From IMG/VR virus record IMGVR_UViG_3300020450_000008: DNA of 64,000 bases; one strand, written 5' to 3'. The DNA comes from a virus (Duplodnaviria; Caudoviricetes). The translations under genes were made by a program, and so were the position numbers. Below are positions 1 through 64,000 of the stretch, piece after piece. A model generated the notes under the pieces. It had not been told where the DNA came from. It saw only the letters and a list, made by a program, of their open reading frames with translations, and made no database searches. Each line of letters opens with the position of its first letter. Position 1 is the first letter of the stretch.

Positions 1-405
1 AGTATTTCTGGTAAGTATCAAAAATTTGGACAAGTTGTATATGCTCAAGCTTCATGGAAATGGAGTTCAGGTCCAGCGGTTTCAACACATGGAGAAAGGT
101 CTACTTACTGGTATATGACAGGACTACCATTTACATCAATTAACATTGGTTCTGATTGGTTGATAGGCGATGTTCGCTATACCGGTCCAGATGGTGCAAA
201 AATGAATGGACAATATGGTTGGTTTGTTGAGCAAAATAATACTCGTCTTAATATTGTTAGAGCATTAGGAAGCACACGTTCTGCAATAGATGGATATGAT
301 GGCTATGGTTATGCTGAAGCGATGAATAATAACGAAGCTGATGATTTGCGAACAAATTATAATGCGTATAACTACATTTCACTTTATTACTTAGCTGCTA
401 GTTAA
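1..405 (+). CDS. Tail-fibre-like protein, C-terminal part (5' truncated by window edge)
   Basis: Frame 1 is open from base 1 (SISGKYQKFGQVVYAQASW...YWYMTGLPFTS), upstream of the track's ATG at 115. Same G-x-Y-x-K-x-G-x-x-V and W-Y-x-x-GLPFTS pattern as the C-terminal domain of 419..1318. Confidence 0.6.
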   Translation, partial: SISGKYQKFGQVVYAQASWKWSSGPAVSTHGERSTYWYMTGLPFTSINIGSDWLIGDVRYTGPDGAKMNGQYGWFVEQNNTRLNIVRALGSTRSAIDGYDGYGYAEAMNNNEADDLRTNYNAYNYISLYYLAAS

Positions 406-418
406 AAGGATTAAATAA

Positions 419-1318
419 ATGAGTAGAACAAGAGATTTTGCAAATTTAATAAATGGAATATCAGCCACTAAGATTACCAGTGGTACGTTTGCTGATGCTC
501 GTATACCAAACTTAGCAACTTCTAAAATTACTACCGGGACATTTGCTGATGCTCGTTTGTCAAGCTCATCGGTCTCACAACATGTAGACTTATCAAGTAT
601 TGATTCTGATTACGTTCAAGCACGTCAAGCGACAGCAGATCTCTCTAATTTAAATGCTTCTAATTTGACTTCTGGGACAATACCGAATGCTAGAATAACT
701 TTAGATGCTAATGAAATACCAAGCTTACCAGCTTCGAAGATAACAAGTGGAACATTTGCTGATGGAAGAATTAGCTCTTCTTCTGTTACTGCCCATGTAA
801 GTGCTGTTACTAGTACTTCAGGAAGTTGGACACCATCTTTTTCTAGTGGAGCAATTCGTGGTGCCTGGGGTTATTATTATAAAATTGGTAATCTCGTACA
901 CTGTGTAGGTGGTTGGGAAATGGATGGAGGAGCTAACAGTGGAAATCAAATAGGTGCAGGCGAAAATAATAATATATGGTATGTGAATGGATTGCCTTTT
1001 ACATCAAACAGCAATGGGAAAGCGGCAGGTGGAGGTATTTGTTATCCTAATGGAAGAAACTTTGCCGCACAAGCAAATCACCAAGCAGTAATAAAAGCTA
1101 ATTCAACAAGTATATACATATACACTGCTGGCTCTGATGGAGCAGGAATTACTGGTTATGGTGGTGAAAATCCTGATGCTGCAGGTTCATCAAATTTTAG
1201 TGGTTATAATTCTTTTTACACTAATAATAACGCTCACATGTCGTGGAACGAGTGGAGTAGATACCAAGGTTCAGATAGCCGCGGGTTTGGGTGGGTTTCA
1301 GTACAATACTATGTTTAA
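419..1318 (+). CDS. Tail fibre/spike-like protein with four SKITSGTFADARI-type repeats
   Basis: Repeats ATKITSGTFADARI, TSKITTGTFADARL, ASNLTSGTIPNARI, ASKITSGTFADGRI; G/N/Y-rich C-terminal domain beginning SGSWTPSF...GYYYKIGNLV, typical of phage fibre domains. Confidence 0.65.
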   Translation: MSRTRDFANLINGISATKITSGTFADARIPNLATSKITTGTFADARLSSSSVSQHVDLSSIDSDYVQARQATADLSNLNASNLTSGTIPNARITLDANEIPSLPASKITSGTFADGRISSSSVTAHVSAVTSTSGSWTPSFSSGAIRGAWGYYYKIGNLVHCVGGWEMDGGANSGNQIGAGENNNIWYVNGLPFTSNSNGKAAGGGICYPNGRNFAAQANHQAVIKANSTSIYIYTAGSDGAGITGYGGENPDAAGSSNFSGYNSFYTNNNAHMSWNEWSRYQGSDSRGFGWVSVQYYV

Positions 1319-1333
1319 CAGGAGAAAAATTAA

Positions 1334-1621
1334 ATGAGTTACACAACAACAAAGCTTCAGTATTCAATAGATATAATGAGAACAACTGATAATCATGCCT
1401 GTGGATTTATGGCAAAAAATATGAATTTTGAGGGTGACACAATAGATTCATCTGGTAATGTCATAAAAACCGGAGCAGGTTGGATAGAATCTGATTGGAA
1501 CTGGGATACTGAACTACAAAGAGTTTTTGGAGAGGTAAACACCGATCTTAAAACAACAATAGAAAACCATTTCACAGACAGCTGCAAAGCAGCTTATGCG
1601 ACTTACGTAAAAGGTGGATAA
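1334..1621 (+). CDS. Hypothetical protein, possible fibre-associated chaperone
   Basis: 95-aa ORF with GGAG RBS directly downstream of the fibre gene; function inferred from position only. Confidence 0.5.
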   Translation: MSYTTTKLQYSIDIMRTTDNHACGFMAKNMNFEGDTIDSSGNVIKTGAGWIESDWNWDTELQRVFGEVNTDLKTTIENHFTDSCKAAYATYVKGG

Positions 1622-1657
1622 TTAAATAATTAATCTCAAGTTAGAAAACCTAACTTG

Positions 1658-1665
1658 TATAAATA
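1658..1665 (+). promoter_or_regulatory. T4-type late promoter TATAAATA
   Basis: Exact gp55 consensus upstream of the head module, preceded by hairpin caagttag-aaaac-ctaacttg (1637-1657). Confidence 0.75.
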
Positions 1666-1684
1666 AACTAAAATATGGAGAACA

Positions 1685-2065
1685 ATGATGGAAAATGAAA
1701 TAATTGAAAACAGTGACGAAATTGATACAGAAGAAGATCAAGTTACAGATGCATTGGAAGACCAAGAAGAAGAAGATCTAGCTGATGGAGAGGAAGCCGA
1801 TACCGAAGAAGTAGAGACAAATCCTGTTAGTGATTTAATCAATTCTATCGAGAATAAAGATTATGTTACATCAGCAAATATATTTAATGATATAGTAGGT
1901 TCTCGATTGCAAACCGCTTTGGAAGACGAAAAAGTTGCAATAGCTAATAAATTATACAACGATACACCAGAAGATACTACAGACGAAATTTCAGACGAAG
2001 AATTAATAGATACTGAAGAAGATATTACAGCAGAAAATGAAGAAGAATCTGTAGCCGCAGCATGA
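1685..2065 (+). CDS. gp67: Prohead core protein, gp67-like
   Basis: Very acidic; core LINSIENKDYVTSANIF...EKVAIANKL resembles T4 gp67 (LIEAIKSNDLVAA...EKIAIARNF); lies upstream of gp21. Confidence 0.65.
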   Translation: MMENEIIENSDEIDTEEDQVTDALEDQEEEDLADGEEADTEEVETNPVSDLINSIENKDYVTSANIFNDIVGSRLQTALEDEKVAIANKLYNDTPEDTTDEISDEELIDTEEDITAENEEESVAAA

Positions 2066-2256
2066 AATTCACAGATTTAAGAACCTCTCTAACTGAGAAT
2101 AAAAAACTCAGATTAAAGGGAGTTACGATTGAAGTAAAGAAAATCGGTCGTAAGTTTCGTGCTATGGTAGACGGCGAAAAGTTAGATGATTATGCAACTG
2201 AAATGCAGGCCATGAAAATGGCAAAAGAATTTATAAAGCAATATAAGGGAAGATAG
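2062..2256 (+). CDS. Small basic head-module protein (gp68 position)
   Basis: 64-aa ORF coupled (ATGA overlap) between gp67-like and gp21. Confidence 0.5.
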   Translation: MKFTDLRTSLTENKKLRLKGVTIEVKKIGRKFRAMVDGEKLDDYATEMQAMKMAKEFIKQYKGR

Positions 2257-2913
2257 ATGAAACTAATTACCGAATATACTGAAAATGACATCCAGTGCAT
2301 GGTCACCGAAGAAAAAGGCGGAAAGAAGAATTACGTCATCGAAGGCGTATTTGCACAGGCTGAAAAAGCAAATCGAAACAAAAGGTTCTATCCTAAAGAG
2401 GTTTTAGAATCTGCTGTTGATAAGTTCGTAAAAGAACAAGTAACTACAAATAGAGCTGTTGGAGAATTAAATCATCCAGAAGGTCCAACAGTTAATCTGG
2501 ATAAGGTTTCACATCGCATTACCGACATGAATTGGGAAGGTAATAACGTGATGGGAAAGGCGCTTGTATTAGACACACCAATGGGAAATATCGTAAAAGG
2601 TCTCCTTGAAGGCGGTTGTCAACTAGGCGTTTCAACTCGTGGTATGGGAAGTCTTGAGGATCGGAATGGAACAGCGCATGTGAAAAATGATTTTCACTTA
2701 GCGACTGTAGACGTTGTACAAGATCCATCTGCACCAGACGCTTTTGTTAATGGAATAATGGAAGGTGTAGAATGGGTTTGGAATAACGGTGTTATACAAC
2801 CTCAAGTCATTGAAAAGATTGAGACTGAAATTAAAAAAGCTCCAAGTGCGAACTTAAAGTACGTACAGGAACGTGAGTGGCAGAATTTCCTCTCGTTGTT
2901 AAAAACTAAATAA
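2257..2913 (+). CDS. gp21: Prohead protease
   Basis: NRNKRFYP, GELNHP, VSHRI, LGVSTRGMGS, DVVQDPSAPDAFV motifs of T4 gp21. Confidence 0.95.
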   Translation: MKLITEYTENDIQCMVTEEKGGKKNYVIEGVFAQAEKANRNKRFYPKEVLESAVDKFVKEQVTTNRAVGELNHPEGPTVNLDKVSHRITDMNWEGNNVMGKALVLDTPMGNIVKGLLEGGCQLGVSTRGMGSLEDRNGTAHVKNDFHLATVDVVQDPSAPDAFVNGIMEGVEWVWNNGVIQPQVIEKIETEIKKAPSANLKYVQEREWQNFLSLLKTK

Positions 2914-2924
2914 GGGAGTCAAAC

Positions 2925-4058
2925 ATGACTGATCAAATCGAACAGGATGTTGAGCTTACCAATGAAACAGAGGAAGCTCTATCCGAAAAGAAACATGGCA
3001 AAGTTAACGCTGGCCATGATCCAAAAAATGCTGAAGCTCAGTCAGCAGCATCTGTAAAAGCTGCAGGTGGTGCAACTGGTACAGCAAAATTACCGGATAT
3101 GGGAACTGCAGTTAATAATAAAAACGCAGATCCTATGCCAAAAATGACTAAAGCTGGTATGGTCAACGCTATGAACAAAATGCTAAAGAGTATGAAGAAG
3201 CCTGAAATGGAAAAATTATACCAAGGTATGTATGGTGAAAGCGTTGAGATGGAAGATGAAGCAGTAATTACTTCAAATCATGACGAAGATCTCGATGTTC
3301 TTATCAAGAGCGAAGAGTCTCTATCTGAAGGATTTAAAGAAAGAGCCGCGGTTATCTTTGAATCAGCTGTAAATTCTAAAGTTGCAGAAGCTGTGAAAGC
3401 TAAAGACGCTGAAATTGAAGCGGAATTAGCTGAAAGAGTAGAAGCAATGGAAGAGCAATATAAGACAGATATCGAGGAAGGTCTTAACGAAGCCCGTGAA
3501 GGTTTAGTTGACAAAATCGATAACTATCTCAATTACGTAGTTGAAACATGGATGGAAGAAAACAAGCTTGCTGTCGAAAAAGGCTTGAGAACTGAAATCG
3601 CTGAGACATTTATGAATAATCTAAAAGATCTATTCAAAGAGTCTTATATCTCAGTTCCAGAATCCAAAGTGGATCTAGTTGATGATCTAGTAGAGCAAGT
3701 TGAAGAACTTGAAGGTCAGCTTAACAAATCAACTGAACAAGCTATGGCTATGAAAACAGAAACTGAAAACTTAAGACGTGACGCAATTATTCGCGACGCT
3801 TCTAAGGATTTAGCAGAAACTCAAGTAGCTAAACTCGAAAAACTTGCCGAGGGTATTAGTTTCGAAGACGAAGAAACATTCAAGAAAAAAGTTGCAACTT
3901 TAAAAGATTCATACTTTTCAAAAAATGCTGATGAAGCTGTAGAAGCTACTGAAGTACCTGTTGAAAAAATTGATGAAGCTACCGAAGAAGCAACTGATGA
4001 AACTGAAGTTTCTAGTGCGATGGAACAGTACATCAAAGCAATACGTCAATCAAATTAA
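2925..4058 (+). CDS. gp22: Prohead scaffolding (core) protein
   Basis: Acidic coiled-coil with FKERAAVIFESAV, VDKIDNYLNYVVETWMEENKLAVEKGLRTEIAE; between gp21 and gp23. Confidence 0.93.
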   Translation: MTDQIEQDVELTNETEEALSEKKHGKVNAGHDPKNAEAQSAASVKAAGGATGTAKLPDMGTAVNNKNADPMPKMTKAGMVNAMNKMLKSMKKPEMEKLYQGMYGESVEMEDEAVITSNHDEDLDVLIKSEESLSEGFKERAAVIFESAVNSKVAEAVKAKDAEIEAELAERVEAMEEQYKTDIEEGLNEAREGLVDKIDNYLNYVVETWMEENKLAVEKGLRTEIAETFMNNLKDLFKESYISVPESKVDLVDDLVEQVEELEGQLNKSTEQAMAMKTETENLRRDAIIRDASKDLAETQVAKLEKLAEGISFEDEETFKKKVATLKDSYFSKNADEAVEATEVPVEKIDEATEEATDETEVSSAMEQYIKAIRQSN

Positions 4059-4069
4059 GGGAGACTTAA

Positions 4070-5401
4070 ATGTCAAATTTTTATAAAAATTTAACCGAAA
4101 AGTGGGCTCCTGTTCTTAACGAAGAATCCGCTGGTGAAATCAAGGACTCATACAGAAAGTCTGTGACTGCTGTTATTCTTGAAAACCAAGAGGCTGCTTT
4201 AAAAGAGCAGAGACAATCACTAACAGAAGCTGGTCCTGCTAATGCTATCTCATCTATCGATCGTTGGGATCCAGTTCTTATTTCACTCGTAAGACGTGCG
4301 TTACCAAACATGATGGCGTATGATGTCTGCGGTGTGCAGCCAATGACTGGTCCAACAGGACTCATCTTCGCGATGAAATCACGATTCAATGGAGGTTCAA
4401 CATCAAATACTGAAGCTCTATTTAACGAAGCTGATACACAATTCTCAGGTGACTCAGCAACAGCACAACCATCTAACTCATCAGGTCTTAATGACTCAGG
4501 TACTGGTAACCTAGTCGGTGGAATTGATGACGACAGAACAACAGCTCTATTTGCTGGCGGTATGCCAACAGGAGACGCTGAAGGTCTTGGGTCTGCTGCT
4601 GGTAGTGGTGATCCAAACTCTACTTTCAATGAGATGGGATTCACAATTGAGAAAGCTACTGTGACTGCAAAGTCAAGAGCGCTCAAGGCTGAATACAGCT
4701 TAGAACTAGCACAAGACCTTAAAGCGATTCATGGTCTTGACGCTGAGCAGGAATTATCAAACATTCTTTCTGCTGAAATTCTAGCTGAAATCAACAGAGA
4801 AGTCATCAGAACAATCAACTCACAAGCTAAAACTGGTGCATCAACAGCAAATACCGCTCTAAACGGTATATTCAACCTTGCTTCAGATGCTGATGGTAGA
4901 TGGTCAGTTGAAAAGTTCAAAGGCCTAATGGTACAAATCGATCGTGAAGCAAACACAATCGCAAAGCAGACCAGACGTGGACGAGGTAACTTCATCATAA
5001 CATCATCTGATGTTGCAAGTGCATTATCCGCAACAGGAATGTTAGATTACGCACCTGCATTATCAACAGCACTAAATGTTGATGACACAGGTAATACATT
5101 TGCTGGTGTTCTTAACGGAAGAACAAGAGTTTACATCGACCCATATGCAACTGTAGACTACGTAACAGTAGGATACAAAGGAACTAATGCATACGATGCT
5201 GGACTGTTCTATTGCCCATACGTACCACTAACAATGGTCAGAGCCGTTGCTGAAGATACATTCCAACCAAAAATTGGTTTCAAAACCAGATATGGAATGG
5301 TATCAAACCCATTTGTAGGTGCAACACCTTCAAACGGTCTAGCTGCAGCGAAGACCAACCAGTACTACAGAATCTTCAGAGTAGACAACATACTCGCATA
5401 A
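4070..5401 (+). CDS. gp23: Major capsid protein
   Basis: LVRRALPNMMAYDVCGVQPMTGPTGLIFAM, KSRALKAEYSLELAQDLKAIHGLDAE, FQPKIGFKTRYG motifs. Confidence 0.98.
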   Translation: MSNFYKNLTEKWAPVLNEESAGEIKDSYRKSVTAVILENQEAALKEQRQSLTEAGPANAISSIDRWDPVLISLVRRALPNMMAYDVCGVQPMTGPTGLIFAMKSRFNGGSTSNTEALFNEADTQFSGDSATAQPSNSSGLNDSGTGNLVGGIDDDRTTALFAGGMPTGDAEGLGSAAGSGDPNSTFNEMGFTIEKATVTAKSRALKAEYSLELAQDLKAIHGLDAEQELSNILSAEILAEINREVIRTINSQAKTGASTANTALNGIFNLASDADGRWSVEKFKGLMVQIDREANTIAKQTRRGRGNFIITSSDVASALSATGMLDYAPALSTALNVDDTGNTFAGVLNGRTRVYIDPYATVDYVTVGYKGTNAYDAGLFYCPYVPLTMVRAVAEDTFQPKIGFKTRYGMVSNPFVGATPSNGLAAAKTNQYYRIFRVDNILA

Positions 5402-5423
5402 GAAGATATTCACCTCTACACTC

Positions 5424-5448
5424 AGGGGCCTTCGGGCCCCTTTTTTTT
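5424..5448 (+). terminator. Rho-independent terminator after gp23
   Basis: ggggcc-ttcg-ggcccc followed by T8. Confidence 0.9.
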
Positions 5449-5460
5449 ATTTTCGATATA

Positions 5461-5468
5461 TATAAATA
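5461..5468 (+). promoter_or_regulatory. T4-type late promoter TATAAATA
   Basis: Exact consensus upstream of the 5500 ORF and gp3. Confidence 0.75.
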
Positions 5469-5499
5469 ATAGTACAAATCAAATTATAGGAGAACACAA

Positions 5500-5655
5500 A
5501 TGAGTGATGATTTAATTGCTGAAACAGCAGATGGTAAAAAAGTAAAATGTAAAGGCGATGGCACTTGGGAATATGTGATTGATTTAGATCATGTACAAGG
5601 CGATGGCGAAGCAGAAGGTGGCGATGGAAAAGAGCCAGATCAAGGAAAATACTAA
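5500..5655 (+). CDS. Small acidic hypothetical protein (51 aa; not in ORF track)
   Basis: MSDDLIAETADGKKVKCKGDGTWEYVID...; AGGAG RBS, downstream of late promoter. Confidence 0.55.
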   Translation: MSDDLIAETADGKKVKCKGDGTWEYVIDLDHVQGDGEAEGGDGKEPDQGKY

Positions 5656-6144
5656 TTGGCTGAAGAGTTTACAAATTATAACTATTTTCAACCTTCTCAG
5701 TTTAAGGTTAACATCGATAGTAAAAAGTATCCTAACTTAGAGTTTTATTGTCAAAATGTATCTCATCCGGGTATTGCTGTCAGTGGTGCTATTGTTCCTG
5801 TATCTAGACTATCAACGATATCAGTACCTGGTGATACATTAAACTATGATGAACTTGTGTTAGATATTATTGCTGATGAAAACTTTAAAGCGTATGATGA
5901 ATTTTATACTTGGTTACAGTCTCTTACTCAAGAAAGATCTGAACCTACTGATAAGTTTATTGAAACAGATATAATTTTGTCGATATTATCTAGTGCCAAT
6001 AATATTATTAAACAGTTTAAATATATAAATTGTGTACCTACAAGTCTTGGAGCAGTACAGTTTCAAGCTACAGTAGCTGATACAGACATAATAACATTTC
6101 CAATAACATTTAAAATAGATACGTTTGAATCTTTAACAGTATAA
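5656..6144 (+). CDS. gp3: Tail completion/terminator protein, gp3-like
   Basis: NYFQPSQF, YPNLEFYCQNVSHPGI, PGDTLNYDEL..F..DENFKAY pattern of gp3/gp19-like tail proteins; conserved position before uvsY. TTG start. Confidence 0.75.
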   Translation: MAEEFTNYNYFQPSQFKVNIDSKKYPNLEFYCQNVSHPGIAVSGAIVPVSRLSTISVPGDTLNYDELVLDIIADENFKAYDEFYTWLQSLTQERSEPTDKFIETDIILSILSSANNIIKQFKYINCVPTSLGAVQFQATVADTDIITFPITFKIDTFESLTV

Positions 6145-6145
6145 T

Positions 6146-7003
6146 ATGATAAATCCAAAAGAGGTGCCTTCTCAAAAAGGTTATTTGAAGGCTCCAAAAC
6201 CAATACCAAAAACGGAATATAGAGGTATCATAATTTTTTCAAATAAAAATTGTGGATCAAAAGGTGTGGTGCGATTTTTGACTTATCAAATATATGAGCA
6301 AATACCATATCAAGAAATGTATGATACACTTGAATCTATGGGTTATAAGGTAAACAAAAATTTAAAATGGGACGACAAATATTGTGATGGTGATGGTATA
6401 TTTGATGATGTCATAAAACAATTTCAAGAAGATAATGACTTAGAGAAAGCAAGAGTTGCCATAAGAACTGTTCTATCTTTTAGACCTATCATGAGAGTAT
6501 TGACTGAAAATGTACCACATGTATTATTGCTTGAAATGCTTCAGTGTTTAAACTATTATCAGGTAAGCGCATTATTAGTCTATAGAAGAAGCTCTGTTGA
6601 AAGACTTTTACAAAACCATGATGATAATAACGATATAGATAAACTAATTGAAGATGAAAAGAAATGTCGTGAAGCCAATCTTTATACGTGGAAATATTTA
6701 CAGAAATATAATTCTATATTTGCATCTGTTACTTCTGAAGATCTTTATTTTATTCAATGTACGCCAATACTAATGATGACGTTTCAATGGATATGCGCTT
6801 CATATATACCATTTATGGACTATCATGTGAATTTTAGATTTACTTTTATTAGAGAACATGATATAATAATAAATAAGAGTTATTTAAATGATGACGCTAT
6901 ACTTATAAGTAGAAAATTAGAAGAATTAGGAGAAAGACCAACTTTTGCTAATATGCACATTCTTACAAGTAAGTATTTTAGACAACTAGGCAAAGTGGGA
7001 TAA
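6146..7003 (+). CDS. Hypothetical protein, possible sulfotransferase-fold
   Basis: N-terminal IIIFSNKNCGS loop and LLVYRR motif loosely resemble 5'-PSB/3'-PB motifs; weak. Confidence 0.3.
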   Translation: MINPKEVPSQKGYLKAPKPIPKTEYRGIIIFSNKNCGSKGVVRFLTYQIYEQIPYQEMYDTLESMGYKVNKNLKWDDKYCDGDGIFDDVIKQFQEDNDLEKARVAIRTVLSFRPIMRVLTENVPHVLLLEMLQCLNYYQVSALLVYRRSSVERLLQNHDDNNDIDKLIEDEKKCREANLYTWKYLQKYNSIFASVTSEDLYFIQCTPILMMTFQWICASYIPFMDYHVNFRFTFIREHDIIINKSYLNDDAILISRKLEELGERPTFANMHILTSKYFRQLGKVG

Positions 7004-7452
7004 TGATGTTAAATTTAGAAGACATACTTAATAAATGGGAAGAAGATAGTAAAATAAATCAAACAGATCTTAGTCATGCATCTATTGAAACAGCAATGGC
7101 ACATTCAAGATATTTGAAATTATTATCGCTAGGAAAATTACAACTTAAAAAATCTCAATTGAATCAAAAAAGTTTATTAAAAGATAAGTGGTTATATTAT
7201 AATAATAAAATGTCAAAAGAAGAAATAGATGAAAAAGGTTGGGATTATGATCCTTTTAAAGGATTAAAGGTTATGAAAACTGACATGAATTACTATTATG
7301 ATTCAGATATAGATATACAAAAGAGCGAAGAAAAAATAGCATATCATAAAACTATAGTTGAAACTCTTCAGGAAATAGTAGAAACTTTAAGATGGCGTCA
7401 TCAAAGTATTAGTAATATTATAAAATGGAAGCAATTTGAATCAGGCGGATAA
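7003..7452 (+). CDS. uvsY: Recombination mediator UvsY
   Basis: WEEDSKI, HSRYL, KWLYY..K, YYYDSDIDIQ, R.QSISNIIKWKQFESG. Confidence 0.9.
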   Translation: MMLNLEDILNKWEEDSKINQTDLSHASIETAMAHSRYLKLLSLGKLQLKKSQLNQKSLLKDKWLYYNNKMSKEEIDEKGWDYDPFKGLKVMKTDMNYYYDSDIDIQKSEEKIAYHKTIVETLQEIVETLRWRHQSISNIIKWKQFESGG

Positions 7453-8950
7453 AATAATAATACAGAAAAAGTCTCATAGTTCTATGTTTTTAGGCTGTGA
7501 TTTTGGAGTTGCTGCCGAACTTAGTGATTTCTTTTCCTTTTTTGTTCCAGGATATAAGTACATGCCTTTATACCGTAACAGAGTATGGGACGGTAAAGTA
7601 AGGTTGTTTAATGCTCAAACAAAAGAGCTACCATGTGGTTTATTGCCATACGTTCAAGAATTTGCTGAAAAAAGAAGATATGCTATAGATTATGAGAATA
7701 GCGACTATGGTCCTCCAGAATCTTTTAATGACGTAGATCCTAATGAAATAATGGACTTTATAAAAGATTTAGATCTTCATAATGGAGGACAACCTATTGA
7801 AATAAGAGATTATCAGTTTAACGCGATATGTGAAAGTATTAAAAGAAAAAGAGCCATAATGTTATCACCCACTGGTTCTGGTAAGTCACTGATAATATAT
7901 GTATTGATGAGGTGGTATTTAGAAAACTTTGATGAAAAAGTACTAATAATAGTTCCAACAACTTCTTTAGTAGAACAGATGTTTGGAGATTTTAAAGACT
8001 ATTCATCTAATGATAATTATTGGAATGCTGATGAGGAATGCCATGTGATATATTCTGGAAAACCTAAAACAAGTATACAAGAAAGAATCTTTATTAGTAC
8101 TTGGCAATCTATATACAAACTACCGTACACTTGGTTTGAGCAGTTTGGTATAACCTTTGGCGATGAATGCCATGGCTTTAAATCAAAATCTTTAACTAAT
8201 ATAATGAATAAGGCAAGACTTTCTGAGTATAGGTTTGGAACGACTGGGACTCTGGACGGCACACAAACTCATCAATTAGTTTTAGAAGGATTATTTGGAA
8301 AGGTTATGAAAGTAACCTCAACAAAAGACTTGCAAGATAAAGACACATTAGCTCCTTTAGATATATTTTTATTAGAGTTGAATTACCCTGATGAAGTAAG
8401 AAAAATGTGCACGGGCTTAAAATATCAAGATGAAGTTGACTTTATCGTAAAATATCAGAAGAGAAATAATTTCATACGTAATTTAGCTCTAGATCAAAAA
8501 GGTAATACATTAGTTCTATTTCAATTTGTCGAGAAGCACGGAAAGGTACTATTTGACTTGATAAATAGTAAGGCTAATGAGAAAAGAAAAGTTTTCTTTG
8601 TTAGTGGTGCTACCGAAACATCTGATAGAGAAGCTATTAGAAAAATAACGGAGGGACAAAAAGATGCTATCATCGTGGCTAGCTTGGGTACTTTTTCCAC
8701 TGGGATTAATATTCGTAATCTCCACAACATCATCTTTGCATCGCCGTCTAAAAGCCAGATTCGAGTTTTACAATCGATTGGAAGAGGACTCCGTAAAACA
8801 GAAGATGGAAGAACCACCAAACTCTACGACATTGCGGATAATCTCCAGCATAAATCGAGAAAAAATTACGCGCTCTCTCATGCAGAGGAAAGATTAAAAA
8901 TTTATAGAAAAGAAAAATTTAATTACAAGGTTGTTAAAGTTAAATTATGA
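7436..8950 (+). CDS. uvsW: SF2 DNA helicase UvsW
   Basis: WDGKVRLF, SPTGSGKS (Walker A), GDECH, GTTGT, QSIGRGLR; TTG start approximate. Confidence 0.95.
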   Translation: MNQADKIIIQKKSHSSMFLGCDFGVAAELSDFFSFFVPGYKYMPLYRNRVWDGKVRLFNAQTKELPCGLLPYVQEFAEKRRYAIDYENSDYGPPESFNDVDPNEIMDFIKDLDLHNGGQPIEIRDYQFNAICESIKRKRAIMLSPTGSGKSLIIYVLMRWYLENFDEKVLIIVPTTSLVEQMFGDFKDYSSNDNYWNADEECHVIYSGKPKTSIQERIFISTWQSIYKLPYTWFEQFGITFGDECHGFKSKSLTNIMNKARLSEYRFGTTGTLDGTQTHQLVLEGLFGKVMKVTSTKDLQDKDTLAPLDIFLLELNYPDEVRKMCTGLKYQDEVDFIVKYQKRNNFIRNLALDQKGNTLVLFQFVEKHGKVLFDLINSKANEKRKVFFVSGATETSDREAIRKITEGQKDAIIVASLGTFSTGINIRNLHNIIFASPSKSQIRVLQSIGRGLRKTEDGRTTKLYDIADNLQHKSRKNYALSHAEERLKIYRKEKFNYKVVKVKL

Positions 8951-10311
8951 TCGTCTTAGGACTTAGTGAAGGATACCATGACGCAGGAGCTTGTCTTATC
9001 GAAGATGGAGAGATACTTAGCGCCACTCATGCAGAAAGATTATCACGTAAAAAGAATGATAGATGGCTACATCCAAAACAAAAGTATCTTGAAAATCTAG
9101 CTCATAAAGTTTCTTTCTTTGAAAAGAATTGGCTAAAATTTTCTAGGCAATGGTATTCTGGCCAAAAAGAACTGGCAGACTTTAGATTAAGTAAATATGA
9201 GCACTCCCACTATCATCATGAGTCCCATGCCGCTGCTGGATTTTATACATCTAAATTTGATAAGTGTAACATATTAGTTATAGATGCGATAGGTGAATGG
9301 GATACTGTTTCTGTCTGGGAAGGCTGGATGCATAGAAACAAGCCTAAAATGAAAAAAGTATGGAGTAGAAAATATCCATATTCAATAGGGTTATTTTATT
9401 CAGCTATAACAAAGGCTGTAGGTTTAAAACCACAAGAAGATGAATATATTACTATGGGAATGGCCGCTTATGGAGAGCCTAAATACTACGATGAATATAA
9501 AGAAATATTAGATAATCATAATTGCCATAAGGGTATGCCAAAAGTTTTAAAAGGTTACCCCAATGACATAGCAGCATCAGCGCAACTTTTAGTAGAAGAG
9601 GAAATAATTAAAATAGTTAAAAATCATTGCCATAGTAAAAATTTAGTAATGATGGGTGGAGTTGCTTTAAATTGTGTTGCTAATAGTAGAGTCGCTAAGT
9701 TAGGGAAAAAAATATGGATAATGCCAAATCCTGGAGACTGCGGTTCTGCTCTTGGCGCAGCAGCTTTGACATACGGAAAGAAAATTAATTGGGAACATCC
9801 ATATCTTGGAACAGAAATAAAAGGCAAAATAAATGTTAAAGAAGTTGTGCGCCATCTTCTTAAATACAAATACTGTGGTATTGCTAATGGTTGTGCAGAG
9901 TTTGGTCCTCGCGCTCTTGGTAATAGAAGCCTTATCGCAGATCCTAGAGAAGATATTAAAGACACTGTAAATAAAATTAAACGTAGACAACCATTTAGAC
10001 CGTTTGCGCCCGCGATTTTGGAAGAATACGTAGATGAATATTTTGAAGGCCCGATGAATGAATATATGCAATTTGTAGCTATGGCTAAGCATGATCATTA
10101 TTCTGTTACGCATATTGATGGCTCAGCAAGAGTTCAAATTGTAAAAAGAGATTGTAAGTCAATAATAAGACCATTATTAGAAAGTTGGTATGACAAAACT
10201 AAATGTCCGATGCTACTTAATACGAGCCTAAATATAAAAGGACAACCTATGGTTGACAACGAAAATGATAAACAACAATTCATGAAAGAGTATAAAGTAA
10301 AGGTTTTTTAA
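8947..10311 (+). CDS. Carbamoyltransferase, NodU/CmcH family
   Basis: YHDAGACL, HHESHAAAGF, GGVALNCVAN, PGDCGSALGAA, EFGPRALGNRS, RPFAP, DGSARVQ, LLNTSLN. Confidence 0.9.
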   Translation: MIVLGLSEGYHDAGACLIEDGEILSATHAERLSRKKNDRWLHPKQKYLENLAHKVSFFEKNWLKFSRQWYSGQKELADFRLSKYEHSHYHHESHAAAGFYTSKFDKCNILVIDAIGEWDTVSVWEGWMHRNKPKMKKVWSRKYPYSIGLFYSAITKAVGLKPQEDEYITMGMAAYGEPKYYDEYKEILDNHNCHKGMPKVLKGYPNDIAASAQLLVEEEIIKIVKNHCHSKNLVMMGGVALNCVANSRVAKLGKKIWIMPNPGDCGSALGAAALTYGKKINWEHPYLGTEIKGKINVKEVVRHLLKYKYCGIANGCAEFGPRALGNRSLIADPREDIKDTVNKIKRRQPFRPFAPAILEEYVDEYFEGPMNEYMQFVAMAKHDHYSVTHIDGSARVQIVKRDCKSIIRPLLESWYDKTKCPMLLNTSLNIKGQPMVDNENDKQQFMKEYKVKVF

Positions 10312-10785
10312 ATGGAAGATATAAAACAATTAAAGCTTAGCGATGGTGAAGAAATAATAGCAGAGATTCTAGAAGAAGTCGATGACGAACTTTTGGTCCG
10401 CTTACCATTAAGAATAATAAAGGTAGATTTATCTATTGATCGCACTCTCTTTACATTTAAATCTTATATGACATACTCTGAATTTACAGATCAAATAGTT
10501 TCAATAAATTTGTACCACATTATTGCTATTTCAATTCCTCACGAAGATTTATTAGAACAATACGACCGGGCGAAGGAAAAAATTAAAGAATATAAATTAG
10601 AATCTCGTGATCTCAGTATTTACGATACCACAGATTCAGCATTAAAAGACGCATTTAGTACGGTAAAAACAAAAATAAAGAGTGATTTAAAAGACTTTAG
10701 TAAGATTCCTGGAGAAGAGATGGATTCAGCATCATCTAATGTAATATATGTACCGTTTTCTACAGATAAAGACAAGATGCATTAA
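10312..10785 (+). CDS. Conserved T4-like hypothetical protein upstream of gp55 (Sm-like N-terminus)
   Basis: IKQLKLSDGEEIIAEI N-terminus; position between uvsW and gp55. Confidence 0.55.
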   Translation: MEDIKQLKLSDGEEIIAEILEEVDDELLVRLPLRIIKVDLSIDRTLFTFKSYMTYSEFTDQIVSINLYHIIAISIPHEDLLEQYDRAKEKIKEYKLESRDLSIYDTTDSALKDAFSTVKTKIKSDLKDFSKIPGEEMDSASSNVIYVPFSTDKDKMH

Positions 10786-10819
10786 CGTATACTCCTCCCA
10801 CTCCAAAAAACCTCTATTA

Positions 10820-10848
10820 ATTATACCATATTTTTAACAGTTTGTAAA
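10820..10848 (-). promoter_or_regulatory. Antisense-oriented sigma70-like promoter TTTACA-N17-TATAAT
   Basis: Reverse complement reads gtttacaaactgttaaaaatatggtataat, matching the phage promoter family exactly. Confidence 0.6.
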
Positions 10849-10880
10849 CGTTTTTTTTCACATTTTAATTATTTTTTTAG

Positions 10881-10909
10881 TTTACTTTTAGGTGAAAATA
10901 GATTATAAT
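10881..10909 (+). promoter_or_regulatory. Early/middle promoter TTTACT-N17-TATAAT (gp55)
   Basis: Member of the recurring motif with 17-nt spacer. Confidence 0.65.
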
Positions 10910-10933
10910 ATTATTATTGAAAGGTAAAATAGT

Positions 10934-11524
10934 ATGGCGAAACGCAGTAAAAATGTTCATTACGTAAACAATCAAGAGTTTTCTCAAGCTGTTGTTAGTT
11001 ATGTAGGAACTGTAAGAGAAGCAAAAGACGCAAATAAACCAATCCCTGTAGTTACAGATTATGTGGCTACATGTTTTTTAAGAATAGCAGAAAATCTTTC
11101 TCATAAGTCTAACTTTATAAGATACACTTACAGAGAAGAAATGGTTATGGATGCTGTAGAAAACTGCTTGAAAGCTATTGAAAACTACGATATCAATGCT
11201 TCAACTAGAACAGGCAAACCAAATGCTTTTGCGTATTTTACACAAATTATCTGGTACGCGTTTTTGAGAAGGATTTCAAAAGAAAAGAAACAACAAGATA
11301 TTAAAGAAAAGTATCTTTCACAATCAGGTATAGAAGCCTTCCTTCAAGCAGAAGGTGGCGATATGTCTACATCAGTTGTTACTAATTTTGTTGATACACT
11401 TAAAGATAGAATCGATAAAGTTAAGAATTATGATGCTGATTTAAAAGCCTTTGCTCAAAAACAAAAAACTAGAAAAAAGAGAGCGGTAAACGTTGACTCA
11501 GATTTAACTGATTTTTTAAAGTAG
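10934..11524 (+). CDS. gp55: Late-transcription sigma factor
   Basis: HYVNNQEF, IAENLSHKSNFIRYTYREEMVMDAVENC, NAFAYFTQIIWYAFLRRI; C-terminal DLTDFLK clamp-binding-type tail. Confidence 0.95.
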   Translation: MAKRSKNVHYVNNQEFSQAVVSYVGTVREAKDANKPIPVVTDYVATCFLRIAENLSHKSNFIRYTYREEMVMDAVENCLKAIENYDINASTRTGKPNAFAYFTQIIWYAFLRRISKEKKQQDIKEKYLSQSGIEAFLQAEGGDMSTSVVTNFVDTLKDRIDKVKNYDADLKAFAQKQKTRKKRAVNVDSDLTDFLK

Positions 11525-11539
11525 TAATAGGAAGGAAGA

Positions 11540-12601
11540 ATGAAAGTTGCAATACTGAATGATACCCATTGTGGTATCAGAAACAGTTCTGATGTTTTTT
11601 TAAATAACTCTGCTGATTTTTACGATAAGGTATTTTTTCCTTATTGTCAAGAACACGATATAAAGCAGATAGTACACTTAGGCGATGTATACGATCATCG
11701 TAAGTTTATAAACTTCAGAGCGTTAAATCATTATAGAAAACATTTCTTAAATAAGATTAGAGAATATGGTATGATCATGGACGTTATTCCAGGCAATCAT
11801 GATACGTATTATAAAAATACTAATGAACTGAATTCATTAAAAGAATTGTTAGGTCATTTTATGAATGAGATTCATATCATAATGGAACCTAAAGTTATGG
11901 AATATGGTTCATTAAAAATGGCTTTACTCCCTTGGATAAACGGAGAAAACTATGATAGGTCTATAAACTTTATAAAAGATTGTAAAGCAGACTGGTTAGG
12001 TGGTCATTTAGAACTTAGCGGTTTTGAGATAATGCGCGGTGTTACTCAAATGCATGGAATGGATCATAAATTATTTCAAAAATTTGAATTAGTAATGTCT
12101 GGTCATTATCATGTATCATCTAAAAGAGATAATGTCTGGTATCTTGGAAGTCAAATGGAATTCTTTTGGTCAGATGTAAACGATCCGAAATACTTTCATG
12201 TGATGGATACTGAAACTCGTGAAGTTAAAATGATAAGAAATCCATATACGATGTTTGAAAAAATTCTATATGATGATTCCAAAGAAGACTATACACAAAA
12301 AGACGTAAGCTTTGTTGATAATAAATTTGTTAAAATAGTTGTGATAAATAGAAAAGACTTGTTTACATTTGACTCATTTGTTGATAAAATACAAAATAGG
12401 CCAATACATGATTTAAAGATCGCAGAAAACTTTGATGAGTATCTTGGTGAAAATGTAGAAGACGAATCAATATCTCTTGAGGATACTAGTACTTTACTCG
12501 ATAGTTACGTAGATGCTGTTGATACAGAACTAGACAAGGATAAGATAAAAGTATCTATGAGACAACTATTAAGTGAAGCACAGGCAATGGAAATAGCATG
12601 A
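11540..12601 (+). CDS. gp47: Recombination endonuclease subunit (Mre11/SbcD-like)
   Basis: DTHCG, HLGDVYD, PGNHD, GHLEL, SGHYH metallophosphoesterase motifs. Confidence 0.95.
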   Translation: MKVAILNDTHCGIRNSSDVFLNNSADFYDKVFFPYCQEHDIKQIVHLGDVYDHRKFINFRALNHYRKHFLNKIREYGMIMDVIPGNHDTYYKNTNELNSLKELLGHFMNEIHIIMEPKVMEYGSLKMALLPWINGENYDRSINFIKDCKADWLGGHLELSGFEIMRGVTQMHGMDHKLFQKFELVMSGHYHVSSKRDNVWYLGSQMEFFWSDVNDPKYFHVMDTETREVKMIRNPYTMFEKILYDDSKEDYTQKDVSFVDNKFVKIVVINRKDLFTFDSFVDKIQNRPIHDLKIAENFDEYLGENVEDESISLEDTSTLLDSYVDAVDTELDKDKIKVSMRQLLSEAQAMEIA

Positions 12602-14316
12602 TAATATTTGAAGCCATACGTTGGAAAAACTTTCTATCTACTGGAAACAACTGGACTGAAATTAATTTAATAAAATCTAAATCGACTCTTGTCATAGGAC
12701 AAAACGGTGCTGGTAAATCTACAATGTTAGATGCTATATCGTTTGCCTTGTTTGGAAGAGCACATCGTAATATAACTAAATCACAACTCATCAATAGTAT
12801 TAATAATAAAAATTGTGAGGTTGAAGTAAAATTTACCATAGGAAAATCTAAGTTTAGAGTCCTACGTGGAATCAAACCAAACACATTTGAGATTTGGAAG
12901 AATGGCGATATGATAAATCAATCGTCGCATTCCAAAGAGTACCAGAAGATTCTCGAACAGAACATCATAAAGCTTAATCACAAAAGCTTTCATCAGATTG
13001 TTGTGCTGGGATCTTCTTCCTTCATTCCTTTCATGCAACTCTCAGCTCAACATAGGAGAGATGTTATAGAGGATCTTCTGGATATTAATATATTTTCAAA
13101 GATGAATACTATTTTAAAAGAAAAGAACCTTGAAGTTAAAAACAAATTAAAAGAAAATGCACATCAAATAGATCTTATAAAGAATAGTTTAGACTCTCAA
13201 AGAAAATATATTAGAGATATTACTCAAATAAATGAAGATGAAATAAGAGATAGAAATAGAAAAATAGATGAACTTCATGATGAAATACAACTTTTAAATA
13301 CTAAAAATGGAGAACATAGCTTATTCTTAGAAGAAAATTCTGCTATTATAACAAGTAAGTTAAAAGAATATAACGATAAAAAAACTTCTATTCTTCATAA
13401 CAAATCCACCATGGAATCTCAAATCAAATCAATTGTAAAAGATTCTAAGTTCTATGAAGATAACGATAACTGTCCTACATGTTCTCAACCTATTGAACCT
13501 GAGTTTAAAAAACAAAAGATCCAAGAGTGTAAAGCAGAAGCTACTTCTATAAAAACACAATACGATAATATGTTAACTGAATCTCAAGATGTTTTAGATC
13601 TAATAGAAGAATGGAATGGAAAGGCAGAAGAGATACGTAATCGTCAGTCAGAAATAAATGGTAACAATAAAACTATTGAAAGTTTACAGAATCAAGTCAA
13701 CAAGACTCAAGAAGAAATTAAAAAACTTACTTCAAGAGAAGGTGATCTTGGAAAAGCAAATGAAGAACTACAAGACATGATAAATAATCGTGATACTCTT
13801 TTAGAAGATAAACTTACCTTAAATGAAGAACTTGCGTACAACGGAGTTATGGGTGAACTATTAAAAGATACTGGAATCAAAACAAAAGTCATCAAACAAT
13901 ACGTTCCAGTAATTAATAAGTTGGTAAATCAGTATTTACAAGTCTTAGATTTCTTTGTACATTTTAACTTAGATGAAAGTTTTAATGAAACAATAAGATC
14001 AAGACATAGAGATGCTTTCTCATATGACTCTTTTTCCGAAGGTGAAAAACAAAGAATTGACTTGGCTTTATTATTTACTTGGAGACAGATAGCAAAAATG
14101 AAAAACTCTGTTGCTACTAATCTTCTTCTACTCGACGAAACTTTTGATTCATCTCTTGATCATGATGGAGTAGAAAACTTAATGAAGATATTACATACAC
14201 TTGATAATAGTACTAACGTATTTGTAATATCTCACAAAGGAGAAATCCTAGACAGCAAATTCAAAGAAAAGCTTGAGTTTGTAAAAGAGAGAAACTTTAG
14301 TAAATTAATTGCATAA
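12598..14316 (+). CDS. gp46: Recombination ATPase subunit (Rad50/SbcC-like)
   Basis: GQNGAGKS, CPTC zinc hook, FSEGEKQRIDLALLF, LLLDE, VISH. Confidence 0.96.
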   Translation: MIIFEAIRWKNFLSTGNNWTEINLIKSKSTLVIGQNGAGKSTMLDAISFALFGRAHRNITKSQLINSINNKNCEVEVKFTIGKSKFRVLRGIKPNTFEIWKNGDMINQSSHSKEYQKILEQNIIKLNHKSFHQIVVLGSSSFIPFMQLSAQHRRDVIEDLLDINIFSKMNTILKEKNLEVKNKLKENAHQIDLIKNSLDSQRKYIRDITQINEDEIRDRNRKIDELHDEIQLLNTKNGEHSLFLEENSAIITSKLKEYNDKKTSILHNKSTMESQIKSIVKDSKFYEDNDNCPTCSQPIEPEFKKQKIQECKAEATSIKTQYDNMLTESQDVLDLIEEWNGKAEEIRNRQSEINGNNKTIESLQNQVNKTQEEIKKLTSREGDLGKANEELQDMINNRDTLLEDKLTLNEELAYNGVMGELLKDTGIKTKVIKQYVPVINKLVNQYLQVLDFFVHFNLDESFNETIRSRHRDAFSYDSFSEGEKQRIDLALLFTWRQIAKMKNSVATNLLLLDETFDSSLDHDGVENLMKILHTLDNSTNVFVISHKGEILDSKFKEKLEFVKERNFSKLIA

Positions 14317-14321
14317 AACTG

Positions 14322-14350
14322 TTTACATTTGTGAAAAAATTTGATATAAT
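14322..14350 (+). promoter_or_regulatory. Early/middle promoter TTTACA-N17-TATAAT (gp45)
   Basis: Exact motif with 17-nt spacer. Confidence 0.7.
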
Positions 14351-14377
14351 AATACTATATAATGATTGGAGTATATA

Positions 14378-15052
14378 ATGGAACTGAATGAAGACACACT
14401 TCAGATATTAAAGAACTTTGCTAGTATCAACTCAAACATAGTGTTTGATGAAGGTAGTACAATTAAAACTATATCTGAAGCAAAAAATATATTATCGGAA
14501 GCTACTATATCAGAAAGCTTTCCACAAAAGTTTGGTGTGTACGATTTAAATGAATTCTTAGGAGTACTTGGTTTAGTTGACAAACCTTCATTAAAGTTTG
14601 AAAAAGACTATGCTACTATTAATGACTCAACTGGTCGTTCAAAAGTAAAATATTTCTTTTCTGATACAGAAATGTTGACCACACCTTCTAAAACAATTAC
14701 AATGCCAGAAGCTGATGTATCTTTTAGTCTTGATGCCGATACACTTGGTAAGATAAGAAGAGCGGCTGGTGCTTTAGGACACAAAGAACTTAAGGTAGAA
14801 CCAAGTGGTGGAGCTGTATCTCTTACCGTTACATCCACAGAAAATTCAACAGCAAATACCTTCTCAATTGATGTAGATGGTACAGCAAACGTTGACAAAT
14901 ACAATTTTATTTTTAATATAAGTAATCTCAAGATGTTATCCGGAGATTATAATGTTGAAATATCTAAGAAACTAATATCTAAATTTACAAATTCTCAAAG
15001 CAATGTAAGTTATTGGATAGCCCTTGAAAAAACATCAACCTATGGAGTATAA
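14378..15052 (+). CDS. gp45: Sliding clamp
   Basis: ILKNFASINSNI, FGVYDLNEFL, YWIALE; start set at ATG 14378 after GGAG RBS (track starts at 14366). Confidence 0.93.
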   Translation: MELNEDTLQILKNFASINSNIVFDEGSTIKTISEAKNILSEATISESFPQKFGVYDLNEFLGVLGLVDKPSLKFEKDYATINDSTGRSKVKYFFSDTEMLTTPSKTITMPEADVSFSLDADTLGKIRRAAGALGHKELKVEPSGGAVSLTVTSTENSTANTFSIDVDGTANVDKYNFIFNISNLKMLSGDYNVEISKKLISKFTNSQSNVSYWIALEKTSTYGV

Positions 15053-15057
15053 TAGTT

Positions 15058-15273
15058 ATGGCTGAAGAAGCAAAAACAGAAAACGAACAAGAGAAAAAAG
15101 CTATGGAGCTTTTAAATCAAATATCAAGATCTGCCATTGCAGTGATTGATACCGTAACTCAACGTGGTGGATTCCGCGGTGAAGAACTTTCTACTATTGG
15201 TAACCTACGTGATCAATGTACACAAGGTGTTCAAATAGTCGAAGCATGGAAGCAGGAACAGGCTGAAGCCTAA
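15058..15273 (+). CDS. Conserved hypothetical protein
   Basis: 71-aa ORF between gp45 and gp44 (VIDTVTQRGGFRGEEL). Confidence 0.6.
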   Translation: MAEEAKTENEQEKKAMELLNQISRSAIAVIDTVTQRGGFRGEELSTIGNLRDQCTQGVQIVEAWKQEQAEA

Positions 15274-15291
15274 TATTGGATAAATTATATT

Positions 15292-16230
15292 ATGAATGAA
15301 ACTTTTTTGTGGGTTGAAAAATATCGACCACAGACTGTTGCTGACACTATCCTATCAGATAATTTAAAATCGACTTTTCAAAAGATCGTTGAATCCAAAG
15401 AGATTCCAAACATGTTATTTACTGGTACTGCAGGTACTGGTAAAACTACTGTTGCGAGAGCTTTATGTAATGAACTCGATTTAGATTATATTTTGATAAA
15501 TGGTTCTGAGGAAGGCAACATTGATACACTTAGAACTAAAATAAAACAATTTGCATCGTCTGTATCTCTACAAGGTGGATACAAAGTAGTTATACTCGAT
15601 GAAGCAGATTATCTTAATGCACAATCAACCCAGCCAGCACTTCGTGGATTCATAGAAGAATTTTCGAATAATTGTAGGTTTATTCTTACTTGTAATTTTA
15701 AAAATCGTATTATTGAGCCTCTACATTCAAGATGTTCTGTATATGAATTTAACACTTCTAAAAAAGATTTACAAGGTCTTTGTGCTCAATTTCTTAAACA
15801 CATACAAAAAATTCTTGATAAAGAAAATATTGGTTATGATCAAATGGTCATAGTTGACCTAATTATGAAATATGTACCAGATTGGCGTAGGGTGTTAAAT
15901 GAATTACAAAGATACTCTATCAGCGGTAAAATCGATGCTGGTATCTTAGTTAATCTTAGTGATAAATCTTTTGATGATTTGTTTGGTTATTTAAAATCAA
16001 AAGAATTTAAAAAGATGAGACAATGGGTTGTCAACAATATTGATACAGATGCTTCTTCTATATTTAGAGGAATATATGATAGAATGATTGATAAAGTAAA
16101 ACCACAATCTGTTCCACAATTGGTTTTAATACTTGCTGACTATCAATATAAAAATGCCTTTGTTGCTGATATGGAACTTAACGTTGTAGCATGTATGACA
16201 GAAATAATGGCAAATGTGGAACTTATATAA
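15292..16230 (+). CDS. gp44: Clamp loader large subunit
   Basis: LWVEKYRP, GTAGTGKT, ILDEAD, SRC motif, PDWRR. Confidence 0.96.
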   Translation: MNETFLWVEKYRPQTVADTILSDNLKSTFQKIVESKEIPNMLFTGTAGTGKTTVARALCNELDLDYILINGSEEGNIDTLRTKIKQFASSVSLQGGYKVVILDEADYLNAQSTQPALRGFIEEFSNNCRFILTCNFKNRIIEPLHSRCSVYEFNTSKKDLQGLCAQFLKHIQKILDKENIGYDQMVIVDLIMKYVPDWRRVLNELQRYSISGKIDAGILVNLSDKSFDDLFGYLKSKEFKKMRQWVVNNIDTDASSIFRGIYDRMIDKVKPQSVPQLVLILADYQYKNAFVADMELNVVACMTEIMANVELI

Positions 16231-16384
16231 AATATGGCTATATTCTCTGGGATCATACTCAGATGATAAAACAAAACCTTTTGATAACTATATCATATTA
16301 GTTAGAACATCATGGGTTTTGTTACACATCTGTACTTGTCTCATGATTATAGCTGGCAACGGAAAATTATTAGGGTGGTGGTAA
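16214..16384 (+). CDS. Small membrane protein (56 aa; not in ORF track)
   Basis: MWNLYKIWLYSLGSYSDDKTKPFDNYIILVRTSWVLLHICTCLMIIAGNGKLLGWW; fills the gap and abuts the next ATG. Confidence 0.55.
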   Translation: MWNLYKIWLYSLGSYSDDKTKPFDNYIILVRTSWVLLHICTCLMIIAGNGKLLGWW

Positions 16385-16783
16385 ATGTTTAAGACTGGAG
16401 CAAACTTATTTACATCAGGTGACTTTATAAGTCATGCTGGTTTACCTTTAAAATGGAAAATAGAATGTGATGCAATCAGACCAGAAGAATGGGATTGTTT
16501 AGCACAAATGATAATGGATTATGAAAAATTTCCGTTTAGAGAAGTAAAAGGAATTCCTACTGGTGGACGGTCTTTAGCTTCTGCTTTGGATAAATATAAG
16601 AGTCCTGATGCTGATGATTTAGTAATGGTAGTTGACGATGTATGGACTACTGGTACGAGCATGCGGGAATTTGTAAAAGATAACTATCCAGGCTATCTTA
16701 GTGCTCAAGTAAAAAAATGGGTTGTATTTGCTAGAAGACCACCTGACGATGGGACAAGAGCTCTATTCACTATGCCTGGTTAA
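16385..16783 (+). CDS. Type I phosphoribosyltransferase (orotate PRT-like)
   Basis: PRPP-binding loop [11 protein letters not shown]; GIPTGG; N-terminal GDFISHAG. Confidence 0.75.
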
Positions 16784-16797
16784 CAAAGGAGAATCCA

Positions 16798-17853
16798 GTG
16801 CGTATAGAAAATGAACAAAAATTAGACTATGGTAATGTTCTTATAAGACCTAAACGATCAACTGCGGGTAGTAGAAAAGAAGTTGAACTTAAAAGAAAAT
16901 TTTCATTTAAATATTCAAATGTTAATGAAGAGTATGATTATACTGGTATTCCTATTATAGCAAGCAATATGGATGGAGTAGGCACTTTTAAAATGGCAGA
17001 TGCTTTAGCTAAACTAGGCTTGATGACTTGTTTAGTAAAAACATATTCAGTAACTGATTTAGTTAATTACTATGATAATAGATTAGATGATTTTGAATTA
17101 AGAACTAATAACGTTATATATTCTATGGGAATAAGTAATAATGATTATGAAAAGTTTGAAAAGGTTTATGAACAGACTGGTAATAATATTAAGTATGTTT
17201 GTATAGACGTTGCAAATGGATATAGTGAAAGATTTTTAAACTTTTGTAAGAAATTTAGAGACACATATCCAGACTTAGTACTTATGGCTGGTAATGTAGT
17301 AACAGGTGAAATGACAGAGGAGTTAATATTAAATGGTACAGATATTGTCAAAGTTGGGATTGGTCCGGGTTCTGTTTGCACGACACGGATTAAAACTGGT
17401 GTTGGTTACCCTCAGCTTAGTGCTGTTATTGAATGCGCTGATGCTGCACATGGTCTTGGAGGACACATCATTGCTGATGGAGGATGTAATTCGCCAGGAG
17501 ATGTTGCTAAAGCTTTTGCAGGAGGAGCTGACTTCGTAATGCTTGGAGGAATGTTAGCAGGACATGACGAAGGTGGCGGTGTTATCAGCACTATCGAAAA
17601 GACTGTTCAATTTTATGGAATGAGTTCTGAAACAGCAAATGAAAAACATTTTGGTGGTCTTAATGACTATAGGGCAGCCGAAGGAAAAGTTGTTGAAATT
17701 CCGTACAAAGGAAAGGTTACTAATACCGTTCAAGAAATACTTGGAGGAATCAGATCAGCTTGCACTTACACTGGAGCAATAAAATTAAAACAATTAAGTA
17801 AATGTACAACTTTTATTAGATGTCATGATACACACAATAGAGTTTACGAATAA
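16798..17853 (+). CDS. guaC: GMP reductase
   Basis: [63 protein letters not shown]. Confidence 0.92.
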
Positions 17854-17871
17854 CAAAAAATATGGTATAAT
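17843..17871 (+). promoter_or_regulatory. Early/middle promoter TTTACG-N17-TATAAT
   Basis: Variant of the recurring motif. Confidence 0.55.
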
Positions 17872-17876
17872 ATATT

Positions 17877-18470
17877 ATGAAACATGCAAGAAATATAATT
17901 TATGATTTTGAAACATTATCTCAAGAGCCTAATGGTGTAGTTACATGCTGCGCTCTTTTAATTTTTGATGAAAAGAAGTTTGACGTCAATAATGATCCAT
18001 ACACGTTTAAAGAACTTGTCGATTCTGCTAAAGTAATTAAACTTGATGTAGAGGATCAAGTAAAAAATTATAAGAGAATAATAACACAAGAAACTTTGGA
18101 TTGGTGGAAATCACAAGGATCTGAAGCTCAGAAATGGATAACACCTTCTGACGAAGATCAAAAGATCTCTAAATTGTACGATTGGTTTTGGGAAAATAAT
18201 CCTACAGATATAAAAAGCTTTTACACCAGAGGAAATACGTTTGATCCTATATTTCTTCAATCACTAATGGAAGCTACAGACAGACCAATGCCATATAATT
18301 GGTGGCAAATAAGAGATACTCGATCTTACATAGAAGGTTTAGCTTGGGGATCAGAATTAATACATGATTATATACCTCCAGGTTGCGAAGGATTTACAAA
18401 ACATGATCCAAAACATGATATAGCGTTAGACGTAATGAGAATGCAAACAATAGCAAGAGCAATAGTATGA
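17877..18470 (+). CDS. DEDD 3'-5' exonuclease, DexA-like
   Basis: IIYDFETL, RGNTFD, IRDTRS, HDPKHD motifs. Confidence 0.75.
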   Translation: MKHARNIIYDFETLSQEPNGVVTCCALLIFDEKKFDVNNDPYTFKELVDSAKVIKLDVEDQVKNYKRIITQETLDWWKSQGSEAQKWITPSDEDQKISKLYDWFWENNPTDIKSFYTRGNTFDPIFLQSLMEATDRPMPYNWWQIRDTRSYIEGLAWGSELIHDYIPPGCEGFTKHDPKHDIALDVMRMQTIARAIV

Positions 18471-19219
18471 AACTAACTTTGATAGGCTATGGCTTTGTTG
18501 GAAAAGCAATGCATCATGTTTTAAACAAGTGGCATGATATTAAAATTGTAGATCCAGAATATACAATTCAAGAAATAGAAAATGATTCAGATGGATATAT
18601 TGTTTGTGTACCAACACCAAGTTCGCATGATGGTTCATGTGACTTTTCAATAGTTGAAGATGTAGTAAAACAATGTCCAAAAGATAAACCAATTTTAATA
18701 AAGAGCACTATTAGTTTGGAAGGATGGAGAAACTTACATCAGTATGAAAAGAGTTTAAATTTTAGTCCAGAATTTTTAACAGCAGCAAATTCTATATTAG
18801 ATGCCGAAAGTAAAGAGCATATGTTATTAGGTGGTCCAGATGCTGATTTTTGGAGCGACGTATTTTTAATGTATAAAAAAGTCTTAGCTCCAATTGAAGA
18901 GTTGATATTAACTAAGTATATAATAAATTGTTTTCTTGCGTCAAAGGTTTCTTTCTTTAACGATATATATAAATTATGCAAAAACACCAATATTGATTAT
19001 GATAAAGTATGTGAACTTGTACAGACTGATGATAGGATAGGATCAAGTCATATGCAAGTACCAGGACCAGACGGTCAAATGGGATTTGGTGGTATGTGCT
19101 TTCCTAAAGATACAAAAGCATTAATTCATACTGGAATGCATTTTAGAAGTCCATTGACTTTGTTAAATGAAGTGGTGGCTTTAAACAATTTAGTAAGAGA
19201 AGACGATGAATCACTTTGA
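18467..19219 (+). CDS. UDP-glucose/GDP-mannose dehydrogenase family protein
   Basis: IGYGFVG Rossmann motif, CVPTP, IKST, SPEFL, GFGGMCFPKD; lacks the usual C-terminal domain. Confidence 0.85.
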   Translation: MKLTLIGYGFVGKAMHHVLNKWHDIKIVDPEYTIQEIENDSDGYIVCVPTPSSHDGSCDFSIVEDVVKQCPKDKPILIKSTISLEGWRNLHQYEKSLNFSPEFLTAANSILDAESKEHMLLGGPDADFWSDVFLMYKKVLAPIEELILTKYIINCFLASKVSFFNDIYKLCKNTNIDYDKVCELVQTDDRIGSSHMQVPGPDGQMGFGGMCFPKDTKALIHTGMHFRSPLTLLNEVVALNNLVREDDESL

Positions 19220-19586
19220 TTATTTAAAAAGTATAACTGATTCCAAAGAAGACATCATGGTTGATGATCTTGCAGAAAAAGATTATAATGCATTTATGGT
19301 TAACAGAGGGCTATCATATTATAATGATACTGTCATATATGCAAATGAAATGAATAAGAATTCTCATATAGATTCCAGATTACAATTTGATTTCTTAAAA
19401 CAAATAATAAGAAAAAGAAAAAGATTCTCTAAATGGAATAAAGCAGATAAATTAGCTGATATAGAAGTTATTAAAGAATATTACGGTTATTCGAGAGATA
19501 AAGCTTATCAAGTTCTTCCTTTATTATCTAAAGATAAAATTGATCATCTTCGAAAGAAGATCAGTAAAGGTGGTAGAAATCCGTAG
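19206..19586 (+). CDS. gp62: Clamp loader small subunit
   Basis: FDYLKSI, YNAFMVNRGLSY, QFDFL...RKRKRFSKW, IKEYYGYS, KGG C-terminus. Confidence 0.92.
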   Translation: MNHFDYLKSITDSKEDIMVDDLAEKDYNAFMVNRGLSYYNDTVIYANEMNKNSHIDSRLQFDFLKQIIRKRKRFSKWNKADKLADIEVIKEYYGYSRDKAYQVLPLLSKDKIDHLRKKISKGGRNP

Positions 19587-19589
19587 ATT

Positions 19590-19597
19590 TATAAATA
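19590..19597 (+). promoter_or_regulatory. T4-type late promoter upstream of regA
   Basis: TATAAATA within inverted repeat cgtagat...atctacg (19582-19605). Confidence 0.6.
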
Positions 19598-19625
19598 GAT
19601 CTACGAACAATATAATAAAATAACC

Positions 19626-20051
19626 GTGAGTTTTAAAATGGAAGAACAACAGACTCTTATTGAGTGGAAGCCGGAAGAAATGTTAGAAGTTTCCCTCAAT
19701 GAACCTGACGATTTTTTAAAGGTCAGAGAAACACTTACCAGAATCGGTGTAGCATCAAGAAAAGACAAAAAGCTTTATCAATCTTGCCATATACTACATA
19801 AGCAAGGTCGATATTTTATCGTGCATTTTAAAGAACTTTTTTTATTAGATGGAAAAAAATCTAATTTAGAAGAATCAGATATAGCTAGAAGAAATACAAT
19901 AGCAACTCTTATGAGTGATTGGGGCTTAGTAACAGTAGATAATTTAGATAATCTCGCACCACTAGCGCCCTTAAGACAAATTAAAATTATATCATTTAGA
20001 GATAAAAACGCATGGGAACTTTGTCCGAAGTACAACATCGGGAAAAAGTAA
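19626..20051 (+). CDS. regA: Translational repressor RegA
   Basis: PDDFLKVRETLTRIGVAS, LYQSCHILHKQGRYFIVHFKELF, WELCPKYNIG; start may be ATG 19638. Confidence 0.96.
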   Translation: MSFKMEEQQTLIEWKPEEMLEVSLNEPDDFLKVRETLTRIGVASRKDKKLYQSCHILHKQGRYFIVHFKELFLLDGKKSNLEESDIARRNTIATLMSDWGLVTVDNLDNLAPLAPLRQIKIISFRDKNAWELCPKYNIGKK

Positions 20052-20917
20052 GATTTTACATTTGGACAGATAATAGGTTAACGTATGACTATTATCTGTT
20101 CGATGAAAAATTTACTAATTGCTTTACATCAGTTGAAACAATATTCAGAGATGTTAACGTAGATTATTTTTCAAAATTCAATCCTTCTGAATATAACTTA
20201 ATAGTACTTCCTGTGTGGGATATGGATTCATATTATCATTTGATATACAATATGTCAGATAATTTAAGATCTTTCGCGGTATCAAAAAATATACCAATAG
20301 TACTAGCGGCAGGTGATTCAAATATTTTAGAGGGTAAAGAATTTGATAAACTAAAAACTTGCGGCATACCTTCAAAAAGTTTAAAAATACTAGTAAATGA
20401 ATCTGAAATAAAAAATGATTACATAATATCAATAAATGCTTTTCCTGCAAAGCTTTATAATTTTTTTGGATGGAAACTTCATTATGATTATTTTGAAGCG
20501 TTTAATGTACTACAGCCATTAGATAAAGACTATTATGTTTCAAAAGATGATACGGTGTCTCAATGGTTTGAAACATGGCAGATTAGAAGTTCTGCAATAT
20601 CAGTTTTAGATAAAAAAGTTGAGTATTGGAAAGCTTTAATGTTAGGTGCTCCTTTTATATGGAATTCAGATAAAAAATTAAAAACTTACTTTGAATCATT
20701 TGGTTTTAAAATGTATCCATGGATTGATTACTCGTTTGATGGAGATCCAAAGAAAGTAAAAAAAGAATTAAAAAGACTTTTAAATATCGATAATATTAGA
20801 CTATTTGTTAAAAAAAATTCTTATTATATTAATTTACATAATAAAAGATTATTTCATAAGATAGCATTAAAAGATGATAACTATTCATTTTTTGCAAAAC
20901 AGGTATTTACTTTTTGA
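20012..20917 (+). CDS. Hypothetical protein (glycosyltransferase-island-type family)
   Basis: 301-aa ORF; KALMLGAPFI...FGFKMYPWIDYSFD resembles a motif common in marine T4-like accessory proteins; true start uncertain. Confidence 0.4.
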   Translation: MGTLSEVQHREKVRFYIWTDNRLTYDYYLFDEKFTNCFTSVETIFRDVNVDYFSKFNPSEYNLIVLPVWDMDSYYHLIYNMSDNLRSFAVSKNIPIVLAAGDSNILEGKEFDKLKTCGIPSKSLKILVNESEIKNDYIISINAFPAKLYNFFGWKLHYDYFEAFNVLQPLDKDYYVSKDDTVSQWFETWQIRSSAISVLDKKVEYWKALMLGAPFIWNSDKKLKTYFESFGFKMYPWIDYSFDGDPKKVKKELKRLLNIDNIRLFVKKNSYYINLHNKRLFHKIALKDDNYSFFAKQVFTF

Positions 20918-20934
20918 ATAAATTATGGTATAAT
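20906..20934 (+). promoter_or_regulatory. Early/middle promoter TTTACT-N17-TATAAT (hsp20)
   Basis: Recurring motif. Confidence 0.65.
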
Positions 20935-21006
20935 AATATTATATATAGTTATAGGCGCTGAATAATCAGGCCTTAAATTTTAACCTTGCTAAATTAGGAG
21001 GCAACA

Positions 21007-21465
21007 ATGACTGGTACTTTTATGTTCCCTAGGAACGCTTTTTTAGGTTTCGACCATCTTTTTGACGAACTCGAAAAAATCACAAATCACGCAAATGACT
21101 CATACCCACCTCACAATGTAATTAAACATGGTGATCACAAGTATGATATAGAATTAGCGATTGCTGGATTCTCTAAGGACGATATTAATATCGAACTAAA
21201 AGAACACGTATTAACGATTAAAGGTGATAGTGGTAAAGAGAAAGATAAAAAATATGTCCACAAAGGCATATCAGGTCGAAAGTTCTATAAATCGTTCAGG
21301 TTATCAGAGTACGCAGAAGTCAGTGGTGCAGATCTAACGGATGGAATCTTAACTGTCAGTATCGAAGTTATTCTACCGAAAGAGAAGCGACCCCAACTTA
21401 TTGAAATAGGAACGGGGAGAAAAACCAATGGCAGTAGTGCTCAATTACTTAATGAAGATCTTTAA
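21007..21465 (+). CDS. hsp20: Small heat-shock protein (Hsp20/IbpA family)
   Basis: FLGFDHLF, YPPHNV, IELAIAGF, YVHKGISGRKF, A.LTDGILT. Confidence 0.93.
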   Translation: MTGTFMFPRNAFLGFDHLFDELEKITNHANDSYPPHNVIKHGDHKYDIELAIAGFSKDDINIELKEHVLTIKGDSGKEKDKKYVHKGISGRKFYKSFRLSEYAEVSGADLTDGILTVSIEVILPKEKRPQLIEIGTGRKTNGSSAQLLNEDL

Positions 21466-21589
21466 TTCAACTAAACTAAATGCTCAGGAGAGATTTCTTT
21501 CACTATCGAAAGATACTGCTGATCTTGAAAGAAGAACTAAAGAACTTATACATTCAACTAAAATACCTACATACAGGTATTGGATTTAA
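21428..21589 (+). CDS. Small protein, DUF3563-like (53 aa; not in ORF track)
   Basis: MAVVLNYLMKIFNSTKLNAQERFLSLSKDTADLERRTKEL...; the ERFLS.SKD..DLERR pattern resembles proteobacterial DUF3563. Confidence 0.45.
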   Translation: MAVVLNYLMKIFNSTKLNAQERFLSLSKDTADLERRTKELIHSTKIPTYRYWI

Positions 21590-21593
21590 TCTA

Positions 21594-21624
21594 GGGAGCG
21601 GGCTTCGGCCCGCTCTAAACTTTT
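21594..21624 (+). terminator. Rho-independent terminator-like hairpin
   Basis: ggagcgggc-ttcg-gcccgctct, then aaactttt. Confidence 0.7.
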
Positions 21625-21640
21625 AAAAGAGGATAGAACA

Positions 21641-21916
21641 ATGTCAGCTATAGCAACAGCTTTTTTAGAAAGAACCTGTCATATATGCGATGCCGTAAAT
21701 CTTTTTGTATATAAGTTATACATAAAAGCAAAGTGGAGTAAAGAACTTCGTAGAAACTATAATGCGTTTGAAAACCTACTTAGTAAATACGATAGTGAAG
21801 CAGGTTATCATTTAACAAGAATGAACGAAGCAACTAACGAAAAATATCAAAACAAATTAAATGCAACTAAACTAAAACCTTTTAAGTGGGGTTGGGAAGA
21901 TAATGGAGATGACTAA
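21641..21916 (+). CDS. Hypothetical protein
   Basis: 91-aa ORF with GAGGA RBS. Confidence 0.55.
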   Translation: MSAIATAFLERTCHICDAVNLFVYKLYIKAKWSKELRRNYNAFENLLSKYDSEAGYHLTRMNEATNEKYQNKLNATKLKPFKWGWEDNGDD

Positions 21917-21917
21917 T

Positions 21918-22352
21918 ATGAAAAACTTTTATTTAATTCTGATAACAATGTGTTTTATGGGTGGTATGTTTTTATCTGCGAATGCTGCAGATATGTCAAT
22001 AGATATGCTGAACAAACAAGGTAAAGAAAAAATGTTATACAGTGTTAACGTAGCTGAAGTTGACGTTGGAGACACTATTACCTGGCAGCCAAAAGATAAA
22101 GGACATAACGTACAGTTTATCGCTGGTCCTGATGGATGGAAACTTCCAAAGAAGTCTAAGATGAATGCTGTAGTTGAAATTACTTTTGATACTCCAGGTA
22201 TGTATCTTTATCAGTGTACACCACACGCAACAATGGGCATGATCGGCGTTGTAATAGTTGGTGGTGACGTATCTAATAAAGATGCTATTGCTAAAGTTAA
22301 AATTAGAGGCAAAAGTAAAAAGAAACTGAAGAAAATACTGAAAGATATTTAA
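21918..22352 (+). CDS. Pseudoazurin-like type-1 blue copper protein with signal peptide
   Basis: GDTITW, GHNV, YQCTPHATMGM give the His-Cys-His-Met copper ligands; hydrophobic N-terminus ending ANA-A. Confidence 0.88.
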   Translation: MKNFYLILITMCFMGGMFLSANAADMSIDMLNKQGKEKMLYSVNVAEVDVGDTITWQPKDKGHNVQFIAGPDGWKLPKKSKMNAVVEITFDTPGMYLYQCTPHATMGMIGVVIVGGDVSNKDAIAKVKIRGKSKKKLKKILKDI

Positions 22353-22367
22353 ACTATAAATTATATT

Positions 22368-22790
22368 ATGAAAATGAAAATACCCGAATTTTGTTTATCA
22401 CAGTGGCTATTAAGACTACCCTTAGCCATTGTGTTCATTCAACAAGGACTTGACAAGATTCCTGTTGATATTGAAACCGCAGAATCATTTGAACTATCCT
22501 ACTTAGTATGGTGGTTTGTAGCTTATGGAGAACTGTTAGCTGGAATCGGATTACTAGTAGGAGGTTTGATGACCAAACCCTACCTTCCAATATTAAATAG
22601 ATGTTATATACCTGACATTGGCGATATGTTAACACGATTTAGTGGTATCACGATGTGTTGTATAATGACTGGTGTCATATGGATTGGCGAGCCAGCAAGC
22701 TTTATGGACGTTCTTCTCTATGATAACCTACATGTCTTTTTATGGGTAGGTGGAACATTTTTTGCTCTACGTGGTAACAGAGCAAAGTAA
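22368..22790 (+). CDS. DoxX-family membrane protein
   Basis: LLRLPLAIVFIQQGLDK, VAYGELLAGIGLLVG; about four TM segments. Confidence 0.75.
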   Translation: MKMKIPEFCLSQWLLRLPLAIVFIQQGLDKIPVDIETAESFELSYLVWWFVAYGELLAGIGLLVGGLMTKPYLPILNRCYIPDIGDMLTRFSGITMCCIMTGVIWIGEPASFMDVLLYDNLHVFLWVGGTFFALRGNRAK

Positions 22791-22808
22791 CACACACAGG
22801 AGGACAAT

Positions 22809-23042
22809 ATGTCTAAAAACCCGTACGAGATACGTCTCGAAACACTTCGCATGGCGAAAGAAATGCTTGATAGATCATTTGAAATGAAATACGATTTCAT
22901 GCGTGAAATGATTGAGCAAGCCAAAGAAACTAATCAACCTATTAAAGATGCATACGACAAGTATGTACCTGATATGTTTAAACCAGAAGAGGTTGTCAAA
23001 AAAGCTGATGAACTCTATAACTATGTGTCAGCCAAAAAATAG
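22809..23042 (+). CDS. Conserved hypothetical phage protein
   Basis: MSKNPYEIRLETLRMAKEML...KKADELYNYV; GGAGG RBS. Confidence 0.65.
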   Translation: MSKNPYEIRLETLRMAKEMLDRSFEMKYDFMREMIEQAKETNQPIKDAYDKYVPDMFKPEEVVKKADELYNYVSAKK

Positions 23043-23043
23043 G

Positions 23044-23072
23044 TTTACAATTCAACTAAATTATGATATAAT
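23044..23072 (+). promoter_or_regulatory. Early/middle promoter TTTACA-N17-TATAAT (gp43)
   Basis: Exact motif. Confidence 0.7.
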
Positions 23073-23078
23073 TACAGT

Positions 23079-25610
23079 ATGAAATCTTTTTATACTTCCG
23101 TAAATCGCTATGGCAATTCTATACTTTATCGTGGTTACAACGAAAATGGAGCTGCCATAGCTCAAAGATATAAATTTTCACCTACACTCTATACACCATC
23201 AAAGAAACCTACCAAGTTTAAAGGCTTTGATAGTGGATATGTTGCACCATTAAGTTTTCCAACTATGAGGGATGCTAAAGAATGGCTGGAACAATATCAA
23301 GAGATGGAAGGTGTAAATATATTTGGCACAAAAAATTATATACATCAGTTTATTACAGAAAAATTTCCTGATAAAATAGACTTTGAGCCAAATGCTATCA
23401 ATGTTGTTAACTTCGATATAGAAGTTGCATCTGATTCTGGATTTCCAGTTCCGGAACAAGCGGCATATCCAATCACAGCAATCACAGTTAAATCAAGTCA
23501 ATCTTCAGTATATCAAGTCTGGGGTTGTGGCGAATACAGCTCAGAAAAATGTGAAATAGAACTATATGGAAATCTGATTCAATATCACAAGTGTAAGAAT
23601 GAAACAGAATTACTTGCTAAGTTTCTTGGTTATTGGATAAAAAATTATCCTGATGTTATAACAGGTTGGAATACTCGATTCTTTGATATTCCATACATTG
23701 TAAATCGTATAAAAAATGTTGGTGGTGAAGCAGCTGCTAATAGATTATCTCCTTGGAAATTAGTAAGTGAAAGAAACCTAATGATTGGCGGCCGTATGAA
23801 TTATGGCTATGACATAACTGGCATTCAACAAGCAGACTATTTAGAATTATTTAGAAAGTTTGGATATTCATATGGTCCACAAGAATCATATCGTCTTGAT
23901 CATATCGGTCATGTTGTACTTGGTGAACGCAAACTTTCTTTTGAAGAACATGGTAGCTTATTAAATCTGTATAAAAATGATCATCAAAAATTTATTGATT
24001 ATAATATTAAAGATGTTCAATTAGTAGATCGAATCGATCAGAAGATGGGACTTATTAATCTAGTATTTACTATGGCTTATAGAGCTGGTGTTAATGTTAC
24101 AGATACATTTGGCACTACAGCAATATGGGAATCAATCATTTATCGTAGATTACAGAAAAATAATATCATAAGCCCTATTGATCAAATTAAAAAAGTCATT
24201 TATCAAAATAAATCAAATGCAAATGTTATTGAAGGTGGCTATGTTAAGGAACCTCAAGTTGGTGCACATGACTGGGTGGTATCATTTGATCTAAACTCTC
24301 TATATCCAAACATAATAGTTCAGTCTAATATATCACCCGAAACTTTAATTAAAGATAAATCATTCGGTCATTACGAACAAGATGTCCAACACTATCTTAA
24401 CAGTAAAGATAAAACGTCAAAAGAATATTCTATATGTGCAAGTGGTGTTCCTTTCTCTCATGAAAAACAAGGTATCATACCAGAGTTAATTGTTGAATAT
24501 TATGCAGAACGTACACAAATTAAAAAGAAAATGTTAGAAGCTAAATCTGCATATGAAAAAGAAAAGTCTCGCCAACTTGAAGCAGAAATTAATCAACTTG
24601 AAAATAATCAAATGGCCATCAAGATCTTATTGAACTCTCTTTATGGCGCATTGGCCAATAAGTACTTTAAGTATTTTGATAATGCTCTTGCCGAAAGTGT
24701 TACACTTACTGGTCAGCTTTCGATTAAATGGGCAGAAAAAGCTATCAATCAAGAGATGAATAAAGTTCTTAAGACTGGTAATAAAGACTATGTTATAGCA
24801 ATCGATACCGATTCTTTATACATTAACTTTGGTCCACTTGTGCAAAAGCTAAATCCAAAAGATCCAGTTGCGGCTATTGATAAACTATGCCAAACACATT
24901 TTGAAAAGAAACTTGCTGAGGCTTATGATAAACTATTTAATAACTTAAATGGTTATACACCTAGAATGGAAATGGGTAGGGAGGTTATTGCTGATCGTGG
25001 AATCTGGACAGCTAAGAAAAGATATATTCTTAACGTACATAACTCAGAAGGCGTACAATATGCTGAACCTAAACTTAAGATTATGGGTATTGAAGCTATC
25101 AAATCTTCTACACCAGAAGTTGTTCGTAATAAATTTAAAGAGGCATTCAAGATTATAGTGTCAGGTGATGAGTTAAAAACTCGTCAGTTTATTAATGATT
25201 TTAAAGAAGAGTTTAAACTACTTTCTCCAGAGATGGTATCATTTCCAAGAAGTGTACAAAATGTCGGTAAGTGGAAAGATAGAATACACATTTATTCTAA
25301 AGGTACTCCAATTCATGTTCGTGGCGCGCTTTTATATAATCATCATGTATCAGATCTTTTCCTCGATAAAAAATATTCTCAAATCAGCTCAGGCGATAAG
25401 ATAAAATTTTCTTATCTCAGATTACCAAATCCTATCAAAGAAAATGTTATATCGTTTCCTGACTTCTTACCACAAGAATTCAAGCTTCATAAATATATCG
25501 ATTATGATACTCAATTTGATAAAACATTTATCGAGCCACTCAATCCAATACTTGAAGCGGTTGGGTGGTCAGTAAAAGAACAAGCAACCTTAGAGGAGTT
25601 TTTTGGATGA
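23079..25610 (+). CDS. gp43: Family B DNA polymerase
   Basis: Exo FDIEV, GWN..FFD, YNIKD; pol SFDLNSLYP, KILLNSLYG, AIDTDS; C-terminal TLEEFFG. No intron or intein visible. Confidence 0.98.
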   Translation: MKSFYTSVNRYGNSILYRGYNENGAAIAQRYKFSPTLYTPSKKPTKFKGFDSGYVAPLSFPTMRDAKEWLEQYQEMEGVNIFGTKNYIHQFITEKFPDKIDFEPNAINVVNFDIEVASDSGFPVPEQAAYPITAITVKSSQSSVYQVWGCGEYSSEKCEIELYGNLIQYHKCKNETELLAKFLGYWIKNYPDVITGWNTRFFDIPYIVNRIKNVGGEAAANRLSPWKLVSERNLMIGGRMNYGYDITGIQQADYLELFRKFGYSYGPQESYRLDHIGHVVLGERKLSFEEHGSLLNLYKNDHQKFIDYNIKDVQLVDRIDQKMGLINLVFTMAYRAGVNVTDTFGTTAIWESIIYRRLQKNNIISPIDQIKKVIYQNKSNANVIEGGYVKEPQVGAHDWVVSFDLNSLYPNIIVQSNISPETLIKDKSFGHYEQDVQHYLNSKDKTSKEYSICASGVPFSHEKQGIIPELIVEYYAERTQIKKKMLEAKSAYEKEKSRQLEAEINQLENNQMAIKILLNSLYGALANKYFKYFDNALAESVTLTGQLSIKWAEKAINQEMNKVLKTGNKDYVIAIDTDSLYINFGPLVQKLNPKDPVAAIDKLCQTHFEKKLAEAYDKLFNNLNGYTPRMEMGREVIADRGIWTAKKRYILNVHNSEGVQYAEPKLKIMGIEAIKSSTPEVVRNKFKEAFKIIVSGDELKTRQFINDFKEEFKLLSPEMVSFPRSVQNVGKWKDRIHIYSKGTPIHVRGALLYNHHVSDLFLDKKYSQISSGDKIKFSYLRLPNPIKENVISFPDFLPQEFKLHKYIDYDTQFDKTFIEPLNPILEAVGWSVKEQATLEEFFG

Positions 25611-26338
25611 CAAATTATGTTTTCGATGTGGATGGAACACTTACACGTAGTAGGGGAAGAATAAATGAAGGATTTAGAAGATTCTTCTTAAAATTTATTC
25701 AAGATCATAAAGTATATCTTGTTACTGGAAGTGACTACTATAAGACAGTAGAACAAGTTAGTCGTGAGGTCACTGAATCAGTTGAAAAGGTATTTAATTG
25801 TTCTGGGAATAGTGTTTGGAGAAAAGGTTTAAATATTCAAAAAACGGATTGGAGTATTCCTATGGAAGTAAAGGACTGGCTTAAAAAGAAACTTAATGAA
25901 AGTAAGTTTGATTTAAGAACTGGAAATCATATAGAAGAGCGACCAGGACTTGTAAACTTTAGTACCATAGGTAGAGGCTGCAACTTAGAACAAAGACAAT
26001 CGTATGTAAAGTTTGATAGCATACATGAAGAAAGAGAAAAGATTACAAAAGAATTTAATGATAAATTTAAAGATATTACTGCTCAGGTTGCTGGAGAAAC
26101 TGGGATAGATATTATACCAGCTGGAAAAGATAAAAGACAAGTAGCATTTATGATTGATGGACCTATAACATTTTTTGGTGATAAAATGAAATATGGAGGA
26201 AATGATTATCCATTGAAATTTGCCATAGAAGGTCGTGCTGATTCAGGTGCTATAGAAGTTAAAGATTGGGAACAAACGCATAGATACTTACAACAAATAC
26301 AAATTTTCAGTTTACAAGAAGCTGTCGGTATGGTATAA
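25607..26338 (+). CDS. HAD-IIB hydrolase, phosphomannomutase-like
   Basis: FDVDGTLT, LVTGSD, IEERPGLVNFS, FFGD...GGNDY; ATG 25607 overlaps the gp43 stop. Confidence 0.8.
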   Translation: MTNYVFDVDGTLTRSRGRINEGFRRFFLKFIQDHKVYLVTGSDYYKTVEQVSREVTESVEKVFNCSGNSVWRKGLNIQKTDWSIPMEVKDWLKKKLNESKFDLRTGNHIEERPGLVNFSTIGRGCNLEQRQSYVKFDSIHEEREKITKEFNDKFKDITAQVAGETGIDIIPAGKDKRQVAFMIDGPITFFGDKMKYGGNDYPLKFAIEGRADSGAIEVKDWEQTHRYLQQIQIFSLQEAVGMV

Positions 26339-26339
26339 T
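26311..26339 (+). promoter_or_regulatory. Early/middle promoter TTTACA-N17-TATAAT
   Basis: Exact motif inside the 3' end of the HAD gene. Confidence 0.65.
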
Positions 26340-26359
26340 ATACTTGGAAGGATAAAATT

Positions 26360-26773
26360 ATGAGTACACATTGGTCAAAAGATATTAGTGATATGCATCA
26401 AAAGTTTGGTGTTAATAAATGGTTTACTAAAAATAAATCAAACAAAGAGATTATGAAAAAATATCTTATGTTTCGAATGCTTATGTTAAATGAAGAACTA
26501 CATGAAACGATGCAAGCTGTAAATAGTGAAAACCCAGAAGAAATAGTAGATGGTTTGATAGACATATGTGTATTTGCAATAGGTACTCTCAATGTTTTAG
26601 AAGTTGATGCTGATAAAGCTTGGGATGCCATACATAATGCAAACATGGCAAAAGAACCTGGCGTAAAAGCTGGTAGACCTAATCCTTTCGGTATGCCAGA
26701 TCTATTAAAGCCAGAAGGTTGGAAAGGACCTGATCATAGCGACAATCATGGAAGTATCAGCGACATTCTTTAA
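26360..26773 (+). CDS. All-alpha NTP pyrophosphohydrolase (MazG/HisE-like)
   Basis: EELHE...EEIVDGLID acidic motif; AWDAIHNANMAK; KPEGWKGP. Confidence 0.8.
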   Translation: MSTHWSKDISDMHQKFGVNKWFTKNKSNKEIMKKYLMFRMLMLNEELHETMQAVNSENPEEIVDGLIDICVFAIGTLNVLEVDADKAWDAIHNANMAKEPGVKAGRPNPFGMPDLLKPEGWKGPDHSDNHGSISDIL

Positions 26774-27677
26774 ATCAATATACGATAATAAAACACATCG
26801 TAGAATGGATTTCCCAAACTTTCCTAAGTTTGAGGAGTTCCTATATAAATTATCTGAAAGAAAACTTGGAGGCAAAAATGATGCAGAACTTATGTGTCCA
26901 GCTACGTTCACTAAAGATACTACCCGAGCCAATAGAAACGTATTGGATTGGGCAGGCTGGGCTGCTGTTGATGTTGACGATTATGAATTCAAAGGGGATA
27001 TAAAAGATGCTTTACGCGATACAATTGGCTCTTTCCATTACATTTGTTATAGTACTGCTAGCAGCCGAGAAAGTCTTCCAAAGTTTCGTATTGTCTTTCC
27101 AACTCGAGAAAGAATTGGAGCAGGCAACATCAGAGCTTTCTGGTATGCTCTCAACTCAAAGCTCGAGTCAATTGGTGATAAACAAACTAAGGACCTCTCA
27201 CGCATGTATTATACTCCTGCTACGTATAATGGCGCTTTCAACTTTATCTTTACTAATGCTGGCTCTATTTTAAATCCAGCTGATCTAATAGAAAAATATC
27301 CATACGTTGAGAAAAATACAGGTAAAACATTCTTGGATAGATTACCCGAAGCTTTACAAAAGCAAATAATACAACATCGTAAAGATAAAGCTGAAAATAG
27401 AGATATACGATGGAATCATTACAGTGATTGTCCGTTCTGGCCACAAAGACTCGCATCAGAATACAAAGTAATAAGTAACACAGGTTGGTATCATAAGATG
27501 TATCAAATTATGGTTGCCACTGCAAGTAAAGCAATTCAAAGAGAATATCCTATTACATCTACAGAGATATCAGAAATGTGTAAAGCATTTGATGCTGATA
27601 ATGGTAATTGGTACCAGAATAGACCTATTGATAAAGAAGCGGATAGAGCAATTGAATATGCATATAAAAATATGTAA
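26748..27677 (+). CDS. Putative AEP-superfamily primase-polymerase-like protein
   Basis: AAVDVDD, YSTASS...PKFRIVFP, D..TKDLSRMYY.P motifs; C-terminal helical domain. Confidence 0.55.
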   Translation: MEVSATFFKSIYDNKTHRRMDFPNFPKFEEFLYKLSERKLGGKNDAELMCPATFTKDTTRANRNVLDWAGWAAVDVDDYEFKGDIKDALRDTIGSFHYICYSTASSRESLPKFRIVFPTRERIGAGNIRAFWYALNSKLESIGDKQTKDLSRMYYTPATYNGAFNFIFTNAGSILNPADLIEKYPYVEKNTGKTFLDRLPEALQKQIIQHRKDKAENRDIRWNHYSDCPFWPQRLASEYKVISNTGWYHKMYQIMVATASKAIQREYPITSTEISEMCKAFDADNGNWYQNRPIDKEADRAIEYAYKNM

Positions 27678-27684
27678 AAAAGTA

Positions 27685-27713
27685 TTTACTTTTGTCAAAA
27701 AGTTTGTTATAAT
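27685..27713 (+). promoter_or_regulatory. Early/middle promoter TTTACT-N17-TATAAT
   Basis: Recurring motif upstream of the 27736 operon. Confidence 0.65.
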
Positions 27714-27735
27714 AGAATTAGAATGGAGGTAAAAA

Positions 27736-28104
27736 ATGAAAGAATCAGTTAAAGTTTTACAAGAATGCGCTCAAATGCAAACTAAAAAATCAGCTGACTA
27801 TCAAAGCGATGAGTCAAGTGTATTACAAGCAATGCACTATCGTCGTGGCGTTGATACAATACACGATATTATAGTTGGCAAACTTATGCGTGCTACATCA
27901 TTACTTGAATCAGGCAACTCACCAAACTTTGAATCACTTGAAGATAGTTATAAAGATATGATTAATTATGCATCATTTGCAGTATCTTATATGCGTGGTA
28001 AGATGGAAGGCCAAAGACAAGATCGTGATATGTTTAATAAACCAATTGACCCATCAGCGACAGTTGAAATTGTTGAAGAACCAATTGAGGCGCATGACGA
28101 ATAA
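27736..28104 (+). CDS. Nucleotide-modification-associated domain protein (DUF1599/Nmad1-like)
   Basis: LQEC..MQ.KKSADY ... ESLEDSYKDMINYASF helical pattern. Confidence 0.55.
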   Translation: MKESVKVLQECAQMQTKKSADYQSDESSVLQAMHYRRGVDTIHDIIVGKLMRATSLLESGNSPNFESLEDSYKDMINYASFAVSYMRGKMEGQRQDRDMFNKPIDPSATVEIVEEPIEAHDE

Positions 28105-28337
28105 TGGCCGGAGCAATCAATACACCTTTAAGACAACTTATTATGGATTGGAGTGCATGCCAATTGTTAGAGAAAGATCCTGATAATATTGTTCTTAAAA
28201 AACTTAGATCTTGGGAGCATCCTGAAACAATAGAACTAAATAAACTATTAACACAATTTGAAAAAGATGGAAAATATCCAGAACACTATAATTTAGACTG
28301 GGGTTCAATTAATTATGAAGAGTTTATAAAAGAATGA
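28104..28337 (+). CDS. Hypothetical protein
   Basis: 77-aa coupled ORF. Confidence 0.5.
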   Translation: MAGAINTPLRQLIMDWSACQLLEKDPDNIVLKKLRSWEHPETIELNKLLTQFEKDGKYPEHYNLDWGSINYEEFIKE

Positions 28338-28681
28338 AAGCTGGAAAGATATGGGGTCAAACAGAACTAATCCATGCAAATGGTGTTCTAGAGTTTCATC
28401 GCATTGAATATAAAAAAGGCTTTAAATGTTCAGAGCATGAACATCAATTTAAATGGAATGGATTCTATGTTGAGTCCGGACAAATGCTTGTAAGAGTCTG
28501 GCAAGACGATCAAGAAGGATTAGTTGATGAAACTATATTAAATCCTGGAGACTTTACGCAAGTGAAACCTGGCAAGATTCATCAGTTCGAAGGACTTGAA
28601 GATGGAATTGCATTTGAACTTTATTGGGCTGAATTCAATCACAACGATATAGTTCGAAGAACTGTAGGAACAAAAGTATGA
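28334..28681 (+). CDS. Cupin-fold protein (sugar isomerase/epimerase-like)
   Basis: KIWG, CSEHEHQFKWNGFYVESG, PGKIHQF cupin motifs. Confidence 0.75.
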   Translation: MKAGKIWGQTELIHANGVLEFHRIEYKKGFKCSEHEHQFKWNGFYVESGQMLVRVWQDDQEGLVDETILNPGDFTQVKPGKIHQFEGLEDGIAFELYWAEFNHNDIVRRTVGTKV

Positions 28682-28869
28682 TATATGGTTGGATATTGAT
28701 AATGATAACTCTACATCCTGATGGATCATTAGACGGTGGAGCAATAGATTATTTTAACACTTACCCAGAGTGTTTTGAAGTAATGAAAGAAATGTCGGTT
28801 ACAGGTCAAGGAACAGGTTATACCTGTGTAGATGACTATGTAGATATGAGTGGAGATATAGAACAGTGA
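28678..28869 (+). CDS. Small hypothetical protein
   Basis: 63-aa coupled ORF with hydrophobic N-terminus and two Cys. Confidence 0.45.
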   Translation: MIYGWILIMITLHPDGSLDGGAIDYFNTYPECFEVMKEMSVTGQGTGYTCVDDYVDMSGDIEQ

Positions 28870-29282
28870 GAATTGGATTTACCTGCAGTACCTTTGATTT
28901 ACTTCATGCAGGCCATGTCATGATGTTAAGAGAAGCGAAAGCCCAATGTGATTATTTAATATGCGGACTGCAGGTAGATCCAAGTATAGACAGGCCAGAA
29001 AAGAATTCTCCTATACAATCTATTGTAGAAAGAGAAGCTCAATTATCAGCAATAAAATATGTTGATGAGGTGATTATTTATTGTACAGAAGATGATTTAT
29101 GTGATATAATTAATATGTACCCAATTGATATTAGAATATTAGGCGAAGAGTATAGAGATAGAGACTTTACTGGTAAAGATGAATGTAAGAAAAGAGGTAT
29201 TCAACTTTATTTCAATAAAAGAGAACATAGGTTTAGTACTTCAGATTTAAGGAAAAGAGTGTGCGAAAAGACGACATTATAG
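28866..29282 (+). CDS. Cytidylyltransferase, glycerol-3-phosphate CT (TagD)-like
   Basis: FDLLHAGH (HxGH), LICGLQ.D, KYVDEV, G.EY, FSTS motifs. Confidence 0.88.
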   Translation: MRIGFTCSTFDLLHAGHVMMLREAKAQCDYLICGLQVDPSIDRPEKNSPIQSIVEREAQLSAIKYVDEVIIYCTEDDLCDIINMYPIDIRILGEEYRDRDFTGKDECKKRGIQLYFNKREHRFSTSDLRKRVCEKTTL

Positions 29283-29470
29283 ATCTAGGCATAGACTTAG
29301 GCGAACCAGACTTTACAACTAAAAATGATAGGCCAGGATTTATTAGTAGCAGTGGTTGGCCAGTTCGTAGAGAAATAACAAAGTTAAATGACAATATGAA
29401 AATTATGGTCAAGCAAATGAGTAAATTAAAAAAACAAATAAGTAAACTAGAGAAGAAACTAAATGGATAA
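29261..29470 (+). CDS. Small coiled-coil hypothetical protein
   Basis: 69-aa ORF filling the gap, GTG start. Confidence 0.4.
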   Translation: MRKDDIIDLGIDLGEPDFTTKNDRPGFISSSGWPVRREITKLNDNMKIMVKQMSKLKKQISKLEKKLNG

Positions 29471-30170
29471 TATTGTGGAAAATTTAACATGGGCAAAAGT
29501 AAAACATATTCGTCAGCATTTTAGAGATGAATTAAACAAAGAAGTATTTACTATTGATAAAACTGGTCAAAAGACTATTGAAATGATTGGTGCATCTTTT
29601 GTTGCTGATGAATCAGCAATATTTGGTACTCCTAATCGAGAATATATTGATGCAGAAATAGATTGGTACAATAGTAGATCTACAAATATAAATGAAATAT
29701 TTGGAATCACAAAAGCACCACCACAAGCTTGGCAATATTCAGCTAATAAGTTTGGTGAGATCAACTCTAATTATGGCCACTTAATCTTTAGTGAAAAATT
29801 TTATAATCAATATTTACATGTTGTAGAAGAATTAATAAATAATCCTGATAGTCGTAGAGCCGCAATGATTTACAATCGTCCTTCAATATGGCTTGAATAT
29901 AATGAAGACGGTAAGAATGATTTTATCTGTACTAATGCTGTTACATACTATATACGTAATAGAAGATTAGATGCTGTAGTTCAAATGAGATCTAACGATG
30001 TGGTATATGGCTATAAAAATGATTATGCCTGGCAACAATACGTTATGAAACAACTTATTGAAGATATAAATGTTCAAAGACCCGATGATGATCAAGTCTT
30101 TAAAGGTTTTATGCATTGGCAGGTTCAAAACTTACATGTGTATGAAAGGCACTTTGATTTAGTACAATGA
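29463..30170 (+). CDS. gp42: dCMP hydroxymethylase-like enzyme (T4 gp42 family, thymidylate synthase fold)
   Basis: Colinear with T4 gp42 as recalled: DKTG.KTIE.IGASFVADE, GEINSNYG, NPDSRR, DFICTN (catalytic Cys), MRSNDVVYGYKNDYAWQ (Asp at the dCMP-specificity position), LHVYERHF. Confidence 0.9.
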   Translation: MDNIVENLTWAKVKHIRQHFRDELNKEVFTIDKTGQKTIEMIGASFVADESAIFGTPNREYIDAEIDWYNSRSTNINEIFGITKAPPQAWQYSANKFGEINSNYGHLIFSEKFYNQYLHVVEELINNPDSRRAAMIYNRPSIWLEYNEDGKNDFICTNAVTYYIRNRRLDAVVQMRSNDVVYGYKNDYAWQQYVMKQLIEDINVQRPDDDQVFKGFMHWQVQNLHVYERHFDLVQ

Positions 30171-30715
30171 GTCAATTATTTAAAGATCCAAAAAAACCAG
30201 CATTATTTGCAGATATGAATGATCCTGTTCTTAACGCGACATATAAAACAATGAATATTATTGGAGTCGATCCTGAAAAGAAATGGGATGTAAGATATAT
30301 TGAACTAGCCTACAAAGTAAGTGAATGGTCAAAAGATCCATCAACAAAGATAGGATGTGTGGTTGTAGGAAATAAGGGACAGGTATTGACTCAAGGATAC
30401 AACGGTTTTCCTCGTGGTATTGATGACTCAAATGAAAGACTTACAGATAGAGAAACTAAATTGAAATACGTTGTTCATGGAGAAATGAACGCGATATATA
30501 ATGCTTGTTATAATGGAATATCTCTTGAAGGAAGTACCATGTATGTTACTGGTCTTCCAACATGCTCTGATTGCGCCAAGGGTGTAATACAAGTAGGTGT
30601 TAAAAGAGTTGTCTGGCCTAAAGAACTTGAAAATGTTGAAGACAGATGGAAAGAATCTGTTAAATTAACTATGTCTATGTTCGATGAAGCTGGAGTAGAG
30701 TATGAGTTCATCTAA
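30167..30715 (+). CDS. dCMP deaminase
   Basis: SKDPSTKIG, GYNGFPRG, HGEMNA, PTCSDC zinc motifs. Confidence 0.92.
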   Translation: MSQLFKDPKKPALFADMNDPVLNATYKTMNIIGVDPEKKWDVRYIELAYKVSEWSKDPSTKIGCVVVGNKGQVLTQGYNGFPRGIDDSNERLTDRETKLKYVVHGEMNAIYNACYNGISLEGSTMYVTGLPTCSDCAKGVIQVGVKRVVWPKELENVEDRWKESVKLTMSMFDEAGVEYEFI

Positions 30716-31619
30716 TGCTCAAACAAATTTAAGTCGACTTAAATTAGCAGCAGATAAACCTAAAACTGTTGTAGCTTCTGATTGGAAAAGGTATTATAGT
30801 CGGTATGTTGACAGGGCTTTCGCAAGAACAATCAATATTGATACATCTACACGTTGCTTGATGCAATGTCCTTTTTGCTCTCGCCAAAATTTTGCAACTG
30901 GTAAACTGCACATCAAAACAAATAGAACGTTTTATGGAGATTTAACTCCAGAAAATGCTTTACAAATGGCTGATGCATTTGATCGTATAAGTTTTTGTGG
31001 TCAAATATCAGATCCAATATTTCATAAAAATTTATTCTCTATATTTGAAGCCTTAGATCAAGGTGCTGCTATTAGAACACTTGAGTTTCATACAGTTGCC
31101 TCTGGAAAAAAAATGGCTTGGTGGGAAAGAGTTTTCTCATATATGGAGAATGCAAAATATAAAACTGATTTTATCATAGGTATTGATGGAATTGATCAGA
31201 AAACAGCTTCTCATAGAATAGGACAAAACTTTGAAGAAGCATGGGAAGTCTTACGATATTTTGCTGATAATAAAAGAGATAATATAGATATCACCTGGCA
31301 GTTCATACCCTTTTTATATAATGAAGATGAAGTGTTAACTGCGGCAGAAACTGCTGTTTCATTAGGGATAAATTTATTACTTCTCAAATCATCTCGTCAC
31401 GTTGGAGAGTATAAGACAAATACTGGAGATAAAAAATATGCTATAGGAGCTGATTTATACACTCAAGAAGAATTTGAAAAAAAATTTCAAGGTCATTTAC
31501 CATTAGCTCCAACGAAATCATTTTTAAAATCAAATAATGGTATAACAAGTTTTAATGATGGATATATAAAAACAAAGGAAGATATAAAAGAATTAGAAAG
31601 AGTTTTAAATGAATCCTAA
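30702..31619 (+). CDS. Radical SAM protein
   Basis: CLMQCPFC (CxxxCxxC), FCGQISDP, GIDG, WQFI.F.YNE. Confidence 0.8.
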   Translation: MSSSNAQTNLSRLKLAADKPKTVVASDWKRYYSRYVDRAFARTINIDTSTRCLMQCPFCSRQNFATGKLHIKTNRTFYGDLTPENALQMADAFDRISFCGQISDPIFHKNLFSIFEALDQGAAIRTLEFHTVASGKKMAWWERVFSYMENAKYKTDFIIGIDGIDQKTASHRIGQNFEEAWEVLRYFADNKRDNIDITWQFIPFLYNEDEVLTAAETAVSLGINLLLLKSSRHVGEYKTNTGDKKYAIGADLYTQEEFEKKFQGHLPLAPTKSFLKSNNGITSFNDGYIKTKEDIKELERVLNES

Positions 31620-32190
31620 ACCTATTAGTTTTGAAATTGATCCAGTGTGTGTACCATTTGATAAAAATGGAGAAGAAAGAGAACAACAAAATTGCGTAGC
31701 CTTCGGTTCTCATGGTTGGTACATGCCATGCTGTTGGTGTGATCAGTTTCAAGATACTCGAAATAATTATATGGATATGTATTCTAAACATTTACATGCT
31801 TCAACTGGAATTACACCAAGAGAAGTCCTTGAATCTCCAGAATGGCAAAATTTCTTTAAAGTTATTTTTGAAGACCCACAAAACTCTTCTCATGTTTGTC
31901 AAAAATATTGTGGTGTCATAAATTATGATGATGGTACAAAAAGAAATGTCGTAGGATTTACTGATCAAGAAAGAAGAGATATGGGAAAAGATCTTGAATT
32001 TATCAAATTTTTTGAAGAAAATATGGAGAGCAATAATAGTTACCAGTACTGGTGGGATTTTGTTCAAGATTATAGTGGTTGGTCAGCAAGAATGAAATCA
32101 AAAGCGTGGTTTAGATTTGGATATACAGGGATAGGTAGGCTCGCAAAAATTAAAAGACTAGAGGATAATTTAAATGCAGCCAATGTCTGA
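31609..32190 (+). CDS. Cys-rich protein, detached SPASM/twitch-like Fe-S domain
   Basis: C..F...G.YMPCCWC ... CQKYC pattern directly after the radical SAM gene. Confidence 0.5.
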   Translation: MNPKPISFEIDPVCVPFDKNGEEREQQNCVAFGSHGWYMPCCWCDQFQDTRNNYMDMYSKHLHASTGITPREVLESPEWQNFFKVIFEDPQNSSHVCQKYCGVINYDDGTKRNVVGFTDQERRDMGKDLEFIKFFEENMESNNSYQYWWDFVQDYSGWSARMKSKAWFRFGYTGIGRLAKIKRLEDNLNAANV

Positions 32191-32512
32191 TAGTGCAGAA
32201 CTCTTGATGCTCTCAAGTATATTTGCTGATCTTGAAGATGGAGAAACAAGAACAGAAAACATCAAAAGAAGAATAGATCTAATGCAAAAATTTGTTAGAC
32301 CAACACCTACTCCAGCTAAAGTTGTGTCAACTCCATCTGAAAAGATGCAAGAAGAACTTGAACCTATTGCAGAACCAGAAGAAGAACAACAATTTAGTTT
32401 TTATAAAAAGGCAGATGCTGGTTCTGATTTAGTAGAACAACTCAGACAGAAAGAAATCATGAGAGCTGAACTTGCAGCTACTGTATCAAAAACCATGAAA
32501 AAATACAAATAA
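32174..32512 (+). CDS. Hypothetical protein
   Basis: 112-aa coupled ORF. Confidence 0.5.
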   Translation: MQPMSDSAELLMLSSIFADLEDGETRTENIKRRIDLMQKFVRPTPTPAKVVSTPSEKMQEELEPIAEPEEEQQFSFYKKADAGSDLVEQLRQKEIMRAELAATVSKTMKKYK

Positions 32513-32516
32513 ACTG

Positions 32517-32545
32517 TTTACAAACTCTAAAAAATTTGTTATAAT
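32517..32545 (+). promoter_or_regulatory. Early/middle promoter TTTACA-N17-TATAAT
   Basis: Exact motif heading the 32552-38861 operon. Confidence 0.7.
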
Positions 32546-32551
32546 ATTATT

Positions 32552-32926
32552 ATGAAAAAAATATTGATAGTTGGTCAAAATCCATCAGCTCAAAAGCCTA
32601 GAAAAAATTCTACATTTGATAGGTTAGATCAATGGTGTAAAGAAATGAAAGTTGATGATTTTGATTTTATTAACTGTATTGATTCAGTTGGTGATTATAA
32701 AAAGCTAAATATCAATAAGACTAATATAGTAAACTCAACTCAGAATCGTAAAAAGATTATAGCTCTTGGAAACTTTTCTTCAGAAACTCTGACTAAACTT
32801 GGGATAGATCATTTTAAGATGCCACATCCCTCTCCAAGAAATAGAAAACTTAATGATAAAGAGTTTGAGAAAAAAATGATTAATGAGTGTAAAAGTTATT
32901 TGAACGAAACCTGTGAGCTACTCTGA
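32552..32926 (+). CDS. Minimal uracil-DNA-glycosylase-superfamily protein
   Basis: IVGQNPS (motif A) and MPHPSPRN (motif B), IIALG. Confidence 0.65.
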   Translation: MKKILIVGQNPSAQKPRKNSTFDRLDQWCKEMKVDDFDFINCIDSVGDYKKLNINKTNIVNSTQNRKKIIALGNFSSETLTKLGIDHFKMPHPSPRNRKLNDKEFEKKMINECKSYLNETCELL

Positions 32927-32972
32927 TCCAGTCAAATATCTCACGTTAATAAACTGATATAAAGGAGAAAAT

Positions 32973-34268
32973 ATGTCAAAAATTAAAGTCGGCATTGTCG
33001 GTGTCGGAAACTGTGCTAAGTCTCTCGTCGAGGGAATTCAATACTACAACTCAAATCCAGAAGATAAAGTAGGACTTATGTATGATGATATTGGTGGTTA
33101 TACAACTACTGATATAGAATTCGTAGTCGGTTTTGATGTAGATCGTCGTAAAGTAAATCGTCCATTAACAGAAGCTTTAAGAGCCGCTCCAAACTGCGCT
33201 ATGGATCATGTTGGAGAAATATTAGAAGTCGGTGCAAACACTCCAGGCTGTGTAGCTTCAGGAGCTATGGTATATTCTGGACCAGAACTAGATGGTATCG
33301 CACCATGGATGCTTGAATATCCTAAAGAAGTTTCATTTAGAACTGGAGCTGAAGCGGCAAAATCTTATGATGATATTGTAGACATAATTAAAAAGACTAA
33401 AGTTGATGTTCTGATTAATTATTTACCAGTTGGTACAGAAAAAGGGTCTAGATTTTATATGGATGCTGCATTAGACGCTGGTGTTCATTTTGTTAATTGT
33501 ATTCCAACTCTTATATCAACTAAAGAAACTATGGAGATAGAACAAAAGTTTATCAACAAAGGATTGACTATTGTTGGATCTGATATGAGATCCGCTTGGG
33601 GAGCTTCAAGAATGTCAGAAGTACTTCAAGGTGCTATGATAGATTCAGGACTAATGGTTACACAACATATACAGATGAATATGGCCGCTGGTTCTACTCA
33701 AGGTCAAGAAAATATACGAACAGGTAGAACAGCTAATACTGATTTTCTTAACATGGCAGAAAAATCTCGATTGCATAATAAACATGTATCAAAAGAAAAT
33801 GTTTTGAAAGGTCAAAATATAGTACGTAATGAACCTACAGCAGGTGCAACACTTTATGCTGGTCCATCTCTTACAGTATTTCAAAAGCCAGGTGGACAAT
33901 ATGTAGGTAGTGATAATAAAATAGCTAACTTCGATATTGTTGCTTATGGTTTTGGTGGGGCTAGATATGAAATGTCAGCTAGATTATCAGTACAAGACTC
34001 TCCAAACTCTGGTGGTGTTGTAGTATCTGCAATCAGGTTCTGCAAAGTTGCATCTGAAATGAGCATTGTTGGTTATCTTAGAGGTCCATCAGCATGGACT
34101 CAAAAAACTCCTCCACTTCAGTTATCTACATCTGATTCAAAATTTGAATGTGATGCTTTGGCAAGACGTACTCTTACAAAATTAACTGAAGCTCAATTAA
34201 AAGTAAATAAACCAAAAGCAAAAAGTCTACCATATACATTCCAAGCTGGAGAAACAGATTATGAGTAG
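32973..34268 (+). CDS. ino1: Myo-inositol-1-phosphate synthase
   Basis: VGIVGVGNCAKSLVEG, EFVVGFDVD.RKV, DVLINYLPVG, FVNCIP, GSD.RS..GA, NTDFLNM, DNK, DSPNSGGVV. Confidence 0.9.
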   Translation: MSKIKVGIVGVGNCAKSLVEGIQYYNSNPEDKVGLMYDDIGGYTTTDIEFVVGFDVDRRKVNRPLTEALRAAPNCAMDHVGEILEVGANTPGCVASGAMVYSGPELDGIAPWMLEYPKEVSFRTGAEAAKSYDDIVDIIKKTKVDVLINYLPVGTEKGSRFYMDAALDAGVHFVNCIPTLISTKETMEIEQKFINKGLTIVGSDMRSAWGASRMSEVLQGAMIDSGLMVTQHIQMNMAAGSTQGQENIRTGRTANTDFLNMAEKSRLHNKHVSKENVLKGQNIVRNEPTAGATLYAGPSLTVFQKPGGQYVGSDNKIANFDIVAYGFGGARYEMSARLSVQDSPNSGGVVVSAIRFCKVASEMSIVGYLRGPSAWTQKTPPLQLSTSDSKFECDALARRTLTKLTEAQLKVNKPKAKSLPYTFQAGETDYE

Positions 34269-34665
34269 AGAACCTTTTGAGCCTTGGAAAAACATTCCTC
34301 AAAAGACTATAAATTCATATGATATCGATGGCGTTATATACATGGGTGACTATGATGGATTAAGGCCAGGACCTGATGATATCGTAATTACTGGTAGATC
34401 TATTTGTACCGAAGAAGAAACTAAAAAAATGCTTCTTAAAAAAGGTATAACTAATCCTTTATACATGAATTTTAAAGACAAAGACTATAATAATAGAGAA
34501 CAATCTGGATTTCATAAAGGTTGGACTTTATTTCATCTTGAGCAGCTGGGGTATCATATTGGAATCCATTATGATGATGATATGATTCAAATCGAAAAGA
34601 TAAATGAAATGATGCCGCATATTCATTGCGTTCATGTAAAACACGAACTTGTACCAAAGGAGTAA
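34261..34665 (+). CDS. Small HAD-superfamily phosphatase
   Basis: YDIDGVI (DxDG), VITGRS, K, HYDDD motifs. Confidence 0.75.
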   Translation: MSREPFEPWKNIPQKTINSYDIDGVIYMGDYDGLRPGPDDIVITGRSICTEEETKKMLLKKGITNPLYMNFKDKDYNNREQSGFHKGWTLFHLEQLGYHIGIHYDDDMIQIEKINEMMPHIHCVHVKHELVPKE

Positions 34666-34667
34666 AC

Positions 34668-35738
34668 ATGTACAACTATGATTGGTGGTCTTACGATAAA
34701 GACATAATGAAAGATTTTAATCATTTCTTAAAAAAGATTAATACTCGAGCATGTATCAATTATGGTTTTATTGATGAGGAATATGAAAACTTAAATAGGC
34801 ATGGAGACTTAGATCATGGTCTTGGTCGTAATGTAGAATATTTCCACCCTACAATTACTTTAGATGATAGAATGAGATATATTGGTACAGTCATTGCGCA
34901 GCATGATATGTCTGATTTTAGTATTTTAGGCAATGGTATAATATCTCACTTTTATGGAGCACGTGGCGTTCATATGGCAGTTACAGGATCTAACGATCCT
35001 AATGACTGTTTTGTTGATTTTGACAAATTAGCTGATAATGATAAAGATTACCTACAGCATCTTAGAAATAATATAGATAATTCTAGAAAGTTAAAAAAAC
35101 CAATATGGGGTACAACAGAACTTCATACATCAATACAAGCAGCTTCTAGAAATTATTGTAGACAAAAATATGATGACGCTGAAAGAGCATTCCATCCTGT
35201 TGACGTAGTTGATTGGGTTGCATCATTTAGAAATAATGGAACATATGAAGAACTCTTTGCCGCAGATCATATTGGAGAAGCTTATAAAATATTAAGAAAG
35301 TTACCAGGTATTGGAGAATATTACGGATTTCATGGTGCTGCATCAACTAGTGTTTTACCTCAAATGAAATATTATCATGATGATAAATTTGTAGCTCCAG
35401 GACCTGGTGCAGTATATACAATAGGACTTATGTGGCCAAAGGCTCCAAAAAAATATTATGCAGAAGCAATTTACTTCTTAAGAGAAAACAGCGATGAGAT
35501 TGGTCTTACAGAAGATGTTAGTTTTCATCCAGGCGCTTATAACATCGATATGCCAGGTGGAAAAAAGCTTTTTAGAGAAGATCAAAAAACTCTTAAATAT
35601 TATGGTACTGAAGTTTTATCTTGTCAGTTTGGTATATACTTACAGATTAGAGAAGATGCTAAGCTATGTGCAAAACGTCAGGTATCAAGAGCTACAGTAC
35701 TTGAAGATCAAAATACGTTAGAAAGTTTTATGCAATGA
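34668..35738 (+). CDS. aGPT-pyrophosphorylase/amino-acid:DNA-transferase-like protein (HhH glycosylase fold)
   Basis: LPGIGEYYGF helix-hairpin-helix followed by FVAPGPGA, EVLSCQFGIY; ATG 34668 has GGAG RBS; C-terminal TLESFMQ. Confidence 0.6.
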   Translation: MYNYDWWSYDKDIMKDFNHFLKKINTRACINYGFIDEEYENLNRHGDLDHGLGRNVEYFHPTITLDDRMRYIGTVIAQHDMSDFSILGNGIISHFYGARGVHMAVTGSNDPNDCFVDFDKLADNDKDYLQHLRNNIDNSRKLKKPIWGTTELHTSIQAASRNYCRQKYDDAERAFHPVDVVDWVASFRNNGTYEELFAADHIGEAYKILRKLPGIGEYYGFHGAASTSVLPQMKYYHDDKFVAPGPGAVYTIGLMWPKAPKKYYAEAIYFLRENSDEIGLTEDVSFHPGAYNIDMPGGKKLFREDQKTLKYYGTEVLSCQFGIYLQIREDAKLCAKRQVSRATVLEDQNTLESFMQ

Positions 35739-36721
35739 AAGCAATATTAAACTGTCCATTTATTCCAGTAGCAAAAAGAATAGCTTCTCACAGAGGAGCT
35801 CAAGGCGTTATGTATGGCGATATGATAAAACAAAAGTATGGTCATTGTGATGTCAACTTTGGTGGCGAGATTATAGATCATAATCAGTATGATACGATGT
35901 GGGTATATCATGGAAATGATTTTAGTGGTGGATTAAATATGTTTGGTGGCGTTTATGGTTTTCCTTATGTAGAAAATACAGTAAACTTTTCTAAGTTTAA
36001 AGGTAAAATAAAATCAATAGCCATTGACTTTCCGCCATATCATGAATGGATAAAAGATAAATTAGATAAAGCTAAGAAAGACGTACAGCCTGAATGGGCC
36101 AGTGTAGATTTAAATAATCTTGAAAGAATGTATAATGAAGCTGAAACGGTTGATTATCCAAATATGACCGACAAATTAGTCATAGGTGATTCACATTCGA
36201 TATGCATGTATAGACCGGGTTGGACCGTCAATAGCATACCATTTAAAACTTTAAATGGAGCTTTAAAAGAAGGTATTAAAACATTCATACCAAAAGGAAG
36301 TTTCAATCAAATAGAATTGTACTTTGGCAATATTGATATAAGACATCATGTGTGTAGGCTAAATGCTGATATAGAAGAATTGGCTGATAGATATATTGAA
36401 CAAGCAAAAGAATTGAATGCTAAAATATATGAACTATTGCCAATAGAAAATGAATCACGCAAGTTACCACAATCTGGATATTATAAAGGCGAACCTTTCT
36501 GGGGTACATGGCAAGAAAGAACAGATGCAAGAAATAAATTTAATGATTACATTGAAAGCAAATATGGAATCATACGTTGGACGGATAAATTACTAAATAA
36601 AACTGGTGAACTTGATTTTGCATGTATGGAAAAACCAAAGTCAATACATTTAAGTAGAGAGTTCTATCCTCACTGGAACGGAGAGGAAGAGGTAAATACA
36701 TTAGAGGAGTTTTTCGGATGA
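35735..36721 (+). CDS. Putative DNA-modification protein: beta-glucosyltransferase-like N-terminus plus SGNH-like C-terminus
   Basis: YD..WVYHGND...LNMFGG...FSKFKGKI resembles the T4 BGT N-domain (from memory); LVIGDSH, GNIDIRHH, SIHLS are SGNH-like; ends TLEEFFG. Confidence 0.4.
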   Translation: MKAILNCPFIPVAKRIASHRGAQGVMYGDMIKQKYGHCDVNFGGEIIDHNQYDTMWVYHGNDFSGGLNMFGGVYGFPYVENTVNFSKFKGKIKSIAIDFPPYHEWIKDKLDKAKKDVQPEWASVDLNNLERMYNEAETVDYPNMTDKLVIGDSHSICMYRPGWTVNSIPFKTLNGALKEGIKTFIPKGSFNQIELYFGNIDIRHHVCRLNADIEELADRYIEQAKELNAKIYELLPIENESRKLPQSGYYKGEPFWGTWQERTDARNKFNDYIESKYGIIRWTDKLLNKTGELDFACMEKPKSIHLSREFYPHWNGEEEVNTLEEFFG

Positions 36722-37914
36722 GCTTTGCAAGTATAGTGCCACTCATAGGTGGTGAAACAATAGCAATGCAAAATGTATCAGGTAAAAAACCAGAATACAT
36801 ATTAAGCTATTCAGCGTTTGAAGCAAATGATAACCAATTAGTTGAATACTATGATAACAAAGTACCATACTATCATTTAGATGGTAATATGCCAAAAAGT
36901 TTACCAACTGTAGAGTCTGTCAATACTGTTTGTCCTTGTGCTGGATTAAGCAGTCTTTCTCCAGTTGCTGGTACAAATAATAGTAATAATGATTGGATGA
37001 GTAAAACAGCTAAACATGTTTTAGAACATATCAATCCTAAAGTGTTTTGGGGAGAAAACGCTCCAAGACTTGCAAGTAAAATGGGTGAGCCTATAGTTAA
37101 AAATCTTAGAAAAATTGGAAGTGACAATGGATACACATTTTCAATATATAAAACAAAATCAATATTACATGGATTAAGTCAGGTAAGAGATAGAACCTTC
37201 TATTTCTTTTGGAAAGGAGATAAGATTCCACGCTTACCTTATATTCACAGAAATTACGAGCGTATTGAAGATACCATTAGAAATACAAAGCTTAAAAAAG
37301 ATGATCCAATGAATATTCCAGTAAATAGTAAGGCTCCTACAGATAATCCTTTTTATAAGTATGTACTAGAGGAGATAGAAGGTGGTATAACACATTCAGA
37401 ATTTCAAGAAAAAATAGAGCGTAGTACCAATCCTTTAGAAGAAATAGAGAGAGCCGGTATAAAATATCGTACTGTAGGCGAGTGGATGACTAAAAAAGGC
37501 TATGATAGAGAAGCAGAAAAGTGTAAAAGAATGCATGATAAATTAGCATCAGGTGGTAACATAATGCGTAAAACTACTGAAATACCAAAAGATTATATTG
37601 GAGCTTTTGTTGGTCATATGCCAACATCACTAACACATCCTGATGAAGATAGGTATCTTACAGTAAGAGAATGTTTATCAATCATGAAATTACCTGATGA
37701 TTTTATGTTACAAGGTGGTCTTAAAAATCTTAATCATATTTGCCAAAACGTTCCTGTGACTACGGCAGAAGATATGGCCACTAGTGTTCATGCTTTTGTA
37801 GAGGGAAGGCTTGATAACCAGATGATTGATACAAAATTTTTAGTACAAGATAACAAAAATAAGTCATTGGATTATCAAAGAGAAAGCATGCAACTAGATG
37901 AGTTTATGGTATAG
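36718..37914 (+). CDS. C5-cytosine methyltransferase-fold protein with degenerate SAM-binding motif I
   Basis: PLIGG (motif I variant), CPCAGLS (IV), GENAP (VI), QVRDRTF (VIII), RYLTVRECLSIMKLPDDF (IX), QNVP (X). Confidence 0.75.
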   Translation: MSFASIVPLIGGETIAMQNVSGKKPEYILSYSAFEANDNQLVEYYDNKVPYYHLDGNMPKSLPTVESVNTVCPCAGLSSLSPVAGTNNSNNDWMSKTAKHVLEHINPKVFWGENAPRLASKMGEPIVKNLRKIGSDNGYTFSIYKTKSILHGLSQVRDRTFYFFWKGDKIPRLPYIHRNYERIEDTIRNTKLKKDDPMNIPVNSKAPTDNPFYKYVLEEIEGGITHSEFQEKIERSTNPLEEIERAGIKYRTVGEWMTKKGYDREAEKCKRMHDKLASGGNIMRKTTEIPKDYIGAFVGHMPTSLTHPDEDRYLTVRECLSIMKLPDDFMLQGGLKNLNHICQNVPVTTAEDMATSVHAFVEGRLDNQMIDTKFLVQDNKNKSLDYQRESMQLDEFMV

Positions 37915-37922
37915 GAGATAAA

Positions 37923-38861
37923 ATGAAAATATTAATAACAGGACAAGCTGGATTTATAGGTTTCCATGCCGCTATTGGATTTAAAAATGATGGTTGGGAA
38001 GTACATGGTATTGATAACTTCAATGATTATTATGATGTAAAACTGAAAAGAGATAGAGCTACTATTCTTCAAGATTTAGGAATTTCTACTATTGATGATA
38101 CCATTGAAAATTTTAATAAAATAGATTTTCCAGAATATGATTTAATACTACATTTAGCCGCTTATACAAATCCCAGACACGCTTTAAAAACTCAACAACC
38201 TTATATTGATACTAATATTACAGCAACTCAAAGAATAATTGATGTAGCACAAGATAAAGGAACACCAGTTGTATACGCTTCAAGCAGTTGCGTCATGCTA
38301 GGACAACCACTTCCTTGGAATGAAACCGATAGACCACAACATCAAAACAATCCTTATGGTTGGTCAAAGCATGTCAATGAATGCCAATTTAAACACTCAA
38401 CTGTTGTAAGATCTGCTGGATTGAGATTCTTTACGGTTTATGGTCCTTATGGAAGACCTGATATGGCACTGTTTTCTTTTACAAGATCGATAGTAAAAGA
38501 TGAAGGAATAGTTTTATATAACTACGGCGATATGAAAAGAGACTTTACTTACGTAGATGATATTATCCAAGGTATAAAAATAGTTGCAAACAAACTTATG
38601 AAAGATGAAGAAAACTATCATGAGATATATAATATTGGGTATGGTGATCAAGTAGAGTTAATTGACTTCGTTGATCATATTGAAAAGAATCTTGGTAGAA
38701 AGACCGAAAGAAAATTAGAACCAATGCATCCTGCAGATGCAAAAGAAACTTGGTCAGATACTACAAAGCTTCAAGCACTTGGATATAAACCAACAACTCC
38801 TGTACAAATAGGAGTTGCTAAATTCGTTGAATGGTATAAACAATATTATAATGTAAATTAA
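37923..38861 (+). CDS. NAD-dependent sugar-nucleotide epimerase (UDP-glucuronate 4-epimerase-like)
   Basis: TGQAGFIG, YASSS, YGWSK (YxxxK), RFFTVYGPYGRPDMA, RDFTYVDD. Confidence 0.9.
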   Translation: MKILITGQAGFIGFHAAIGFKNDGWEVHGIDNFNDYYDVKLKRDRATILQDLGISTIDDTIENFNKIDFPEYDLILHLAAYTNPRHALKTQQPYIDTNITATQRIIDVAQDKGTPVVYASSSCVMLGQPLPWNETDRPQHQNNPYGWSKHVNECQFKHSTVVRSAGLRFFTVYGPYGRPDMALFSFTRSIVKDEGIVLYNYGDMKRDFTYVDDIIQGIKIVANKLMKDEENYHEIYNIGYGDQVELIDFVDHIEKNLGRKTERKLEPMHPADAKETWSDTTKLQALGYKPTTPVQIGVAKFVEWYKQYYNVN

Positions 38862-39031
38862 TGGCGTTATTATATCTCATATTCATGGGATTCGTTATAT
38901 TAACTTTGCTATGGGTAGGACTACTTATAATAATATGGGTATTATCTATTTCATTCGCTATAGCTTATTATATCGTTTTACCAGTGATAGCAATATTACT
39001 AATACTAATTATGATTGGATCAATTTTTTGA
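38861..39031 (+). CDS. Very hydrophobic 56-aa peptide (not in ORF track)
   Basis: MALLYLIFMGFVILTLLWVGLLIIIWVLSISFAIAYYIVLPVIAILLILIMIGSIF; TAATG overlap with the epimerase stop. Confidence 0.4.
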   Translation: MALLYLIFMGFVILTLLWVGLLIIIWVLSISFAIAYYIVLPVIAILLILIMIGSIF

Positions 39032-39060
39032 TTTACATTTTGATGAAAATATTATATAAT
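39032..39060 (+). promoter_or_regulatory. Early/middle promoter TTTACA-N17-TATAAT (uvsX)
   Basis: Exact motif. Confidence 0.7.
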
Positions 39061-39088
39061 ATAATATATGACAAAATAGGAGAACTGC

Positions 39089-40126
39089 ATGTCGATAATG
39101 GATAAACTCAAAAAGAACTCAAAGCTAAGTCATACCGAAGTTCTTTCAGAGTCTAAATTTTTTACAGAAAAAGATATGGTAACAACTGACGTACCTATGT
39201 TAAACGTTGCTCTATCTGGTTCTGTTGAAGGTGGCTTAGCACCAGGACTTACTGTATTAGCGGGTCCATCAAAACATTTTAAAACTTCCTTTGCATTAAT
39301 GATTGCTTCATCGTATCTTAAAAAATATCCTGAAGCCGTAATGCTATTTTACGATTCAGAGTTTGGTTCACCACAATCTTACTTTCAGCAATTTGAAATT
39401 GATACGTCAAGAGTTTTGCATACACCTATTACAAATGTAGAAGAACTTAAATTTGATCTTATAGGTCAACTTGAAAATCTTGATCGTAATGATAAAGTTA
39501 TTGTTGTTATAGATTCGATAGGTAACCTAGCATCTAAAAAAGAAATGGAAGATGCACTTAATGAAAAGTCTGTTGCGGATATGTCTAGGGCAAAAGCGCT
39601 TAAAGGTTTATTTAGAATGACCACTCCATATCTTGCAATGAAGAATATTCCTTTACTAGCTGTTAACCATACCTATATGGAAATAGGTTTATTTCCTAAA
39701 GCTGTTGTTGGTGGTGGTACTGGTATTTACTATTCTGCAGACAATATCTGGATCATTGGTCGTCAACAGGATAAGAAAGGTACTGAAATTAGAGGTTACC
39801 ATTTCGTAATTAATGTAGAAAAATCAAGATATGTAAAAGAAAAATCTAAAATTCCAATATCAGTTACTTGGGAAGGTGGCGTATCTAAATTTTCTGGATT
39901 ACTTGATGTAGCTCTTGCTGGTGGACATGTTGTAAAACCATCAATGGGTTGGTATCAGCGAAAAGGTGACGAAGGTAAAGTGCGTGAGGCTGGAACTTTG
40001 GAAGAAAGTTTTTGGGAGCCAATCTTTAAGGATACTGACTTTAAAGAGTTTATAAAGAAGCAATATTCTATTGGATATACCGCACCTGTTGATATGGAAG
40101 AGATTGCTGAAGATGCAGTTGCTTGA
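39089..40126 (+). CDS. uvsX: RecA-like recombinase UvsX
   Basis: AGPSKHFKT, FYDSEFG, IDSIGNLASKKE, GGGTGIYYSAD, VEKSRYVKEKSKIP. Confidence 0.96.
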   Translation: MSIMDKLKKNSKLSHTEVLSESKFFTEKDMVTTDVPMLNVALSGSVEGGLAPGLTVLAGPSKHFKTSFALMIASSYLKKYPEAVMLFYDSEFGSPQSYFQQFEIDTSRVLHTPITNVEELKFDLIGQLENLDRNDKVIVVIDSIGNLASKKEMEDALNEKSVADMSRAKALKGLFRMTTPYLAMKNIPLLAVNHTYMEIGLFPKAVVGGGTGIYYSADNIWIIGRQQDKKGTEIRGYHFVINVEKSRYVKEKSKIPISVTWEGGVSKFSGLLDVALAGGHVVKPSMGWYQRKGDEGKVREAGTLEESFWEPIFKDTDFKEFIKKQYSIGYTAPVDMEEIAEDAVA

Positions 40127-40424
40127 AGAAAATGTTGATTATGAGTTCATAGCAACTGATGAAGATGTTAGTAAGTGGCGTGTAAGAATGCTTACTGGAC
40201 CATATCCTGAAACAATAATATCTTTTGGTAAAGTTACGGCATTTGAAAATGAAACAAATGAAGATGCAACTCTTAAATTTGATTTCATTATACACTATAG
40301 TCCAGATGAAATGCTTACAGATAAAGATGCCGGTCTTCAACAAGCCGCTGGAAATATTTTAGTAGCTATACTTGAAAGTTCAATGGTGGGAAAAGAAATA
40401 TTTACTACAAGCGAGGATAAATGA
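40113..40424 (+). CDS. gp40: Head vertex assembly chaperone-like protein (gp40 position)
   Basis: Between uvsX and gp41 as in T4; acidic ~103 aa; ATG 40113. Confidence 0.55.
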   Translation: MQLLEENVDYEFIATDEDVSKWRVRMLTGPYPETIISFGKVTAFENETNEDATLKFDFIIHYSPDEMLTDKDAGLQQAAGNILVAILESSMVGKEIFTTSEDK

Positions 40425-41806
40425 ATACAAATATAGAACAAGTAGTTCTAAAGAACATTCTCACTAATGAGAAATATATGCGAAAGGTTCTACCTTTTGT
40501 AAAACCAGATTACTTTGAAGGAACATATAAGATTCTCTTCAAAGAAGCAGGTAAGTTTGTTGGAAAGTATAATAAACTTCCGACAGCTGAAGCCTTCAAG
40601 ATTGAGATTGATAATGCTGATTCTTTTAACGAAGAGCAATATAGACATGCAGTCGAGATTATTCCTAACCTTTTCGAAGAAGAAAAAGCCGATGAACAAT
40701 GGCTCTATGAAAGTACTGAAAAGTGGTGCCAAGATAGAGCGCTATATAATGCAGTCATGGAATCAATCTCAATCATTGATGGTAAACATACTAAATTAAC
40801 AAAGAACGCTCTGCCAGAAATATTAACAAAAGCTTTAGGAGTTTCTTTTGATACTAATGTAGGTCATGATTATATTGAAAATGCAGATTCACGATATGAT
40901 TTTTATCATAGAGATGAAGAACGTATTCCTTTTGATTTAGAATATTTTAATCTTATAACAAAAGGTGGTCTTCCTAATAAAACACTTAATATATGTCTTG
41001 CAGGTACTGGTGTTGGTAAATCTTTATTCATGTGTCATTGCGCCGCATCTGCAATGAGTCAAGGACGTAACGTTCTTTATATCACGATGGAAATGGCTGA
41101 AGAACGCATTGCTGAAAGAATTGATGCTAATTTGCTTGATTGTCCTATTGATCAATTACCAAACCTATCAAAAGAAATGTTTGCAGATAGAGTCTATAAA
41201 TTATCTACAAGAACAAATGGTAAATTAATTATTAAAGAATATCCTACTGGCCAAGCAAGTACTTCACATTTTAGAGCATTACTAAATGAATTAAAACTTA
41301 AGAAGTCTTTTGAACCAGAAATGATCTTTATAGATTATCTAAATATATGTGCTTCATCTAGAATGAAAGGAATGGGCGGTGCAATCAATTCATACAACTA
41401 CATTAAAGCAATTGCTGAAGAGATACGTGGCCTTGCGGTCGAATTTGACGTACCGATCGTCTCTGCAACGCAAACGACTCGTTCGGGTTATAGTAACTCG
41501 GATATTGGGTTGGAAGATACGTCCGAATCTTTTGGATTACCCGCAACTGCTGATCTAATGTTTGCTATTATATCTACTGAAGAATTAGAAAGCATGGGAC
41601 AACTTGCAGTAAAACAATTAAAGAATAGATATAATGACCCCACTTATAAGAAAAGGTTTGTTATAGGTGTGGATAGATCAAAGATGAGATTATTTGATGT
41701 AAATGATTCTGAACAAACTCTAATCGATGACACTCCTGTATTTGATAAGACCCCAACTGGAAAAGCAATAATGGACGAAAAGGCATTCGAAGGATTTAAA
41801 CTTTGA
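40421..41806 (+). CDS. gp41: Replicative DNA helicase
   Basis: AGTGVGKS, ITMEMAEERIAERID, IKEYPT, FIDYLNI, SATQTTRSG, ESFGLPATAD, KQLKNRY. Confidence 0.97.
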   Translation: MNTNIEQVVLKNILTNEKYMRKVLPFVKPDYFEGTYKILFKEAGKFVGKYNKLPTAEAFKIEIDNADSFNEEQYRHAVEIIPNLFEEEKADEQWLYESTEKWCQDRALYNAVMESISIIDGKHTKLTKNALPEILTKALGVSFDTNVGHDYIENADSRYDFYHRDEERIPFDLEYFNLITKGGLPNKTLNICLAGTGVGKSLFMCHCAASAMSQGRNVLYITMEMAEERIAERIDANLLDCPIDQLPNLSKEMFADRVYKLSTRTNGKLIIKEYPTGQASTSHFRALLNELKLKKSFEPEMIFIDYLNICASSRMKGMGGAINSYNYIKAIAEEIRGLAVEFDVPIVSATQTTRSGYSNSDIGLEDTSESFGLPATADLMFAIISTEELESMGQLAVKQLKNRYNDPTYKKRFVIGVDRSKMRLFDVNDSEQTLIDDTPVFDKTPTGKAIMDEKAFEGFKL

Positions 41807-42870
41807 GAGATTTGATTGTAGCTAGCGGCTGTTCTTTTACTGATGAAAAATTCAGGGCAGCTTCTGTTCCGAAAGATTTTCCTGAGCATCTTAGAGGTGG
41901 ATGGAAAATGTGGCCAGAAGTATTTAAAGATAGCCTATCAAAAGCTGATAATTACAAATATGAGCTCATAAACACTGCAGTCTCCGGAGTGGGTTTAGAA
42001 TACGCCTTTGATAGTCTTATAGAATTATTTCATACAAATAAAGATAGATTAAAAGTTATGTTATGGGGTGGAACGGATTGGCTTAGAGTTCCTCACTTTA
42101 CTCGCCATAAACATGGTTGGGGAAACATCAGATATTTTCAAGATGATGCAAACGTGCATATTCCAAAAGAATGGGAAGAAAAAGATAACGTACAAAAAGG
42201 AGCACAGCTTACAATTCACGTTAATAATACTTCGCCATGGCAAAAGTTGGCTGATGGAAAAGTCAAAGTAAAGCTTGCTAAAGAATTAAAAAAATATAGT
42301 GATGATTTTGTAGAGAAAATAAAGAGTCAAGAAAACTTTGGTCCATACTTATTGGAAGTGGCCAGAGATCTTAAAGATATTAACAAATTTCATCATATAG
42401 TAAAAAGATGTATGAATCGAATATTGACTCTAAAAGAATTATGCGAAAAGGAAGGAATCACTTTCATATATATGACTTTATTACCTCCTTTATACACTGG
42501 AGCTCCTATGACAACTGTTGGCGGACTTGAATATGCAATAAACCAAGAAAAAGAAATTAAAATAATTTCTGATGCATCTATTGAATCTTTTAAAAAAATG
42601 TGTGACTCAAAAAATATTTGGGGATTTGATAATAAAAGTTTAAGAGTGGCAATAAGAACGTGGAGTCAGTTTAATATGCATGATTTAATTTCTTCCAATA
42701 CAGAACATTTTAATTGGGACGGGCATCCAAACGAACAAGGACAAAGGAAATTAGGAAATCAAGTTTTTGATCTTTATAATGAAATAGTAAAAGGTGACGA
42801 AAGTTATTCTATTAATCATGCAAGTTTAAAAAGAAGATGGAAAATGAGTAAGGGGTTTGGTAAAAAATGA
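41803..42870 (+). CDS. SGNH-hydrolase-like hypothetical protein
   Basis: ASGCSFT, NTAVSG, DGHPN motifs. Confidence 0.5.
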   Translation: MRDLIVASGCSFTDEKFRAASVPKDFPEHLRGGWKMWPEVFKDSLSKADNYKYELINTAVSGVGLEYAFDSLIELFHTNKDRLKVMLWGGTDWLRVPHFTRHKHGWGNIRYFQDDANVHIPKEWEEKDNVQKGAQLTIHVNNTSPWQKLADGKVKVKLAKELKKYSDDFVEKIKSQENFGPYLLEVARDLKDINKFHHIVKRCMNRILTLKELCEKEGITFIYMTLLPPLYTGAPMTTVGGLEYAINQEKEIKIISDASIESFKKMCDSKNIWGFDNKSLRVAIRTWSQFNMHDLISSNTEHFNWDGHPNEQGQRKLGNQVFDLYNEIVKGDESYSINHASLKRRWKMSKGFGKK

Positions 42871-42977
42871 GTATGTTTATTTTTAGATTAAAATTACTAC
42901 TAAGTAGATTATTTAGACGTAAAGAATATAAATCAGATATTTTTATATACGAACAGGAGGATAAAGATGATAAATGA
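42867..42977 (+). CDS. Small hypothetical peptide (36 aa; not in ORF track)
   Basis: MSMFIFRLKLLLSRLFRRKEYKSDIFIYE...; ATGA-coupled. Confidence 0.35.
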   Translation: MSMFIFRLKLLLSRLFRRKEYKSDIFIYEQEDKDDK

Positions 42978-43152
42978 TTTAACAAGGTTTCAAGTGTTGA
43001 TGGAAGAAATAGCTTATTTAAAAACAAAAATCCAGCCACATGATACTGGTCACATTTATACTACTATAAGTACATTAGAGAATAGAGTTGAAGAAATTAA
43101 AGAAAGAATAGAACCTCAACTAGATAATAGACAAGGGACTTTGTTTGGATAA
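42967..43152 (+). CDS. Small coiled-coil protein
   Basis: GGAGG RBS; LKTKIQPHDTGHIYTTIS.L; ends QGTLFG. Confidence 0.6.
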   Translation: MINDLTRFQVLMEEIAYLKTKIQPHDTGHIYTTISTLENRVEEIKERIEPQLDNRQGTLFG

Positions 43153-43352
43153 TGGCTAATAACTACGGAATGCTTACAGTCTTAGGACTAAAAAGACCAC
43201 CTCAAGGTGATGAAGAATTAGATACAAGAGTTAATATACACACTCTATATAAACATCGATGGGTGTGGTATCACTTGATTCTTTGTATTCAAATGATTTT
43301 AACAAATATACTTTTAGTTGGAATACTAATTGTATTAGCAATAAAACTATAA
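43152..43352 (+). CDS. Small membrane protein
   Basis: 66 aa with C-terminal TM helix. Confidence 0.55.
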   Translation: MANNYGMLTVLGLKRPPQGDEELDTRVNIHTLYKHRWVWYHLILCIQMILTNILLVGILIVLAIKL

Positions 43353-43362
43353 AGGAAATAAT

Positions 43363-43569
43363 ATGCCTGGACAAAATTTTATAAACGGTCCACCCAATCC
43401 ACGTGGAGTAGAAAGAACCACACTAGATGGCAAAATTCGTATAGAAGATCAGACTGAATCTCTAATACTAAAAGTCACTGGATTAAAGTTTTTAGTAGAA
43501 AATCCTAAAGCACCGTTTGTATGGTTTGCAATTGCCATATCCATTATCTTTTATATAGAGGGATTTTAA
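43363..43569 (+). CDS. Small membrane-anchored protein
   Basis: 68 aa with C-terminal hydrophobic segment. Confidence 0.5.
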   Translation: MPGQNFINGPPNPRGVERTTLDGKIRIEDQTESLILKVTGLKFLVENPKAPFVWFAIAISIIFYIEGF

Positions 43570-43836
43570 ATGTTAAGTGACGATAAATTTAAAGATGTTT
43601 ATAACAGATTAATGACTACTGCAAATTCATTAATAGAAGAATATGAAGATGAAGACGAAAACATGCATCTTGTTGTGGCTGGTGTCTTAACAACTATGGG
43701 ATTAAGTATGTACAAATCAATTATGTCAGAAAGAGACTTTGAGAAAATGATGACTCTTATGGTCAGCATGAAAGAAGAAATAAAAACTTACCAAGAAATG
43801 GAAGAAGAACAAGCCGATTCGGAGACATATCATTGA
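43570..43836 (+). CDS. Hypothetical protein
   Basis: 88-aa acidic ORF. Confidence 0.5.
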   Translation: MLSDDKFKDVYNRLMTTANSLIEEYEDEDENMHLVVAGVLTTMGLSMYKSIMSERDFEKMMTLMVSMKEEIKTYQEMEEEQADSETYH

Positions 43837-44702
43837 AAGTAAATTTAGTAGGATATACACAACCAAACGAGGAGTTTGAATATGATTTCACCGATACCCA
43901 AGACTTTATCGCCTTCTGCGCGCGCGTCTCAAATCCGGCCAACCAGAACAACAAAGAAACTAGCAAAAAGCTCATCAAATACCTCATCAAGCATAAACAT
44001 TGGAGTCCCTTCGAAATGGCATCAGCAACGCTCGAAGTTGAAACAACAAGAGACATCGCGAGACAACTCCTCCGTCATAGAAGCTTTAGCTTTCAAGAGT
44101 TTAGTCAGCGCTACGCTGATCCTAATAGTCTTGGTGATATTTTCGTATTGAGAGAAGCTAGATTACAAGATGAAAAAAATAGACAAAATAGTATCAAAAC
44201 AGCCGACGCACAACTTAAAGTTTGGTGGGATGCTAAACAAAAGTTTATTATAGACCAAGTAAAAGAAATATATAGTGAAGCACTAGAAAAAGGGATTGCA
44301 AAAGAACAAGCAAGGTGTATTCTTCCAGAAGGTAATACAACATCTAGATTATATGTTAATGGAACCATACGTTCTTGGATACATTACATTGAATTAAGAT
44401 CTGCTCATGGCACTCAGCTTGAGCACATAGAATTAGCAAAAGCTTGCGTACTAGCAATATCTAAAATTTTTCCAATGATAAGAGAGAATGACATGTCTGA
44501 ATTTGTAAAAGAAATTTCAACGTATTATAAAGAAGATAATAAAGGAAAAGCAGTTGTTTGTGTAAACACAAAAGAAGAATTAGCATTTGTTAACTACTAT
44601 GATGAAAAAGATGAATTCATAAAAACTACATCATTTCCTGATAAATCGGTAAGGTACGCCGAAGACGCGGCAGAAAACTGGGCTCTTGGATACATGGAAT
44701 AG
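43833..44702 (+). CDS. thyX: Flavin-dependent thymidylate synthase ThyX with C-terminal extension
   Basis: ARVS, HWSPFE, RHRSFSFQEFSQRY, R..LP, WIHYIELR; about 70 extra aa after residue ~220. Confidence 0.93.
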   Translation: MKVNLVGYTQPNEEFEYDFTDTQDFIAFCARVSNPANQNNKETSKKLIKYLIKHKHWSPFEMASATLEVETTRDIARQLLRHRSFSFQEFSQRYADPNSLGDIFVLREARLQDEKNRQNSIKTADAQLKVWWDAKQKFIIDQVKEIYSEALEKGIAKEQARCILPEGNTTSRLYVNGTIRSWIHYIELRSAHGTQLEHIELAKACVLAISKIFPMIRENDMSEFVKEISTYYKEDNKGKAVVCVNTKEELAFVNYYDEKDEFIKTTSFPDKSVRYAEDAAENWALGYME

Positions 44703-44745
44703 TGTAACATTTTTATCACAGTATTAAAAATAATTAAATTAACTG

Positions 44746-44774
44746 TTTACAATTCTAGAAATTTATGTTATATT
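44746..44774 (+). promoter_or_regulatory. Early/middle promoter TTTACA-N17-TATATT
   Basis: Variant of the recurring motif upstream of the cell-wall hydrolase. Confidence 0.55.
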
Positions 44775-44803
44775 AAATATAGAATAAAAGGAATGAGGGC
44801 AGT

Positions 44804-45316
44804 ATGATAAAAAAAATAATAGCAGCAGTATTAATTAATGTGTTAGCATTTGGTGGAATAATACACCATGCTCACGCAGAATTTCATGAGATACAAAAAA
44901 GAAATAGTTTAGAATGTTTAGCTATGAATATATACTTTGAAACTAGAGCGTCATCTCTTGCAGATGCTATGGCAGTTTCAGACGTAGTTATGAATAGAGT
45001 TTATAGCAGACATTTTCCAAATAACATCTGTGACGTTATATACCAAGCAGTAAAATACCAAGATGGTAGTCCAAAAAGAAACCAGTGCCAGTTTAGTTGG
45101 TATTGCGATGGAAAAAAAGATATTCCAACAGATGATACTGCCTGGGAAAAGTCACGAAAGTACGCAAGTGACTTCTACGTATACAGTAAATACATAGGTA
45201 TAACTGAAGGTGCAACTCACTATCATGCAACTTATGTAAGACCATATTGGGCTCCAACTCTAGATAGAATAACTAGAATAGGATCTCATATTTTTTATAG
45301 ACAAAAGGGTGGCTAG
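44804..45316 (+). CDS. Cell wall hydrolase, SleB/Hydrolase_2 family
   Basis: CLAMNIYFETR, V..VVMNRV...FPNNICDVIYQ, CQFSWYCDG, GATHYHA.YV.P.W, IGSHIFY; N-terminal signal anchor. Confidence 0.9.
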   Translation: MIKKIIAAVLINVLAFGGIIHHAHAEFHEIQKRNSLECLAMNIYFETRASSLADAMAVSDVVMNRVYSRHFPNNICDVIYQAVKYQDGSPKRNQCQFSWYCDGKKDIPTDDTAWEKSRKYASDFYVYSKYIGITEGATHYHATYVRPYWAPTLDRITRIGSHIFYRQKGG

Positions 45317-45485
45317 TAAACTAACTCCTTGTAAAAATGTTTGTACATTGGAAGATGATATATGTATAGGCTGTGGAAGAACAAAAGAAGAAATAAGTGA
45401 CTGGACTAAATATAATAGAGAAAAAAGATTAATGATTATGAGGAGAATAAAGAATGATGACAGACTACGAACTAAAGCTCGATAA
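45309..45485 (+). CDS. DUF1289-family Cys-rich small protein (not in ORF track)
   Basis: TPCKNVCTLEDDICIGCGRTKEEISDW; GTG start. Confidence 0.7.
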   Translation: MASKLTPCKNVCTLEDDICIGCGRTKEEISDWTKYNREKRLMIMRRIKNDDRLRTKAR

Positions 45486-45822
45486 AAGAGTCCGCAATCT
45501 TTCTGATAGAGAAAGAGATATTTTAGTAACTGACTTACAAAAAACTATCGATATTGATTATAAATTTAATGAAAAAAATTCTATAGAAGAACTACAAAAA
45601 CATATAGATAAAACGTATGACAGTCATTATTCAAAGGAAAAATTTCAAGCAGCAGAGTTCATTATAGACGGCGGTCATGGAACTGGTTTCTGTATCGGCA
45701 ATATACTTAAGTATGCTCAAAGATATGGAAAGAAAGGTTCTAGAGAAGATGCTCGAAAAGATCTTTTGAAAGTGCTACATTATGCAATAATACAATTACA
45801 CGTTCATGATCAAGAATTATAG
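45454..45822 (+). CDS. DUF3310-family protein
   Basis: HY...GFCIGNILKYAQRYGKKG...DLLK..HY. Confidence 0.7.
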   Translation: MMTDYELKLDKRVRNLSDRERDILVTDLQKTIDIDYKFNEKNSIEELQKHIDKTYDSHYSKEKFQAAEFIIDGGHGTGFCIGNILKYAQRYGKKGSREDARKDLLKVLHYAIIQLHVHDQEL

Positions 45823-45830
45823 GAGATAAC

Positions 45831-46187
45831 ATGACAGAATTTAAGAACGGTGCAAGAAAATACGTATCACCAATGTATACACCAGTTATTGGTCCAATAA
45901 AAACTGGTTATGACGCTTACACAACACTACTTTCAGTAGAAAAGTCGCCACTTCGAAAAATGCCACCGATGGTTGGACATCTTGTATTCACAGTTTTAGC
46001 GTGGATGTGGAGTGGAATATTTGGACTTTACATGGGAAGTTACATGATATGGGGAGTAAGTGCGGTAGGTCACATGCTTTTAATATCAGGAGCTTTTATA
46101 ACCTGGCTTATATGGCAACAAGCCGATAGAGGAAATAGTGAAAAAGGATTCTACAACGGCAGAGGTGCTGGTGGAGAACATGAATAA
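45831..46187 (+). CDS. Membrane protein
   Basis: Two TM segments; AGGAG RBS. Confidence 0.6.
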   Translation: MTEFKNGARKYVSPMYTPVIGPIKTGYDAYTTLLSVEKSPLRKMPPMVGHLVFTVLAWMWSGIFGLYMGSYMIWGVSAVGHMLLISGAFITWLIWQQADRGNSEKGFYNGRGAGGEHE

Positions 46188-46195
46188 AAAAAACG

Positions 46196-46224
46196 TTTAC
46201 ATTGTTTAAAAAATATGGTATAAT
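46196..46224 (+). promoter_or_regulatory. Promoter TTTACA-N17-TATAAT driving the RNA cluster
   Basis: Exact motif immediately upstream of the tmRNA acceptor piece. Confidence 0.7.
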
Positions 46225-46230
46225 AAATAT

Positions 46231-46600
46231 ATTATTCGAACGGTGAAGCTGAGTTAAAGTAGACTGGACTCGGGGGCGGTACCCGACGGCTCCACCAAGA
46301 ATACTGGCCCATAAGTAGCCTTCGTAGCGTCATCCGGATGCCACCATTAAGTAGGTGGTTAGCAGTCAGACGACAAAGACAGTAAGATGTCTTAGGGTTT
46401 TAGAACGTGGCTTGGTTCTCCAGTATTCTTGATGGGGCCGAAATAGGATCGACAGATATGGAGATAACGTGGAGTTCGACGGTTAATCGCGTCAAAGATT
46501 AAATAAACTAAACGCAAACGATGATTTTGCACCTGTGGATTACGCCCTAGCGGCCTAATCGCACCGAGCCAGGAGGAGCTTGGGAACAGAATCCTCCACG
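46231..46600 (+). ncRNA. ssrA: Circularly permuted (two-piece) tmRNA
   Basis: Acceptor piece ends ...gggggcggtacccgacggctccacca (CCA at 46295-46297). Coding piece starts ggggccgaaataggatcgac at 46434. Tag frame 46514-46558 encodes ANDDFAPVDYALAA*. Outer ends approximate. Confidence 0.92.
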
Positions 46601-46623
46601 GAATTTGGTCGACGGACCGAATA

Positions 46624-46807
46624 GTGTAGTGCAAGGAAACGCGTCTTACCAAGAGGCGTAACTTGATTGCTCAGGCGTGGTAGCCAGGTTCAAGGCCTAG
46701 CGGCTAAGAATCACATCACCATACCAGGTGGGAGTAAGTTCTGGGAGTTATGAGAGATGGTATCTTGAGCGACCCAGTTGGAGGTATACCCACAGTCCTC
46801 CCTACAC
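46624..46807 (+). ncRNA. Candidate structured ncRNA 1
   Basis: GC-richer intergenic segment closed by gtgtag/ctacac, with internal stems ctggg/cccag, ggagg/cctcc, cacc/ggtg, ggc-gtggta-gcc. Confidence 0.5.
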
Positions 46808-46813
46808 AGTAAG

Positions 46814-46945
46814 AACGATGCCTATGCTAATCTTTTAAAGTTTAAAGATTGGAGTTAATAGGTTCGGTTGAAAAAAATCGGTAAGATCGTTGGGGTGATG
46901 CCCTAATACATCCGCGGGAAGCCTATGGTTAGCTTCCCATCTTTA
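46814..46945 (+). ncRNA. Candidate structured ncRNA 2 with terminal hairpin
   Basis: aacgat/atcgtt closing stem, cctat/atagg and aatcttt/aaagatt stems, ggg-gtgatg-ccc, then gggaagc/gcttccc hairpin plus U-rich tail. Confidence 0.4.
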
Positions 46946-46984
46946 TTTGAGTGATATATATTATTAATTTACTGGGAGATTATA

Positions 46985-47197
46985 ATGGCAAAGATTGGTG
47001 ACGATATTAAAGAAGCAATGATAGCACACGCAAAAGGTCATATCGAAAAGCACAAAATGAATGTAAAGATTTATTTTCGAAATGCTGCAGGTATTGGTGG
47101 AGAAAAACATCCAGATGTTTTAGAAGCCATAGAACAAGAATTAGATATAGTTGCAAAGTACGATGATCAGATTGAGATGCTTAAAAAATATTTTTAA
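46985..47197 (+). CDS. Conserved hypothetical protein
   Basis: AHAKGHIEKHKMNV..Y...AAGIGGEKHPDVLEAIE.EL..VA.YDDQ; GGAG RBS. Confidence 0.65.
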   Translation: MAKIGDDIKEAMIAHAKGHIEKHKMNVKIYFRNAAGIGGEKHPDVLEAIEQELDIVAKYDDQIEMLKKYF

Positions 47198-47200
47198 CTG

Positions 47201-48016
47201 ATGCGTGTACATAGAGCAGGATTGAAAGATAAGGAATGGGAAATTGATAGAATTACAAAAAAGATAGGAGCCTTCTATACTGAATCTAATTGGAGAAAAC
47301 AAGAAGAGATAACCTTTACCAAACCTCGTGCATTTAAAGAAACATTTAAAAATTTTTTATTCTATGATGTAATAATTTTAGCAGATCAACAACATGTTAA
47401 TCATTGGAAGGCATGTAAGTATGCTTTTGACTATTATTGTTCAATAGATAGAGATGTTGAGATAGTAACTTATGAAGAATACGGTTTAAATTTTCATCAG
47501 TTTTGCAAATTTGTAAATTATACTATCAAAGATATTATGAGAGAAGATGCTAATGTATTTAGATATATGGGAGCCAAATACAAACATTATTTTGTACGGC
47601 CTTTAAAAAATAAAGAAGTACAAAAAACTGATACTGTTGTTTATTCTCTCATGGATTCTGCCTTTCTTTCTAGAGAAATCAATTCCGTAGAAAAACAAGT
47701 GCAGTTAGCTTTTAGAGGAATGGAGCCTGAACATCATCAAATATTTAGAGAAGCACTTAAAAATACTAATTGGGTTGATCTTGGAGATAGTAGAAGATTA
47801 GATGATGGTCCAAGTTTATTAGATAAATTAGAACTTATAAGAAGATCTAATTTTTATATTGGAACAGCATGCAGTTGGTCGCAATGGGCTCGAAATGTTG
47901 ACACAAAAGTTTACATAATTTATAATAGACGCCCGAGAGATCATAATCACGATATGCGTAATTTAGATACTAAAGATAAGTATCTTATTCTAGGTGAGTT
48001 AATGACGACATCATAA
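47201..48016 (+). CDS. Putative GT-B glycosyltransferase-like protein
   Basis: C-terminal LLDKLELIRRSNFYIGTACSWSQWA resembles GT9/GT11-type acceptor motif; weak. Confidence 0.35.
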   Translation: MRVHRAGLKDKEWEIDRITKKIGAFYTESNWRKQEEITFTKPRAFKETFKNFLFYDVIILADQQHVNHWKACKYAFDYYCSIDRDVEIVTYEEYGLNFHQFCKFVNYTIKDIMREDANVFRYMGAKYKHYFVRPLKNKEVQKTDTVVYSLMDSAFLSREINSVEKQVQLAFRGMEPEHHQIFREALKNTNWVDLGDSRRLDDGPSLLDKLELIRRSNFYIGTACSWSQWARNVDTKVYIIYNRRPRDHNHDMRNLDTKDKYLILGELMTTS

Positions 48017-48024
48017 TATAAATA
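48017..48024 (+). promoter_or_regulatory. T4-type late promoter TATAAATA
   Basis: Exact consensus just before the HesB gene. Confidence 0.5.
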
Positions 48025-48029
48025 TTAAT

Positions 48030-48323
48030 ATGTTTAAGTTACCAATACAGCTTACTGAAGCTGCAGAAGAATATTTAAAAGATATTGGAGACCCAAACGT
48101 TTCTCTAACAGTAAAGGGCGGGGGATGCGCTGGATTTCAATATGTCTGGGGTACAACAGACAAAGAACCCAAAGTAGCAAACTTGTGGGTTGATCCAATG
48201 GCAGAAATGTTTGTCTTTGGTTGTACAGTTGATTATGTAAAAGAAATAGGAGGATCTTACTTGAAAATTATTAATCCAAATGCAAAAGCATCATGTGGTT
48301 GTGGGGAGAGTTTCGGTGTTTGA
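48030..48323 (+). CDS. A-type Fe-S carrier (HesB/IscA/ErpA family)
   Basis: VKGGGCAGFQY, VDY......F.I.NPNAKASCGCGESF. Confidence 0.92.
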   Translation: MFKLPIQLTEAAEEYLKDIGDPNVSLTVKGGGCAGFQYVWGTTDKEPKVANLWVDPMAEMFVFGCTVDYVKEIGGSYLKIINPNAKASCGCGESFGV

Positions 48324-48513
48324 TTTTAAATTTAAAGCTGAAATGTTCTACAAGACTAAAGGACACTTAAACGCGTCAAAAGAAACTATTGAAGGAATGT
48401 TTGATAGTTATTTTAAAAGAGCTTGGGGTAATCATGAATGGGGTGCTGAATATAGAACTGAAGGGTTTGAAGAAGCTTGGAAAAAATACAATGAATATGT
48501 GGCAATAAAATAA
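48316..48513 (+). CDS. Hypothetical protein
   Basis: FDSYFKRAWGNHE; GTG start at 48316 assumed. Confidence 0.5.
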   Translation: MFDFKFKAEMFYKTKGHLNASKETIEGMFDSYFKRAWGNHEWGAEYRTEGFEEAWKKYNEYVAIK

Positions 48514-48575
48514 AGACCTATACAAAAAATATTTTTTACGGGGATATTGATGAATGTATTCGGGTAAAACAATCT

Positions 48576-48977
48576 ATGGCAGAAAATATACTTACTATTC
48601 GATCCATAGAACATCCGCTTATTCCTAAGATATATGCCGCCGATAACACTTGGTATGAAATGGAATACGTTGATGGAGAATCGGTTGGTAATATAATTAA
48701 TAGTGTCGGCTATAAAGAAAGAATAGAATTAACATTTAAACTTATTAGTGAAATATCTAGTTTGATAAGTGTGATGTTTAAACTTAAAAATGAATCTCTT
48801 CCATATCATATGTTTATTGGTAAAGATATGAGAAACTATCATAATTATATGATAGATAAAGATGGAAGAATTTTGTGTATTGATTTTGATACTTGGAGGT
48901 GGTATCCCGATAAAGAAGCTATATGGAATGCTCGCAATGCTCATTCATTTATAATTGAGAAGCTTCTTATTTCATAG
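48576..48977 (+). CDS. Protein-kinase-like/phosphotransferase fold protein
   Basis: IPKIY, YEMEYVDG, D...HNYMID..G..LCIDFD; the reading frame is open about 27 codons upstream without an ATG. Confidence 0.55.
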   Translation: MAENILTIRSIEHPLIPKIYAADNTWYEMEYVDGESVGNIINSVGYKERIELTFKLISEISSLISVMFKLKNESLPYHMFIGKDMRNYHNYMIDKDGRILCIDFDTWRWYPDKEAIWNARNAHSFIIEKLLIS

Positions 48978-49335
48978 CGTCATTTAAAGAATCTAAAACA
49001 CTATCAATATTTGGTTCTTGTCCATCAGGATCATATTTACATTGATATGTTACAGGACATTGTCCTTCAACTACTAATTGATACGTATCATTAGCACCTT
49101 TATATAAACAAACTTGTTGTCCATTTTTAGCAGTTTTTCTTTTGTATCTTCGGCAAGTAATGTACTTTGGATCTTCTCTCTTACCTAAACGTTTTTCCTG
49201 CTCCCAAGTCCAATCACTAAACTTCTTGAGAAAACAAGTAAAACATTGTTTGATATTATCTGGTTGTTTTCTTTCCTCTGATGATGTGGGCGTTGCTATT
49301 AATACTAGAAAGAAAACTAATAAGACTCTAAACAT
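48967..49335 (-). CDS. Secreted/membrane-anchored Cys-rich hypothetical protein
   Basis: Signal-like N-terminus; CFTC, TCRR, VCLY, QCPVTYQC. Confidence 0.6.
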   Translation of the reverse strand: MFRVLLVFFLVLIATPTSSEERKQPDNIKQCFTCFLKKFSDWTWEQEKRLGKREDPKYITCRRYKRKTAKNGQQVCLYKGANDTYQLVVEGQCPVTYQCKYDPDGQEPNIDSVLDSLNDAMK

Positions 49336-49810
49336 AACCTCTCGTCACAAGGTAAAGATAAAACATCCACCCGACGAATCCCACAATAATCGTTACTAAA
49401 AAAACAATTGCAATCCACTCAAAAACTTTTCTTCTTCTTTCTTCTTGGTCATATATTGCTTTTTGTCTTTTCTTTCTAATCTCACCTTCAGTTCTTAGTA
49501 GTTCTTCCCATGCACCCATGCCTCTTGTAAACATAATCATCTTTTTAAGTTCTTCACGCATGTCTTCAGCTTTCTTTTTAGCCATAAGCGTTTGCAAAGC
49601 CTCCTCTTCTACAGATCCTGCAGCAAAAAGTTTTTTAAATAATGGTGGTTTCTGACTTAGCTCTTCTGCTTTTTTAATGTCACTCACTGCTCCCATCCAT
49701 CTACCAAGGTCACCAGCCATGCCTTCAATATCACGACCTAACTGGAATCCTTTTTTGATAGTTGTAAATGCAGCTGAAGCAGTAGCTAATGCTGTTACTG
49801 GATCTATCAT
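49328..49810 (-). CDS. Conserved hypothetical membrane protein
   Basis: MIDPVTALATASAAF..IKKG N-terminus, coiled coil, C-terminal TM; AGGAG RBS. Confidence 0.65.
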   Translation of the reverse strand: MIDPVTALATASAAFTTIKKGFQLGRDIEGMAGDLGRWMGAVSDIKKAEELSQKPPLFKKLFAAGSVEEEALQTLMAKKKAEDMREELKKMIMFTRGMGAWEELLRTEGEIRKKRQKAIYDQEERRRKVFEWIAIVFLVTIIVGFVGWMFYLYLVTRGYV

Positions 49811-49874
49811 GTTTACTCCTACTTTATCTTCCCATAATGCAACTCAAAGGAGTAATAATAAATATCAACAGAAC

Positions 49875-49882
49875 TATTTATA
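49875..49882 (-). promoter_or_regulatory. Late promoter TATAAATA on the minus strand
   Basis: tatttata on +, upstream of the two minus-strand genes. Confidence 0.55.
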
Positions 49883-49886
49883 AAAG

Positions 49887-49915
49887 TTTACAAATCAACT
49901 CAAATGGTTTATAAT
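49887..49915 (+). promoter_or_regulatory. Early/middle promoter TTTACA-N17-TATAAT
   Basis: Exact motif heading the 49921-58967 operon. Confidence 0.7.
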
Positions 49916-49920
49916 ATAAT

Positions 49921-50475
49921 ATGAAAACTATTTTAATAGACTGTGATGGTGTCATACTGGATTGGGAAGGTGCTTTCCATGAATACATGAAATCTATGGG
50001 ATATGAAAGATCTGGAACTGAAGGATACGTAGAAGAACAATATAATAAAGAGAGATCTGAAGTAATACAATACATACATGATGTAAATCATTCAGATAAA
50101 ATTAAAAATTTAAATCCAATAAAAGATTCGATTCACTATATGAAACTACTAAAAAGCATTGGATATAATTTTATTTGTATAACAAGTATAAGTAGAAATG
50201 AATCAGTTAAAAAAAATAGAATGGAAAATTTTGATAGATTGCTCGGAAAAGATTTTTTTGATGAAGTAATATTTTTAAATACGGCAGAGAAAAAAGATGA
50301 CGTATTAAAAAAATACAAAGATAGTAATTATTGGTGGATAGAAAATAATTGGAAAAATGCGCAAACAGGAGCAAGATTAGGATTACGATCTATTTTAATT
50401 ACACAAGAGAAAAGAAGAGACGTAATATGTCTTAAAGATTGGACTAACATATATTTGGAGATACTCTTATCATGA
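49921..50475 (+). CDS. HAD-family 5'(3')-deoxyribonucleotidase-like protein
   Basis: IDCDGVILDW, CITS, KKD, WWIEN..KNA..G..LGL (usual DD motif altered). Confidence 0.7.
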   Translation: MKTILIDCDGVILDWEGAFHEYMKSMGYERSGTEGYVEEQYNKERSEVIQYIHDVNHSDKIKNLNPIKDSIHYMKLLKSIGYNFICITSISRNESVKKNRMENFDRLLGKDFFDEVIFLNTAEKKDDVLKKYKDSNYWWIENNWKNAQTGARLGLRSILITQEKRRDVICLKDWTNIYLEILLS

Positions 50476-51476
50476 GTAATTTTATAGAACTAGATTTTTT
50501 AGAAAAATATGATTTAGTGGCTGAAATGAAGAGAATGGAAGACATTCTTGACTGGGGAAACACTGAGCAAATATGCATCAACACAATAAAAGAGAAACCA
50601 GATGACCATCAGTTTGGAACAGGAAGTCTTTACATTGATTGGAAAAAAACAGAATCTGGAAATATGGAATGGGTTTTAAAAGATAATCCACCATCAGAAA
50701 GTGATTTCACTGAAACAGTTACTATGTTTAAAGAAACTCTTTTCGATAAGATACTTCAAGATTTAAAAAAATATTATGACATTGGTAGAGTTAGACTTAT
50801 GAGATCATCTCCAAAGACTACTCTTACTTGGCACACAGATGATACAATAAGACTTCACTATCCTTTAGATACCTATGAAGGTTGTTTCATGGTAATTGGA
50901 AAAGAAATACAGCATCTTAAAGCTGGAAAGTGGTATGAAACTAATACGCTTGTTCAACATACGGCATTTAACGCTAGTCAAAATAAAAGAACACACTTAG
51001 TTGTAAATGTTGTAAAAAAGAAAATACCAAACAAAATAGTTATGAATGGACATGAAGGTATGTTAGGAAAAGTAATTTACAAAAATTTTCCATGTGATCA
51101 AATACGCTCTTCAACAGATAAAATAGTTGAGCAAGTAAAAGATTACGATATTTTCATAAATAATGTTTACTCAAAAGAAATGCAATACGAATTGATGAAA
51201 AAAGTATGGGAAGTTTGGAAGTATAATTCTAAAAAAAGAATAATAAACATTGGAAGTCGTGCCAAAGATTTTATAAAAGATGAGTATGGATTTCATAAAA
51301 ATGTTTTAAGTAATTTTACAAAGCACGCTAATTTCAATGGATCATGTAGAGTGAGTTGTATAAATTTTGGTTATCTTGATGAACTTACTGAAGATGAAAT
51401 TATAGATACATTAACATACGTTTTAAGTAGTAAAATAAACATAGAAGAAGTGACGGCGTTTTCAACAAATGAATAA
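50472..51476 (+). CDS. Fusion: Asp/Asn-beta-hydroxylase-like 2OG-Fe(II) oxygenase plus short-chain dehydrogenase-like domain
   Basis: RVRLM....TTLTWHTD..RLH.PL ... HTAFN (HxD...H); then NGHEGMLGK, DIFINN, IINIGS, YGFHK. Confidence 0.6.
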   Translation: MSNFIELDFLEKYDLVAEMKRMEDILDWGNTEQICINTIKEKPDDHQFGTGSLYIDWKKTESGNMEWVLKDNPPSESDFTETVTMFKETLFDKILQDLKKYYDIGRVRLMRSSPKTTLTWHTDDTIRLHYPLDTYEGCFMVIGKEIQHLKAGKWYETNTLVQHTAFNASQNKRTHLVVNVVKKKIPNKIVMNGHEGMLGKVIYKNFPCDQIRSSTDKIVEQVKDYDIFINNVYSKEMQYELMKKVWEVWKYNSKKRIINIGSRAKDFIKDEYGFHKNVLSNFTKHANFNGSCRVSCINFGYLDELTEDEIIDTLTYVLSSKINIEEVTAFSTNE

Positions 51477-52158
51477 TATAATAACTATCAAATGGGGCAC
51501 TAAATATGGCCCTGAATATCCAAATAGACTTTATGAAGAATGCAAACAAAAATGTTCTTTTCACTTTAATTTTTATTGTGTAACAGATAATCCTGAAGGA
51601 TTAAATGAAGATATAATATCTTTAGAAATGCCTAAACACAGTAATTTAAATTATAATGATTATATAGAAGATCATCTAAATTATAAAACGCAAATGTGGG
51701 ATAGACCTAAACTTTATCTCTTTTCTGACTTTGATTTTAGAGGAACAAATATATTTTTAGATCTAGACTCAGTAATAAATGAAGATATATCATATTTGAC
51801 AACTTTACCAAATGACAAACCGTGGTGTATAGACATGTGGTGGAAAGTAGGTTACAAAGAAAATTGGGATAAATTATGGGGAACTAGAGCAAACACAAGT
51901 GTGATGGTATGGAAAAATGATCAATGTAAAGAGATAACAGAAAGAATACTATCAAATCCAGAGCTTTTTGATAAGTATGCTACGATAGATTGCTTTATAG
52001 GTTATGAAATGCTTGATTACGAAAACTATCAAAAATCATTTTTTAATTTTATACCACCATTTGTTTATATACTTGGAAAGGAATATCAAGCCGGATATAA
52101 AATATCGTTATTTAGTAACAGTAAAATGGGAAGGCACACTGACGAACCTGGAATATGA
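51469..52158 (+). CDS. GT-A glycosyltransferase-like protein
   Basis: IITIKWGTKYGPEY.NRLY, FLDLD (DxD), NTSVMVW. Confidence 0.7.
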   Translation: MNNIITIKWGTKYGPEYPNRLYEECKQKCSFHFNFYCVTDNPEGLNEDIISLEMPKHSNLNYNDYIEDHLNYKTQMWDRPKLYLFSDFDFRGTNIFLDLDSVINEDISYLTTLPNDKPWCIDMWWKVGYKENWDKLWGTRANTSVMVWKNDQCKEITERILSNPELFDKYATIDCFIGYEMLDYENYQKSFFNFIPPFVYILGKEYQAGYKISLFSNSKMGRHTDEPGI

Positions 52159-52691
52159 TTATAGAAGTTATTGAAGATAGACATTTTAAGATGTTAGAAT
52201 ATTTTTGTCAAAGGTGTAAAATACTAGGATTTGAAAATAATTCTAGTTTTGAAGCCATGAAACTTTTATGGTGCAAAAGTTGGGGAGAATACTGGTGTGC
52301 TATTGATGATAATGAAATAGTTGCAGTTGGTGGGTGCCATCCTTTACCTGAAGTATCTCCAACAGCTTGGAGAATATTATTTAGAGGTTGTGAACTTCCA
52401 AATAAATACACGTTTAAAGGTCTAGGTAAAGGAGATTGGAATAGTATAACTCAAAGAGAATTCATTCCGCTTATGATAAAATACTGCCCATCTTCTGAAA
52501 TCTTTTTAACAACACACAGAGGTGGTGTACATGAAAAGAACCATAAACTCATGACATTACTTTCTAAACAAAAGAATCCTTATTTAGTATATCATACGAC
52601 AATGGAATTATATAATACTGAACAGACAATATGGAGAGTAAAAGTTCCTACATATTTTGAAAGAAGAGGAAAACTAAAAAATGTTAGATAA
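52155..52691 (+). CDS. GNAT-like acyltransferase
   Basis: YWCAIDDNEIVAVGGC...WRILFRG; weak. Confidence 0.4.
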   Translation: MIIEVIEDRHFKMLEYFCQRCKILGFENNSSFEAMKLLWCKSWGEYWCAIDDNEIVAVGGCHPLPEVSPTAWRILFRGCELPNKYTFKGLGKGDWNSITQREFIPLMIKYCPSSEIFLTTHRGGVHEKNHKLMTLLSKQKNPYLVYHTTMELYNTEQTIWRVKVPTYFERRGKLKNVR

Positions 52692-53565
52692 ATTAACAGC
52701 TTGGCATAATGGTGAGTATAAACCACTTGGAAATGTAAAGATTAGTCCACTTGATTTTGGGTTTATACATTCGGATGCAACATATGATGTTATAAGAGTT
52801 AATGAAAGAAAAATATTATTTTGGCAGTATCATGTAGAAAGATATCACAAAGCTTGTCATTATTATGGATTCGATCAAATAGATTACGAAGATATTTTAG
52901 AAATATCATCTAATTTAATTATTAAAAATAATTTAAAAAATGCATTTATATGGATATGTAATTGGAGAGGAACACCAGAAAGTGGTAGTCCTAGAGATAT
53001 TTGTAATGCGCCCCAGCATCAATTGATTTATGTAAAGCCGTATTATCCCATTAACGACAACAAACCTATTAGCTTGATATCTTGGTACGAGAATAAAAGA
53101 TCCGATGCTGCATATCCACAAATATATAAAAACTTTTCATGGATAGAATTTACGCGTGCACAATTAGACGTGCAACAAAAAGCACAAGTTGATTCAGCTG
53201 TATTACTAAGTCCGGAAGGTTACATAACTGAAGGTCCTGGTTTTGGAGTTTGTTTTGTAAAAGATAATAAAGTAATAACACCTAAGAGAAATGTTTTAAA
53301 AAGTGTTACTATTGATATAGTTGGAAACTTATGTAAAGATTTAAATGGTGAGTTTGAAAGAAAAGATATAACATTAGAAGAAGCTCATTCAGCTGATGAA
53401 TGTTTTATATGTAGTACAAGTGGAGGTATAACACCAGTAAATAAATTTGATCATGTTTGGTTAAAACATAAATTAACTATTATTCTCATGAGAGAATTTG
53501 CTGAGTTTATAAAAGGTGGATATAAGCAAGCCCACGGTTATTATCATCTTATTAAAGAAAGGTAA
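52681..53565 (+). CDS. PLP-dependent aminotransferase class IV (IlvE/Dat/PabC family)
   Basis: ISPLDFGF..SDATYD, H.ER, YKNFSW, YITEGPGF, LKSVT, DECFICSTSGGITPV. Confidence 0.88.
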   Translation: MLDKLTAWHNGEYKPLGNVKISPLDFGFIHSDATYDVIRVNERKILFWQYHVERYHKACHYYGFDQIDYEDILEISSNLIIKNNLKNAFIWICNWRGTPESGSPRDICNAPQHQLIYVKPYYPINDNKPISLISWYENKRSDAAYPQIYKNFSWIEFTRAQLDVQQKAQVDSAVLLSPEGYITEGPGFGVCFVKDNKVITPKRNVLKSVTIDIVGNLCKDLNGEFERKDITLEEAHSADECFICSTSGGITPVNKFDHVWLKHKLTIILMREFAEFIKGGYKQAHGYYHLIKER

Positions 53566-53569
53566 GTAA

Positions 53570-54577
53570 ATGAAAAAATTTTTAGATTATAACGATGTTT
53601 TAATAATTCCAAAGGTTAGTGATGAACCACTTGCAAGAAAAGATATTAATATAAACATAGATACTGGATATGTTCCTATTGTTATATCTAATATGTTAAG
53701 CACTGGAACTTATAAGATTGCAGATCTTATGTCAAAAGAACAAGTATTAACTTTCATACACAAAGAATATTCCGCAGAAGAGCATATACAAAATTTAAAG
53801 AAAATAAGATTTCCTGAATTTGTTGGGATAACAAGTGGAATACAATCATGGGATATAGAAAAAACAATAGATGTTTACAGTCAAATTCCTGTTGGATTTA
53901 TTAATGTTGACATAGCAAATGTATATGCAAATATGGAAGGTATGGTGAAAACAATAAAGACATATCGTGATGCCTTTCCTGATGCAAAAATTGTGGCGGG
54001 AAACATTTGTAGTCCTGAACCAGTAAGAGATCTAATAGGCGCTGGCGCAAATATAATAAAAATAGGTGTGGGTCCAGGAGCCGCGTGTAAAACTCGATCA
54101 GAGGTTGGTGTAGGAGTTCCACAATTCTCTGCCGTTCAAAGTGTAGTTGATTGTGCAAAATTATTTGGTGCAATGACTATTGCTGATGGTGGATGTGTTA
54201 ACAGTGGAGACGTGTGTAAAGCCATTGGTGCTGGAGCTGATATTGTAATGATTGCTGGAATGGTTTCACATTCTGAAGAATGCGATAACGTTATTGAAGT
54301 TGATGGAAAAAAATATATTAACTTTTATGGACTTGGAAGTAATGCGCAATATAAAAAGTTTACACCTCAAGAAGTTGAATACAGACCTAATGAAGGCCGT
54401 GATCTTTTGATTCCAGTAAAGGGAAGTATATTTGAAGTAATAAATCAAATCAAAGGAGCTTTAAGAAGTGTCTGTACTTATGTTGGTACAGATGATATAT
54501 CAAAGCTTAAAAAACATGTCGAATTTGTAGAAGTAAATAATACAATTAATAAGAGCTTAGAAAAATATGAGAGATGA
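53570..54577 (+). CDS. Second IMPDH/GMP-reductase-family protein
   Basis: LDYNDVLIIP, NVDIAN, VAGNI, KIGVGPGAACKTR, IADGGC, FYGLGS, GALRSVCTYVG. Confidence 0.85.
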   Translation: MKKFLDYNDVLIIPKVSDEPLARKDININIDTGYVPIVISNMLSTGTYKIADLMSKEQVLTFIHKEYSAEEHIQNLKKIRFPEFVGITSGIQSWDIEKTIDVYSQIPVGFINVDIANVYANMEGMVKTIKTYRDAFPDAKIVAGNICSPEPVRDLIGAGANIIKIGVGPGAACKTRSEVGVGVPQFSAVQSVVDCAKLFGAMTIADGGCVNSGDVCKAIGAGADIVMIAGMVSHSEECDNVIEVDGKKYINFYGLGSNAQYKKFTPQEVEYRPNEGRDLLIPVKGSIFEVINQIKGALRSVCTYVGTDDISKLKKHVEFVEVNNTINKSLEKYER

Positions 54578-55385
54578 TCTCATCATTGCTACTGTTGTTG
54601 CCATTGACAGCGAAAGAAGGCAACGAAATTATGATTTTCTAAAAAGATATTACGTTGACAATAATCTACCACATGTATTTTTAGAATATTCTGATAGTAG
54701 TTACTTACACTTACAAAAAATTTATAATGATTTTTATAAAAGCAACAAAGAAAAAATACTATTTAAACATGATGTTGACTGTATATTAAATGTTGAATCT
54801 ATTAAGAAAGGTTATGATCTTTGCCGTGCTGATAAAAATAATTTTGTATATCCATATGATCATGTTTCCTTCATTGATCCTACAGAATATAAATCAAACT
54901 TTGATGAATACCAACAAGTAGAATCTTTTAATAGAAAGAATGATGGATTAGAAGTAGAGTCAAGTTACTGGCCAGATTGGTTAACTTTAGAAATGATGGC
55001 AAACTCTATCATGGGTGAACAAAGACATTTGCCAGCCCTTTCACATACTAATTTTAAAGATATGAATTATCAGAGTCCTTTAGGATATTGTTATATGTTT
55101 AATTTTGAAGGATACAACAGAGGTGGTTTGGATAATGAATATCTACTTGATTTTAATTTTGATGATTTAGAAAGGTATCATAGACTAAGAACCTTAGGAT
55201 ATAATATAATTCAATTACCTGGAAAAATATATCACATGGATCACAGTTTTAATAAAAATGGTACAAGAGTTAGAACTAAAGATTATATGATTCAAAACAT
55301 ATTTGAATATTTAAAAATAGCAAATTTAAATAAAAAAGAATTACAACTTTACATAGAGACATGGCCATGGACATTAAAGAATTAA
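54567..55385 (+). CDS. Glycosyltransferase (GT2/GT7-like, galactosyltransferase C-terminal motif)
   Basis: FKHDVD (DxD), GG.DNE.....FDD.E...R...LGY.I, IYHMDH. Confidence 0.7.
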   Translation: MRDDLIIATVVAIDSERRQRNYDFLKRYYVDNNLPHVFLEYSDSSYLHLQKIYNDFYKSNKEKILFKHDVDCILNVESIKKGYDLCRADKNNFVYPYDHVSFIDPTEYKSNFDEYQQVESFNRKNDGLEVESSYWPDWLTLEMMANSIMGEQRHLPALSHTNFKDMNYQSPLGYCYMFNFEGYNRGGLDNEYLLDFNFDDLERYHRLRTLGYNIIQLPGKIYHMDHSFNKNGTRVRTKDYMIQNIFEYLKIANLNKKELQLYIETWPWTLKN

Positions 55386-55963
55386 ATATAGGAGTCTCAG
55401 ATTACAATTCGACCGAGGGTTTTACTAATATAGGATTAGATATATCGCATTCTCCACCAACAAAATTAAATCATGACGTAACAAATAAGATTCCAATTGA
55501 TGATTCTTCTATTGAGTTCATATACACGAGCCATTTAGTAGAGCATTTAAAAATAGAAGACTTTTATTTTTTTATTAAGGATTGTTATAGACTACTTAAA
55601 GAAGGAGGTATCTTACGTATTGTAACTCCTGACCTGAAAGAATGGGTGAAGTCCTATTTAAACAATGATCAAGAGCTCTTTAAACTACATCAGCAAATTA
55701 TGATAGAAAATAAAGGAAGACCTTGGAGTTTAATTGATCATGAATATGTACAATTACCAGCAGATTATTTCATGACGATTTGTCATAACTGGAATCATAA
55801 ATGGCTGTTTGATTATGAAAGTATTAGTTATCACTTAAAAAAATGTGGCTTTAAAAATATAATAAATACTGGTTACAGGAATAGTGGTTATAAAGATATT
55901 GAAAGAGTAGAATTTAATCCAGAATTTTATAAACCATCTTTGTACATAGAGGTTAAAAAGTAA
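55361..55963 (+). CDS. SAM-dependent methyltransferase (type 11-like)
   Basis: LNIG, NIGLD, IYTSHLVEHL, RLLKEGGILRIVTPD. Confidence 0.8.
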   Translation: MAMDIKELNIGVSDYNSTEGFTNIGLDISHSPPTKLNHDVTNKIPIDDSSIEFIYTSHLVEHLKIEDFYFFIKDCYRLLKEGGILRIVTPDLKEWVKSYLNNDQELFKLHQQIMIENKGRPWSLIDHEYVQLPADYFMTICHNWNHKWLFDYESISYHLKKCGFKNIINTGYRNSGYKDIERVEFNPEFYKPSLYIEVKK

Positions 55964-57514
55964 ATGAAAAAAATAGCTTTGTGCCAAATACCAGGAATGG
56001 ATGTTAGGGCACCGAGTCAAGGTATAGCAGTCTTAAAAGCAATAGCTTTATCAAAAAGTTTTGACGCTAAATGTTTTGACTTAAACATATCAGTGTGGAA
56101 TGATTTAGTGGATGAAGGACTAGGTTACCTTTGGGCCGATTGGAGCATTGAATTTGCTTATGCATTAATGAATGATAAAGAGTTTCATGAGTTGCAAAGT
56201 ACATCATATGATGAGGAAACAGCAAATAGAGTTTTAAGCTGCATGCATTTTCATATTGACAGTATGATATATGAATATGACCCAGATGTTATTGGATTCA
56301 GCTTATTTAGTATAGTGCAAGAAAATACAGCTAGGATCGTTATAGACTACATAAAAGAAAATTATAAAGATATTGAAATTATAATAGGTGGACCAGCTTT
56401 ACGGCACTATCATGAAGAAAGTTTACCTAAAGATATTTTAGATAAAGTCGATGATTATTTTATTGGTGATGCTGAAGAAAGTTTTGTTAATTACTTAGAT
56501 GGAAAAAAAGACTTTGGTGGATTAAATAATATCAATGTAAATATGCATTTTGATAGAGATATATGGCCATCACCTGATTATAGAGATTTTGATTTTAGCC
56601 TATATCCTTCTAAATGGAGAGAACCACATGTAAGATCATCTGATGAAGGAACAGTTTATGTTACTGGATCAAAAGGTTGCGTAAGGGCATGTGAGTTCTG
56701 TGATGTACATAAAATATGGCCAAAGTTTTATCAAAAACAAGTTAACACAGTATTAAGAGATATTAAAAGCATAAGAGAGTATTTTAAATTTAGAAATGTA
56801 TTCTTTACAGACAGTCTTATAAATGGAAGTAATAAATTTATTAAAGATTTATCTCAAGGTATAATAGACGAATTTGGAGAAAAACCGTTTAGTTGGAGTG
56901 GACAGTGGATATGTAAAAGTAAAAAAAGTTTTACTGAAGAGTATTTTGAAATAGCATCAAGAGCTGGATTGAATCAAATAATAGTTGGAATTGAAAGTGG
57001 CAGTGAAAAAGTTAGATGGGAAATGAATAAAAAGTTTTATAATGAAGATATTTACTTTACATTAGAAATGTGTAGAAAGTACAATATTCTTTTTATCCCT
57101 TTAATGATTGCTGGTTATCCTACAGAAACTGATGATGACTTTAAACAGACATTGGATTTAGCAAAGAAATGGATAGAATATAGAGATGTTGTAAGACCTA
57201 CATGTATTAATATGATGATGCTACTTCCAGGAACAGATGTTACCATAGATCATGATAAATATCAATTGGCAAATATAACTTATGCAGAAGTCGAAGCTGG
57301 ATATACTCCCTTAGATCAAAATTGGTCTTGTGGAGATAATGACTATGAAAAAAGAATTGAAAGATTTTACGAGTATCAATATCAGATTAAAAAAGCAGAA
57401 ATGGGATTAGGTCATGTAAAAAGAAAGACTTTAAAAAGAGATTATCTTAATATTGCGAAGATACCAAATCCAGAATTAATACACAAGATTGATTATGTAA
57501 ATGGCATCTATTAG
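55964..57514 (+). CDS. B12-binding domain radical SAM protein
   Basis: PSQGIAVLKA, DVIGFS, IIIGGP, GDAEE, SKGCVRACEFC, FTDSLING, GIESGS, IAGYPTET. Confidence 0.85.
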   Translation: MKKIALCQIPGMDVRAPSQGIAVLKAIALSKSFDAKCFDLNISVWNDLVDEGLGYLWADWSIEFAYALMNDKEFHELQSTSYDEETANRVLSCMHFHIDSMIYEYDPDVIGFSLFSIVQENTARIVIDYIKENYKDIEIIIGGPALRHYHEESLPKDILDKVDDYFIGDAEESFVNYLDGKKDFGGLNNINVNMHFDRDIWPSPDYRDFDFSLYPSKWREPHVRSSDEGTVYVTGSKGCVRACEFCDVHKIWPKFYQKQVNTVLRDIKSIREYFKFRNVFFTDSLINGSNKFIKDLSQGIIDEFGEKPFSWSGQWICKSKKSFTEEYFEIASRAGLNQIIVGIESGSEKVRWEMNKKFYNEDIYFTLEMCRKYNILFIPLMIAGYPTETDDDFKQTLDLAKKWIEYRDVVRPTCINMMMLLPGTDVTIDHDKYQLANITYAEVEAGYTPLDQNWSCGDNDYEKRIERFYEYQYQIKKAEMGLGHVKRKTLKRDYLNIAKIPNPELIHKIDYVNGIY

Positions 57515-58037
57515 TTGGAATAAAGAAGTTGATATTATAGATGATAATCTATATTACATGAATGAACTCATGCAGGATCCGGTAGCTGAGGAGACACTTA
57601 ATAAATGGAAAGATTGGGTAGAACACAATTTAAATAAAATTTTGTCTCAATACATGATTCCAGAAGGAATGATTATCCAAGCCGGAGTATGGAATGGAGA
57701 TTTTTATTCGGTATTAAAAGATATTTTTGGTTGGGAAAGATGTATAGGATTTGATATAGTTAAATATACTGAAGACGACTCAGTAATATATAGTGATTTT
57801 AGAGATTTAAAAGATGAGCATCAGCTTCCTTGTGCTTTATTTTATAATGGAATGGGAAACTGGCTTTATAATAAAAAAAGTAAAACGTCAGGTTTAGAGT
57901 ACGCGAAAAGAAATTTGGTAAAAGGTGGGTTATATTTAGACTCTATTCATATGGATACAACAATACTTAAAGATGTTGAAGGATTAAATTACATGGCTAC
58001 TTACGACGACAGGTTAATAATTTTAAGGAAAGAATAA
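57501..58037 (+). CDS. Putative methyltransferase-fold protein
   Basis: IIQAGVWNG, CIGFD, LVKGG; weak. Confidence 0.4.
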   Translation: MASISWNKEVDIIDDNLYYMNELMQDPVAEETLNKWKDWVEHNLNKILSQYMIPEGMIIQAGVWNGDFYSVLKDIFGWERCIGFDIVKYTEDDSVIYSDFRDLKDEHQLPCALFYNGMGNWLYNKKSKTSGLEYAKRNLVKGGLYLDSIHMDTTILKDVEGLNYMATYDDRLIILRKE

Positions 58038-58744
58038 TGAATTTATGGAAAGATTCAATAATTAATGGAGTTACGGTTACTTCTAGTGGAACTACTGGAA
58101 CTCCTAAAAAGATTTTTAGAAGTCCACAAAATATTGCTGAAGTTTCTAAAGCGGCCAACGAGGCTCAGAAAATAACAAAGGACAGTAGAATACTTACTGT
58201 AACAAGTCTAGATCATGCTGGTGGGTTATTAGCTCAGACAATACCTGCATATATAATGGGTGCAGTGGTTCACGCTACAACATTTAAACCTTTCAGTTTT
58301 TTAAAAGAATTTAGAAATTTTACTCATACGTTTTTGACCCCAACACAGATGGGCGCATTAATAAAAACAAAAACATTTAAAGACTATGATTTAAGTGGTA
58401 AAAGAATATTAGGAGGTAGTGATCCTATCCCTTGGGATTATATCGAAGCTTTTGTGAATCAAGGTGCTCTTGTTCAGCCTAACTGGGGAATGAGTGAAAT
58501 AGGACCTATTACAATAAATTGTGAAATTGACTCAATAGAAAAATTTAACTATTATAAGGAACGTGCGCCGCAAACTCCACACGATCCAACCATTTTAGGA
58601 GACACCTTTTACTGCCAGAAAAAAATAATTGATGGCGAATTAGTCGTGCGGGGGCCTTTGTGTTATAAATTAGGTTGGCTTGAAACCGGAGACATAGTAG
58701 AAGAAGTAGATAACATTTTATATTTTCATCGTAGAAAGGAATAA
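58037..58744 (+). CDS. Truncated adenylate-forming (AMP-binding) enzyme
   Basis: TSSGTTGTPK P-loop, HAGG, GGSD, WGMSEIGP, GEL.VRGP, WLETGD, R. Confidence 0.75.
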   Translation: MNLWKDSIINGVTVTSSGTTGTPKKIFRSPQNIAEVSKAANEAQKITKDSRILTVTSLDHAGGLLAQTIPAYIMGAVVHATTFKPFSFLKEFRNFTHTFLTPTQMGALIKTKTFKDYDLSGKRILGGSDPIPWDYIEAFVNQGALVQPNWGMSEIGPITINCEIDSIEKFNYYKERAPQTPHDPTILGDTFYCQKKIIDGELVVRGPLCYKLGWLETGDIVEEVDNILYFHRRKE

Positions 58745-58745
58745 C

Positions 58746-58967
58746 ATGAATACTGGACCATTAACTAGTGCATTTGATGACGACATCGAAGGTGTAGTGC
58801 TAAAAGAGTTTATAGTTTACAGAGTTGTAGATGGCAATCTTACAAGAGAAAAATTTGTTAGAAAATATCATGGTGATGGTGACTATACCGATCACAGTGA
58901 ATCCACACCGCTATCTCCAATAGGCTTTACGCTTGAAGGAAAGATTCCTGGTGCCACAGGAAAATAA
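58746..58967 (+). CDS. Hypothetical protein
   Basis: 73-aa ORF with AGGA RBS. Confidence 0.55.
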   Translation: MNTGPLTSAFDDDIEGVVLKEFIVYRVVDGNLTREKFVRKYHGDGDYTDHSESTPLSPIGFTLEGKIPGATGK

Positions 58968-58990
58968 TTCACTTTTTTTAAAAATAATCG

Positions 58991-59019
58991 TTTACATTTG
59001 AAAAGAATTATGGTATTAT
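58991..59019 (+). promoter_or_regulatory. Early promoter TTTACA-N17-TATTAT
   Basis: Variant motif upstream of DUF932. Confidence 0.6.
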
Positions 59020-59049
59020 ATACTATAATATGAAAAGGAAGGAGCCAGA

Positions 59050-60015
59050 ATGGCACATCAAGTAGAAACAATGGCATACGCAGGGGATCTCCCTTGGCAT
59101 GGTCTAGGTGTAAAAGTTAGTAACGAGTTAACTCCAGCAATGATGATGGAGAAAGCAGGCCTTGATTGGTCTGTAGAAAAGAAGGATATGAAAGTTATAG
59201 ATGGCATGAAGTCTATAACAATTCCAGGAAGAAAAGCTTTAATCAGATCTTCCGATAATAAATTTCTTGACGTTGTAGGAGATGATTGGCATCCAATACA
59301 AAACGCAGAAGTTTTCGATTTCTTTACAGAATTCGTAATGGCAGGTGATATGGAAATGCATACTGCTGGATCACTTAAAGGTGGTTCAATTATATGGGCT
59401 CTTGCAAAAGTAAAAGAGTCTTTTGATGTATTTGGTGATGATAGAGTTGATGCTTACATGCTTCTTTCATCTCCTCATCAATATGGTAAATCTATGGATG
59501 TTAGATTTACTCCAATCAGAGTTGTTTGCAACAACACTTTAACAATGTCTCTTCAACAAGAGTCTAAAAGATCAGTAAAAGTTCGTCACAGAACTGCATT
59601 TGATCCTGATAGTGTTAAAGAAACATTAGGTATCGCTCATGAAAAATTTGCGAAGTACAAGGACATGGCTCAGTTTCTTGGAAGCAAAAAGTTTTCAGTT
59701 GATAATCTTATTAATTATTACAACGAGCTTTTCCCAACAACTTCAAGAAGAGAAGAGCAAAAGGTCAAACCAGTGAGTGGTTACAAAGATCTTTCAAGAG
59801 CAGCTCAAATGTGTTATGACGCGCTTGAAGTTCAGCCAGGAGCAGAATACGCTCCAGGATCTTGGTGGCAGGCCTTAAACTCAGTAACATATTTTACTGA
59901 TCATCAACAAGGTCGTAACGCTGAAAACAGACTACATAGTCAGTGGTTCGGTTACAATCAAGGTCGAAAAGTAAAAGCTGCTGAAAAAGCAGTTGAATTC
60001 GCTAGAGCCTCTTAA
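59050..60015 (+). CDS. DUF932-family protein (TIGR03299-like)
   Basis: PWHGLG, AGLDWSV, IQNAE.F.FF, TAGSLKGG..IW, TPIRVVCNNTL, W.A.N.VT. Confidence 0.85.
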   Translation: MAHQVETMAYAGDLPWHGLGVKVSNELTPAMMMEKAGLDWSVEKKDMKVIDGMKSITIPGRKALIRSSDNKFLDVVGDDWHPIQNAEVFDFFTEFVMAGDMEMHTAGSLKGGSIIWALAKVKESFDVFGDDRVDAYMLLSSPHQYGKSMDVRFTPIRVVCNNTLTMSLQQESKRSVKVRHRTAFDPDSVKETLGIAHEKFAKYKDMAQFLGSKKFSVDNLINYYNELFPTTSRREEQKVKPVSGYKDLSRAAQMCYDALEVQPGAEYAPGSWWQALNSVTYFTDHQQGRNAENRLHSQWFGYNQGRKVKAAEKAVEFARAS

Positions 60016-60025
60016 GGCTCTAGTT
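60002..60025 (+). terminator. Hairpin at the DUF932 stop
   Basis: ctagagcct-ctta-aggctctag; weak U tail. Confidence 0.35.
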
Positions 60026-60227
60026 AACCCTAGAATAAGGAAATAAAATTGATAAATGAACTTATATGCATAGTCGGAATTGCTGCAACTAGCTTTTTAA
60101 CAGGTTATTTGATAGCTGATTTACAAAGTTTTAGAAGGTACATTAAAGAAAATTGCTTGAAGTAGCAGTCAAAGCATCCTTTTTAATAAATAATTCTTAT
60201 GACAAGAACAATACTAAAAGGAGTAAC

Positions 60228-60386
60228 ATGCATGAATCAGACAAGGATGATCCATGTGATGATGTTTCTGGAAAAAACGCATTAGAAGGCTGGATTAAAG
60301 CCTCAGAAAACACCACTAAAAAGAAGAAAAAAATTGAAAGGGATTATCCGCCTTATCCAGGTATTGAACCCGAAGACAATGAATAG
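60228..60386 (+). CDS. Small acidic hypothetical protein
   Basis: MHESDKDDPCDD...; AGGAG RBS supports ATG 60228. Confidence 0.45.
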   Translation: MHESDKDDPCDDVSGKNALEGWIKASENTTKKKKKIERDYPPYPGIEPEDNE

Positions 60387-60409
60387 TTTAATACAAATTT
60401 GATATATAG

Positions 60410-60439
60410 AAGCAGAGGCCTTAAAATCTCTGCTTTTAT
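60410..60439 (+). terminator. Rho-independent terminator
   Basis: aagcagag...ctctgctt followed by ttatt. Confidence 0.55.
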
Positions 60440-60600
60440 TTAATTAAAAAGTAAAGCTTATAAAAAGAAATCTAAAAAATTAATTAAGAAGGTAAATGTT
60501 ATGAATAAAGAAGCACTGATAACACATTTCGTAATGTTTATACTTGGTTGTATCACTATGTACATGATGGTAAACTATCTATGATAATATTTAAATATGA

Positions 60601-60626
60601 AAAAGGGGAGACAAGCTCCCCTCTTC
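60601..60626. terminator. Bidirectional terminator between convergent units
   Basis: aggggag-acaag-ctcccct with an A-run upstream. Confidence 0.55.
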
Positions 60627-60863
60627 CTAACTTACGGCTACTCTTAAATCATTTCGCAACTTTGCTTCCATGTGAGAAATTAAAACTTTTCTCATTGCAG
60701 AAGCTCTGTTACGATCACTAAATGAATACTCTCTTACATCGTCGTTATCTACTCTAATACTAAAAACGAAAAATGCACCTTGCTTTTTAACGTTTGATGC
60801 ACTGCCTAGAGCAACCCGTTTTGGGTCTATTCTAGCGCCAAAGTTTGTTTCTATTACTGACAT
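60627..60863 (-). CDS. Hypothetical protein
   Basis: MSVIETNFGARIDPKRV...; start coupled to the upstream stop (TAATG). Confidence 0.6.
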   Translation of the reverse strand: MSVIETNFGARIDPKRVALGSASNVKKQGAFFVFSIRVDNDDVREYSFSDRNRASAMRKVLISHMEAKLRNDLRVAVS

Positions 60864-61024
60864 TAGTCTGCCTTCCATATTGTCCATGCTCCATAGATTA
60901 TTGCTAATCCGGCAGCAATTTTAGCGAGCGGTGTTAAGAAAAGAACTAGCAATCCAAGTGCTATTAGTGCAGCACCGTCCCATGTAGTTCTTTCTGAGAT
61001 TCTATTCTTTACCCAATTAATCAT
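60863..61024 (-). CDS. Small two-TM membrane protein (53 aa; not in ORF track)
   Basis: MINWVKNRISERTTWDGAALIALGLLVLFLTPLAKIAAGLAIIYGAWTIWKAD. Confidence 0.6.
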   Translation of the reverse strand: MINWVKNRISERTTWDGAALIALGLLVLFLTPLAKIAAGLAIIYGAWTIWKAD

Positions 61025-61257
61025 TACTTCTTATTCCATATATGCCATAAGACTGCAATTGCAACTAGACCTACTAGGCCTTGGTCACTGAAATTGCTGA
61101 TCAGTCCTAGAATGTTTTCTGTTACGTTTACTTTTGGCCAGAATGGAATGTTCATACCGTTGAATAGTATCTCTAGCACGATTCCGAGACCGATTAAACT
61201 TACACCGGCTTCTGCTATTCCACCAGCCCAAGATTTAATTGATTTTAATATATCCAT
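61024..61257 (-). CDS. Small membrane protein
   Basis: Two hydrophobic helices; GGAGGGGAA RBS. Confidence 0.65.
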   Translation of the reverse strand: MDILKSIKSWAGGIAEAGVSLIGLGIVLEILFNGMNIPFWPKVNVTENILGLISNFSDQGLVGLVAIAVLWHIWNKK

Positions 61258-61315
61258 GTATTCCCCTCCTATATTGTTTCGGGTGTAGTATTATTTATCA
61301 TTCTTTTGATTTGAA

Positions 61316-61462
61316 CTACCTAGATTTACCTTGTCCACGGTATTTTTTAGTCATACGTCTCTTATGTTTATTCATGGTAGACGTGATAGGTTTTCTTCCT
61401 ATAGAAGTTCCTTTCTGAACTGGAGTGTGTATTACAGTTCCAATTGTCTTCTGTTTTGCCAT
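61316..61462 (-). CDS. Small basic protein (48 aa; not in ORF track)
   Basis: MAKQKTIG...STMNKHKRRMTKKYRGQGKSR; GAGGA RBS. Confidence 0.65.
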   Translation of the reverse strand: MAKQKTIGTVIHTPVQKGTSIGRKPITSTMNKHKRRMTKKYRGQGKSR

Positions 61463-61514
61463 AATATCCTCTGTATCATTTATGTAACAGTATTATATAT
61501 TATGAAAATAAACC

Positions 61515-61543
61515 TTTACTTTTCTAAAAAAATATTGTATTAT
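61515..61543 (+). promoter_or_regulatory. Early promoter TTTACT-N17-TATTAT
   Basis: Variant motif followed by AAGGAAAGGAAA leader. Confidence 0.6.
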
Positions 61544-61567
61544 ACTATTATAAGGAAAGGAAATAAA

Positions 61568-61654
61568 ATGTTTACACCAGATACAATAGCAATAACAATA
61601 ATGTTAATAGCGCTTTTCATAACAGTAAAGGTGGTCTTCGGACCATACTTATAA
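61568..61654 (+). CDS. 28-aa single-TM peptide
   Basis: MFTPDTIAITIMLIALFITVKVVFGPYL; strong RBS, coupled to next ORF. Confidence 0.45.
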   Translation: MFTPDTIAITIMLIALFITVKVVFGPYL

Positions 61655-61896
61655 TGCCAAAGTTTCGTAGAAAATTTTTAAAGCCAACAAGATTTAATCC
61701 TAAGGGACATATGTATGTTGGCGTTGTTTGGCCAGTCGAAGGTAGCACTGGAAAGAAATATGATGTAGAATTAACCGATGAAGGATTTGAATGTAATTGT
61801 TATGGATTTGGATTCCATGGATATTGCAAGCATTCAAAGGCAGTTCTTAAAAAAGTGGAACAAACAACTTTTGATAACTTTGTGAGGGTCCTATGA
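61654..61896 (+). CDS. SWIM zinc-finger protein
   Basis: VEGSTGKKY.V......CNC.GF.FHGYCKH. Confidence 0.75.
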   Translation: MPKFRRKFLKPTRFNPKGHMYVGVVWPVEGSTGKKYDVELTDEGFECNCYGFGFHGYCKHSKAVLKKVEQTTFDNFVRVL

Positions 61897-62018
61897 GTAA
61901 AGGAATTAAAGGAAGAGGAAAAGTTTCTTCAACCTCTAGGTCTTGGGAAAAAGCTATGAAAAAGAACGGTAATAAGAAGATAAGACAACAAGGAAAGAAA
62001 GAGGCGAAAAAGAGATGA
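61893..62018 (+). CDS. Small basic peptide (41 aa; not in ORF track)
   Basis: MSKGIKGRGKVSSTSRSWEKAMKKNGNKKIRQQGKKEAKKR; ATGA-coupled on both sides. Confidence 0.5.
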   Translation: MSKGIKGRGKVSSTSRSWEKAMKKNGNKKIRQQGKKEAKKR

Positions 62019-62140
62019 GTGATATAGGCTGGTTAGTTGTGATGTATATTATAGGCGTACTATATATTTTGTCACCTTGGATAGCTGTTACATATATGTT
62101 ACAGTCTGATAAAAAAAGTGAAAAAAGTGAAAAAAAGTAA
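62015..62140 (+). CDS. Small membrane peptide (41 aa; not in ORF track)
   Basis: MSDIGWLVVMYIIGVLYILSPWIAVTYMLQSDKKSEKSEKK. Confidence 0.4.
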   Translation: MSDIGWLVVMYIIGVLYILSPWIAVTYMLQSDKKSEKSEKK

Positions 62141-62149
62141 AAATAAACG

Positions 62150-62178
62150 TTTACATTCATGTGTTTTTATGGTAGATT
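62150..62178 (+). promoter_or_regulatory. Early promoter TTTACA-N17-TAGATT
   Basis: Variant motif with TGG extended -10 and upstream A-tracts. Confidence 0.55.
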
Positions 62179-62210
62179 AATAGTATAAGGTAAATAAAAA
62201 AGGAAGATAA

Positions 62211-62522
62211 ATGTCAAACGAATCAATATTTTTAGAAGCAGATAATGGCGGAATCGCTATATACGAAGGCGCTGGTAACAGGGTCGATTGGGCGAAAGAC
62301 GTTCTTGCTCTTTCAGTTGTCATCGAAAATTGGGATCTTCTAGATAGACCTAATGTTTTCTTCACTAGCTCAATGGATTTTGCTAGTGAGAATGGTTTCA
62401 AAAGAGACCAAGACGCTAGAATTCTTTTTGGCGAAGCTTCAACAATCGTTCTTCAAAGAGAAGCCGATGAAGAAAGACTAAGAAGAAAAATGAATAGAGC
62501 AATTATTGATGGAGTTATATAA
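62211..62522 (+). CDS. Hypothetical early protein
   Basis: 103 aa; AAGGA RBS. Confidence 0.6.
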   Translation: MSNESIFLEADNGGIAIYEGAGNRVDWAKDVLALSVVIENWDLLDRPNVFFTSSMDFASENGFKRDQDARILFGEASTIVLQREADEERLRRKMNRAIIDGVI

Positions 62523-62824
62523 TGAGAAAAGATTTAGCAGATATGGTAGTAACTATCTCTCAAATGACAGATAGATCAGACTTAAAAGTTTTGAATGACG
62601 CGCTTTTTAGACAGTTCAAATACTTACAGCAGCTTGAAGCTAAAAAGGCTAAAATCAAATTTAGAGTTGGTATGCCTGTTTCTTTCCACTCAAAGGTAAG
62701 TGGTAAGTTCCCACATGTCGGTAAGATCAAAAAGATCAATCGAACAAAAGCTATTGTTGCTATTCCTGGCGAATTTGATTGGAATGTACCACTAGAAAAA
62801 CTAAAGTTAGAAGGAGCTGCTTAA
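62522..62824 (+). CDS. Hypothetical early protein, SH3/KOW-like C-terminus
   Basis: FRVGMPVSF...GKIKKINRTKAIV...WNVP. Confidence 0.55.
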   Translation: MRKDLADMVVTISQMTDRSDLKVLNDALFRQFKYLQQLEAKKAKIKFRVGMPVSFHSKVSGKFPHVGKIKKINRTKAIVAIPGEFDWNVPLEKLKLEGAA

Positions 62825-62979
62825 TGCAAGTACTTTATGAAGTACATTATGAAGACATCTCTGGCTGGAAATACCAGTTTATAAAGCTTACTGTAAAGCA
62901 AGCTGCAGAGATCGCGACGAGATTAGAAAAAGATGCAAGAACCGTAAACGTACGGGTTATTCAGGAGGAGTACGTATAA
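62824..62979 (+). CDS. Small hypothetical protein
   Basis: MQVLYEVHYED...; TAATG coupling. Confidence 0.5.
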   Translation: MQVLYEVHYEDISGWKYQFIKLTVKQAAEIATRLEKDARTVNVRVIQEEYV

Positions 62980-63218
62980 TGAAATGTAGATATAAATTTA
63001 AATTTCCTGTAGACGAATTTGGTCGTCCAGGTGGAATGTACAGTTTAGCTGATTTACCAGTTGTTGGTTATAAAATACTTGAAAGAGTTGGTACACTTAA
63101 GAAGCGTGATACTGCAAAAGAACTTTATGAGCTTCAAGATATTGAGAAAAACTGGACTCTTGTAGTACCATTTGAAGATGTAGAGATTATAACGTCTCCA
63201 CTAACGGAGGTTATATAA
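62979..63218 (+). CDS. Hypothetical protein
   Basis: 79-aa coupled ORF. Confidence 0.55.
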   Translation: MKCRYKFKFPVDEFGRPGGMYSLADLPVVGYKILERVGTLKKRDTAKELYELQDIEKNWTLVVPFEDVEIITSPLTEVI

Positions 63219-63559
63219 TGGGATTTGCTTTTGATGATGAAAGACACTCAAACTACTTAGGTAGGTTTGATAGAACTAATCAATCCGATATGATGGAGCT
63301 AAACATCGCTAAAAAGATGGTTAGACATTTTAATAAAGATCAAAGAAATAATAAATCTTTTGATAGAAGTGGTAGTCCTATCAAGACAACTCCATACAAA
63401 TGGAGAATCGAATACAGAGGTCGTGAAGTCTTCAAGAAGATGGTTGTTCCAGGATTTAGCAAAGGACCTGTTAAATTTGGTCCTTGGGGCAACATTGCTG
63501 GTGGTATGAAGAATGCCAAAGTTGTAGATGCCTACATTTACAGAAGATACGAATACTAG
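63218..63559 (+). CDS. Hypothetical protein
   Basis: 113-aa coupled ORF. Confidence 0.55.
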   Translation: MGFAFDDERHSNYLGRFDRTNQSDMMELNIAKKMVRHFNKDQRNNKSFDRSGSPIKTTPYKWRIEYRGREVFKKMVVPGFSKGPVKFGPWGNIAGGMKNAKVVDAYIYRRYEY

Positions 63560-63561
63560 AA

Positions 63562-63601
63562 TTTCTCGGTATCTTCCTTTTATTTCCTTATAACCGAGAA
63601 A
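63562..63601 (+). other. Hairpin with 22-nt pyrimidine-rich anti-leader loop
   Basis: Stem tttctcggt/accgagaaa; loop atcttccttttatttccttata. Confidence 0.6.
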
Positions 63602-63603
63602 GG

Positions 63604-63630
63604 AAAGGGCCCCACGTGGGCCCTTTTTGT
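63604..63630 (+). terminator. Rho-independent terminator
   Basis: aaagggccc-cacgt-gggccc followed by T5. Confidence 0.85.
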
Positions 63631-63639
63631 TTTAAACTA

Positions 63640-63647
63640 TATAAATA
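63640..63647 (+). promoter_or_regulatory. T4-type late promoter TATAAATA
   Basis: Exact consensus upstream of the last ORF. Confidence 0.7.
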
Positions 63648-63678
63648 GAAAGAGTTACATTTACAGAAAGAAATAGAT

Positions 63679-64000
63679 ATGGCTATCATGGCTCCCAAAA
63701 ATTTTAGAGGATCTGCACTTGATCCGGTTTTTATTAAAAGAGCAAGAATTCAAACATCTTTCAATGTTGAAGATGCTGATTTAACAAGTCTTAAATTTAA
63801 AAAAGAGATGCAGTTTCTTTATGATTTTCAGTTTTTTCCAGGCTGGTTTGAAAAGAATACACTATTAACTGGAAACAACGTGAATATAAATGCTTTCAAT
63901 AGATTAGCTACTAAATTAAAGACTGCTAATCCTAGTGGTTATAAAAATCTTGTTCAGTTTACAGGACAGTACTTAGGACCTGGTGAAGTCCTACTTTATG
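63679..64000 (+). CDS. Hypothetical protein, 3' truncated by window edge
   Basis: MAIMAPKNFRGSALDPVFIKR...GQYLGPGEVLLY open to the end of the window. Confidence 0.55.
   Translation, partial: MAIMAPKNFRGSALDPVFIKRARIQTSFNVEDADLTSLKFKKEMQFLYDFQFFPGWFEKNTLLTGNNVNINAFNRLATKLKTANPSGYKNLVQFTGQYLGPGEVLLY

What the first reader, a model, noticed from the sequence alone, without database searches (positions are those of the whole stretch)
26360..38861. Candidate new cytosine-hypermodification system built around hmC synthesis and inositol metabolism
Seen: one co-oriented locus holds a gp42-like dCMP hydroxymethylase, dCMP deaminase, NTP pyrophosphohydrolase, Nmad1-like protein, cupin, cytidylyltransferase, radical SAM pair, UDG-like protein, myo-inositol-1-phosphate synthase (MIPS), HAD phosphatase, aGPT-Pplase-like protein, BGT/SGNH-like protein, Dcm-like protein and a sugar epimerase. 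Established: T-even phages make hm-dCMP with gp42 and then add sugars to hmC in DNA, and aGPT-Pplase and Nmad genes mark hypermodification loci. No canonical T4 alpha- or beta-glucosyltransferase is visible here. Inference: the phage may add a cyclitol (inositol or inositol phosphate) or another non-glucose group to hmC, a chemistry I do not know to have been described.
Basis: partly seen in the sequence, partly recalled or inferred. Interest (0 to 1): 0.92.

Follow-up and report, generated by a model that had tools for sequence, protein, structure and literature searches.

The report
Cyclitol-linked hydroxymethylcytosine DNA modification cassette
A marine T4-like phage, and hundreds of uncultured relatives, place an inositol-phosphate-synthase-like gene and a phosphatase gene next to clamp-tethered DNA-acting enzymes and a hydroxymethylcytosine synthase, which points to an undescribed DNA base modification.

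Summary

- **Starting base.** The thymidylate-synthase homologue is a true T4 gp42-type 5-hydroxymethyl-dCMP synthase. It is not the newly described 5-hydroxy-dCMP type.
- **The new result is comparative.** All 50 IMG/VR loci with at least 5 kb on both sides of the 34668-35738 gene also carry three neighbours within 6 kb. These are the MIPS-like gene, the small HAD phosphatase and the 35735-36721 gene.
- **What the two unknown proteins fold like.** The 34668-35738 protein has the helix-hairpin-helix fold of amino-acid:DNA transferases and of the helical domain of 5-hmdU DNA kinase. The 35735-36721 protein has an SGNH C-terminal domain. No T4 beta-glucosyltransferase (BGT) likeness was found.
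- **Clamp tails.** These two proteins and the Dcm-like protein end in the same sliding-clamp peptide as the DNA polymerase. The metabolite-level enzymes never do.
- **Not part of the conserved system.** Cupin, cytidylyltransferase and the radical SAM pair are private to this phage. The epimerase is a backbone gene.
- **Independent links.** In Ralstonia phage RP13 the MIPS/HAD pair sits in a 5-hmU-type cluster. In Stenotrophomonas phage Moby it sits in a 7-deazaguanine cluster.

No paper found describes cyclitol-modified DNA. The chemical product is inferred, not shown. Other first-stage notes of this scan cover the same stretch.

The parts
26311..26339 (+). sigma-70-like promoter (TTTACA-17-TATAAT) in the gap before the MazG gene
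   Evidence: 11 of 12 matches. It is one of only three such sites, and all three lie in intergenic gaps. The overall number of promoter-like sites is not above chance.
26360..26773 (+). MazG/PRA-PH-type NTP pyrophosphohydrolase. Candidate dCTP-clearing enzyme, playing the role of T4 gp56.
   Evidence: Present next to the polymerase gene in relatives that carry the cassette. Absent at this position in phage C48C1. PRA-PH co-occurs with thymidylate-synthase homologues on modified contigs (PMC8670742).
26748..27677 (+). primase-like protein; a backbone gene, not part of the modification system
   Evidence: PHROG 9765, E 5e-43. 52% identical in C48C1, which lacks the cassette.
27736..28104 (+). 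Nmad1/DUF1599 protein (nucleotide-modification-associated domain 1)
   Evidence: Found in 16 of 21 loci of the window's clade.
28334..29282 (+). cupin (28334-28681), a 63-aa ORF and a cytidylyl/adenylyltransferase (28866-29282); private to this phage
   Evidence: Cupin is in 0 of 50 adequately flanked loci. The transferase is within 6 kb in only 1 of 50 and anywhere in the locus in 2 of 50.
29463..30170 (+). gp42-type dCMP hydroxymethylase (5hm-dCMP synthase)
   Evidence: T4 gp42 structures, E 1e-70. Catalytic Cys (FICTN), Asp at the E. coli N177 position (KNDYAW), Asp at the E. coli D169 position (RSND) and Asp at the E. coli L143 position are all kept. Criteria taken from PMC13326640.
30167..30715 (+). 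dCMP deaminase
   Evidence: Present in 21 of 21 loci of the window's clade.
30702..32512 (+). radical SAM enzyme (30702-31619), Cys-rich partner (31609-32190) and an acidic 112-aa ORF; private to this phage or its closest relatives
   Evidence: The radical SAM gene and its partner are in 0 of 50 related loci.
32517..32545 (+). sigma-70-like promoter heading the UDG-like to epimerase operon
   Evidence: 11 of 12 matches. There is no comparable gap or site until 39032.
32552..32926 (+). minimal UDG-superfamily protein with motifs GQNPS and HPSPRN; present in a subset of relatives only
   Evidence: PF03167, E 2e-7. Present in 4 of 50 adequately flanked loci. No PDB sequence match. The resemblance of the motifs to SMUG/MUG-type glycosylases is from memory and was not tested.
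32973..34268 (+). MIPS-family cyclitol-phosphate synthase
   Evidence: Ino1 (1gr0) E 3e-51, and a five-membered-cyclitol-phosphate synthase (6k96) E 5e-27. Within 6 kb of the 356-aa gene in 50 of 50 loci. 74-82% identical in most of the window's clade, where the polymerases are only 50-57% identical.
34261..34665 (+). small HAD-type phosphatase; its start overlaps the MIPS stop codon
   Evidence: Motif I DxDGV is kept in 122 of 124 unique homologues. Weak match to the polynucleotide-kinase phosphatase PHROG, E 3e-4. Paired with MIPS in 50 of 50 loci and in phages RP13, Moby and Cr30.
34668..35738 (+). 356-aa helix-hairpin-helix base-flipping enzyme of the HMUDK-helical / aGPT-Pplase superfamily, with a clamp-type C-terminal tail. 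Candidate group transferase acting on 5hmC in DNA.
   Evidence: Pfam PF18723, E 4e-9. AF2 model pLDDT 90. VIA-align top hit is the PaMx11 5-PmdU glycinyltransferase 8z2m (Z 9.1, rmsd 4.6, 220 aligned), followed by about 20 HhH-GPD glycosylases. BFVD: SP10 5-hmdU DNA kinase E 3e-6, Pplase1 E 3e-3. 46 invariant residues including Cys319. Residues 345-356 are disordered and end in TLESFMQ.
35735..36721 (+). 328-aa two-domain protein: an unassigned alpha/beta N-domain (1-140) plus an SGNH/GDSL domain (145-315), with a clamp-type tail identical to that of the polymerase
   Evidence: AF2 model pLDDT 89. Foldseek E 1e-6 and VIA-align Z 12 to SGNH esterases. GDSH 151-154, GNID 198-201 and H305 are invariant. 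Fused to a 356-aa-type domain in Aeromonas phages 31 and 44RR2.8t. Tail TLEEFFG.
36718..37914 (+). C5-cytosine-methyltransferase-fold protein with intact catalytic motifs, a conserved non-canonical cofactor pocket and a clamp-type tail
   Evidence: PF00145, E 9e-18. Across 56 unique homologues CPCAGLS, GENAP, QxRxR and the atypical motifs VPLIGG (I) and CQNVP (X) are kept at 90-100% of the sequences per position; the P, L and both G of VPLIGG are invariant. 51 of 56 carry the tail. Present in 20 of 21 loci of the window's clade but only 3 of 29 distant loci.
37923..38861 (+). NAD-dependent sugar epimerase/dehydratase-family protein; a backbone gene. Some relatives carry a shorter 249-aa paralogue inside the cassette.
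   Evidence: 50% identical in C48C1, which lacks the cassette. Short paralogue at L015:12102-12851.
14378..15052 (+). gp45-type sliding clamp; proposed docking platform for the three tailed enzymes
   Evidence: 49% identical to the C48C1 processivity factor. Complex test with the tail of the 328-aa protein gave weak support.
23079..25610 (+). gp43-type DNA polymerase whose C-terminus (TLEEFFG) serves as the reference clamp peptide
8947..10311 (+). NodU/TobZ-type O-carbamoyltransferase. It could give a rival or additional fate for 5hmC, and it lies outside the finding.
   Evidence: Only 1 of 5 long relative contigs has one.

Best explanation
The locus encodes a post-replicative hypermodification pathway for 5-hydroxymethylcytosine. 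It is conserved in many uncultured marine and aquatic T4-like phages.

Nucleotide-level steps. These follow from well-characterised families:
- The MazG-type pyrophosphohydrolase depletes dCTP.
- The gp42-type enzyme makes 5hm-dCMP.
- dCMP deaminase feeds dTMP synthesis by the phage ThyX.
- 5hmC enters the DNA during replication.

Donor supply (inferred). The MIPS-family enzyme cyclises a hexose phosphate to a cyclitol phosphate, most simply glucose-6-P to inositol-3-P. The translationally coupled HAD phosphatase then releases the free cyclitol.

DNA-level steps (inferred). Three enzymes carry the polymerase's sliding-clamp peptide, so they ride on newly made DNA.
- The 356-aa helix-hairpin-helix enzyme flips out 5hmC. 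Like its relatives the amino-acid:DNA transferases, it would replace the substituent on the 5-methylene carbon with an incoming nucleophile, here a cyclitol hydroxyl. The product would be 5-(cyclitol-O-methyl)cytosine, which is hm-dC + 162 Da.
- The 328-aa SGNH protein is its obligate partner, and the two are fused in Aeromonas phages. It would either make the hydroxymethyl group a better leaving group by acyl transfer, standing in for the missing 5-hmdU-type kinase, or tailor the attached group.
- The Dcm-like protein is confined to this clade. It has a remodelled cofactor pocket and an intact catalytic Cys, and would act on 5hmC or its adduct rather than methylate cytosine.

My odds:
- A 5hmC-based DNA modification system run by clamp-tethered enzymes: about 0.75.
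- The MIPS/HAD product is the attached group: about 0.45.
- The specific roles given to the SGNH and Dcm-like proteins: about 0.25 each.
For: The starting base is 5hmC:
- T4 gp42 structures match at E 1e-70, and the Cys, Asp179-equivalent, E. coli D169-equivalent and E. coli L143-equivalent positions are all of the 5hmC-synthase type. The criteria come from PMC13326640.
- Divergent thymidylate-synthase homologues carry the same signature in six genomes that hold the cassette or part of it: Aeromonas phages 25 and 44RR2.8t, and IMG/VR records G001, G002, G004 and G005.

Gene linkage:
- 217 and 291 IMG/VR stretches encode relatives of the 356-aa protein. These are two overlapping searches, not additive counts.
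- In 50 of 50 loci with at least 5 kb on both sides, the MIPS, HAD and 328-aa homologues lie within 6 kb. This holds down to about 40% identity.
- Only 19 of 50,697 GenBank phage records carry this MIPS at all.
- The genes from MIPS to the Dcm-like gene overlap or nearly abut and lie behind one promoter-like site.

Folds:
- The 356-aa protein.
- The 328-aa protein.
- The two are fused into one 795-aa protein in Aeromonas phages 31 and 44RR2.8t. These phages have gene 42 but no glucosyltransferase (PMC2993671).

Clamp tails:
- In the window, only 5 of 122 ORFs end in L-x(1,2)-F-hydrophobic. They are the polymerase, gp55 and the three consecutive enzymes.
- Across unique homologues the tail is found in 26 of 35 polymerases, 74 of 129 356-aa proteins, 62 of 115 328-aa proteins and 51 of 56 Dcm-like proteins.
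- It is found in 0 of 122 MIPS, 0 of 124 HAD, 0 of 68 gp42, 0 of 50 dCD and 0 of 50 UvsX sequences.
- The complex test of the clamp trimer with the tail of the 328-aa protein gave weak support: score 0.58 against a best control of 0.37. That mark was reached by 51 of 78 solved complexes and 2 of 108 mismatched pairs. Scores of 0.60 or under were seen in only 5 of those 78. Runs agreed in at least 61% of contacts, and the partner's pLDDT was at least 40.

Independent links between MIPS/HAD and DNA-modification clusters:
- In phage RP13, MIPS and HAD lie within 10 kb of a full-length HMUDK_hel protein (E 3e-47) and an HMUD2 kinase (E 1e-13). Its thymidylate-synthase homologue is of the dUMP type.
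- In phage Moby, MIPS and HAD sit between FolE and QueC-DpdA-QueE.

Variable tailoring genes sit inside the cassette in relatives: a short epimerase-family gene and a SAM methyltransferase.
Against: - No chemical data exist. The phage is uncultured and known only from marine metagenomes.
- No activating enzyme for the hydroxymethyl group was identified. No P-loop or HMUD2 kinase was found in the window or in the flanks of related loci.
- The proposed acyl-transfer role of the SGNH protein has no precedent on DNA.
- The MIPS-family protein scores far below the NCBIfam equivalog cut-off (202 against 638 bits). The family also holds non-inositol cyclitol synthases such as 6k96, so the product could be another carbocycle.
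- The Aeromonas phages carry the 328-aa and 356-aa domains without MIPS or HAD. Phage 25 has the 328-aa homologue next to a UDP-galactopyranose mutase instead. The DNA-acting enzymes therefore do not strictly need a cyclitol.
- Phages Moby and Cr30 carry MIPS/HAD without any hydroxymethylase.
- The fold match of the 356-aa protein is moderate for a helical protein (Z 9.1), and there is no sequence-level match to any solved transferase.
- A carbamoyltransferase elsewhere in the window could give 5hmC a different fate.
Confidence: 0.5

Rival explanations
1. The cassette does modify 5hmC in DNA, but the MIPS/HAD product is not the attached group. The SGNH protein and the helix-hairpin-helix protein would install a different substituent, for example an acyl ester or a sugar. 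The cyclitol or its phosphate would serve as a cofactor, a leaving group or carrier, a regulator, or a separate product.
For: - Aeromonas phages 31, 44RR2.8t and 25 have gene 42 plus the 328-aa domain, with or without the 356-aa domain, but no MIPS or HAD.
- Next to that domain, 44RR2.8t has a sodium:solute symporter and phage 25 has a UDP-galactopyranose mutase.
- SGNH enzymes are typically acyl hydrolases or transferases.
- Phages Moby and Cr30 keep MIPS/HAD without a hydroxymethylase.
Against: - Linkage is 50 of 50, gene order is conserved and MIPS-HAD-356-aa are translationally coupled.
- MIPS is more conserved than the DNA polymerase in most of the window's clade.
- MIPS/HAD recurs in a 5-hmU-type cluster in RP13. 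This is hard to explain unless its product enters the modification.
Confidence: 0.22
2. MIPS/HAD is an auxiliary metabolic pair that makes inositol for the infected cell, for example for an osmolyte, a lipid head group or a redox thiol. It would merely sit in a hypervariable replication-gene region. The helix-hairpin-helix protein would be a DNA glycosylase and the small HAD a 3'-phosphatase, working in repair or anti-defence. 5hmC, or its carbamoyl derivative made by the 8947-10311 enzyme, would then be the final base.
For: - The fold list of the 356-aa protein is dominated by HhH-GPD glycosylases.
- The HAD weakly resembles the polynucleotide-kinase phosphatase domain.
- A NodU/TobZ-type carbamoyltransferase is present, and such enzymes are known to make 5-carbamoyloxymethylcytosine (PMC8670742).
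- The pol-to-uvsX region is a known site for accessory genes.
Against: - The closest structural and profile relatives are DNA-modifying transferases and kinase helical domains, not glycosylases.
- The HAD never carries the clamp tail, whereas the DNA-acting enzymes do.
- MIPS has no role in repair, yet it is linked in 50 of 50 loci.
- The carbamoyltransferase is found in only 1 of 5 long relative contigs, and it is absent from a complete 153-kb genome that carries the cassette.
Confidence: 0.15
3. The target is not 5hmC. The helix-hairpin-helix and SGNH enzymes would act on 5-hydroxymethyluracil or another base, as in the known thymidine hypermodification pathways. dCMP deaminase would supply the precursor.
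For: - The only sequence-family hit of the 356-aa protein is to a 5-hmdU kinase domain.
- A dCMP deaminase is adjacent.
- Phage RP13 links MIPS/HAD to 5-hmU-type genes.
Against: - Every genome examined that carries the 356-aa or 328-aa genes has a dCMP-specific hydroxymethylase signature (Asp at the E. coli N177 position). None has a dUMP-type one.
- The phage has ThyX for ordinary dTMP synthesis.
- No 5-hmdU kinase is present.
Confidence: 0.06

Closest known systems
T-even phage 5hmC pathway (gp56 dCTPase, gp42 dCMP hydroxymethylase, then alpha/beta-glucosyltransferases)
   Same: - Same first committed enzyme, 5hm-dCMP synthase, with the diagnostic residues kept.
- Same genome position, between gene 43 and uvsX.
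- dCMP deaminase and an NTP pyrophosphohydrolase are present.
- The 5-hydroxymethyl group is presumably decorated after replication.
   Different: - No GT-B glucosyltransferase was found in the window.
- In its place are a helix-hairpin-helix enzyme, an SGNH enzyme and a C5-methyltransferase-fold enzyme.
- A dedicated donor-supply pair (MIPS and HAD) replaces the host's UDP-glucose.
- MazG takes the place of gp56.
Thymidine hypermodification pathways (5-hmdU DNA kinase plus aGPT-Pplase/amino-acid:DNA transferases of phages M6, ViI, PaMx11, PhiW-14 and SP10; PMC8989533, PMC11472151)
   Same: - The 356-aa protein shares the glycosylase-like helix-hairpin-helix fold. Its top solved match is PaMx11 gp46, and it hits the Pfam HMUDK_hel model.
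- The logic is the same: a hydroxymethylpyrimidine built into DNA is then substituted at the 5-methylene carbon by a small-molecule nucleophile.
- A conserved Cys is present, as proposed for the catalysis of gp46.
   Different: - The base is cytosine, not uracil.
- No P-loop or HMUD2 kinase is present.
- The candidate nucleophile is a cyclitol, not an amino acid or polyamine.
- The partner is an SGNH protein.
- The enzymes carry clamp-binding tails.
- The aGPT-Pplase Pfam models are not hit.
5-hydroxymethylcytosine carbamoyltransferase system (MetaGPA, PMC8670742)
   Same: A non-sugar group is placed on the hydroxyl of 5hmC. The thymidylate-synthase homologue co-occurs with PRA-PH/MazG and dCMP deaminase on phage contigs.
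   Different: The enzyme families and the donor differ. The window does carry a carbamoyltransferase, but it lies 20 kb away and is not linked to the cassette in relatives.
Arabinosyl-5-hydroxycytosine pathway of RB69 and DLP3 (PMC13326640)
   Same: A T4-like phage cluster between the polymerase gene and rIIA combines a thymidylate-synthase homologue with phage-encoded synthesis of the donor, including a HAD-type sugar phosphatase.
   Different: Those synthases carry Asn at the E. coli D169 position and make 5-hydroxy-dCMP; here Asp is kept. Their donor is an NDP-arabinose used by GT-B transferases.
Myo-inositol-1-phosphate synthase (Ino1) with inositol monophosphatase
   Same: The protein is about 40% identical to M. 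tuberculosis Ino1 over the full length, with an NAD-binding N-terminus. It is followed by a phosphatase, as in the two-step synthesis of inositol.
   Different: It scores well below the equivalog cut-off and has insertions. The phosphatase is a small HAD, not an IMPase-fold enzyme. The context is phage DNA-modification clusters.

Membership tests
T4 gp42-type dCMP hydroxymethylase | Thymidylate-synthase fold with the catalytic Cys (T4 Cys148) | tested here: met
   E 1e-70 to 1b49/1b5e; FICTN aligns with FMCTN.
T4 gp42-type dCMP hydroxymethylase | Asp at the E. coli N177 position (T4 Asp179), which gives dCMP specificity | tested here: met
   KNDYAW aligns with RNDYAW. The T4 D179N variant 6l18 reads RNNYAW.
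T4 gp42-type dCMP hydroxymethylase | Asp, not Asn, at the E. coli D169 position. This separates 5hm-dCMP synthases from 5ho-dCMP synthases. | tested here: met
   (RSNDVV); criterion from PMC13326640.
T4 gp42-type dCMP hydroxymethylase | Acidic residue at the E. coli L143 position, which admits water | tested here: met
   the D of NDFIC, three residues before the Cys. Criterion.
aGPT-Pplase / amino-acid:DNA transferase | DNA-glycosylase-like helix-hairpin-helix fold | tested here: met
   8z2m Z 9.1, rmsd 4.6, 220 aligned, then about 20 HhH-GPD glycosylases.: Pplase1 E 3e-3. An LPGIG hairpin motif is present.
aGPT-Pplase / amino-acid:DNA transferase | Match to the Pfam aGPT-Pplase models or to a solved member by sequence | tested here: not met
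   only PF18723 HMUDK_hel.: no PDB sequence or profile match.
aGPT-Pplase / amino-acid:DNA transferase | Works together with a 5-hmdU DNA kinase encoded nearby | tested here: not met
   No kinase family was hit in the window or seen in the loci examined. Phage RP13 does have HMUD2.
aGPT-Pplase / amino-acid:DNA transferase | Substrate is 5-hydroxymethyluracil-derived DNA | tested here: not met
   The associated hydroxymethylases are of the dCMP type.
Myo-inositol-1-phosphate synthase | Family-level sequence match over the full length | tested here: met
   PF01658, 34.6 bits against a cut-off of 27. 1gr0 at E 3e-51 over residues 3-387.
Myo-inositol-1-phosphate synthase | Equivalog-level score, meaning the same function as Ino1 | tested here: not met
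   TIGR03450: 202 bits against a cut-off of 638. The five-membered-cyclitol synthase 6k96 is also hit.
Myo-inositol-1-phosphate synthase | Catalytic Lys and Asp residues of the active site | tested here: inconclusive
   In the 1gr0 alignment the Lys residues of the SK..SK stretch, the DSPNS Asp and the C-terminal Lys are kept. The mapping to catalytic residues rests on my memory of the yeast enzyme.
SGNH/GDSL hydrolase | SGNH fold | tested here: met
   Foldseek E 1e-6, VIA-align Z 11-12.6 over residues 145-315.
SGNH/GDSL hydrolase | Block I GDS serine, block III GxND asparagine and block V histidine | tested here: met
   G151-D152-S153-H154, G198-N199-I200-D201 and H305 are invariant in 29 sequences. 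The block V Asp was not identified.
DNA cytosine-C5 methyltransferase | Catalytic motifs IV (PC), VI (ENV) and VIII (QxRxR) | tested here: met
   CPCAGLS and GENAP are invariant, as are the Q and both R of motif VIII, in 56 homologues.
DNA cytosine-C5 methyltransferase | SAM-binding motifs I (FxGxG) and X (GN[AS]VP) | tested here: not met
   VPLIGG and CQNVP stand in their place and are conserved. The canonical consensus is quoted from memory.
HAD phosphatase | Motif I DxDx(T/V) with the nucleophilic Asp | tested here: met
   DxDGV in 122 of 124 unique homologues. Family-model support is weak (PHROG 415 E 3e-4; PF03767 E 1e-3 for a homologue).
T4 alpha/beta-glucosyltransferase | Sequence or fold match to the T4 DNA glucosyltransferases | tested here: not met
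   No glycosyltransferase family was hit by any window ORF scanned. The model of the 328-aa protein matches SGNH enzymes only. The rest of the genome is not held.

The most novel reading that the evidence does not exclude
Abundant marine T4-like phages replace cytosine with 5-(cyclitol-O-methyl)cytosine, an inositol-type carbocycle linked by an ether bond to 5hmC. A self-contained cassette would make it: a MIPS-family synthase, a HAD phosphatase, a helix-hairpin-helix DNA transferase and an SGNH partner. The DNA-acting enzymes would be recruited to nascent DNA through the polymerase's sliding-clamp peptide and would activate the hydroxymethyl group without a kinase or an NDP-sugar. The same MIPS/HAD donor pair would also serve 5-hmU-type clusters (phage RP13) and perhaps 7-deazaguanine clusters (Menderavirus). 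That would make cyclitols a general, previously unseen building block of viral DNA.
Probability: 0.35. Interest if true: 0.92.

Novelty: new variant of a known kind. Interest (0 to 1): 0.82.

Why it matters
- **Chemistry.** It would add a new chemical class, carbocyclic polyols, to the known viral DNA hypermodifications. It would also add a new enzymology: a 5hmC-directed relative of the amino-acid:DNA transferases working with an SGNH enzyme and no kinase.
- **Clamp tethering.** The clamp-tail result suggests that phage base-modifying enzymes can be physically coupled to the replisome. I am not aware of this having been described for T4 glucosyltransferases.
- **Ecology and methods.** The protein families are annotated only as hypothetical, yet they are common in Tara and other ocean data. 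The modification could therefore be widespread in ocean viromes. It could bias sequencing and restriction-based methods, and it could shape phage-host defence interactions.
- **Applications.** Such enzymes are also candidates for 5hmC-labelling chemistry.
- **Testability.** Cultured phages carry parts of the system: Aeromonas phages 31, 44RR2.8t and 25, Ralstonia phage RP13 and Stenotrophomonas phage Moby. The idea can be tested directly.

Tried and rejected
Searches that found nothing:
- Megablast of the 12.5-kb region against GenBank phages gave no match.
- PDB sequence searches with the 356-aa, 328-aa and UDG-like proteins, and with the profile of the 356-aa family, found nothing usable.
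- Foldseek against the PDB gave no significant hit for the 356-aa model. Only VIA-align and BFVD resolved its fold.
- The protein atlas gave no lead for the N-terminal domain of the 328-aa protein, so that domain remains unassigned.
- No whole genome is held for the window. A gp1-type dNMP kinase, glycosyltransferases or kinases elsewhere in the genome could not be checked.
- The profile of the 356-aa family found nothing in RP13, Moby, Cr30, Aeromonas phage 25 or C48C1. The Pfam HMUDK_hel model did find a different member in RP13.
- The Iyer et al. 2013 paper is not held.
- Literature searches linking inositol, MIPS, cyclitol or SGNH with phage DNA modification returned nothing relevant.

Ideas rejected:
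- The thymidylate-synthase homologue is not a dUMP hydroxymethylase or a 5ho-dCMP synthase.
- BGT-likeness of the 328-aa protein is rejected.
- Cupin, cytidylyltransferase, the radical SAM pair and the PMM-like gene are not conserved parts of the system.
- The carbamoyltransferase is not a conserved partner.

The overall count of promoter-like sites is no higher than in shuffled sequence. Only the placement of the three best sites is suggestive.

Full report
**What is there**

The window is part of an uncultured marine T4-like phage.
- Its DNA polymerase is at most 54% identical to any GenBank phage. The best match is phage C48C1, classified in Kyanoviridae.
- The DNA occurs in marine metagenomes from at least six studies.
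- Between the gene 43 polymerase (23079-25610) and uvsX (39089-40126), all ORFs lie on the + strand and most are translationally coupled.
- There are two qualifications. The 'radical SAM pair' is one radical SAM enzyme plus a Cys-rich protein with no family hit. The two proteins called 'aGPT-Pplase-like' and 'BGT/SGNH-like' needed structure prediction to be placed.

**The starting base is 5hmC**

The thymidylate-synthase homologue (29463-30170) matches the T4 dCMP hydroxymethylase structures at E 1e-70. Lee et al. 2026 (PMC13326640) showed that many phage homologues make 5-hydroxy-dCMP instead, and that this type is marked by Asn at the E. coli D169 position.

The window protein keeps four diagnostic positions:
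- Asp at the E. coli D169 position (RSND).
- Asp at the E. coli N177 position, which gives dCMP specificity.
- Asp at the E. coli L143 position.
- The catalytic Cys.

It is therefore a 5hm-dCMP synthase. The phage makes ordinary dTMP with a separate ThyX (43833-44702).

**Which genes belong together**

Phage C48C1 has the same backbone but no cassette: polymerase, primase-like gene, epimerase, UDP-glucose dehydrogenase, UvsX. The primase-like gene and the epimerase are therefore backbone genes.

Scanning IMG/VR with the 356-aa protein and with two alignments of its relatives found 217 and 291 stretches that encode relatives. I fetched 162 loci and tabulated their gene content.
- In 50 of 50 loci with at least 5 kb on both sides of the 356-aa gene, homologues of MIPS, the small HAD and the 328-aa protein lie within 6 kb.
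- This holds down to about 40% identity and in phages as different as a 153-kb genome and a 359-kb genome.
- In the window's own clade (21 loci), gp42 and dCMP deaminase are adjacent in all 21. The Dcm-like gene is adjacent in 20 and Nmad1 in 16.
- In the distant clade, gp42 lies in the locus in 10 of 29.
- Four of five long contigs checked carry a divergent thymidylate-synthase homologue with the dCMP-hydroxymethylase signature. So do Aeromonas phages 25 and 44RR2.8t.
- Cupin, the radical SAM gene and its partner are absent from all 50 loci. The cytidylyltransferase is within 6 kb in only 1 of 50 and anywhere in the locus in 2 of 50. The UDG-like gene is in 4 of 50.
- In most of the window's clade MIPS is 74-82% identical, whereas the polymerases are only 50-57% identical.
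- By contrast, only 19 of 50,697 GenBank phage records carry this MIPS at all.

**What the unknown proteins are**

The 356-aa protein (34668-35738):
- It gives a confident model, pLDDT 90.
- Its best solved match is the PaMx11 5-PmdU glycinyltransferase 8z2m (Z 9.1, rmsd 4.6, 220 residues). Next come the queuine-salvage enzyme and about twenty HhH-GPD DNA glycosylases.
- Among predicted viral structures it matches Aeromonas phage 31 ORF233c (E 9e-13) and the SP10 5-hmdU DNA kinase (E 3e-6). It also matches several 'HMUDK helical domain' proteins and clade 1 aGPT-Pplases.
- By sequence it hits only Pfam HMUDK_hel.
- It has an LPGIG hairpin and 46 invariant residues, including Cys319. A catalytic Cys is proposed for gp46 (PMC11472151). 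I could not test whether the two Cys residues are equivalent.

The 328-aa protein (35735-36721):
- Its model has pLDDT 89.
- Residues 145-315 form an SGNH/GDSL domain: Foldseek E 1e-6, VIA-align Z up to 12.6.
- GDSH, GNID and His305 are invariant.
- Its N-terminal alpha/beta domain remains unassigned.
- In Aeromonas phages 31 and 44RR2.8t the two proteins are fused into one 795-aa protein. Those phages were long noted to have genes 42 and 56 but no glucosyltransferase (PMC2993671).

The Dcm-like protein (36718-37914):
- It keeps the catalytic PC, EN and QxRxR motifs.
- Its motifs I and X read VPLIGG and CQNVP. Their positions are kept in 90-100% of 56 unique homologues, so the cofactor pocket appears to be remodelled rather than decayed.

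**Clamp tails separate the DNA-level steps from the metabolite-level steps**

I followed a lead from another first-stage note.
- Only 5 of the 122 + strand ORFs in the window end in L-x(1,2)-F-hydrophobic. They are the polymerase (TLEEFFG), the gp55-like sigma factor and the three consecutive enzymes (TLESFMQ, TLEEFFG, QLDEFMV).
- Across unique homologues the tail occurs in 26 of 35 polymerases, 74 of 129 356-aa proteins, 62 of 115 328-aa proteins and 51 of 56 Dcm-like proteins.
- It occurs in none of 122 MIPS, 124 HAD, 68 gp42, 50 dCD, 50 UvsX, 38 Nmad1 or 37 MazG sequences.
- The tail of the 356-aa model is disordered.
- That T4 gp43, gp55 and gp33 bind the gp45 clamp through such C-terminal peptides is established knowledge, quoted here from memory.
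- A complex test used the clamp trimer (14378-15052) and residues 285-328 of the 328-aa protein. It gave only weak support: 0.58 against a best control of 0.37. That mark was reached by 51 of 78 solved complexes and 2 of 108 mismatched pairs, but scores of 0.60 or under were seen in only 5 of those 78. Runs agreed in at least 61% of contacts, and the partner's pLDDT was at least 40.

**Independent links between MIPS/HAD and DNA modification**
- In Ralstonia phage RP13, MIPS (ORF125) and the HAD (ORF127) lie within 10 kb of a full-length HMUDK_hel protein (ORF120, E 3e-47) and an HMUD2 5-hmdU kinase (ORF133, E 1e-13). Its thymidylate-synthase homologue has Asn at the specificity position, the dUMP type.
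- In Stenotrophomonas phage Moby the pair sits between FolE and QueC-DpdA-QueE.
- In Aeromonas phage 44RR2.8t, which lacks MIPS, the fused enzyme is next to a sodium:solute symporter. In phage 25 the SGNH homologue follows a UDP-galactopyranose mutase.
- Some relatives have a short epimerase-family gene or a SAM methyltransferase inside the cassette. This resembles the tailoring genes of a biosynthetic cluster.

**Most likely mechanism**
- Shown from well-characterised families: 5hm-dCMP synthesis and its nucleotide context.
- Inferred from linkage and fold:
  - MIPS and HAD make a free cyclitol.
  - The clamp-tethered helix-hairpin-helix enzyme flips out 5hmC and substitutes its 5-methylene substituent with the cyclitol, giving an ether adduct of +162 Da.
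  - The SGNH partner either provides activation, standing in for the absent kinase, or tailors the adduct.
  - The Dcm-like enzyme is a clade-specific extra step on 5hmC.
- I put about 0.75 on a clamp-tethered 5hmC modification system and about 0.45 on the cyclitol being the attached group.
- The main weaknesses are these:
  - There is no chemistry.
  - No activating enzyme was identified.
  - The MIPS-family enzyme is not at equivalog level, and non-inositol cyclitol synthases exist in the family.
  - Some carriers have the DNA-acting enzymes without MIPS, and others have MIPS without them.
  - A NodU/TobZ carbamoyltransferase at 8947-10311 could carbamoylate 5hmC as in PMC8670742. It is not linked to the cassette in relatives.

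**Novelty**

Full-text searches found no paper that connects MIPS, inositol, cyclitols or SGNH enzymes with phage DNA modification. All database members of the two enzyme families are annotated as hypothetical proteins, and many come from Tara Oceans data.

The kind of system is known: post-replicative decoration of a hydroxymethylpyrimidine. The donor, the enzyme set and the clamp tethering are new. I therefore class it as a new variant of a known kind, with high interest.

Other first-stage notes of this scan cover the same stretch and its parts. None had been followed up.

Noticed in passing
window 8947-10311: An intact NodU/TobZ-type O-carbamoyltransferase lies directly after uvsW. Enzymes of this family can convert 5hmC to 5-carbamoyloxymethylcytosine (PMC8670742). 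Only 1 of 5 long contigs that carry the cassette has one.
   Followed up: partly
window 10934-11524, 23079-25610, 34668-37914: The same C-terminal peptide, (T/Q)L(E/D/T)xF(F/M/L), ends the gp55-like sigma factor, the DNA polymerase and three consecutive modification enzymes. It is conserved in their homologues and absent from seven other protein families of the locus.
   Followed up: yes
L001 (Ralstonia phage RP13, LC554890.1 82887-102155): The unannotated ORF120 is a full-length HMUDK_hel protein and ORF133 is an HMUD2 5-hmdU DNA kinase. They flank MIPS (ORF125) and a HAD (ORF127). ORF132 is an Acb1-like anti-CBASS protein. The thymidylate-synthase homologue of RP13, at 60575-60961 of the record, has Asn at the specificity position. 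RP13 probably carries an undescribed thymidine hypermodification.
   Followed up: partly
L002 (Stenotrophomonas phage Moby, MN095772.1 28981-31462): The MIPS/HAD pair is inserted between FolE and QueC-DpdA-QueE of a 7-deazaguanine DNA modification cluster. This raises the question of whether the deazaguanine is decorated further.
   Followed up: no
L005 and L006 (Aeromonas phages 44RR2.8t and 25): A phage-encoded sodium:solute symporter (SSF family, E 6e-53) lies next to the fused SGNH and helix-hairpin-helix protein in 44RR2.8t. A UDP-galactopyranose mutase (E 5e-54) and an unknown 358-aa protein lie next to the SGNH homologue in phage 25. Both phages have gp42-type 5hmC synthases and no known glucosyltransferase.
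   Followed up: partly
window 16798-17853 and 53570-54577: There are two IMPDH/GMP-reductase-family genes in one phage window (E 6e-70 and 2e-58).
   Followed up: no
window 50472-58744: A second accessory block holds an Asp/Asn beta-hydroxylase-like protein, a class IV aminotransferase, SAM methyltransferases, a B12-binding radical SAM enzyme (516 aa) and an AMP-binding-enzyme fragment. Its function is unknown and it is unrelated to the cassette in the relatives examined.
   Followed up: no
window 18467-19219 and 25565-26338: A shortened UDP-glucose/GDP-mannose dehydrogenase-family gene and a phosphomannomutase-like HAD are slotted between replication genes. The latter is not found in the related loci.
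   Followed up: partly
L024 (ENA contig k141_105692, 166.7 kb): A distant carrier of the cassette also encodes CsgF, CsgG and curlin-repeat proteins, and a ThyX next to the cassette. As far as I recall, such curli genes have been reported in pelagimyophages.
   Followed up: no
window 26311-26339, 32517-32545, 39032-39060: Three identical TTTACA-N17-TATAAT sites occupy the only sizeable intergenic gaps of the region. They divide it into units that start at MazG, at the UDG-like gene and at uvsX.
   Followed up: partly

What the first reader, a model, noticed from the sequence alone, without database searches (positions are those of the whole stretch)
32973..34665. Phage-encoded myo-inositol-1-phosphate synthase coupled to a HAD phosphatase
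Seen: a full-length MIPS with all core motifs, overlapping a small DxDG phosphatase and sitting directly upstream of the DNA-acting genes, under its own promoter (32517). Established: MIPS converts glucose-6-P to inositol-1-P, which is either dephosphorylated to myo-inositol or activated to CDP-inositol by a cytidylyltransferase (as in di-myo-inositol phosphate synthesis). A HxGH cytidylyltransferase is encoded at 28866..29282, though it is of the TagD type rather than the IPCT type. Inference: together they supply an activated inositol donor.
Basis: partly seen in the sequence, partly recalled or inferred. Interest (0 to 1): 0.7.

Follow-up and report, generated by a model that had tools for sequence, protein, structure and literature searches.

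The report
Phage inositol kit beside DNA-modifying enzymes
An uncultured marine T4-like phage carries a two-gene kit for making inositol, joined in one operon to enzymes that act on its hydroxymethylcytosine DNA. The same kit sits in DNA-modification clusters of unrelated phages, which points to an inositol-bearing DNA base that nobody has yet shown chemically.

Summary
ORF 32973-34268 is a full-length myo-inositol-phosphate synthase (MIPS) homologue: E 3e-51 to M. tuberculosis Ino1, with all catalytic Asp/Lys kept. It overlaps by 8 nt a 134-aa capless HAD phosphatase (34261-34665) with all four HAD motifs and a confident model closest to T4 Pnkp 3'-phosphatase.

The HAD gene follows the MIPS gene in 70 of 70 related viral contigs and in phages RP13, Moby and Cr30. 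The pair lies in a tightly coupled operon. Downstream are a DNA-glycosylase/AADT-fold protein with invariant Glu/Cys, an SGNH-like protein and a C5-methyltransferase-like protein. All three, but not MIPS or HAD, end in the DNA polymerase's C-terminal peptide. Upstream is a gp42-type dCMP hydroxymethylase.

In other phage backbones (T7-like, PolA phages, Cr30, RP13) the same pair abuts AADT, HMUDK and TET/JBP genes. In three cases it abuts 7-deazaguanine genes.

Best reading (about 0.5): the pair supplies myo-inositol, or inositol phosphate, as the group grafted onto hydroxymethyl-pyrimidine in DNA.

The cytidylyltransferase is present in only 5 of 80 loci, resembles ADP-heptose/CDP-glycerol enzymes, and the universal phosphatase would destroy its substrate.

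No chemistry was shown. This scan had already flagged the same idea in at least 15 other genomes.

The parts
32517..32545 (+). sigma-70-like promoter match in front of the operon (TTTACA-17-TATAAT, TG)
   Evidence: It lies in the 39-nt gap before the UDG-like ORF. A twin site at 39032 precedes uvsX. This is a consensus match only.
32552..32926 (+). small UDG-superfamily protein (124 aa), first gene of the unit
   Evidence: PF03167 31.6 bits. GQNPS and HPSPRN motifs are read. Present upstream of MIPS in 20 of 72 related loci.
32973..34268 (+). myo-inositol-phosphate synthase homologue (431 aa), phage subclade with a 15-aa insert
   Evidence: 1GR0 E 3.4e-51 and Ari2 6K96 E 4.8e-27. PF01658. TIGR03450 202 bits, below cutoff. 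phrog_33138 E 1.5e-111. Conservation.
34261..34665 (+). capless (C0) HAD phosphatase (134 aa), translationally coupled to MIPS
   Evidence: Invariant DxDGV, TGR, SGxHK and DD. Model pLDDT 94. VIA Z 12.3-12.4 to T4 Pnkp and Pnkp1 phosphatase domains. Foldseek top hits are the same. Follows MIPS in 70 of 70 loci.
34668..35738 (+). HhH DNA-glycosylase/AADT-fold protein (356 aa) with the HMUDK_hel domain and no P-loop; candidate group transferase on hydroxymethyl-pyrimidine
   Evidence: PF18723 36.7 bits. Model pLDDT 90. VIA Z 8.8 to the PaMx11 gp46 5-PmdU glycinyltransferase 8Z2M; Z 5-9 to many HhH glycosylases. Invariant Glu/Cys-Gln at codons 35610-35612 and 35622-35627. Ends in NTLESFMQ.
35735..36721 (+). 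328-aa protein of unknown family with GDSH and GNID (SGNH-like) motifs; fused to the HhH protein in Aeromonas T4-like phages
   Evidence: phrog_17781/13881. Fusion in Aeromonas phage 31 ORF233c. Atlas lead Lipase_GDSL 0.90. Invariants. Ends in TLEEFFG, identical to PolB.
36718..37914 (+). divergent C5-cytosine-methyltransferase-like protein (398 aa); catalytic PC, ENA and QxRxR kept; motif I reads VPLIGGE
   Evidence: PF00145 65.3 bits. Conservation. Only weak PDB matches. Ends in QLDEFMV.
37923..38861 (+). NAD-dependent sugar epimerase/dehydratase (SDR), last gene of the unit
   Evidence: PF01370 130 bits. Best NCBIfam match is ADP-glyceromanno-heptose 6-epimerase, 117.6 bits, below cutoff. 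Present in 5 of 19 related loci.
29463..30170 (+). gp42-type dCMP hydroxymethylase: source of 5-hydroxymethylcytosine
   Evidence: 53% identity to T4-like dCMP hydroxymethylases, E about 1e-67. Aligns with the Asp of the ND motif, as in T4-type gp42, where the dUMP enzymes of L088 and L089 have Asn. The rule comes from PMC13326640.
30167..30715 (+). dCMP deaminase
   Evidence: PF00383 75 bits.
28866..29282 (+).
   Evidence: PF01467 49.9 bits. rfaE_dom_II 77.8 bits and TagD 65.5 bits. HAGH and RFSTS motifs. Rare co-occurrence with MIPS.
26360..26773 (+). MazG/PRA-PH-type NTP pyrophosphohydrolase (candidate dCTPase)
   Evidence: PF01503 38.8 bits.
27736..28104 (+). DUF1599, 'nucleotide modification associated domain 1'
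   Evidence: PF07659 28.8 bits. Conserved upstream of the hydroxymethylase in most related loci.

Best explanation
The two genes form a self-contained inositol-supply module. The MIPS homologue cyclises glucose-6-phosphate to 1D-myo-inositol-3-phosphate using bound NAD+. The capless HAD phosphatase removes the phosphate.

The module serves a post-replicative DNA hypermodification. The phage builds its DNA with 5-hydroxymethylcytosine (gp42-type hydroxymethylase). Three enzymes encoded directly downstream are tethered to the replisome by a polymerase-like C-terminal peptide: an AADT/glycosylase-fold protein with an invariant Cys, an SGNH-like protein and a C5-methyltransferase-like protein. These would flip the base, attack C6 with a thiolate and exchange the 5-CH2-OH oxygen for the cyclitol.

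Shown:
- the gene identities and folds;
- the strict MIPS-HAD coupling;
- the recurrent embedding in DNA-modification clusters.

Inferred:
- the substrate and product of MIPS and HAD;
- that inositol ends up on DNA;
- which enzyme transfers it;
- whether the phosphate is removed before grafting (free Ins-3-P) or after it (on DNA, as in phosphatidylinositol and di-inositol-phosphate synthesis).
For: MIPS identity:
- Full-length homology to Ino1 1GR0 (E 3.4e-51).
- In that alignment D197, D235, K248, K252, K284, D310 and K346 are all matched.
- The same positions are conserved in 70 phage homologues and about 80 distant representatives.

HAD identity:
- The four motifs are invariant.
- Model pLDDT 94.
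- Z 12.3-12.4 to Pnkp phosphatase domains.

Coupling:
- HAD follows MIPS in 70 of 70 viral contigs with a median gap of 2 nt.
- It also follows in RP13, Moby and Cr30.

Operon: overlaps or gaps of 8, 2, 4, 4 and 8 nt join MIPS through the epimerase.

Neighbours act on DNA:
- PF18723 hit.
- HhH glycosylase fold, including the PaMx11 5-PmdU glycinyltransferase at Z 8.8.
- Invariant E...CQ, like the catalytic Cys of AADTs (PMC8989533; PMC11472151).
- The C5-MTase catalytic motifs are kept.
- PolB, the HhH protein, the SGNH-like protein and the MTase-like protein share a C-terminal L-E/D-x-F tail. MIPS (0 of 70) and HAD (0 of 65) do not.

hmC source: gp42 orthologue.

Independent recurrences of MIPS(+HAD) beside hydroxymethyl-pyrimidine enzymes:
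- T7-like contig L088: AADT + HMUDK_hel.
- L053: TET/JBP + AADT + P-loop kinase3.
- Cr30: AADT, 179 bits.
- RP13: HMUDK_hel 161 bits and HMUD2. RP13 DNA is reported as heavily modified (PMC12686479).
- PolA phage L089: HMUDK_hel + HMUD1 + AADT + a glycosyltransferase.

The MIPS copies in T4-like and T7-like backbones are 76-80% identical, so the module moves as a unit.
Against: - No chemistry: nothing shows inositol on any DNA.
- The association is guilt by neighbourhood. Many of the 80 loci are close relatives, so they are not independent.
- The complete Moby genome has MIPS-HAD but no AADT or HMUDK_hel anywhere. There, and in L021 and L090, the pair sits among 7-deazaguanine genes. One acceptor chemistry therefore cannot explain all cases.
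- No P-loop nucleobase kinase is found in the window, so the known activation step is missing.
- A profile comparison of the HhH family with AADTs gave no signal (probability 0.1).
- The MIPS subclade has a conserved insert and two substitutions next to the active site, so the product may not be myo-inositol phosphate.
- The HAD's nearest folds act on polynucleotide ends, not on sugar phosphates.
Confidence: 0.5

Rival explanations
1. Auxiliary metabolic module unrelated to DNA. MIPS and HAD simply turn host glucose-6-phosphate into free myo-inositol, as an osmolyte, a carbon diversion or a precursor for host lipids or cell surface. The pair sits in the replication/nucleotide region only because that is the plastic early region where phages insert accessory genes.
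For: - The pair is biochemically complete by itself.
- Moby has no AADT or HMUDK_hel in its whole genome.
- In L091 a distant MIPS has no DNA-modification neighbours.
- MIPS and HAD lack the clamp-type tail carried by the DNA enzymes.
- T4-like phages do concentrate accessory genes between polB, uvsX and gene 41.
Against: - The adjacency recurs in unrelated backbones whose gene order is otherwise different: T7-like L088, PolA phage L089, Cr30, RP13 and the jumbo contig L038.
- In those backbones the neighbours are specifically base-modifying enzymes.
- In the window the pair is translationally coupled to the HhH gene (2-nt gap).
Confidence: 0.18
2. First reader's route. Inositol-1-phosphate is activated to CDP-inositol by the HxGH cytidylyltransferase at 28866-29282. 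Phospho-inositol is then transferred to DNA or another acceptor, and the HAD removes a terminal phosphate afterwards.
For: - The nucleotidyltransferase lies in the same modification region of the window.
- In L053 and L068 it lies inside the TET/AADT/MIPS/HAD/kinase cluster.
- There is precedent for 'transfer first, dephosphorylate later' in di-myo-inositol-phosphate and phosphatidylinositol synthesis (my knowledge).
Against: - Present in 5 of 80 loci, against 70 of 70 for the HAD.
- Its best matches are heptose-1-P adenylyltransferase and TagD, not an inositol-phosphate cytidylyltransferase.
- No CDP-alcohol phosphotransferase was seen among the scanned neighbours.
- In the window its neighbours (cupin, PMM-like, heptose-epimerase-like SDR) fit a nucleotide-sugar route.
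Confidence: 0.08
3. The synthase makes a different cyclitol phosphate. The phage subclade has changed substrate or product, as Ari2 makes a five-membered cyclitol from fructose-6-phosphate. The group supplied would then be not myo-inositol but another carbocycle.
For: - A 15-aa insert is invariant in the subclade and sits directly before the catalytic NxD motif.
- The subclade reads GSDMRS instead of GDDxKS.
- The score is far below the inositol-3-phosphate synthase equivalog cutoff.
- There is significant similarity to Ari2 6K96.
- An SDR epimerase lies in the same operon.
Against: - All catalytic Asp/Lys residues are kept.
- Similarity to Ino1 is much stronger than to Ari2 (178 against 98 bits).
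- The Moby and Cr30 copies lack the insert yet keep the same HAD partner and the same type of context.
Confidence: 0.12

Closest known systems
Thymidine hypermodification pathways of phages ViI, M6, PaMx11 and PhiW-14 (dUMP hydroxymethylase, 5-hmdU DNA kinase, aGPT-Pplase2/AADT, tailoring enzymes; PMC8989533, PMC11472151)
   Same: - A hydroxymethyl-pyrimidine is built in at the nucleotide level.
- A post-replicative HhH-fold enzyme with a catalytic Cys then acts on it.
- In sister loci (L088, L053, L089, Cr30, RP13) the very same Pfam families (PF18724, PF18723, PF18747/8) flank MIPS-HAD.
- An O-nucleophile (serine) is already known to be accepted by an AADT.
   Different: - In this window the base is hmC, not hmU.
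- No P-loop kinase is found.
- The transferase candidate hits PF18723 but not PF18724.
- The donor-supply genes are a cyclitol synthase and a phosphatase rather than amino-acid or polyamine tailoring enzymes.
- SGNH-like and C5-MTase-like partners are added.
Phage T4 hmC system (gp42, gp56, cd, alpha/beta-glucosyltransferases)
   Same: T4-like backbone, gp42 orthologue (53% identity), dCMP deaminase and a MazG-type NTPase. A bulky polyol is decorated onto hmC after replication.
   Different: No recognisable glucosyltransferase. The group would be a carbocyclic polyol joined by an ether, not a glycoside from UDP-glucose.
Cellular inositol synthesis (Ino1/MIPS plus IMPase), and phosphatidylinositol or di-myo-inositol-phosphate synthesis, where inositol phosphate is coupled first and dephosphorylated afterwards
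   Same: The same first enzyme family with the catalytic residues kept, followed by a dephosphorylation step.
   Different: The phosphatase is a 125-135 aa capless HAD nearest to Pnkp phosphatase domains, not an IMPase-family enzyme. There is no membrane CDP-alcohol transferase. The genes are viral and sit among DNA enzymes.
Arabinosyl-5-hydroxycytosine clusters of RB69 and DLP3 (PMC13326640)
   Same: A T4-like phage encodes its own donor-precursor pathway, including a small HAD-type sugar phosphatase, next to a thymidylate-synthase homologue and DNA transferases.
   Different: That donor is UDP-arabinose, used by GT-B glycosyltransferases on 5-hydroxycytosine. Here no nucleotide-activated donor is evident for the cyclitol.
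Ari2 five-membered cyclitol phosphate synthase (PDB 6K96)
   Same: A MIPS-fold enzyme recruited to secondary metabolism. Significant sequence similarity (E 4.8e-27).
   Different: Much weaker similarity than to Ino1. Ari2 is bacterial and belongs to nucleoside-antibiotic biosynthesis.

Membership tests
myo-inositol-1-phosphate synthase (EC 5.5.1.4; PF01658/PF07994; TIGR03450) | Full-length sequence homology to a solved, characterised MIPS | tested here: met
   1GR0 (M. tuberculosis Ino1): E 3.4e-51, residues 3-387 of 431.
myo-inositol-1-phosphate synthase (EC 5.5.1.4; PF01658/PF07994; TIGR03450) | N-terminal Rossmann GxGxxA/S NAD-binding motif | tested here: met
   GIVGVGNCAKS; the G, G and CA positions are conserved across phage and distant homologues.
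myo-inositol-1-phosphate synthase (EC 5.5.1.4; PF01658/PF07994; TIGR03450) | Catalytic Asp/Lys set (Mtb D197, D235, K248, K252, K284, D310, K346; equivalents of yeast D320, D356, K369, K373, K412, D438, K489) | tested here: met
   All are aligned to identical residues and conserved. Which residues are catalytic is recalled from the literature; it could not be confirmed in the paper library.
myo-inositol-1-phosphate synthase (EC 5.5.1.4; PF01658/PF07994; TIGR03450) | Curated family score thresholds | tested here: inconclusive
   PF01658 is passed (34.6 against 27 bits). PF07994 is not detected. TIGR03450 equivalog: 202 bits against a cutoff of 638. That model is tuned to actinobacterial INO1.
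myo-inositol-1-phosphate synthase (EC 5.5.1.4; PF01658/PF07994; TIGR03450) | Conversion of glucose-6-phosphate to inositol-3-phosphate | not testable with these tools
   An enzyme assay is needed. The subclade-specific insert and the GSDMRS variant leave specificity open.
HAD-superfamily phosphatase | Motif I DxDx(T/V), motif II S/T, motif III K/R, motif IV acidic pair | tested here: met
   D21-I-D23-G-V25, T44 (ITGRS), K86 (SGxHK) and D106-D107 are invariant in 32 homologues (with the cultured phages).
HAD-superfamily phosphatase | Rossmannoid HAD core fold | tested here: met
   Model pLDDT 94, pTM 0.88. VIA Z 12.4 (4XRP Pnkp1), 12.3 (5UJ0 T4 Pnkp phosphatase; rmsd 2.5, 111 aligned) and 11.7 (1LTQ). 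Dozens of further HADs at Z 7-11. Foldseek gives the same top hits at E 2e-3.
HAD-superfamily phosphatase | Match to a curated sequence model | tested here: not met
   No Pfam or NCBIfam hit. Only phrog_415 at E 3e-4 and a sub-threshold Acid_phosphat_B hit for the L088 homologue. A profile search of PDB sequences found nothing.
Canonical inositol monophosphatase (IMPase/FIG family) | IMPase-family sequence signature | tested here: not met
   No Pfam or NCBIfam hit of that family for the 134-aa protein or any scanned neighbour. If it is an inositol phosphatase, it is a non-orthologous one.
CDP-inositol route (IPCT plus a CDP-alcohol phosphotransferase, as in DIP synthesis) | Nucleotidyltransferase of the IPCT type, a CDP-alcohol transferase partner, and conserved linkage to MIPS | tested here: not met
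   The enzyme belongs to PF01467 (HxGH class), with best matches rfaE_dom_II and TagD. No CDP-alcohol transferase among the scanned ORFs. Linked to MIPS in 5 of 80 loci.
5-hmdU kinase / AADT thymidine hypermodification system | dUMP hydroxymethylase supplying 5-hmdU | tested here: not met
   The window enzyme is the gp42 type, with Asp where dUMP enzymes have Asn. Sister loci L088 and L089 do have the Asn type.
5-hmdU kinase / AADT thymidine hypermodification system | P-loop nucleobase kinase (HMUD1, HMUD2 or Ploopntkinase3) | tested here: not met
   No tblastn match of three such kinases in the 64-kb window. The only Walker A motifs lie in replication and repair genes. The rest of the genome was not searched.
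5-hmdU kinase / AADT thymidine hypermodification system | HhH-fold DNA transferase with catalytic Cys (AADT, PF18724) | tested here: inconclusive
   The fold matches PaMx11 gp46 (Z 8.8, 222 residues aligned) and HhH glycosylases. E/C-Q is invariant. PF18723 is passed at 36.7 bits. But there is no PF18724 hit, and hhalign against three AADTs gives probability 0.1.

The most novel reading that the evidence does not exclude
Phage DNA carries a carbocyclic polyol (myo-inositol) ether-linked to the 5-methylene of hydroxymethylcytosine, and of hydroxymethyluracil in other phages.

In this phage it would be installed without a nucleobase kinase by a replisome-tethered trio: an AADT-fold Cys enzyme, an SGNH-like enzyme that may make an ester leaving group, and a C5-methyltransferase-like enzyme with an altered SAM motif.

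The MIPS-HAD pair would be a mobile 'donor cassette' that plugs into several unrelated DNA-modification systems, possibly including 7-deazaguanine ones.
Probability: 0.35. Interest if true: 0.85.

Novelty: new variant of a known kind. Interest (0 to 1): 0.72.

Why it matters
Known phage DNA hypermodifications attach sugars, amino acids or polyamines. A cyclitol would be a new chemical class of natural DNA base.

Such a base would have the same mass as glucosyl-hmC and so would be easy to miss by mass alone. It would not be a glycoside, so it should resist glycosidases and acid.

The gene family is abundant in ocean viromes: hundreds of 90% clusters at 76-98% identity. The modification, if real, would therefore be widespread and would affect restriction and CRISPR evasion and the sequencing of marine phage DNA.

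It would also supply new enzymes for DNA labelling. The hypothesis can be tested directly because three cultured phages (Caulobacter Cr30, Ralstonia RP13, Stenotrophomonas Moby) carry the module.

Tried and rejected
- Near-identity DNA search of 32000-39000 against phage records: no match.
- No whole genome is held for the window.
- A profile of 28 HAD homologues against PDB sequences: only chance hits at E about 0.8.
- Pairwise BLAST of the HhH protein against the Cr30 AADT gave nothing. Against L088 HMUDK_hel it gave only the GIG...PGPG stretch, E 0.017.
- hhalign of the HhH family against three AADTs gave probability 0.1. The shared E-x3-C-Q-[YF] motif is therefore reported as an observation, not as homology.
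- tblastn of the P-loop kinases, AADTs, TET and glycosyltransferases from sister loci against the window: nothing.
- phmmer of the 328-aa protein against PDB: nothing. Its SGNH assignment rests on motifs and one atlas lead.
- Literature searches linking inositol or MIPS to phage DNA modification: none found. The only 'inositol' hits were names of fold matches.
- The catalytic-residue papers for Mtb Ino1 could not be found in the library.
- Exact look-up of the L053 MIPS: not on record.
- Cluster look-up of ten distant MIPS representatives gave no taxon names, so no phylogeny against host copies was made.
- L089 and L090 have no detectable mini-HAD after their distant MIPS, so the strict coupling holds for the close subclade plus Moby and Cr30, not for every phage MIPS.
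- Complex prediction, read mapping and RNA searches were not used.
Full report
**Observation.** The first is 32973-34268 (431 aa) and the second is 34261-34665 (134 aa). They overlap by 8 nt. A good ribosome-binding site (AAAGGAG) precedes the first. The promoter-like site at 32517 is real and strong (11 of 12 matches plus TG), but it precedes a small UDG-superfamily ORF (32552-32926). The transcription unit therefore probably starts one gene earlier. The region as a whole has no more promoter-like sites than shuffled sequence. The window is a marine T4-like phage. It has a family-B polymerase, UvsX, a gp41-type helicase and ThyX. The nearest cultured polymerases are 'Phage C48C1' at 54% and Synechococcus myoviruses at about 48%.

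**The synthase.** The 431-aa protein aligns over its whole length with M. tuberculosis Ino1 (1GR0, E 3.4e-51). It aligns more weakly with the five-membered-cyclitol-phosphate synthase Ari2 (6K96, E 4.8e-27). In that alignment every residue I recall as catalytic in MIPS enzymes is matched: Mtb D197, D235, K248, K252, K284, D310 and K346. These correspond to yeast D320, D356, K369, K373, K412, D438 and K489. The N-terminal GxGxxA NAD motif is present. These positions stay conserved in 70 phage homologues and about 80 distant representatives.

There are caveats. Pfam detects only the C-terminal domain (34.6 bits). The NCBIfam inositol-3-phosphate synthase equivalog scores 202 bits against a cutoff of 638. 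The window protein also belongs to a subclade with RP13, L021, L053, L056 and P0128. This subclade has an invariant 15-aa insert directly before the catalytic NxD motif and reads GSDMRS where other members read GDDxKS. The Moby and Cr30 copies lack these features. I therefore file it as a MIPS-family enzyme whose product is most likely inositol-3-phosphate, with specificity untested.

**The phosphatase.** No curated model recognises the 134-aa protein. A profile of its family finds nothing in PDB sequences. However, 32 homologues share invariant D-x-D-G-V, T-G-R, S-G-x-x-K and D-D, which are the four HAD motifs in order. An AlphaFold model (pLDDT 94) is a capless HAD core. Its best structural matches are the 3'-phosphatase domains of Clostridium Pnkp1 and T4 Pnkp (Z 12.4 and 12.3, rmsd 2.5-3.1 over 111-116 residues). 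These stand above a broad background of other HADs at Z 7-11. Foldseek ranks the same proteins first. It is thus a HAD phosphatase and not an IMPase-type inositol monophosphatase. Its nearest folds act on polymer ends. That may reflect ancestry in a T4-like genome, or it may mean that the enzyme dephosphorylates a DNA-bound group.

**Context in the window.** MIPS, HAD, a 356-aa protein (34668-35738), a 328-aa protein (35735-36721), a C5-methyltransferase-like protein (36718-37914) and an SDR epimerase (37923-38861) are joined by overlaps or gaps of 8, 2, 4, 4 and 8 nt.
- The 356-aa protein passes PF18723 (helical domain of 5-hmdU DNA kinases) but has no P-loop. Its model (pLDDT 90) has the HhH DNA-glycosylase fold. 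Among its best matches is the 5-PmdU glycinyltransferase gp46 of phage PaMx11 (8Z2M, Z 8.8, 222 residues). Then come 20 DNA glycosylases at Z 5-9, followed by a drop to Z 4. Its family has an invariant E-x3-C-Q. This resembles the E-S-x2-C-Q-Y of AADTs, whose Cys is the catalytic nucleophile (PMC8989533; PMC11472151). Profile comparison did not confirm homology.
- The 328-aa protein has invariant GDSH and GNID motifs. It is fused to an HhH-type domain in Aeromonas T4-like phages that also have gp42.
- The methyltransferase-like protein keeps the PC, ENA, QxRxR and QNVP motifs, but motif I reads VPLIGGE.
PolB ends in TLEEFFG, the 328-aa protein ends in the same seven residues, and the HhH and MTase-like proteins end in TLESFMQ and QLDEFMV. 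The pattern holds in 24-36 of 31-47 homologues of these three families, and in 0 of 70 MIPS and 0 of 65 HAD homologues. The three downstream enzymes thus look replisome-associated. MIPS and HAD look like soluble small-molecule enzymes.
- Upstream, the thymidylate-synthase homologue is a gp42 orthologue (53% identity). It has Asp at the position that specifies dCMP (rule from PMC13326640). The phage DNA should therefore contain hmC. A methyltransferase has no C5 to methylate on hmC.

**Comparative genomics.** The MIPS family is abundant in metagenomes. In 80 viral contigs carrying close homologues, the following genes come after the MIPS gene, counting only loci with enough flank:

| Gene | Present / loci with enough flank |
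|---|---|
| HAD | 70 / 70 (median gap 2 nt) |
| HhH protein | 49 / 56 |
| 328-aa protein | 39 / 45 |
| MTase-like protein | 25 / 35 |
| Nucleotidyltransferase | 2 / 21 (5 of 80 anywhere in the locus) |
| PMM-like gene | 0 / 34 |

The HAD also follows MIPS in the cultured phages RP13, Moby and Cr30.

More telling are the different backbones:
- A T7-like contig has AADT, HMUDK_hel, MIPS and HAD, with a dUMP-type hydroxymethylase.
- L053 has TET/JBP, AADT, MIPS, HAD, a P-loop nucleotide kinase and the nucleotidyltransferase.
- Cr30 has an AADT (179 bits) two genes upstream.
- RP13 has HMUDK_hel (161 bits) and an HMUD2 kinase on either side. Its DNA is reported as so modified that it hindered sequencing (PMC12686479).
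- A PolA phage with a 45%-identical MIPS has HMUDK_hel, an HMUD1 kinase, AADT and a glycosyltransferase in the same row.

MIPS copies in T4-like and T7-like phages are 76-80% identical. The pair therefore moves as a unit and repeatedly lands among base-modifying genes.

Against a single mechanism: in Moby, L021 and L090 the neighbours are 7-deazaguanine genes. The complete Moby genome has neither an AADT nor HMUDK_hel. L089 and L090 lack the mini-HAD.

**The cytidylyltransferase.** It has the HAGH and RxSTS motifs. Its best curated matches are heptose-1-phosphate adenylyltransferase (77.8 bits) and TagD (65.5 bits), both below cutoff. In the window it follows a cupin. The window also has a eukaryotic-type PMM homologue and an SDR whose best match is ADP-heptose 6-epimerase. 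Together these read more naturally as a nucleotide-sugar route. Because the phosphatase is universal and the nucleotidyltransferase rare, free inositol is the more likely common product of the module. The alternative is inositol phosphate used directly and dephosphorylated afterwards. CDP-inositol is not excluded for the few phages that place the transferase inside the cluster.

**Mechanism and rivals.** My best reading (about 0.5) has four steps:
1. gp42 supplies hmC.
2. MIPS and HAD supply the cyclitol.
3. The replisome-tethered HhH/Cys enzyme flips the base, adds a thiolate to C6 and expels the 5-CH2 oxygen function. The C5-MTase-like enzyme uses the same C6-thiolate chemistry and may share or take this role.
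4. A hydroxyl of inositol adds to the exocyclic methylene. This is the mechanism demonstrated for AADTs with glycine and with the hydroxyl of serine.

How the leaving group is made without a kinase is unknown. An SGNH-type acyl transfer is my speculation.

The rivals are:
- a purely metabolic role (0.18);
- the CDP-inositol route (0.08);
- a non-inositol cyclitol product (0.12).

**Novelty.** I found no paper connecting MIPS or inositol with DNA modification. This scan, however, has already raised the same hypothesis on at least 15 other genomes and on this window. Those notes are not independent evidence. The claim remains an inference from gene neighbourhood, folds and motifs. No chemistry has been shown.

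Noticed in passing
window 25590-25610, 35715-35738, 36698-36721, 37891-37914: PolB and the three enzymes after the HAD end in the same short peptide: TLEEFFG (PolB and the 328-aa protein), TLESFMQ and QLDEFMV. It looks like the clamp-binding tail of T4/RB69 polymerases. It is conserved in their homologues and absent from MIPS and HAD.
   Followed up: partly
window 36718-37914: The C5-methyltransferase-like protein keeps the catalytic PC, ENA and QxRxR motifs, but motif I is an invariant VPLIGGE. The phage's cytosines should already carry a C5 substituent. It is a candidate for repurposing as an hmC-acting transferase.
   Followed up: partly
window 30702-32190: A radical-SAM gene (305 aa) and a 193-aa ORF sit between the dCMP deaminase and ORF 32174. 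They are missing at this position in the 98%-identical contig L010 and in all other related loci. This looks like a recent insertion of unknown role.
   Followed up: no
window 25565-26338, 28334-28681, 28866-29282, 37923-38861: A PMM-like mutase, a cupin, an HxGH nucleotidyltransferase (best match heptose-1-P adenylyltransferase) and an SDR (best match ADP-heptose 6-epimerase) could together make a nucleotide-sugar. No glycosyltransferase was recognised nearby.
   Followed up: partly
L002 (Moby) 7207-12621; L021 9959-14055; L090 6179-8230: In three phage lineages the MIPS gene lies among 7-deazaguanine DNA-modification genes (FolE, QueC, DpdA-like, QueE); the mini-HAD follows it in Moby and L021 but was not found in L090. 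Moby has no AADT or HMUDK_hel anywhere in its genome.
   Followed up: partly
L053 5667-11028: A T4-like contig has a complete-looking thymine pathway in one row: TET/JBP dioxygenase, AADT, MIPS, HAD, P-loop nucleotide kinase 3, then the same HxGH nucleotidyltransferase.
   Followed up: partly
L007 (Aeromonas phage 31) 7001-9388: ORF233c (795 aa) of Aeromonas T4-like phages fuses the 328-aa SGNH-like protein to an HhH/HMUDK_hel-like domain. These gp42-bearing phages have no MIPS, so that pair also works without the inositol module.
   Followed up: no
window 21903-22352: A plastocyanin/azurin-type copper protein (PF00127, 55.9 bits) is encoded in the replication region. This kind of gene is typical of marine cyanophages.
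   Followed up: no
window 32552-32926: A 124-aa UDG-superfamily protein with GQNPS and HPSPRN motifs is much shorter than known uracil-DNA glycosylases. It opens the operon and recurs before MIPS in 20 of 72 loci.
   Followed up: no

Follow-up and report, generated by a model that had tools for sequence, protein, structure and literature searches.

A divergent manA RNA directly follows a permuted tmRNA in an uncultured T4-like marine phage

The DNA analysed here, a stretch of 64,000 nucleotides (IMG/VR record IMGVR_UViG_3300020450_000008; hereafter the window), belongs to an uncultured T4-like marine myovirus, whose DNA polymerase is 54% identical to that of Phage C48C1 and about 47-48% identical to those of T4-like cyanophages. 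The type of its tmRNA, taken alone, points to an alphaproteobacterial host. The region of interest lies on the plus strand and starts with a sigma-70-type promoter-like site (46196-46224; TTTACA, 17 nt, TG-TATAAT; 11/12 matches, TG present), followed by a two-piece (permuted) tmRNA of the alpha type at 46231-46600 (RF01849, 117.4 bits; RF04321, 104.1 bits). The last position covered by the RF01849 model is 46600 and, after a gap of 2 nt, a structured RNA of 209 nt begins (46603-46811), which is the subject of this study. Further downstream there are (i) a variable spacer of 83 nt (46809-46891), containing a small AU hairpin (about 46830-46852), (ii) a terminator-like hairpin (46916-46948) of the form GGGAAGC-(9 nt)-GCUUCCC, followed by the U-run UCUUUAUUU (dG -12.3 kcal/mol), and (iii) a gp33-like gene (46985-47197; 70 aa), recognized by its match to phrog_1811 (3e-26), its 107 viral homologues and synteny, and preceded by its own Shine-Dalgarno sequence, GGGAG. 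The spacer is cleanly absent in one relative (locus L006) and partly shortened in another (L005), which indicates that the 3' boundary of the structured RNA is also a module boundary, and the terminator-like hairpin is nearly invariant in both. A consensus scan overlooked this hairpin, presumably because its 9-nt loop exceeds the limit of 8 applied in the scan.

ARAGORN found neither a tRNA nor a tmRNA in the window; the permuted tmRNA is thus missed by this program. The intervening segment of the tmRNA (46296-46433) is long and GC-rich. RNA contigs that skip positions 46297-46434 carry unrelated letters at the joints; they most likely represent tmRNAs of other organisms with short spacers, rather than processing products of the tmRNA described here.

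A preliminary description of this locus, made from the sequence without database searches, had singled out positions 46624-46807 as a structured non-coding RNA that could not be matched to any named family. Much of this description holds. The segment, located directly 3' of the tmRNA, is a discrete and conserved multi-helix RNA, no tRNA was detected in it by ARAGORN, and its plus strand contains no ORF of at least 40 aa; a spurious minus-strand ORF (46392-46652) overlaps it with just its first 50 nt. The raised GC content is also borne out (0.51 for 46500-46799 vs about 0.28-0.37 in the adjoining genes); for the genome as a whole the value is about 30-35%, compared with 51% in the manA segment. 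The assignment to an unnamed family, however, fails: the comparison with Rfam proposed in the description, in which a hit to a known family was to remove the novelty, returned the manA RNA (RF01745). In a cmscan search against Rfam 15 the match extends over 46603-46811 and all 192 model positions (1-192), with 69.7 bits against a gathering score of 55.2 and an E-value of 1.1e-15. Only three Rfam families are found by cmscan in the whole 64-kb window, i.e. the two tmRNA models and manA. The RNA is therefore real but not new: the manA family has been named since 2010, an Rfam scan identifies the element, and the segment 46603-46811 is almost certainly a new, divergent member of it. The possibility that it constitutes an additional 3' domain of the tmRNA was rejected, since both tmRNA models stop at or before 46600.

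The minimum free energy (MFE) fold, computed independently, agrees with the Rfam consensus nearly helix for helix, across nine helices. The first of these, P1 (46603-46622), is an 8-bp hairpin with a GACG loop, present in both the Rfam alignment and the MFE fold. It had been overlooked in the preliminary description, so that the element is slightly larger than the core (46624-46807) given there. The core is closed by P2, identical with the gtgtag/ctacac helix already noted (46624-46629 with 46802-46807), and contains P3a/b (46632-46665), whose loop L3 has ACC between a flanking U and A; P4 (46667-46672 with 46732-46737), leading to a junction that bears P5 (46674-46685; L5 GUGGUA), P6 (46687-46712) and P7 (46716-46731; L7 AUACCA); P8a/b (46741-46777; L8 GAUGGUA); and P9 (46780-46801; L9 UAUACCCACAGU). 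The two hairpins sharing a UGGUA loop, recognized from the outset (ggc-gtggta-gcc at 46674-46685 and gaga-tggta-tctt at 46754-46766), correspond to L5 and L8. The plus-strand fold has a free energy of -75.1 kcal/mol (z -3.27; 0 of 200 shuffles equal or better) and the minus strand reaches a z of only -0.75, which shows that the fold is strand-specific.

The sequence blocks typical of the family (the GACG loop of P1, AGUG after P2, GUGGUR in L5, ACCA in L7 and GGUA...UCC in P9) are present in the window copy, as they are in cyanophage copies. The manA RNAs of cyanophages P-SSM2, P-SSM4, P-HM1/2 and S-SSM7, which are also marine T4-like phages, have the same nine-helix architecture with a four-way P4-P7 junction. 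There are nevertheless clear differences. In the window copy L3 is UACCA and L8 contains UGGUA, whereas cyanophage L8 is ACUGU; and according to the cmscan alignment the J2/3 consensus of manA, ACUGAAUAAACUU, is absent, being replaced by CAAGGAAACG with a 4-nt deletion. Since the total score passes the threshold, we interpret the altered J2/3, which is invariant throughout the subfamily described below, as the mark of a divergent branch and not as grounds for exclusion. The window phage itself differs from the cyanophages in carrying an alpha-type tmRNA, and its DNA polymerase is about 47-54% identical to those of the phages compared. Cyanophage manA copies score 91-173 bits (PMC9964418, Table S7), so the window copy, with its far lower score, is clearly divergent. 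This low score, together with the loss of the J2/3 consensus, might suggest a chance or decayed, functionless match, but we consider this extremely improbable: the E-value was obtained across the full model, the fold is confined to one strand and, barring alignment error, the idea is refuted by the homologues, whose helices covary.

These homologues were collected from IMG/VR. A degenerate pattern derived from the window copy gave 22 matches, 20 of them true homologues, and a wider pattern gave at least 120, plus four contigs of metagenome-assembled genomes (MAGs). All 115 newly fetched viral loci from the wider search (115/115) were confirmed by a covariance model of our own (R1), and after removal of duplicates the subfamily comprises at least 107 distinct marine viral loci. 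In a plain MAFFT alignment of 15 homologues, pairing is possible in 98.3% of the cells, and both partners vary in 15 pairs, compared with at most 3 in slid controls. In a second alignment, of 50 distinct homologues of greater diversity, both partners vary in 52 of 66 pairs, vs at most 26 in slid controls; having been fitted to the model, this alignment is biased towards the structure. Covariation was seen in every helix except P3a, which was fixed by the search pattern; the P1 stem, for example, occurs as GGUC/GACC, GAUC/GAUC, GACC/GGUC and GUCC/GGAC. Across more than 100 marine viral loci, compensatory changes maintain the manA fold.

R1 gives the window copy 246 bits and also recovers the manA RNAs of S-SSM7, P-TIM40 and S-SSM4, which ties the subfamily to the canonical family through intermediates; most canonical cyanophage copies are not found by this model, which was built from close relatives. 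A blastn search with positions 46150-47000 against 50,697 phage records matched the tmRNA part alone and gave nothing for manA. When 18 homologous loci were scanned with Rfam in gathering mode, manA was reported for two, yet with lax filters all four re-tested loci (4/4) scored 63-68 bits. Sub-threshold scores were thereby rejected as the cause of the missed matches in these four loci; they had been lost because of the default speed filters of Rfam when 130 kb (L086-L107) were searched at once. Two copies in a capsid context score 50 bits, under the gathering score. Routine Rfam annotation will therefore under-report the subfamily, as the default filters miss many copies in long searches.

Among 185,579 species genomes the sole matches are the four marine MAG contigs, NYWG01000240.1 (L238), PBPT01000082.1 (L239), NZGL01000024.1 (L240) and PBPT01000016.1 (L241), assigned to bins of Verrucomicrobiales, Neomarinimicrobiota (twice) and a gammaproteobacterium. 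They are probably phage contigs binned with bacteria, since L238 carries a phage-like tmRNA-manA arrangement. A full-length manA-like candidate occurs in Pelagibacter phage HTVC008M (NC_020484.1, 5037-5223; L236 1498-1690), just upstream of gp32 and overlapping a small annotated ORF; being weak (25.9 bits with Rfam, 7.4 bits with R1), it was left uncounted. A canonical manA occupies the same position, just upstream of gp32, in P-HM2.

The genomic context was determined for the 107 distinct loci among the matches listed. Their commonest upstream neighbour is the major head protein gene (36/107) and the second commonest is the alpha-type two-piece tmRNA (17/107); gp32 lies upstream of manA in six loci and downstream in six. 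With no tmRNA directly upstream in 90 of the 107, manA was rejected as a constant companion of tmRNA. In the 17 tmRNA-linked loci manA lies 1-21 nt after the tmRNA, or after the tmRNA plus a tRNA. All 12 of those re-tested with Rfam (12/12) were confirmed, with gaps of 1-15 nt, tmRNA identities down to 69% and widely varying spacer lengths. The order tmRNA-tRNA-manA is found in L186 and L303, manA is placed within a tRNA array in L150, and in cyanophage S-SSM7 it abuts tRNA-Gly. A strong terminator-like hairpin lies 5-145 nt past manA in 8 of the 17 tmRNA-linked loci, including the window. The searches reveal a large, previously uncharted subfamily. Among its representatives are copies joined to phage tmRNA or tRNA genes, with terminators or convergent genes behind them and with mutually complementary loops.

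A close parallel to the arrangement in the window is provided by the Methylophilales phage Melnitz, which contains an operon of ssrA, glutamine riboswitch and coactivator gene (Buchholz et al. 2022, PMC9004378). The coding part of the window tmRNA is 72% identical to that of Melnitz, and in both phages an early promoter precedes a two-piece tmRNA of the alpha type, which has a structured RNA directly at its 3' end and is followed by a gp33-like coactivator gene; the order tmRNA, structured RNA, gp33-like gene and next replication gene is also the same, with the gp33-like gene of the window sitting where the late-transcription coactivator gene (gp33) of Melnitz does. The RNA in the slot differs: the 209-nt manA of the window corresponds in position to the 49-nt aptamer of a glutamine riboswitch in Melnitz (RF01739, 52.8 bits; MZ577097.1, about 46398-46446; L001 3192-3240). 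In this phage group, the 3' end of the tmRNA thus seems to be a place where various structured RNAs can dock. The Melnitz paper (PMC9004378) does not mention manA, and our genome search of Melnitz and Phage C48C1 gave no manA; the same search overlooked the manA of L186, which scores 65 bits with cmscan.

As the Melnitz element belongs to a true riboswitch class and occupies the same tmRNA-to-gp33 slot, it might be argued that the window copy is likewise a cis-regulatory leader, sensing a metabolite or condition and controlling the gp33-like gene, e.g. via the hairpin at 46916-46948. This would accord with the rating of manA as a probable riboswitch in 5' UTRs by Weinberg et al. 2010 (PMC2864571), a cis-regulatory proposal that rested on the location of manA upstream of co-directional genes. 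In nine of the ten cyanophage copies that we examined (the tenth, that of S-SSM7, abuts tRNA-Gly) an annotated co-directional gene does come next, at a distance of roughly 15-240 nt (about 45 nt or less in five of them), the gene following manA in the window is co-directional, as is the nearest downstream ORF of at least 120 aa in 76 of 88 loci among the matches listed, and in L006 a terminator-like hairpin comes almost directly after manA. Against this, the start codon of the gp33-like gene is 173 nt away from manA in the window, and the spacer that accounts for 83 nt of this gap is dispensable in L006. The downstream hairpin lies outside the aptamer, with about 105 nt between the two and no visible sequence overlap, so that no alternative pairing is evident. 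In 12 of the 88 loci the nearest downstream ORF is convergent, and these 12 represent at least six different upstream-gene contexts (in one of them, gp32 and manA are followed by a convergent ORF of 546 aa); in others a tRNA or a terminator comes directly after manA. The genes found downstream, encoding a tail protein, gp32, RNase H, gp33 and others, have no common function or pathway, and no ligand or function of manA has been published since 2010. We therefore regard a leader function of the window copy as unlikely.

On the upstream side the picture is far more uniform, the nearest ORF of at least 120 aa being co-directional in 97 of 98 loci among the matches listed. An RNA that consistently follows a co-directional gene, and sometimes precedes nothing that it could regulate, resembles the closing part of a transcription unit instead of a leader. 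In the window, the 2-nt gap to the tmRNA leaves no room for a separate manA promoter, and manA would for this reason be transcribed as the tail of the tmRNA gene from the site at 46196-46224, which, judged from its sequence, is the sole candidate promoter for the unit. The hairpin at 46916-46948, with its U-run, is probably the end of this transcription unit. Metatranscriptomic contigs from two studies, 100% identical to the window (46505-46877, 46642-46880 and 46507-46791), cover manA and bridge it to the 3' part of the tmRNA, demonstrating presence in RNA libraries and contiguity; these Logan contigs show neither RNA ends nor strand. They stop near 46877-46880 and 46505-46507, where contig ends are not RNA ends, and none covers the protein genes on either side (45800-46177 and 46934-47400), which in contigs of this kind cannot show absence.

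Such contiguity, the distance of 2 nt between manA and the 3' hairpin of the tmRNA, and the frequent location of manA behind genes for which strong expression is to be expected (the major head, tmRNA and gp32 genes counted above) might also be explained if manA were a 3'-end module, i.e. a compact multi-helix plug that guards the coding piece of the tmRNA, or in other phages the mRNAs for capsid or gp32, against 3'-to-5' exonucleases, or that directs their processing. We find this explanation doubtful: a simple hairpin would suffice for the purpose, manA lies upstream of gp32 in the six relatives mentioned, and the invariant loops (ACC in L3, GUGGUA in L5, UGGUA in L8), combined with nine covarying helices, point to a specific tertiary or quaternary function. 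On balance, our preferred reading is that manA is probably co-transcribed with the tmRNA up to the downstream hairpin and acts as a stand-alone, probably self-associating RNA, rather than as a 5'-UTR switch for the gp33-like gene. Its position behind the tmRNA is easier to reconcile with an independent RNA, possibly one that self-assembles, than with the usual gene-switch label.

Self-association of manA has been described in a preprint of July 2026 (10.64898/2026.07.01.735769, unreviewed), in which cryo-EM of several manA RNAs revealed decamers, octamers and a 60-subunit icosahedral cage. According to this preprint, the assemblies are pentamer-based and held together by intermolecular kissing loops, L5-L7' plus either L8-L9' or L3-L8' and an L6 receptor contact, the L5-L7 interface being common to all solved assemblies; they were obtained in vitro with other family members, at about 3 mg/mL RNA and 10 mM Mg2+ (10.64898/2026.07.01.735769). 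We assigned the loop names of the preprint to the Rfam helices by inference, on the basis of the order of the helices and of their labels (P1-P9, P3a/b and P8a/b). On this mapping, the window loops L3 (UACCA), L5 (GUGGUA), L7 (AUACCA), L8 (GAUGGUA) and L9 (UAUACCCACAGU) are complementary over 5 bp for L5/L7, 5 bp for L3/L8 and 4 bp for L8/L9. The L5/L7 pair, UGGUA/UACCA, is retained with at least 4 bp in 14 of 16 family members, with register shifts in some relatives, and a shuffle test was weakly positive (mean of 4.5 bp for L5-L7 vs 3.5 in shuffles). Among family members, changes in L8 are accompanied by changes in L9 (GGUA/UACC, UGGAAU/AUUCCA, UGCU/AGCG, GAGGA/UCCUU, CUGU/ACAG, CUUU/GAAG), and ACC in L3 and GUGGUA in L5 are constant over covarying stems.

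The window RNA thus keeps the loop complementarities reported in the preprint, which offers an explanation for the paired UGGUA loops. They may be regarded as two "plugs" facing three ACC-containing "sockets", in a pattern that reads the same for intra- and intermolecular contacts. By analogy with the other members, these loops would form kissing-loop interfaces joining several copies into pentamer-based closed assemblies, in which UGGUA of L5 might contact UACCA of L7, and UGGUA of L8 either UACCA of L3 or UACC of L9. Taken together with the genomic context, the report of manA cages calls the "cis-regulatory" label into question, at least for some members of the family.

RNA-only closed cages, built through intermolecular loop contacts, are formed by ROOL and GOLLD, phage and prophage RNAs often located beside tRNA islands (Kretsch et al. 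2025, PMC12286853). The resemblance of manA to these RNAs would be one of behaviour and neighbourhood and not of membership: manA is reported in the preprint to form cages and the window copy, known here from its sequence, adjoins a tmRNA, but there is no relationship in sequence or secondary structure, the window containing, apart from manA, only the two tmRNA families of Rfam. With about 200 nt, manA is also shorter than ROOL and GOLLD, which measure several hundred nt, and the particles reported for it are 8-, 10- and 60-mers, as opposed to 8-mers or 14-mers for the other two. It is conceivable, though in our opinion improbable, that manA has no switch function whatever and adds a third class to the self-assembling RNA cages of phages, ROOL and GOLLD being the first two. 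On this view, large amounts of it would be produced at the 3' ends of strongly expressed transcripts (tmRNA, capsid, gp32), and in tmRNA-bearing marine phages it would have a link to translation rescue; such a cage could, for example, hold or concentrate tmRNA, tRNAs or ribosomal parts during infection. In any case, the subfamily supplies natural test sequences, and a genomic parallel to ROOL and GOLLD, for studies on the purpose of phage RNA cages. The tRNA gene cluster of phage T4 encodes stable small RNAs other than tRNAs, which are co-transcribed with the tRNA genes. To our knowledge no function has been assigned to them, and they may serve as an analogy for the presence of a non-coding RNA within an operon of stable RNAs.

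Two further loci illustrate the variety of elements found beside manA. In L315 (5889-6570), an island of three Rfam RNAs is located 3' of a major head gene and is followed by a tail-like gene; it consists of a glutamine riboswitch (5889-5939, 58.7 bits), manA (6236-6441; 50.3 bits, below the cut-off) and a freshwater-2 RNA (6498-6570, 52.5 bits). In L086 (11416-11817, minus strand), a gene for a SegE-like GIY-YIG homing endonuclease (PF19835, 6e-35) lies 33 nt upstream of manA and RNase H is encoded downstream, a single locus which hints that manA may sometimes travel with homing cassettes.
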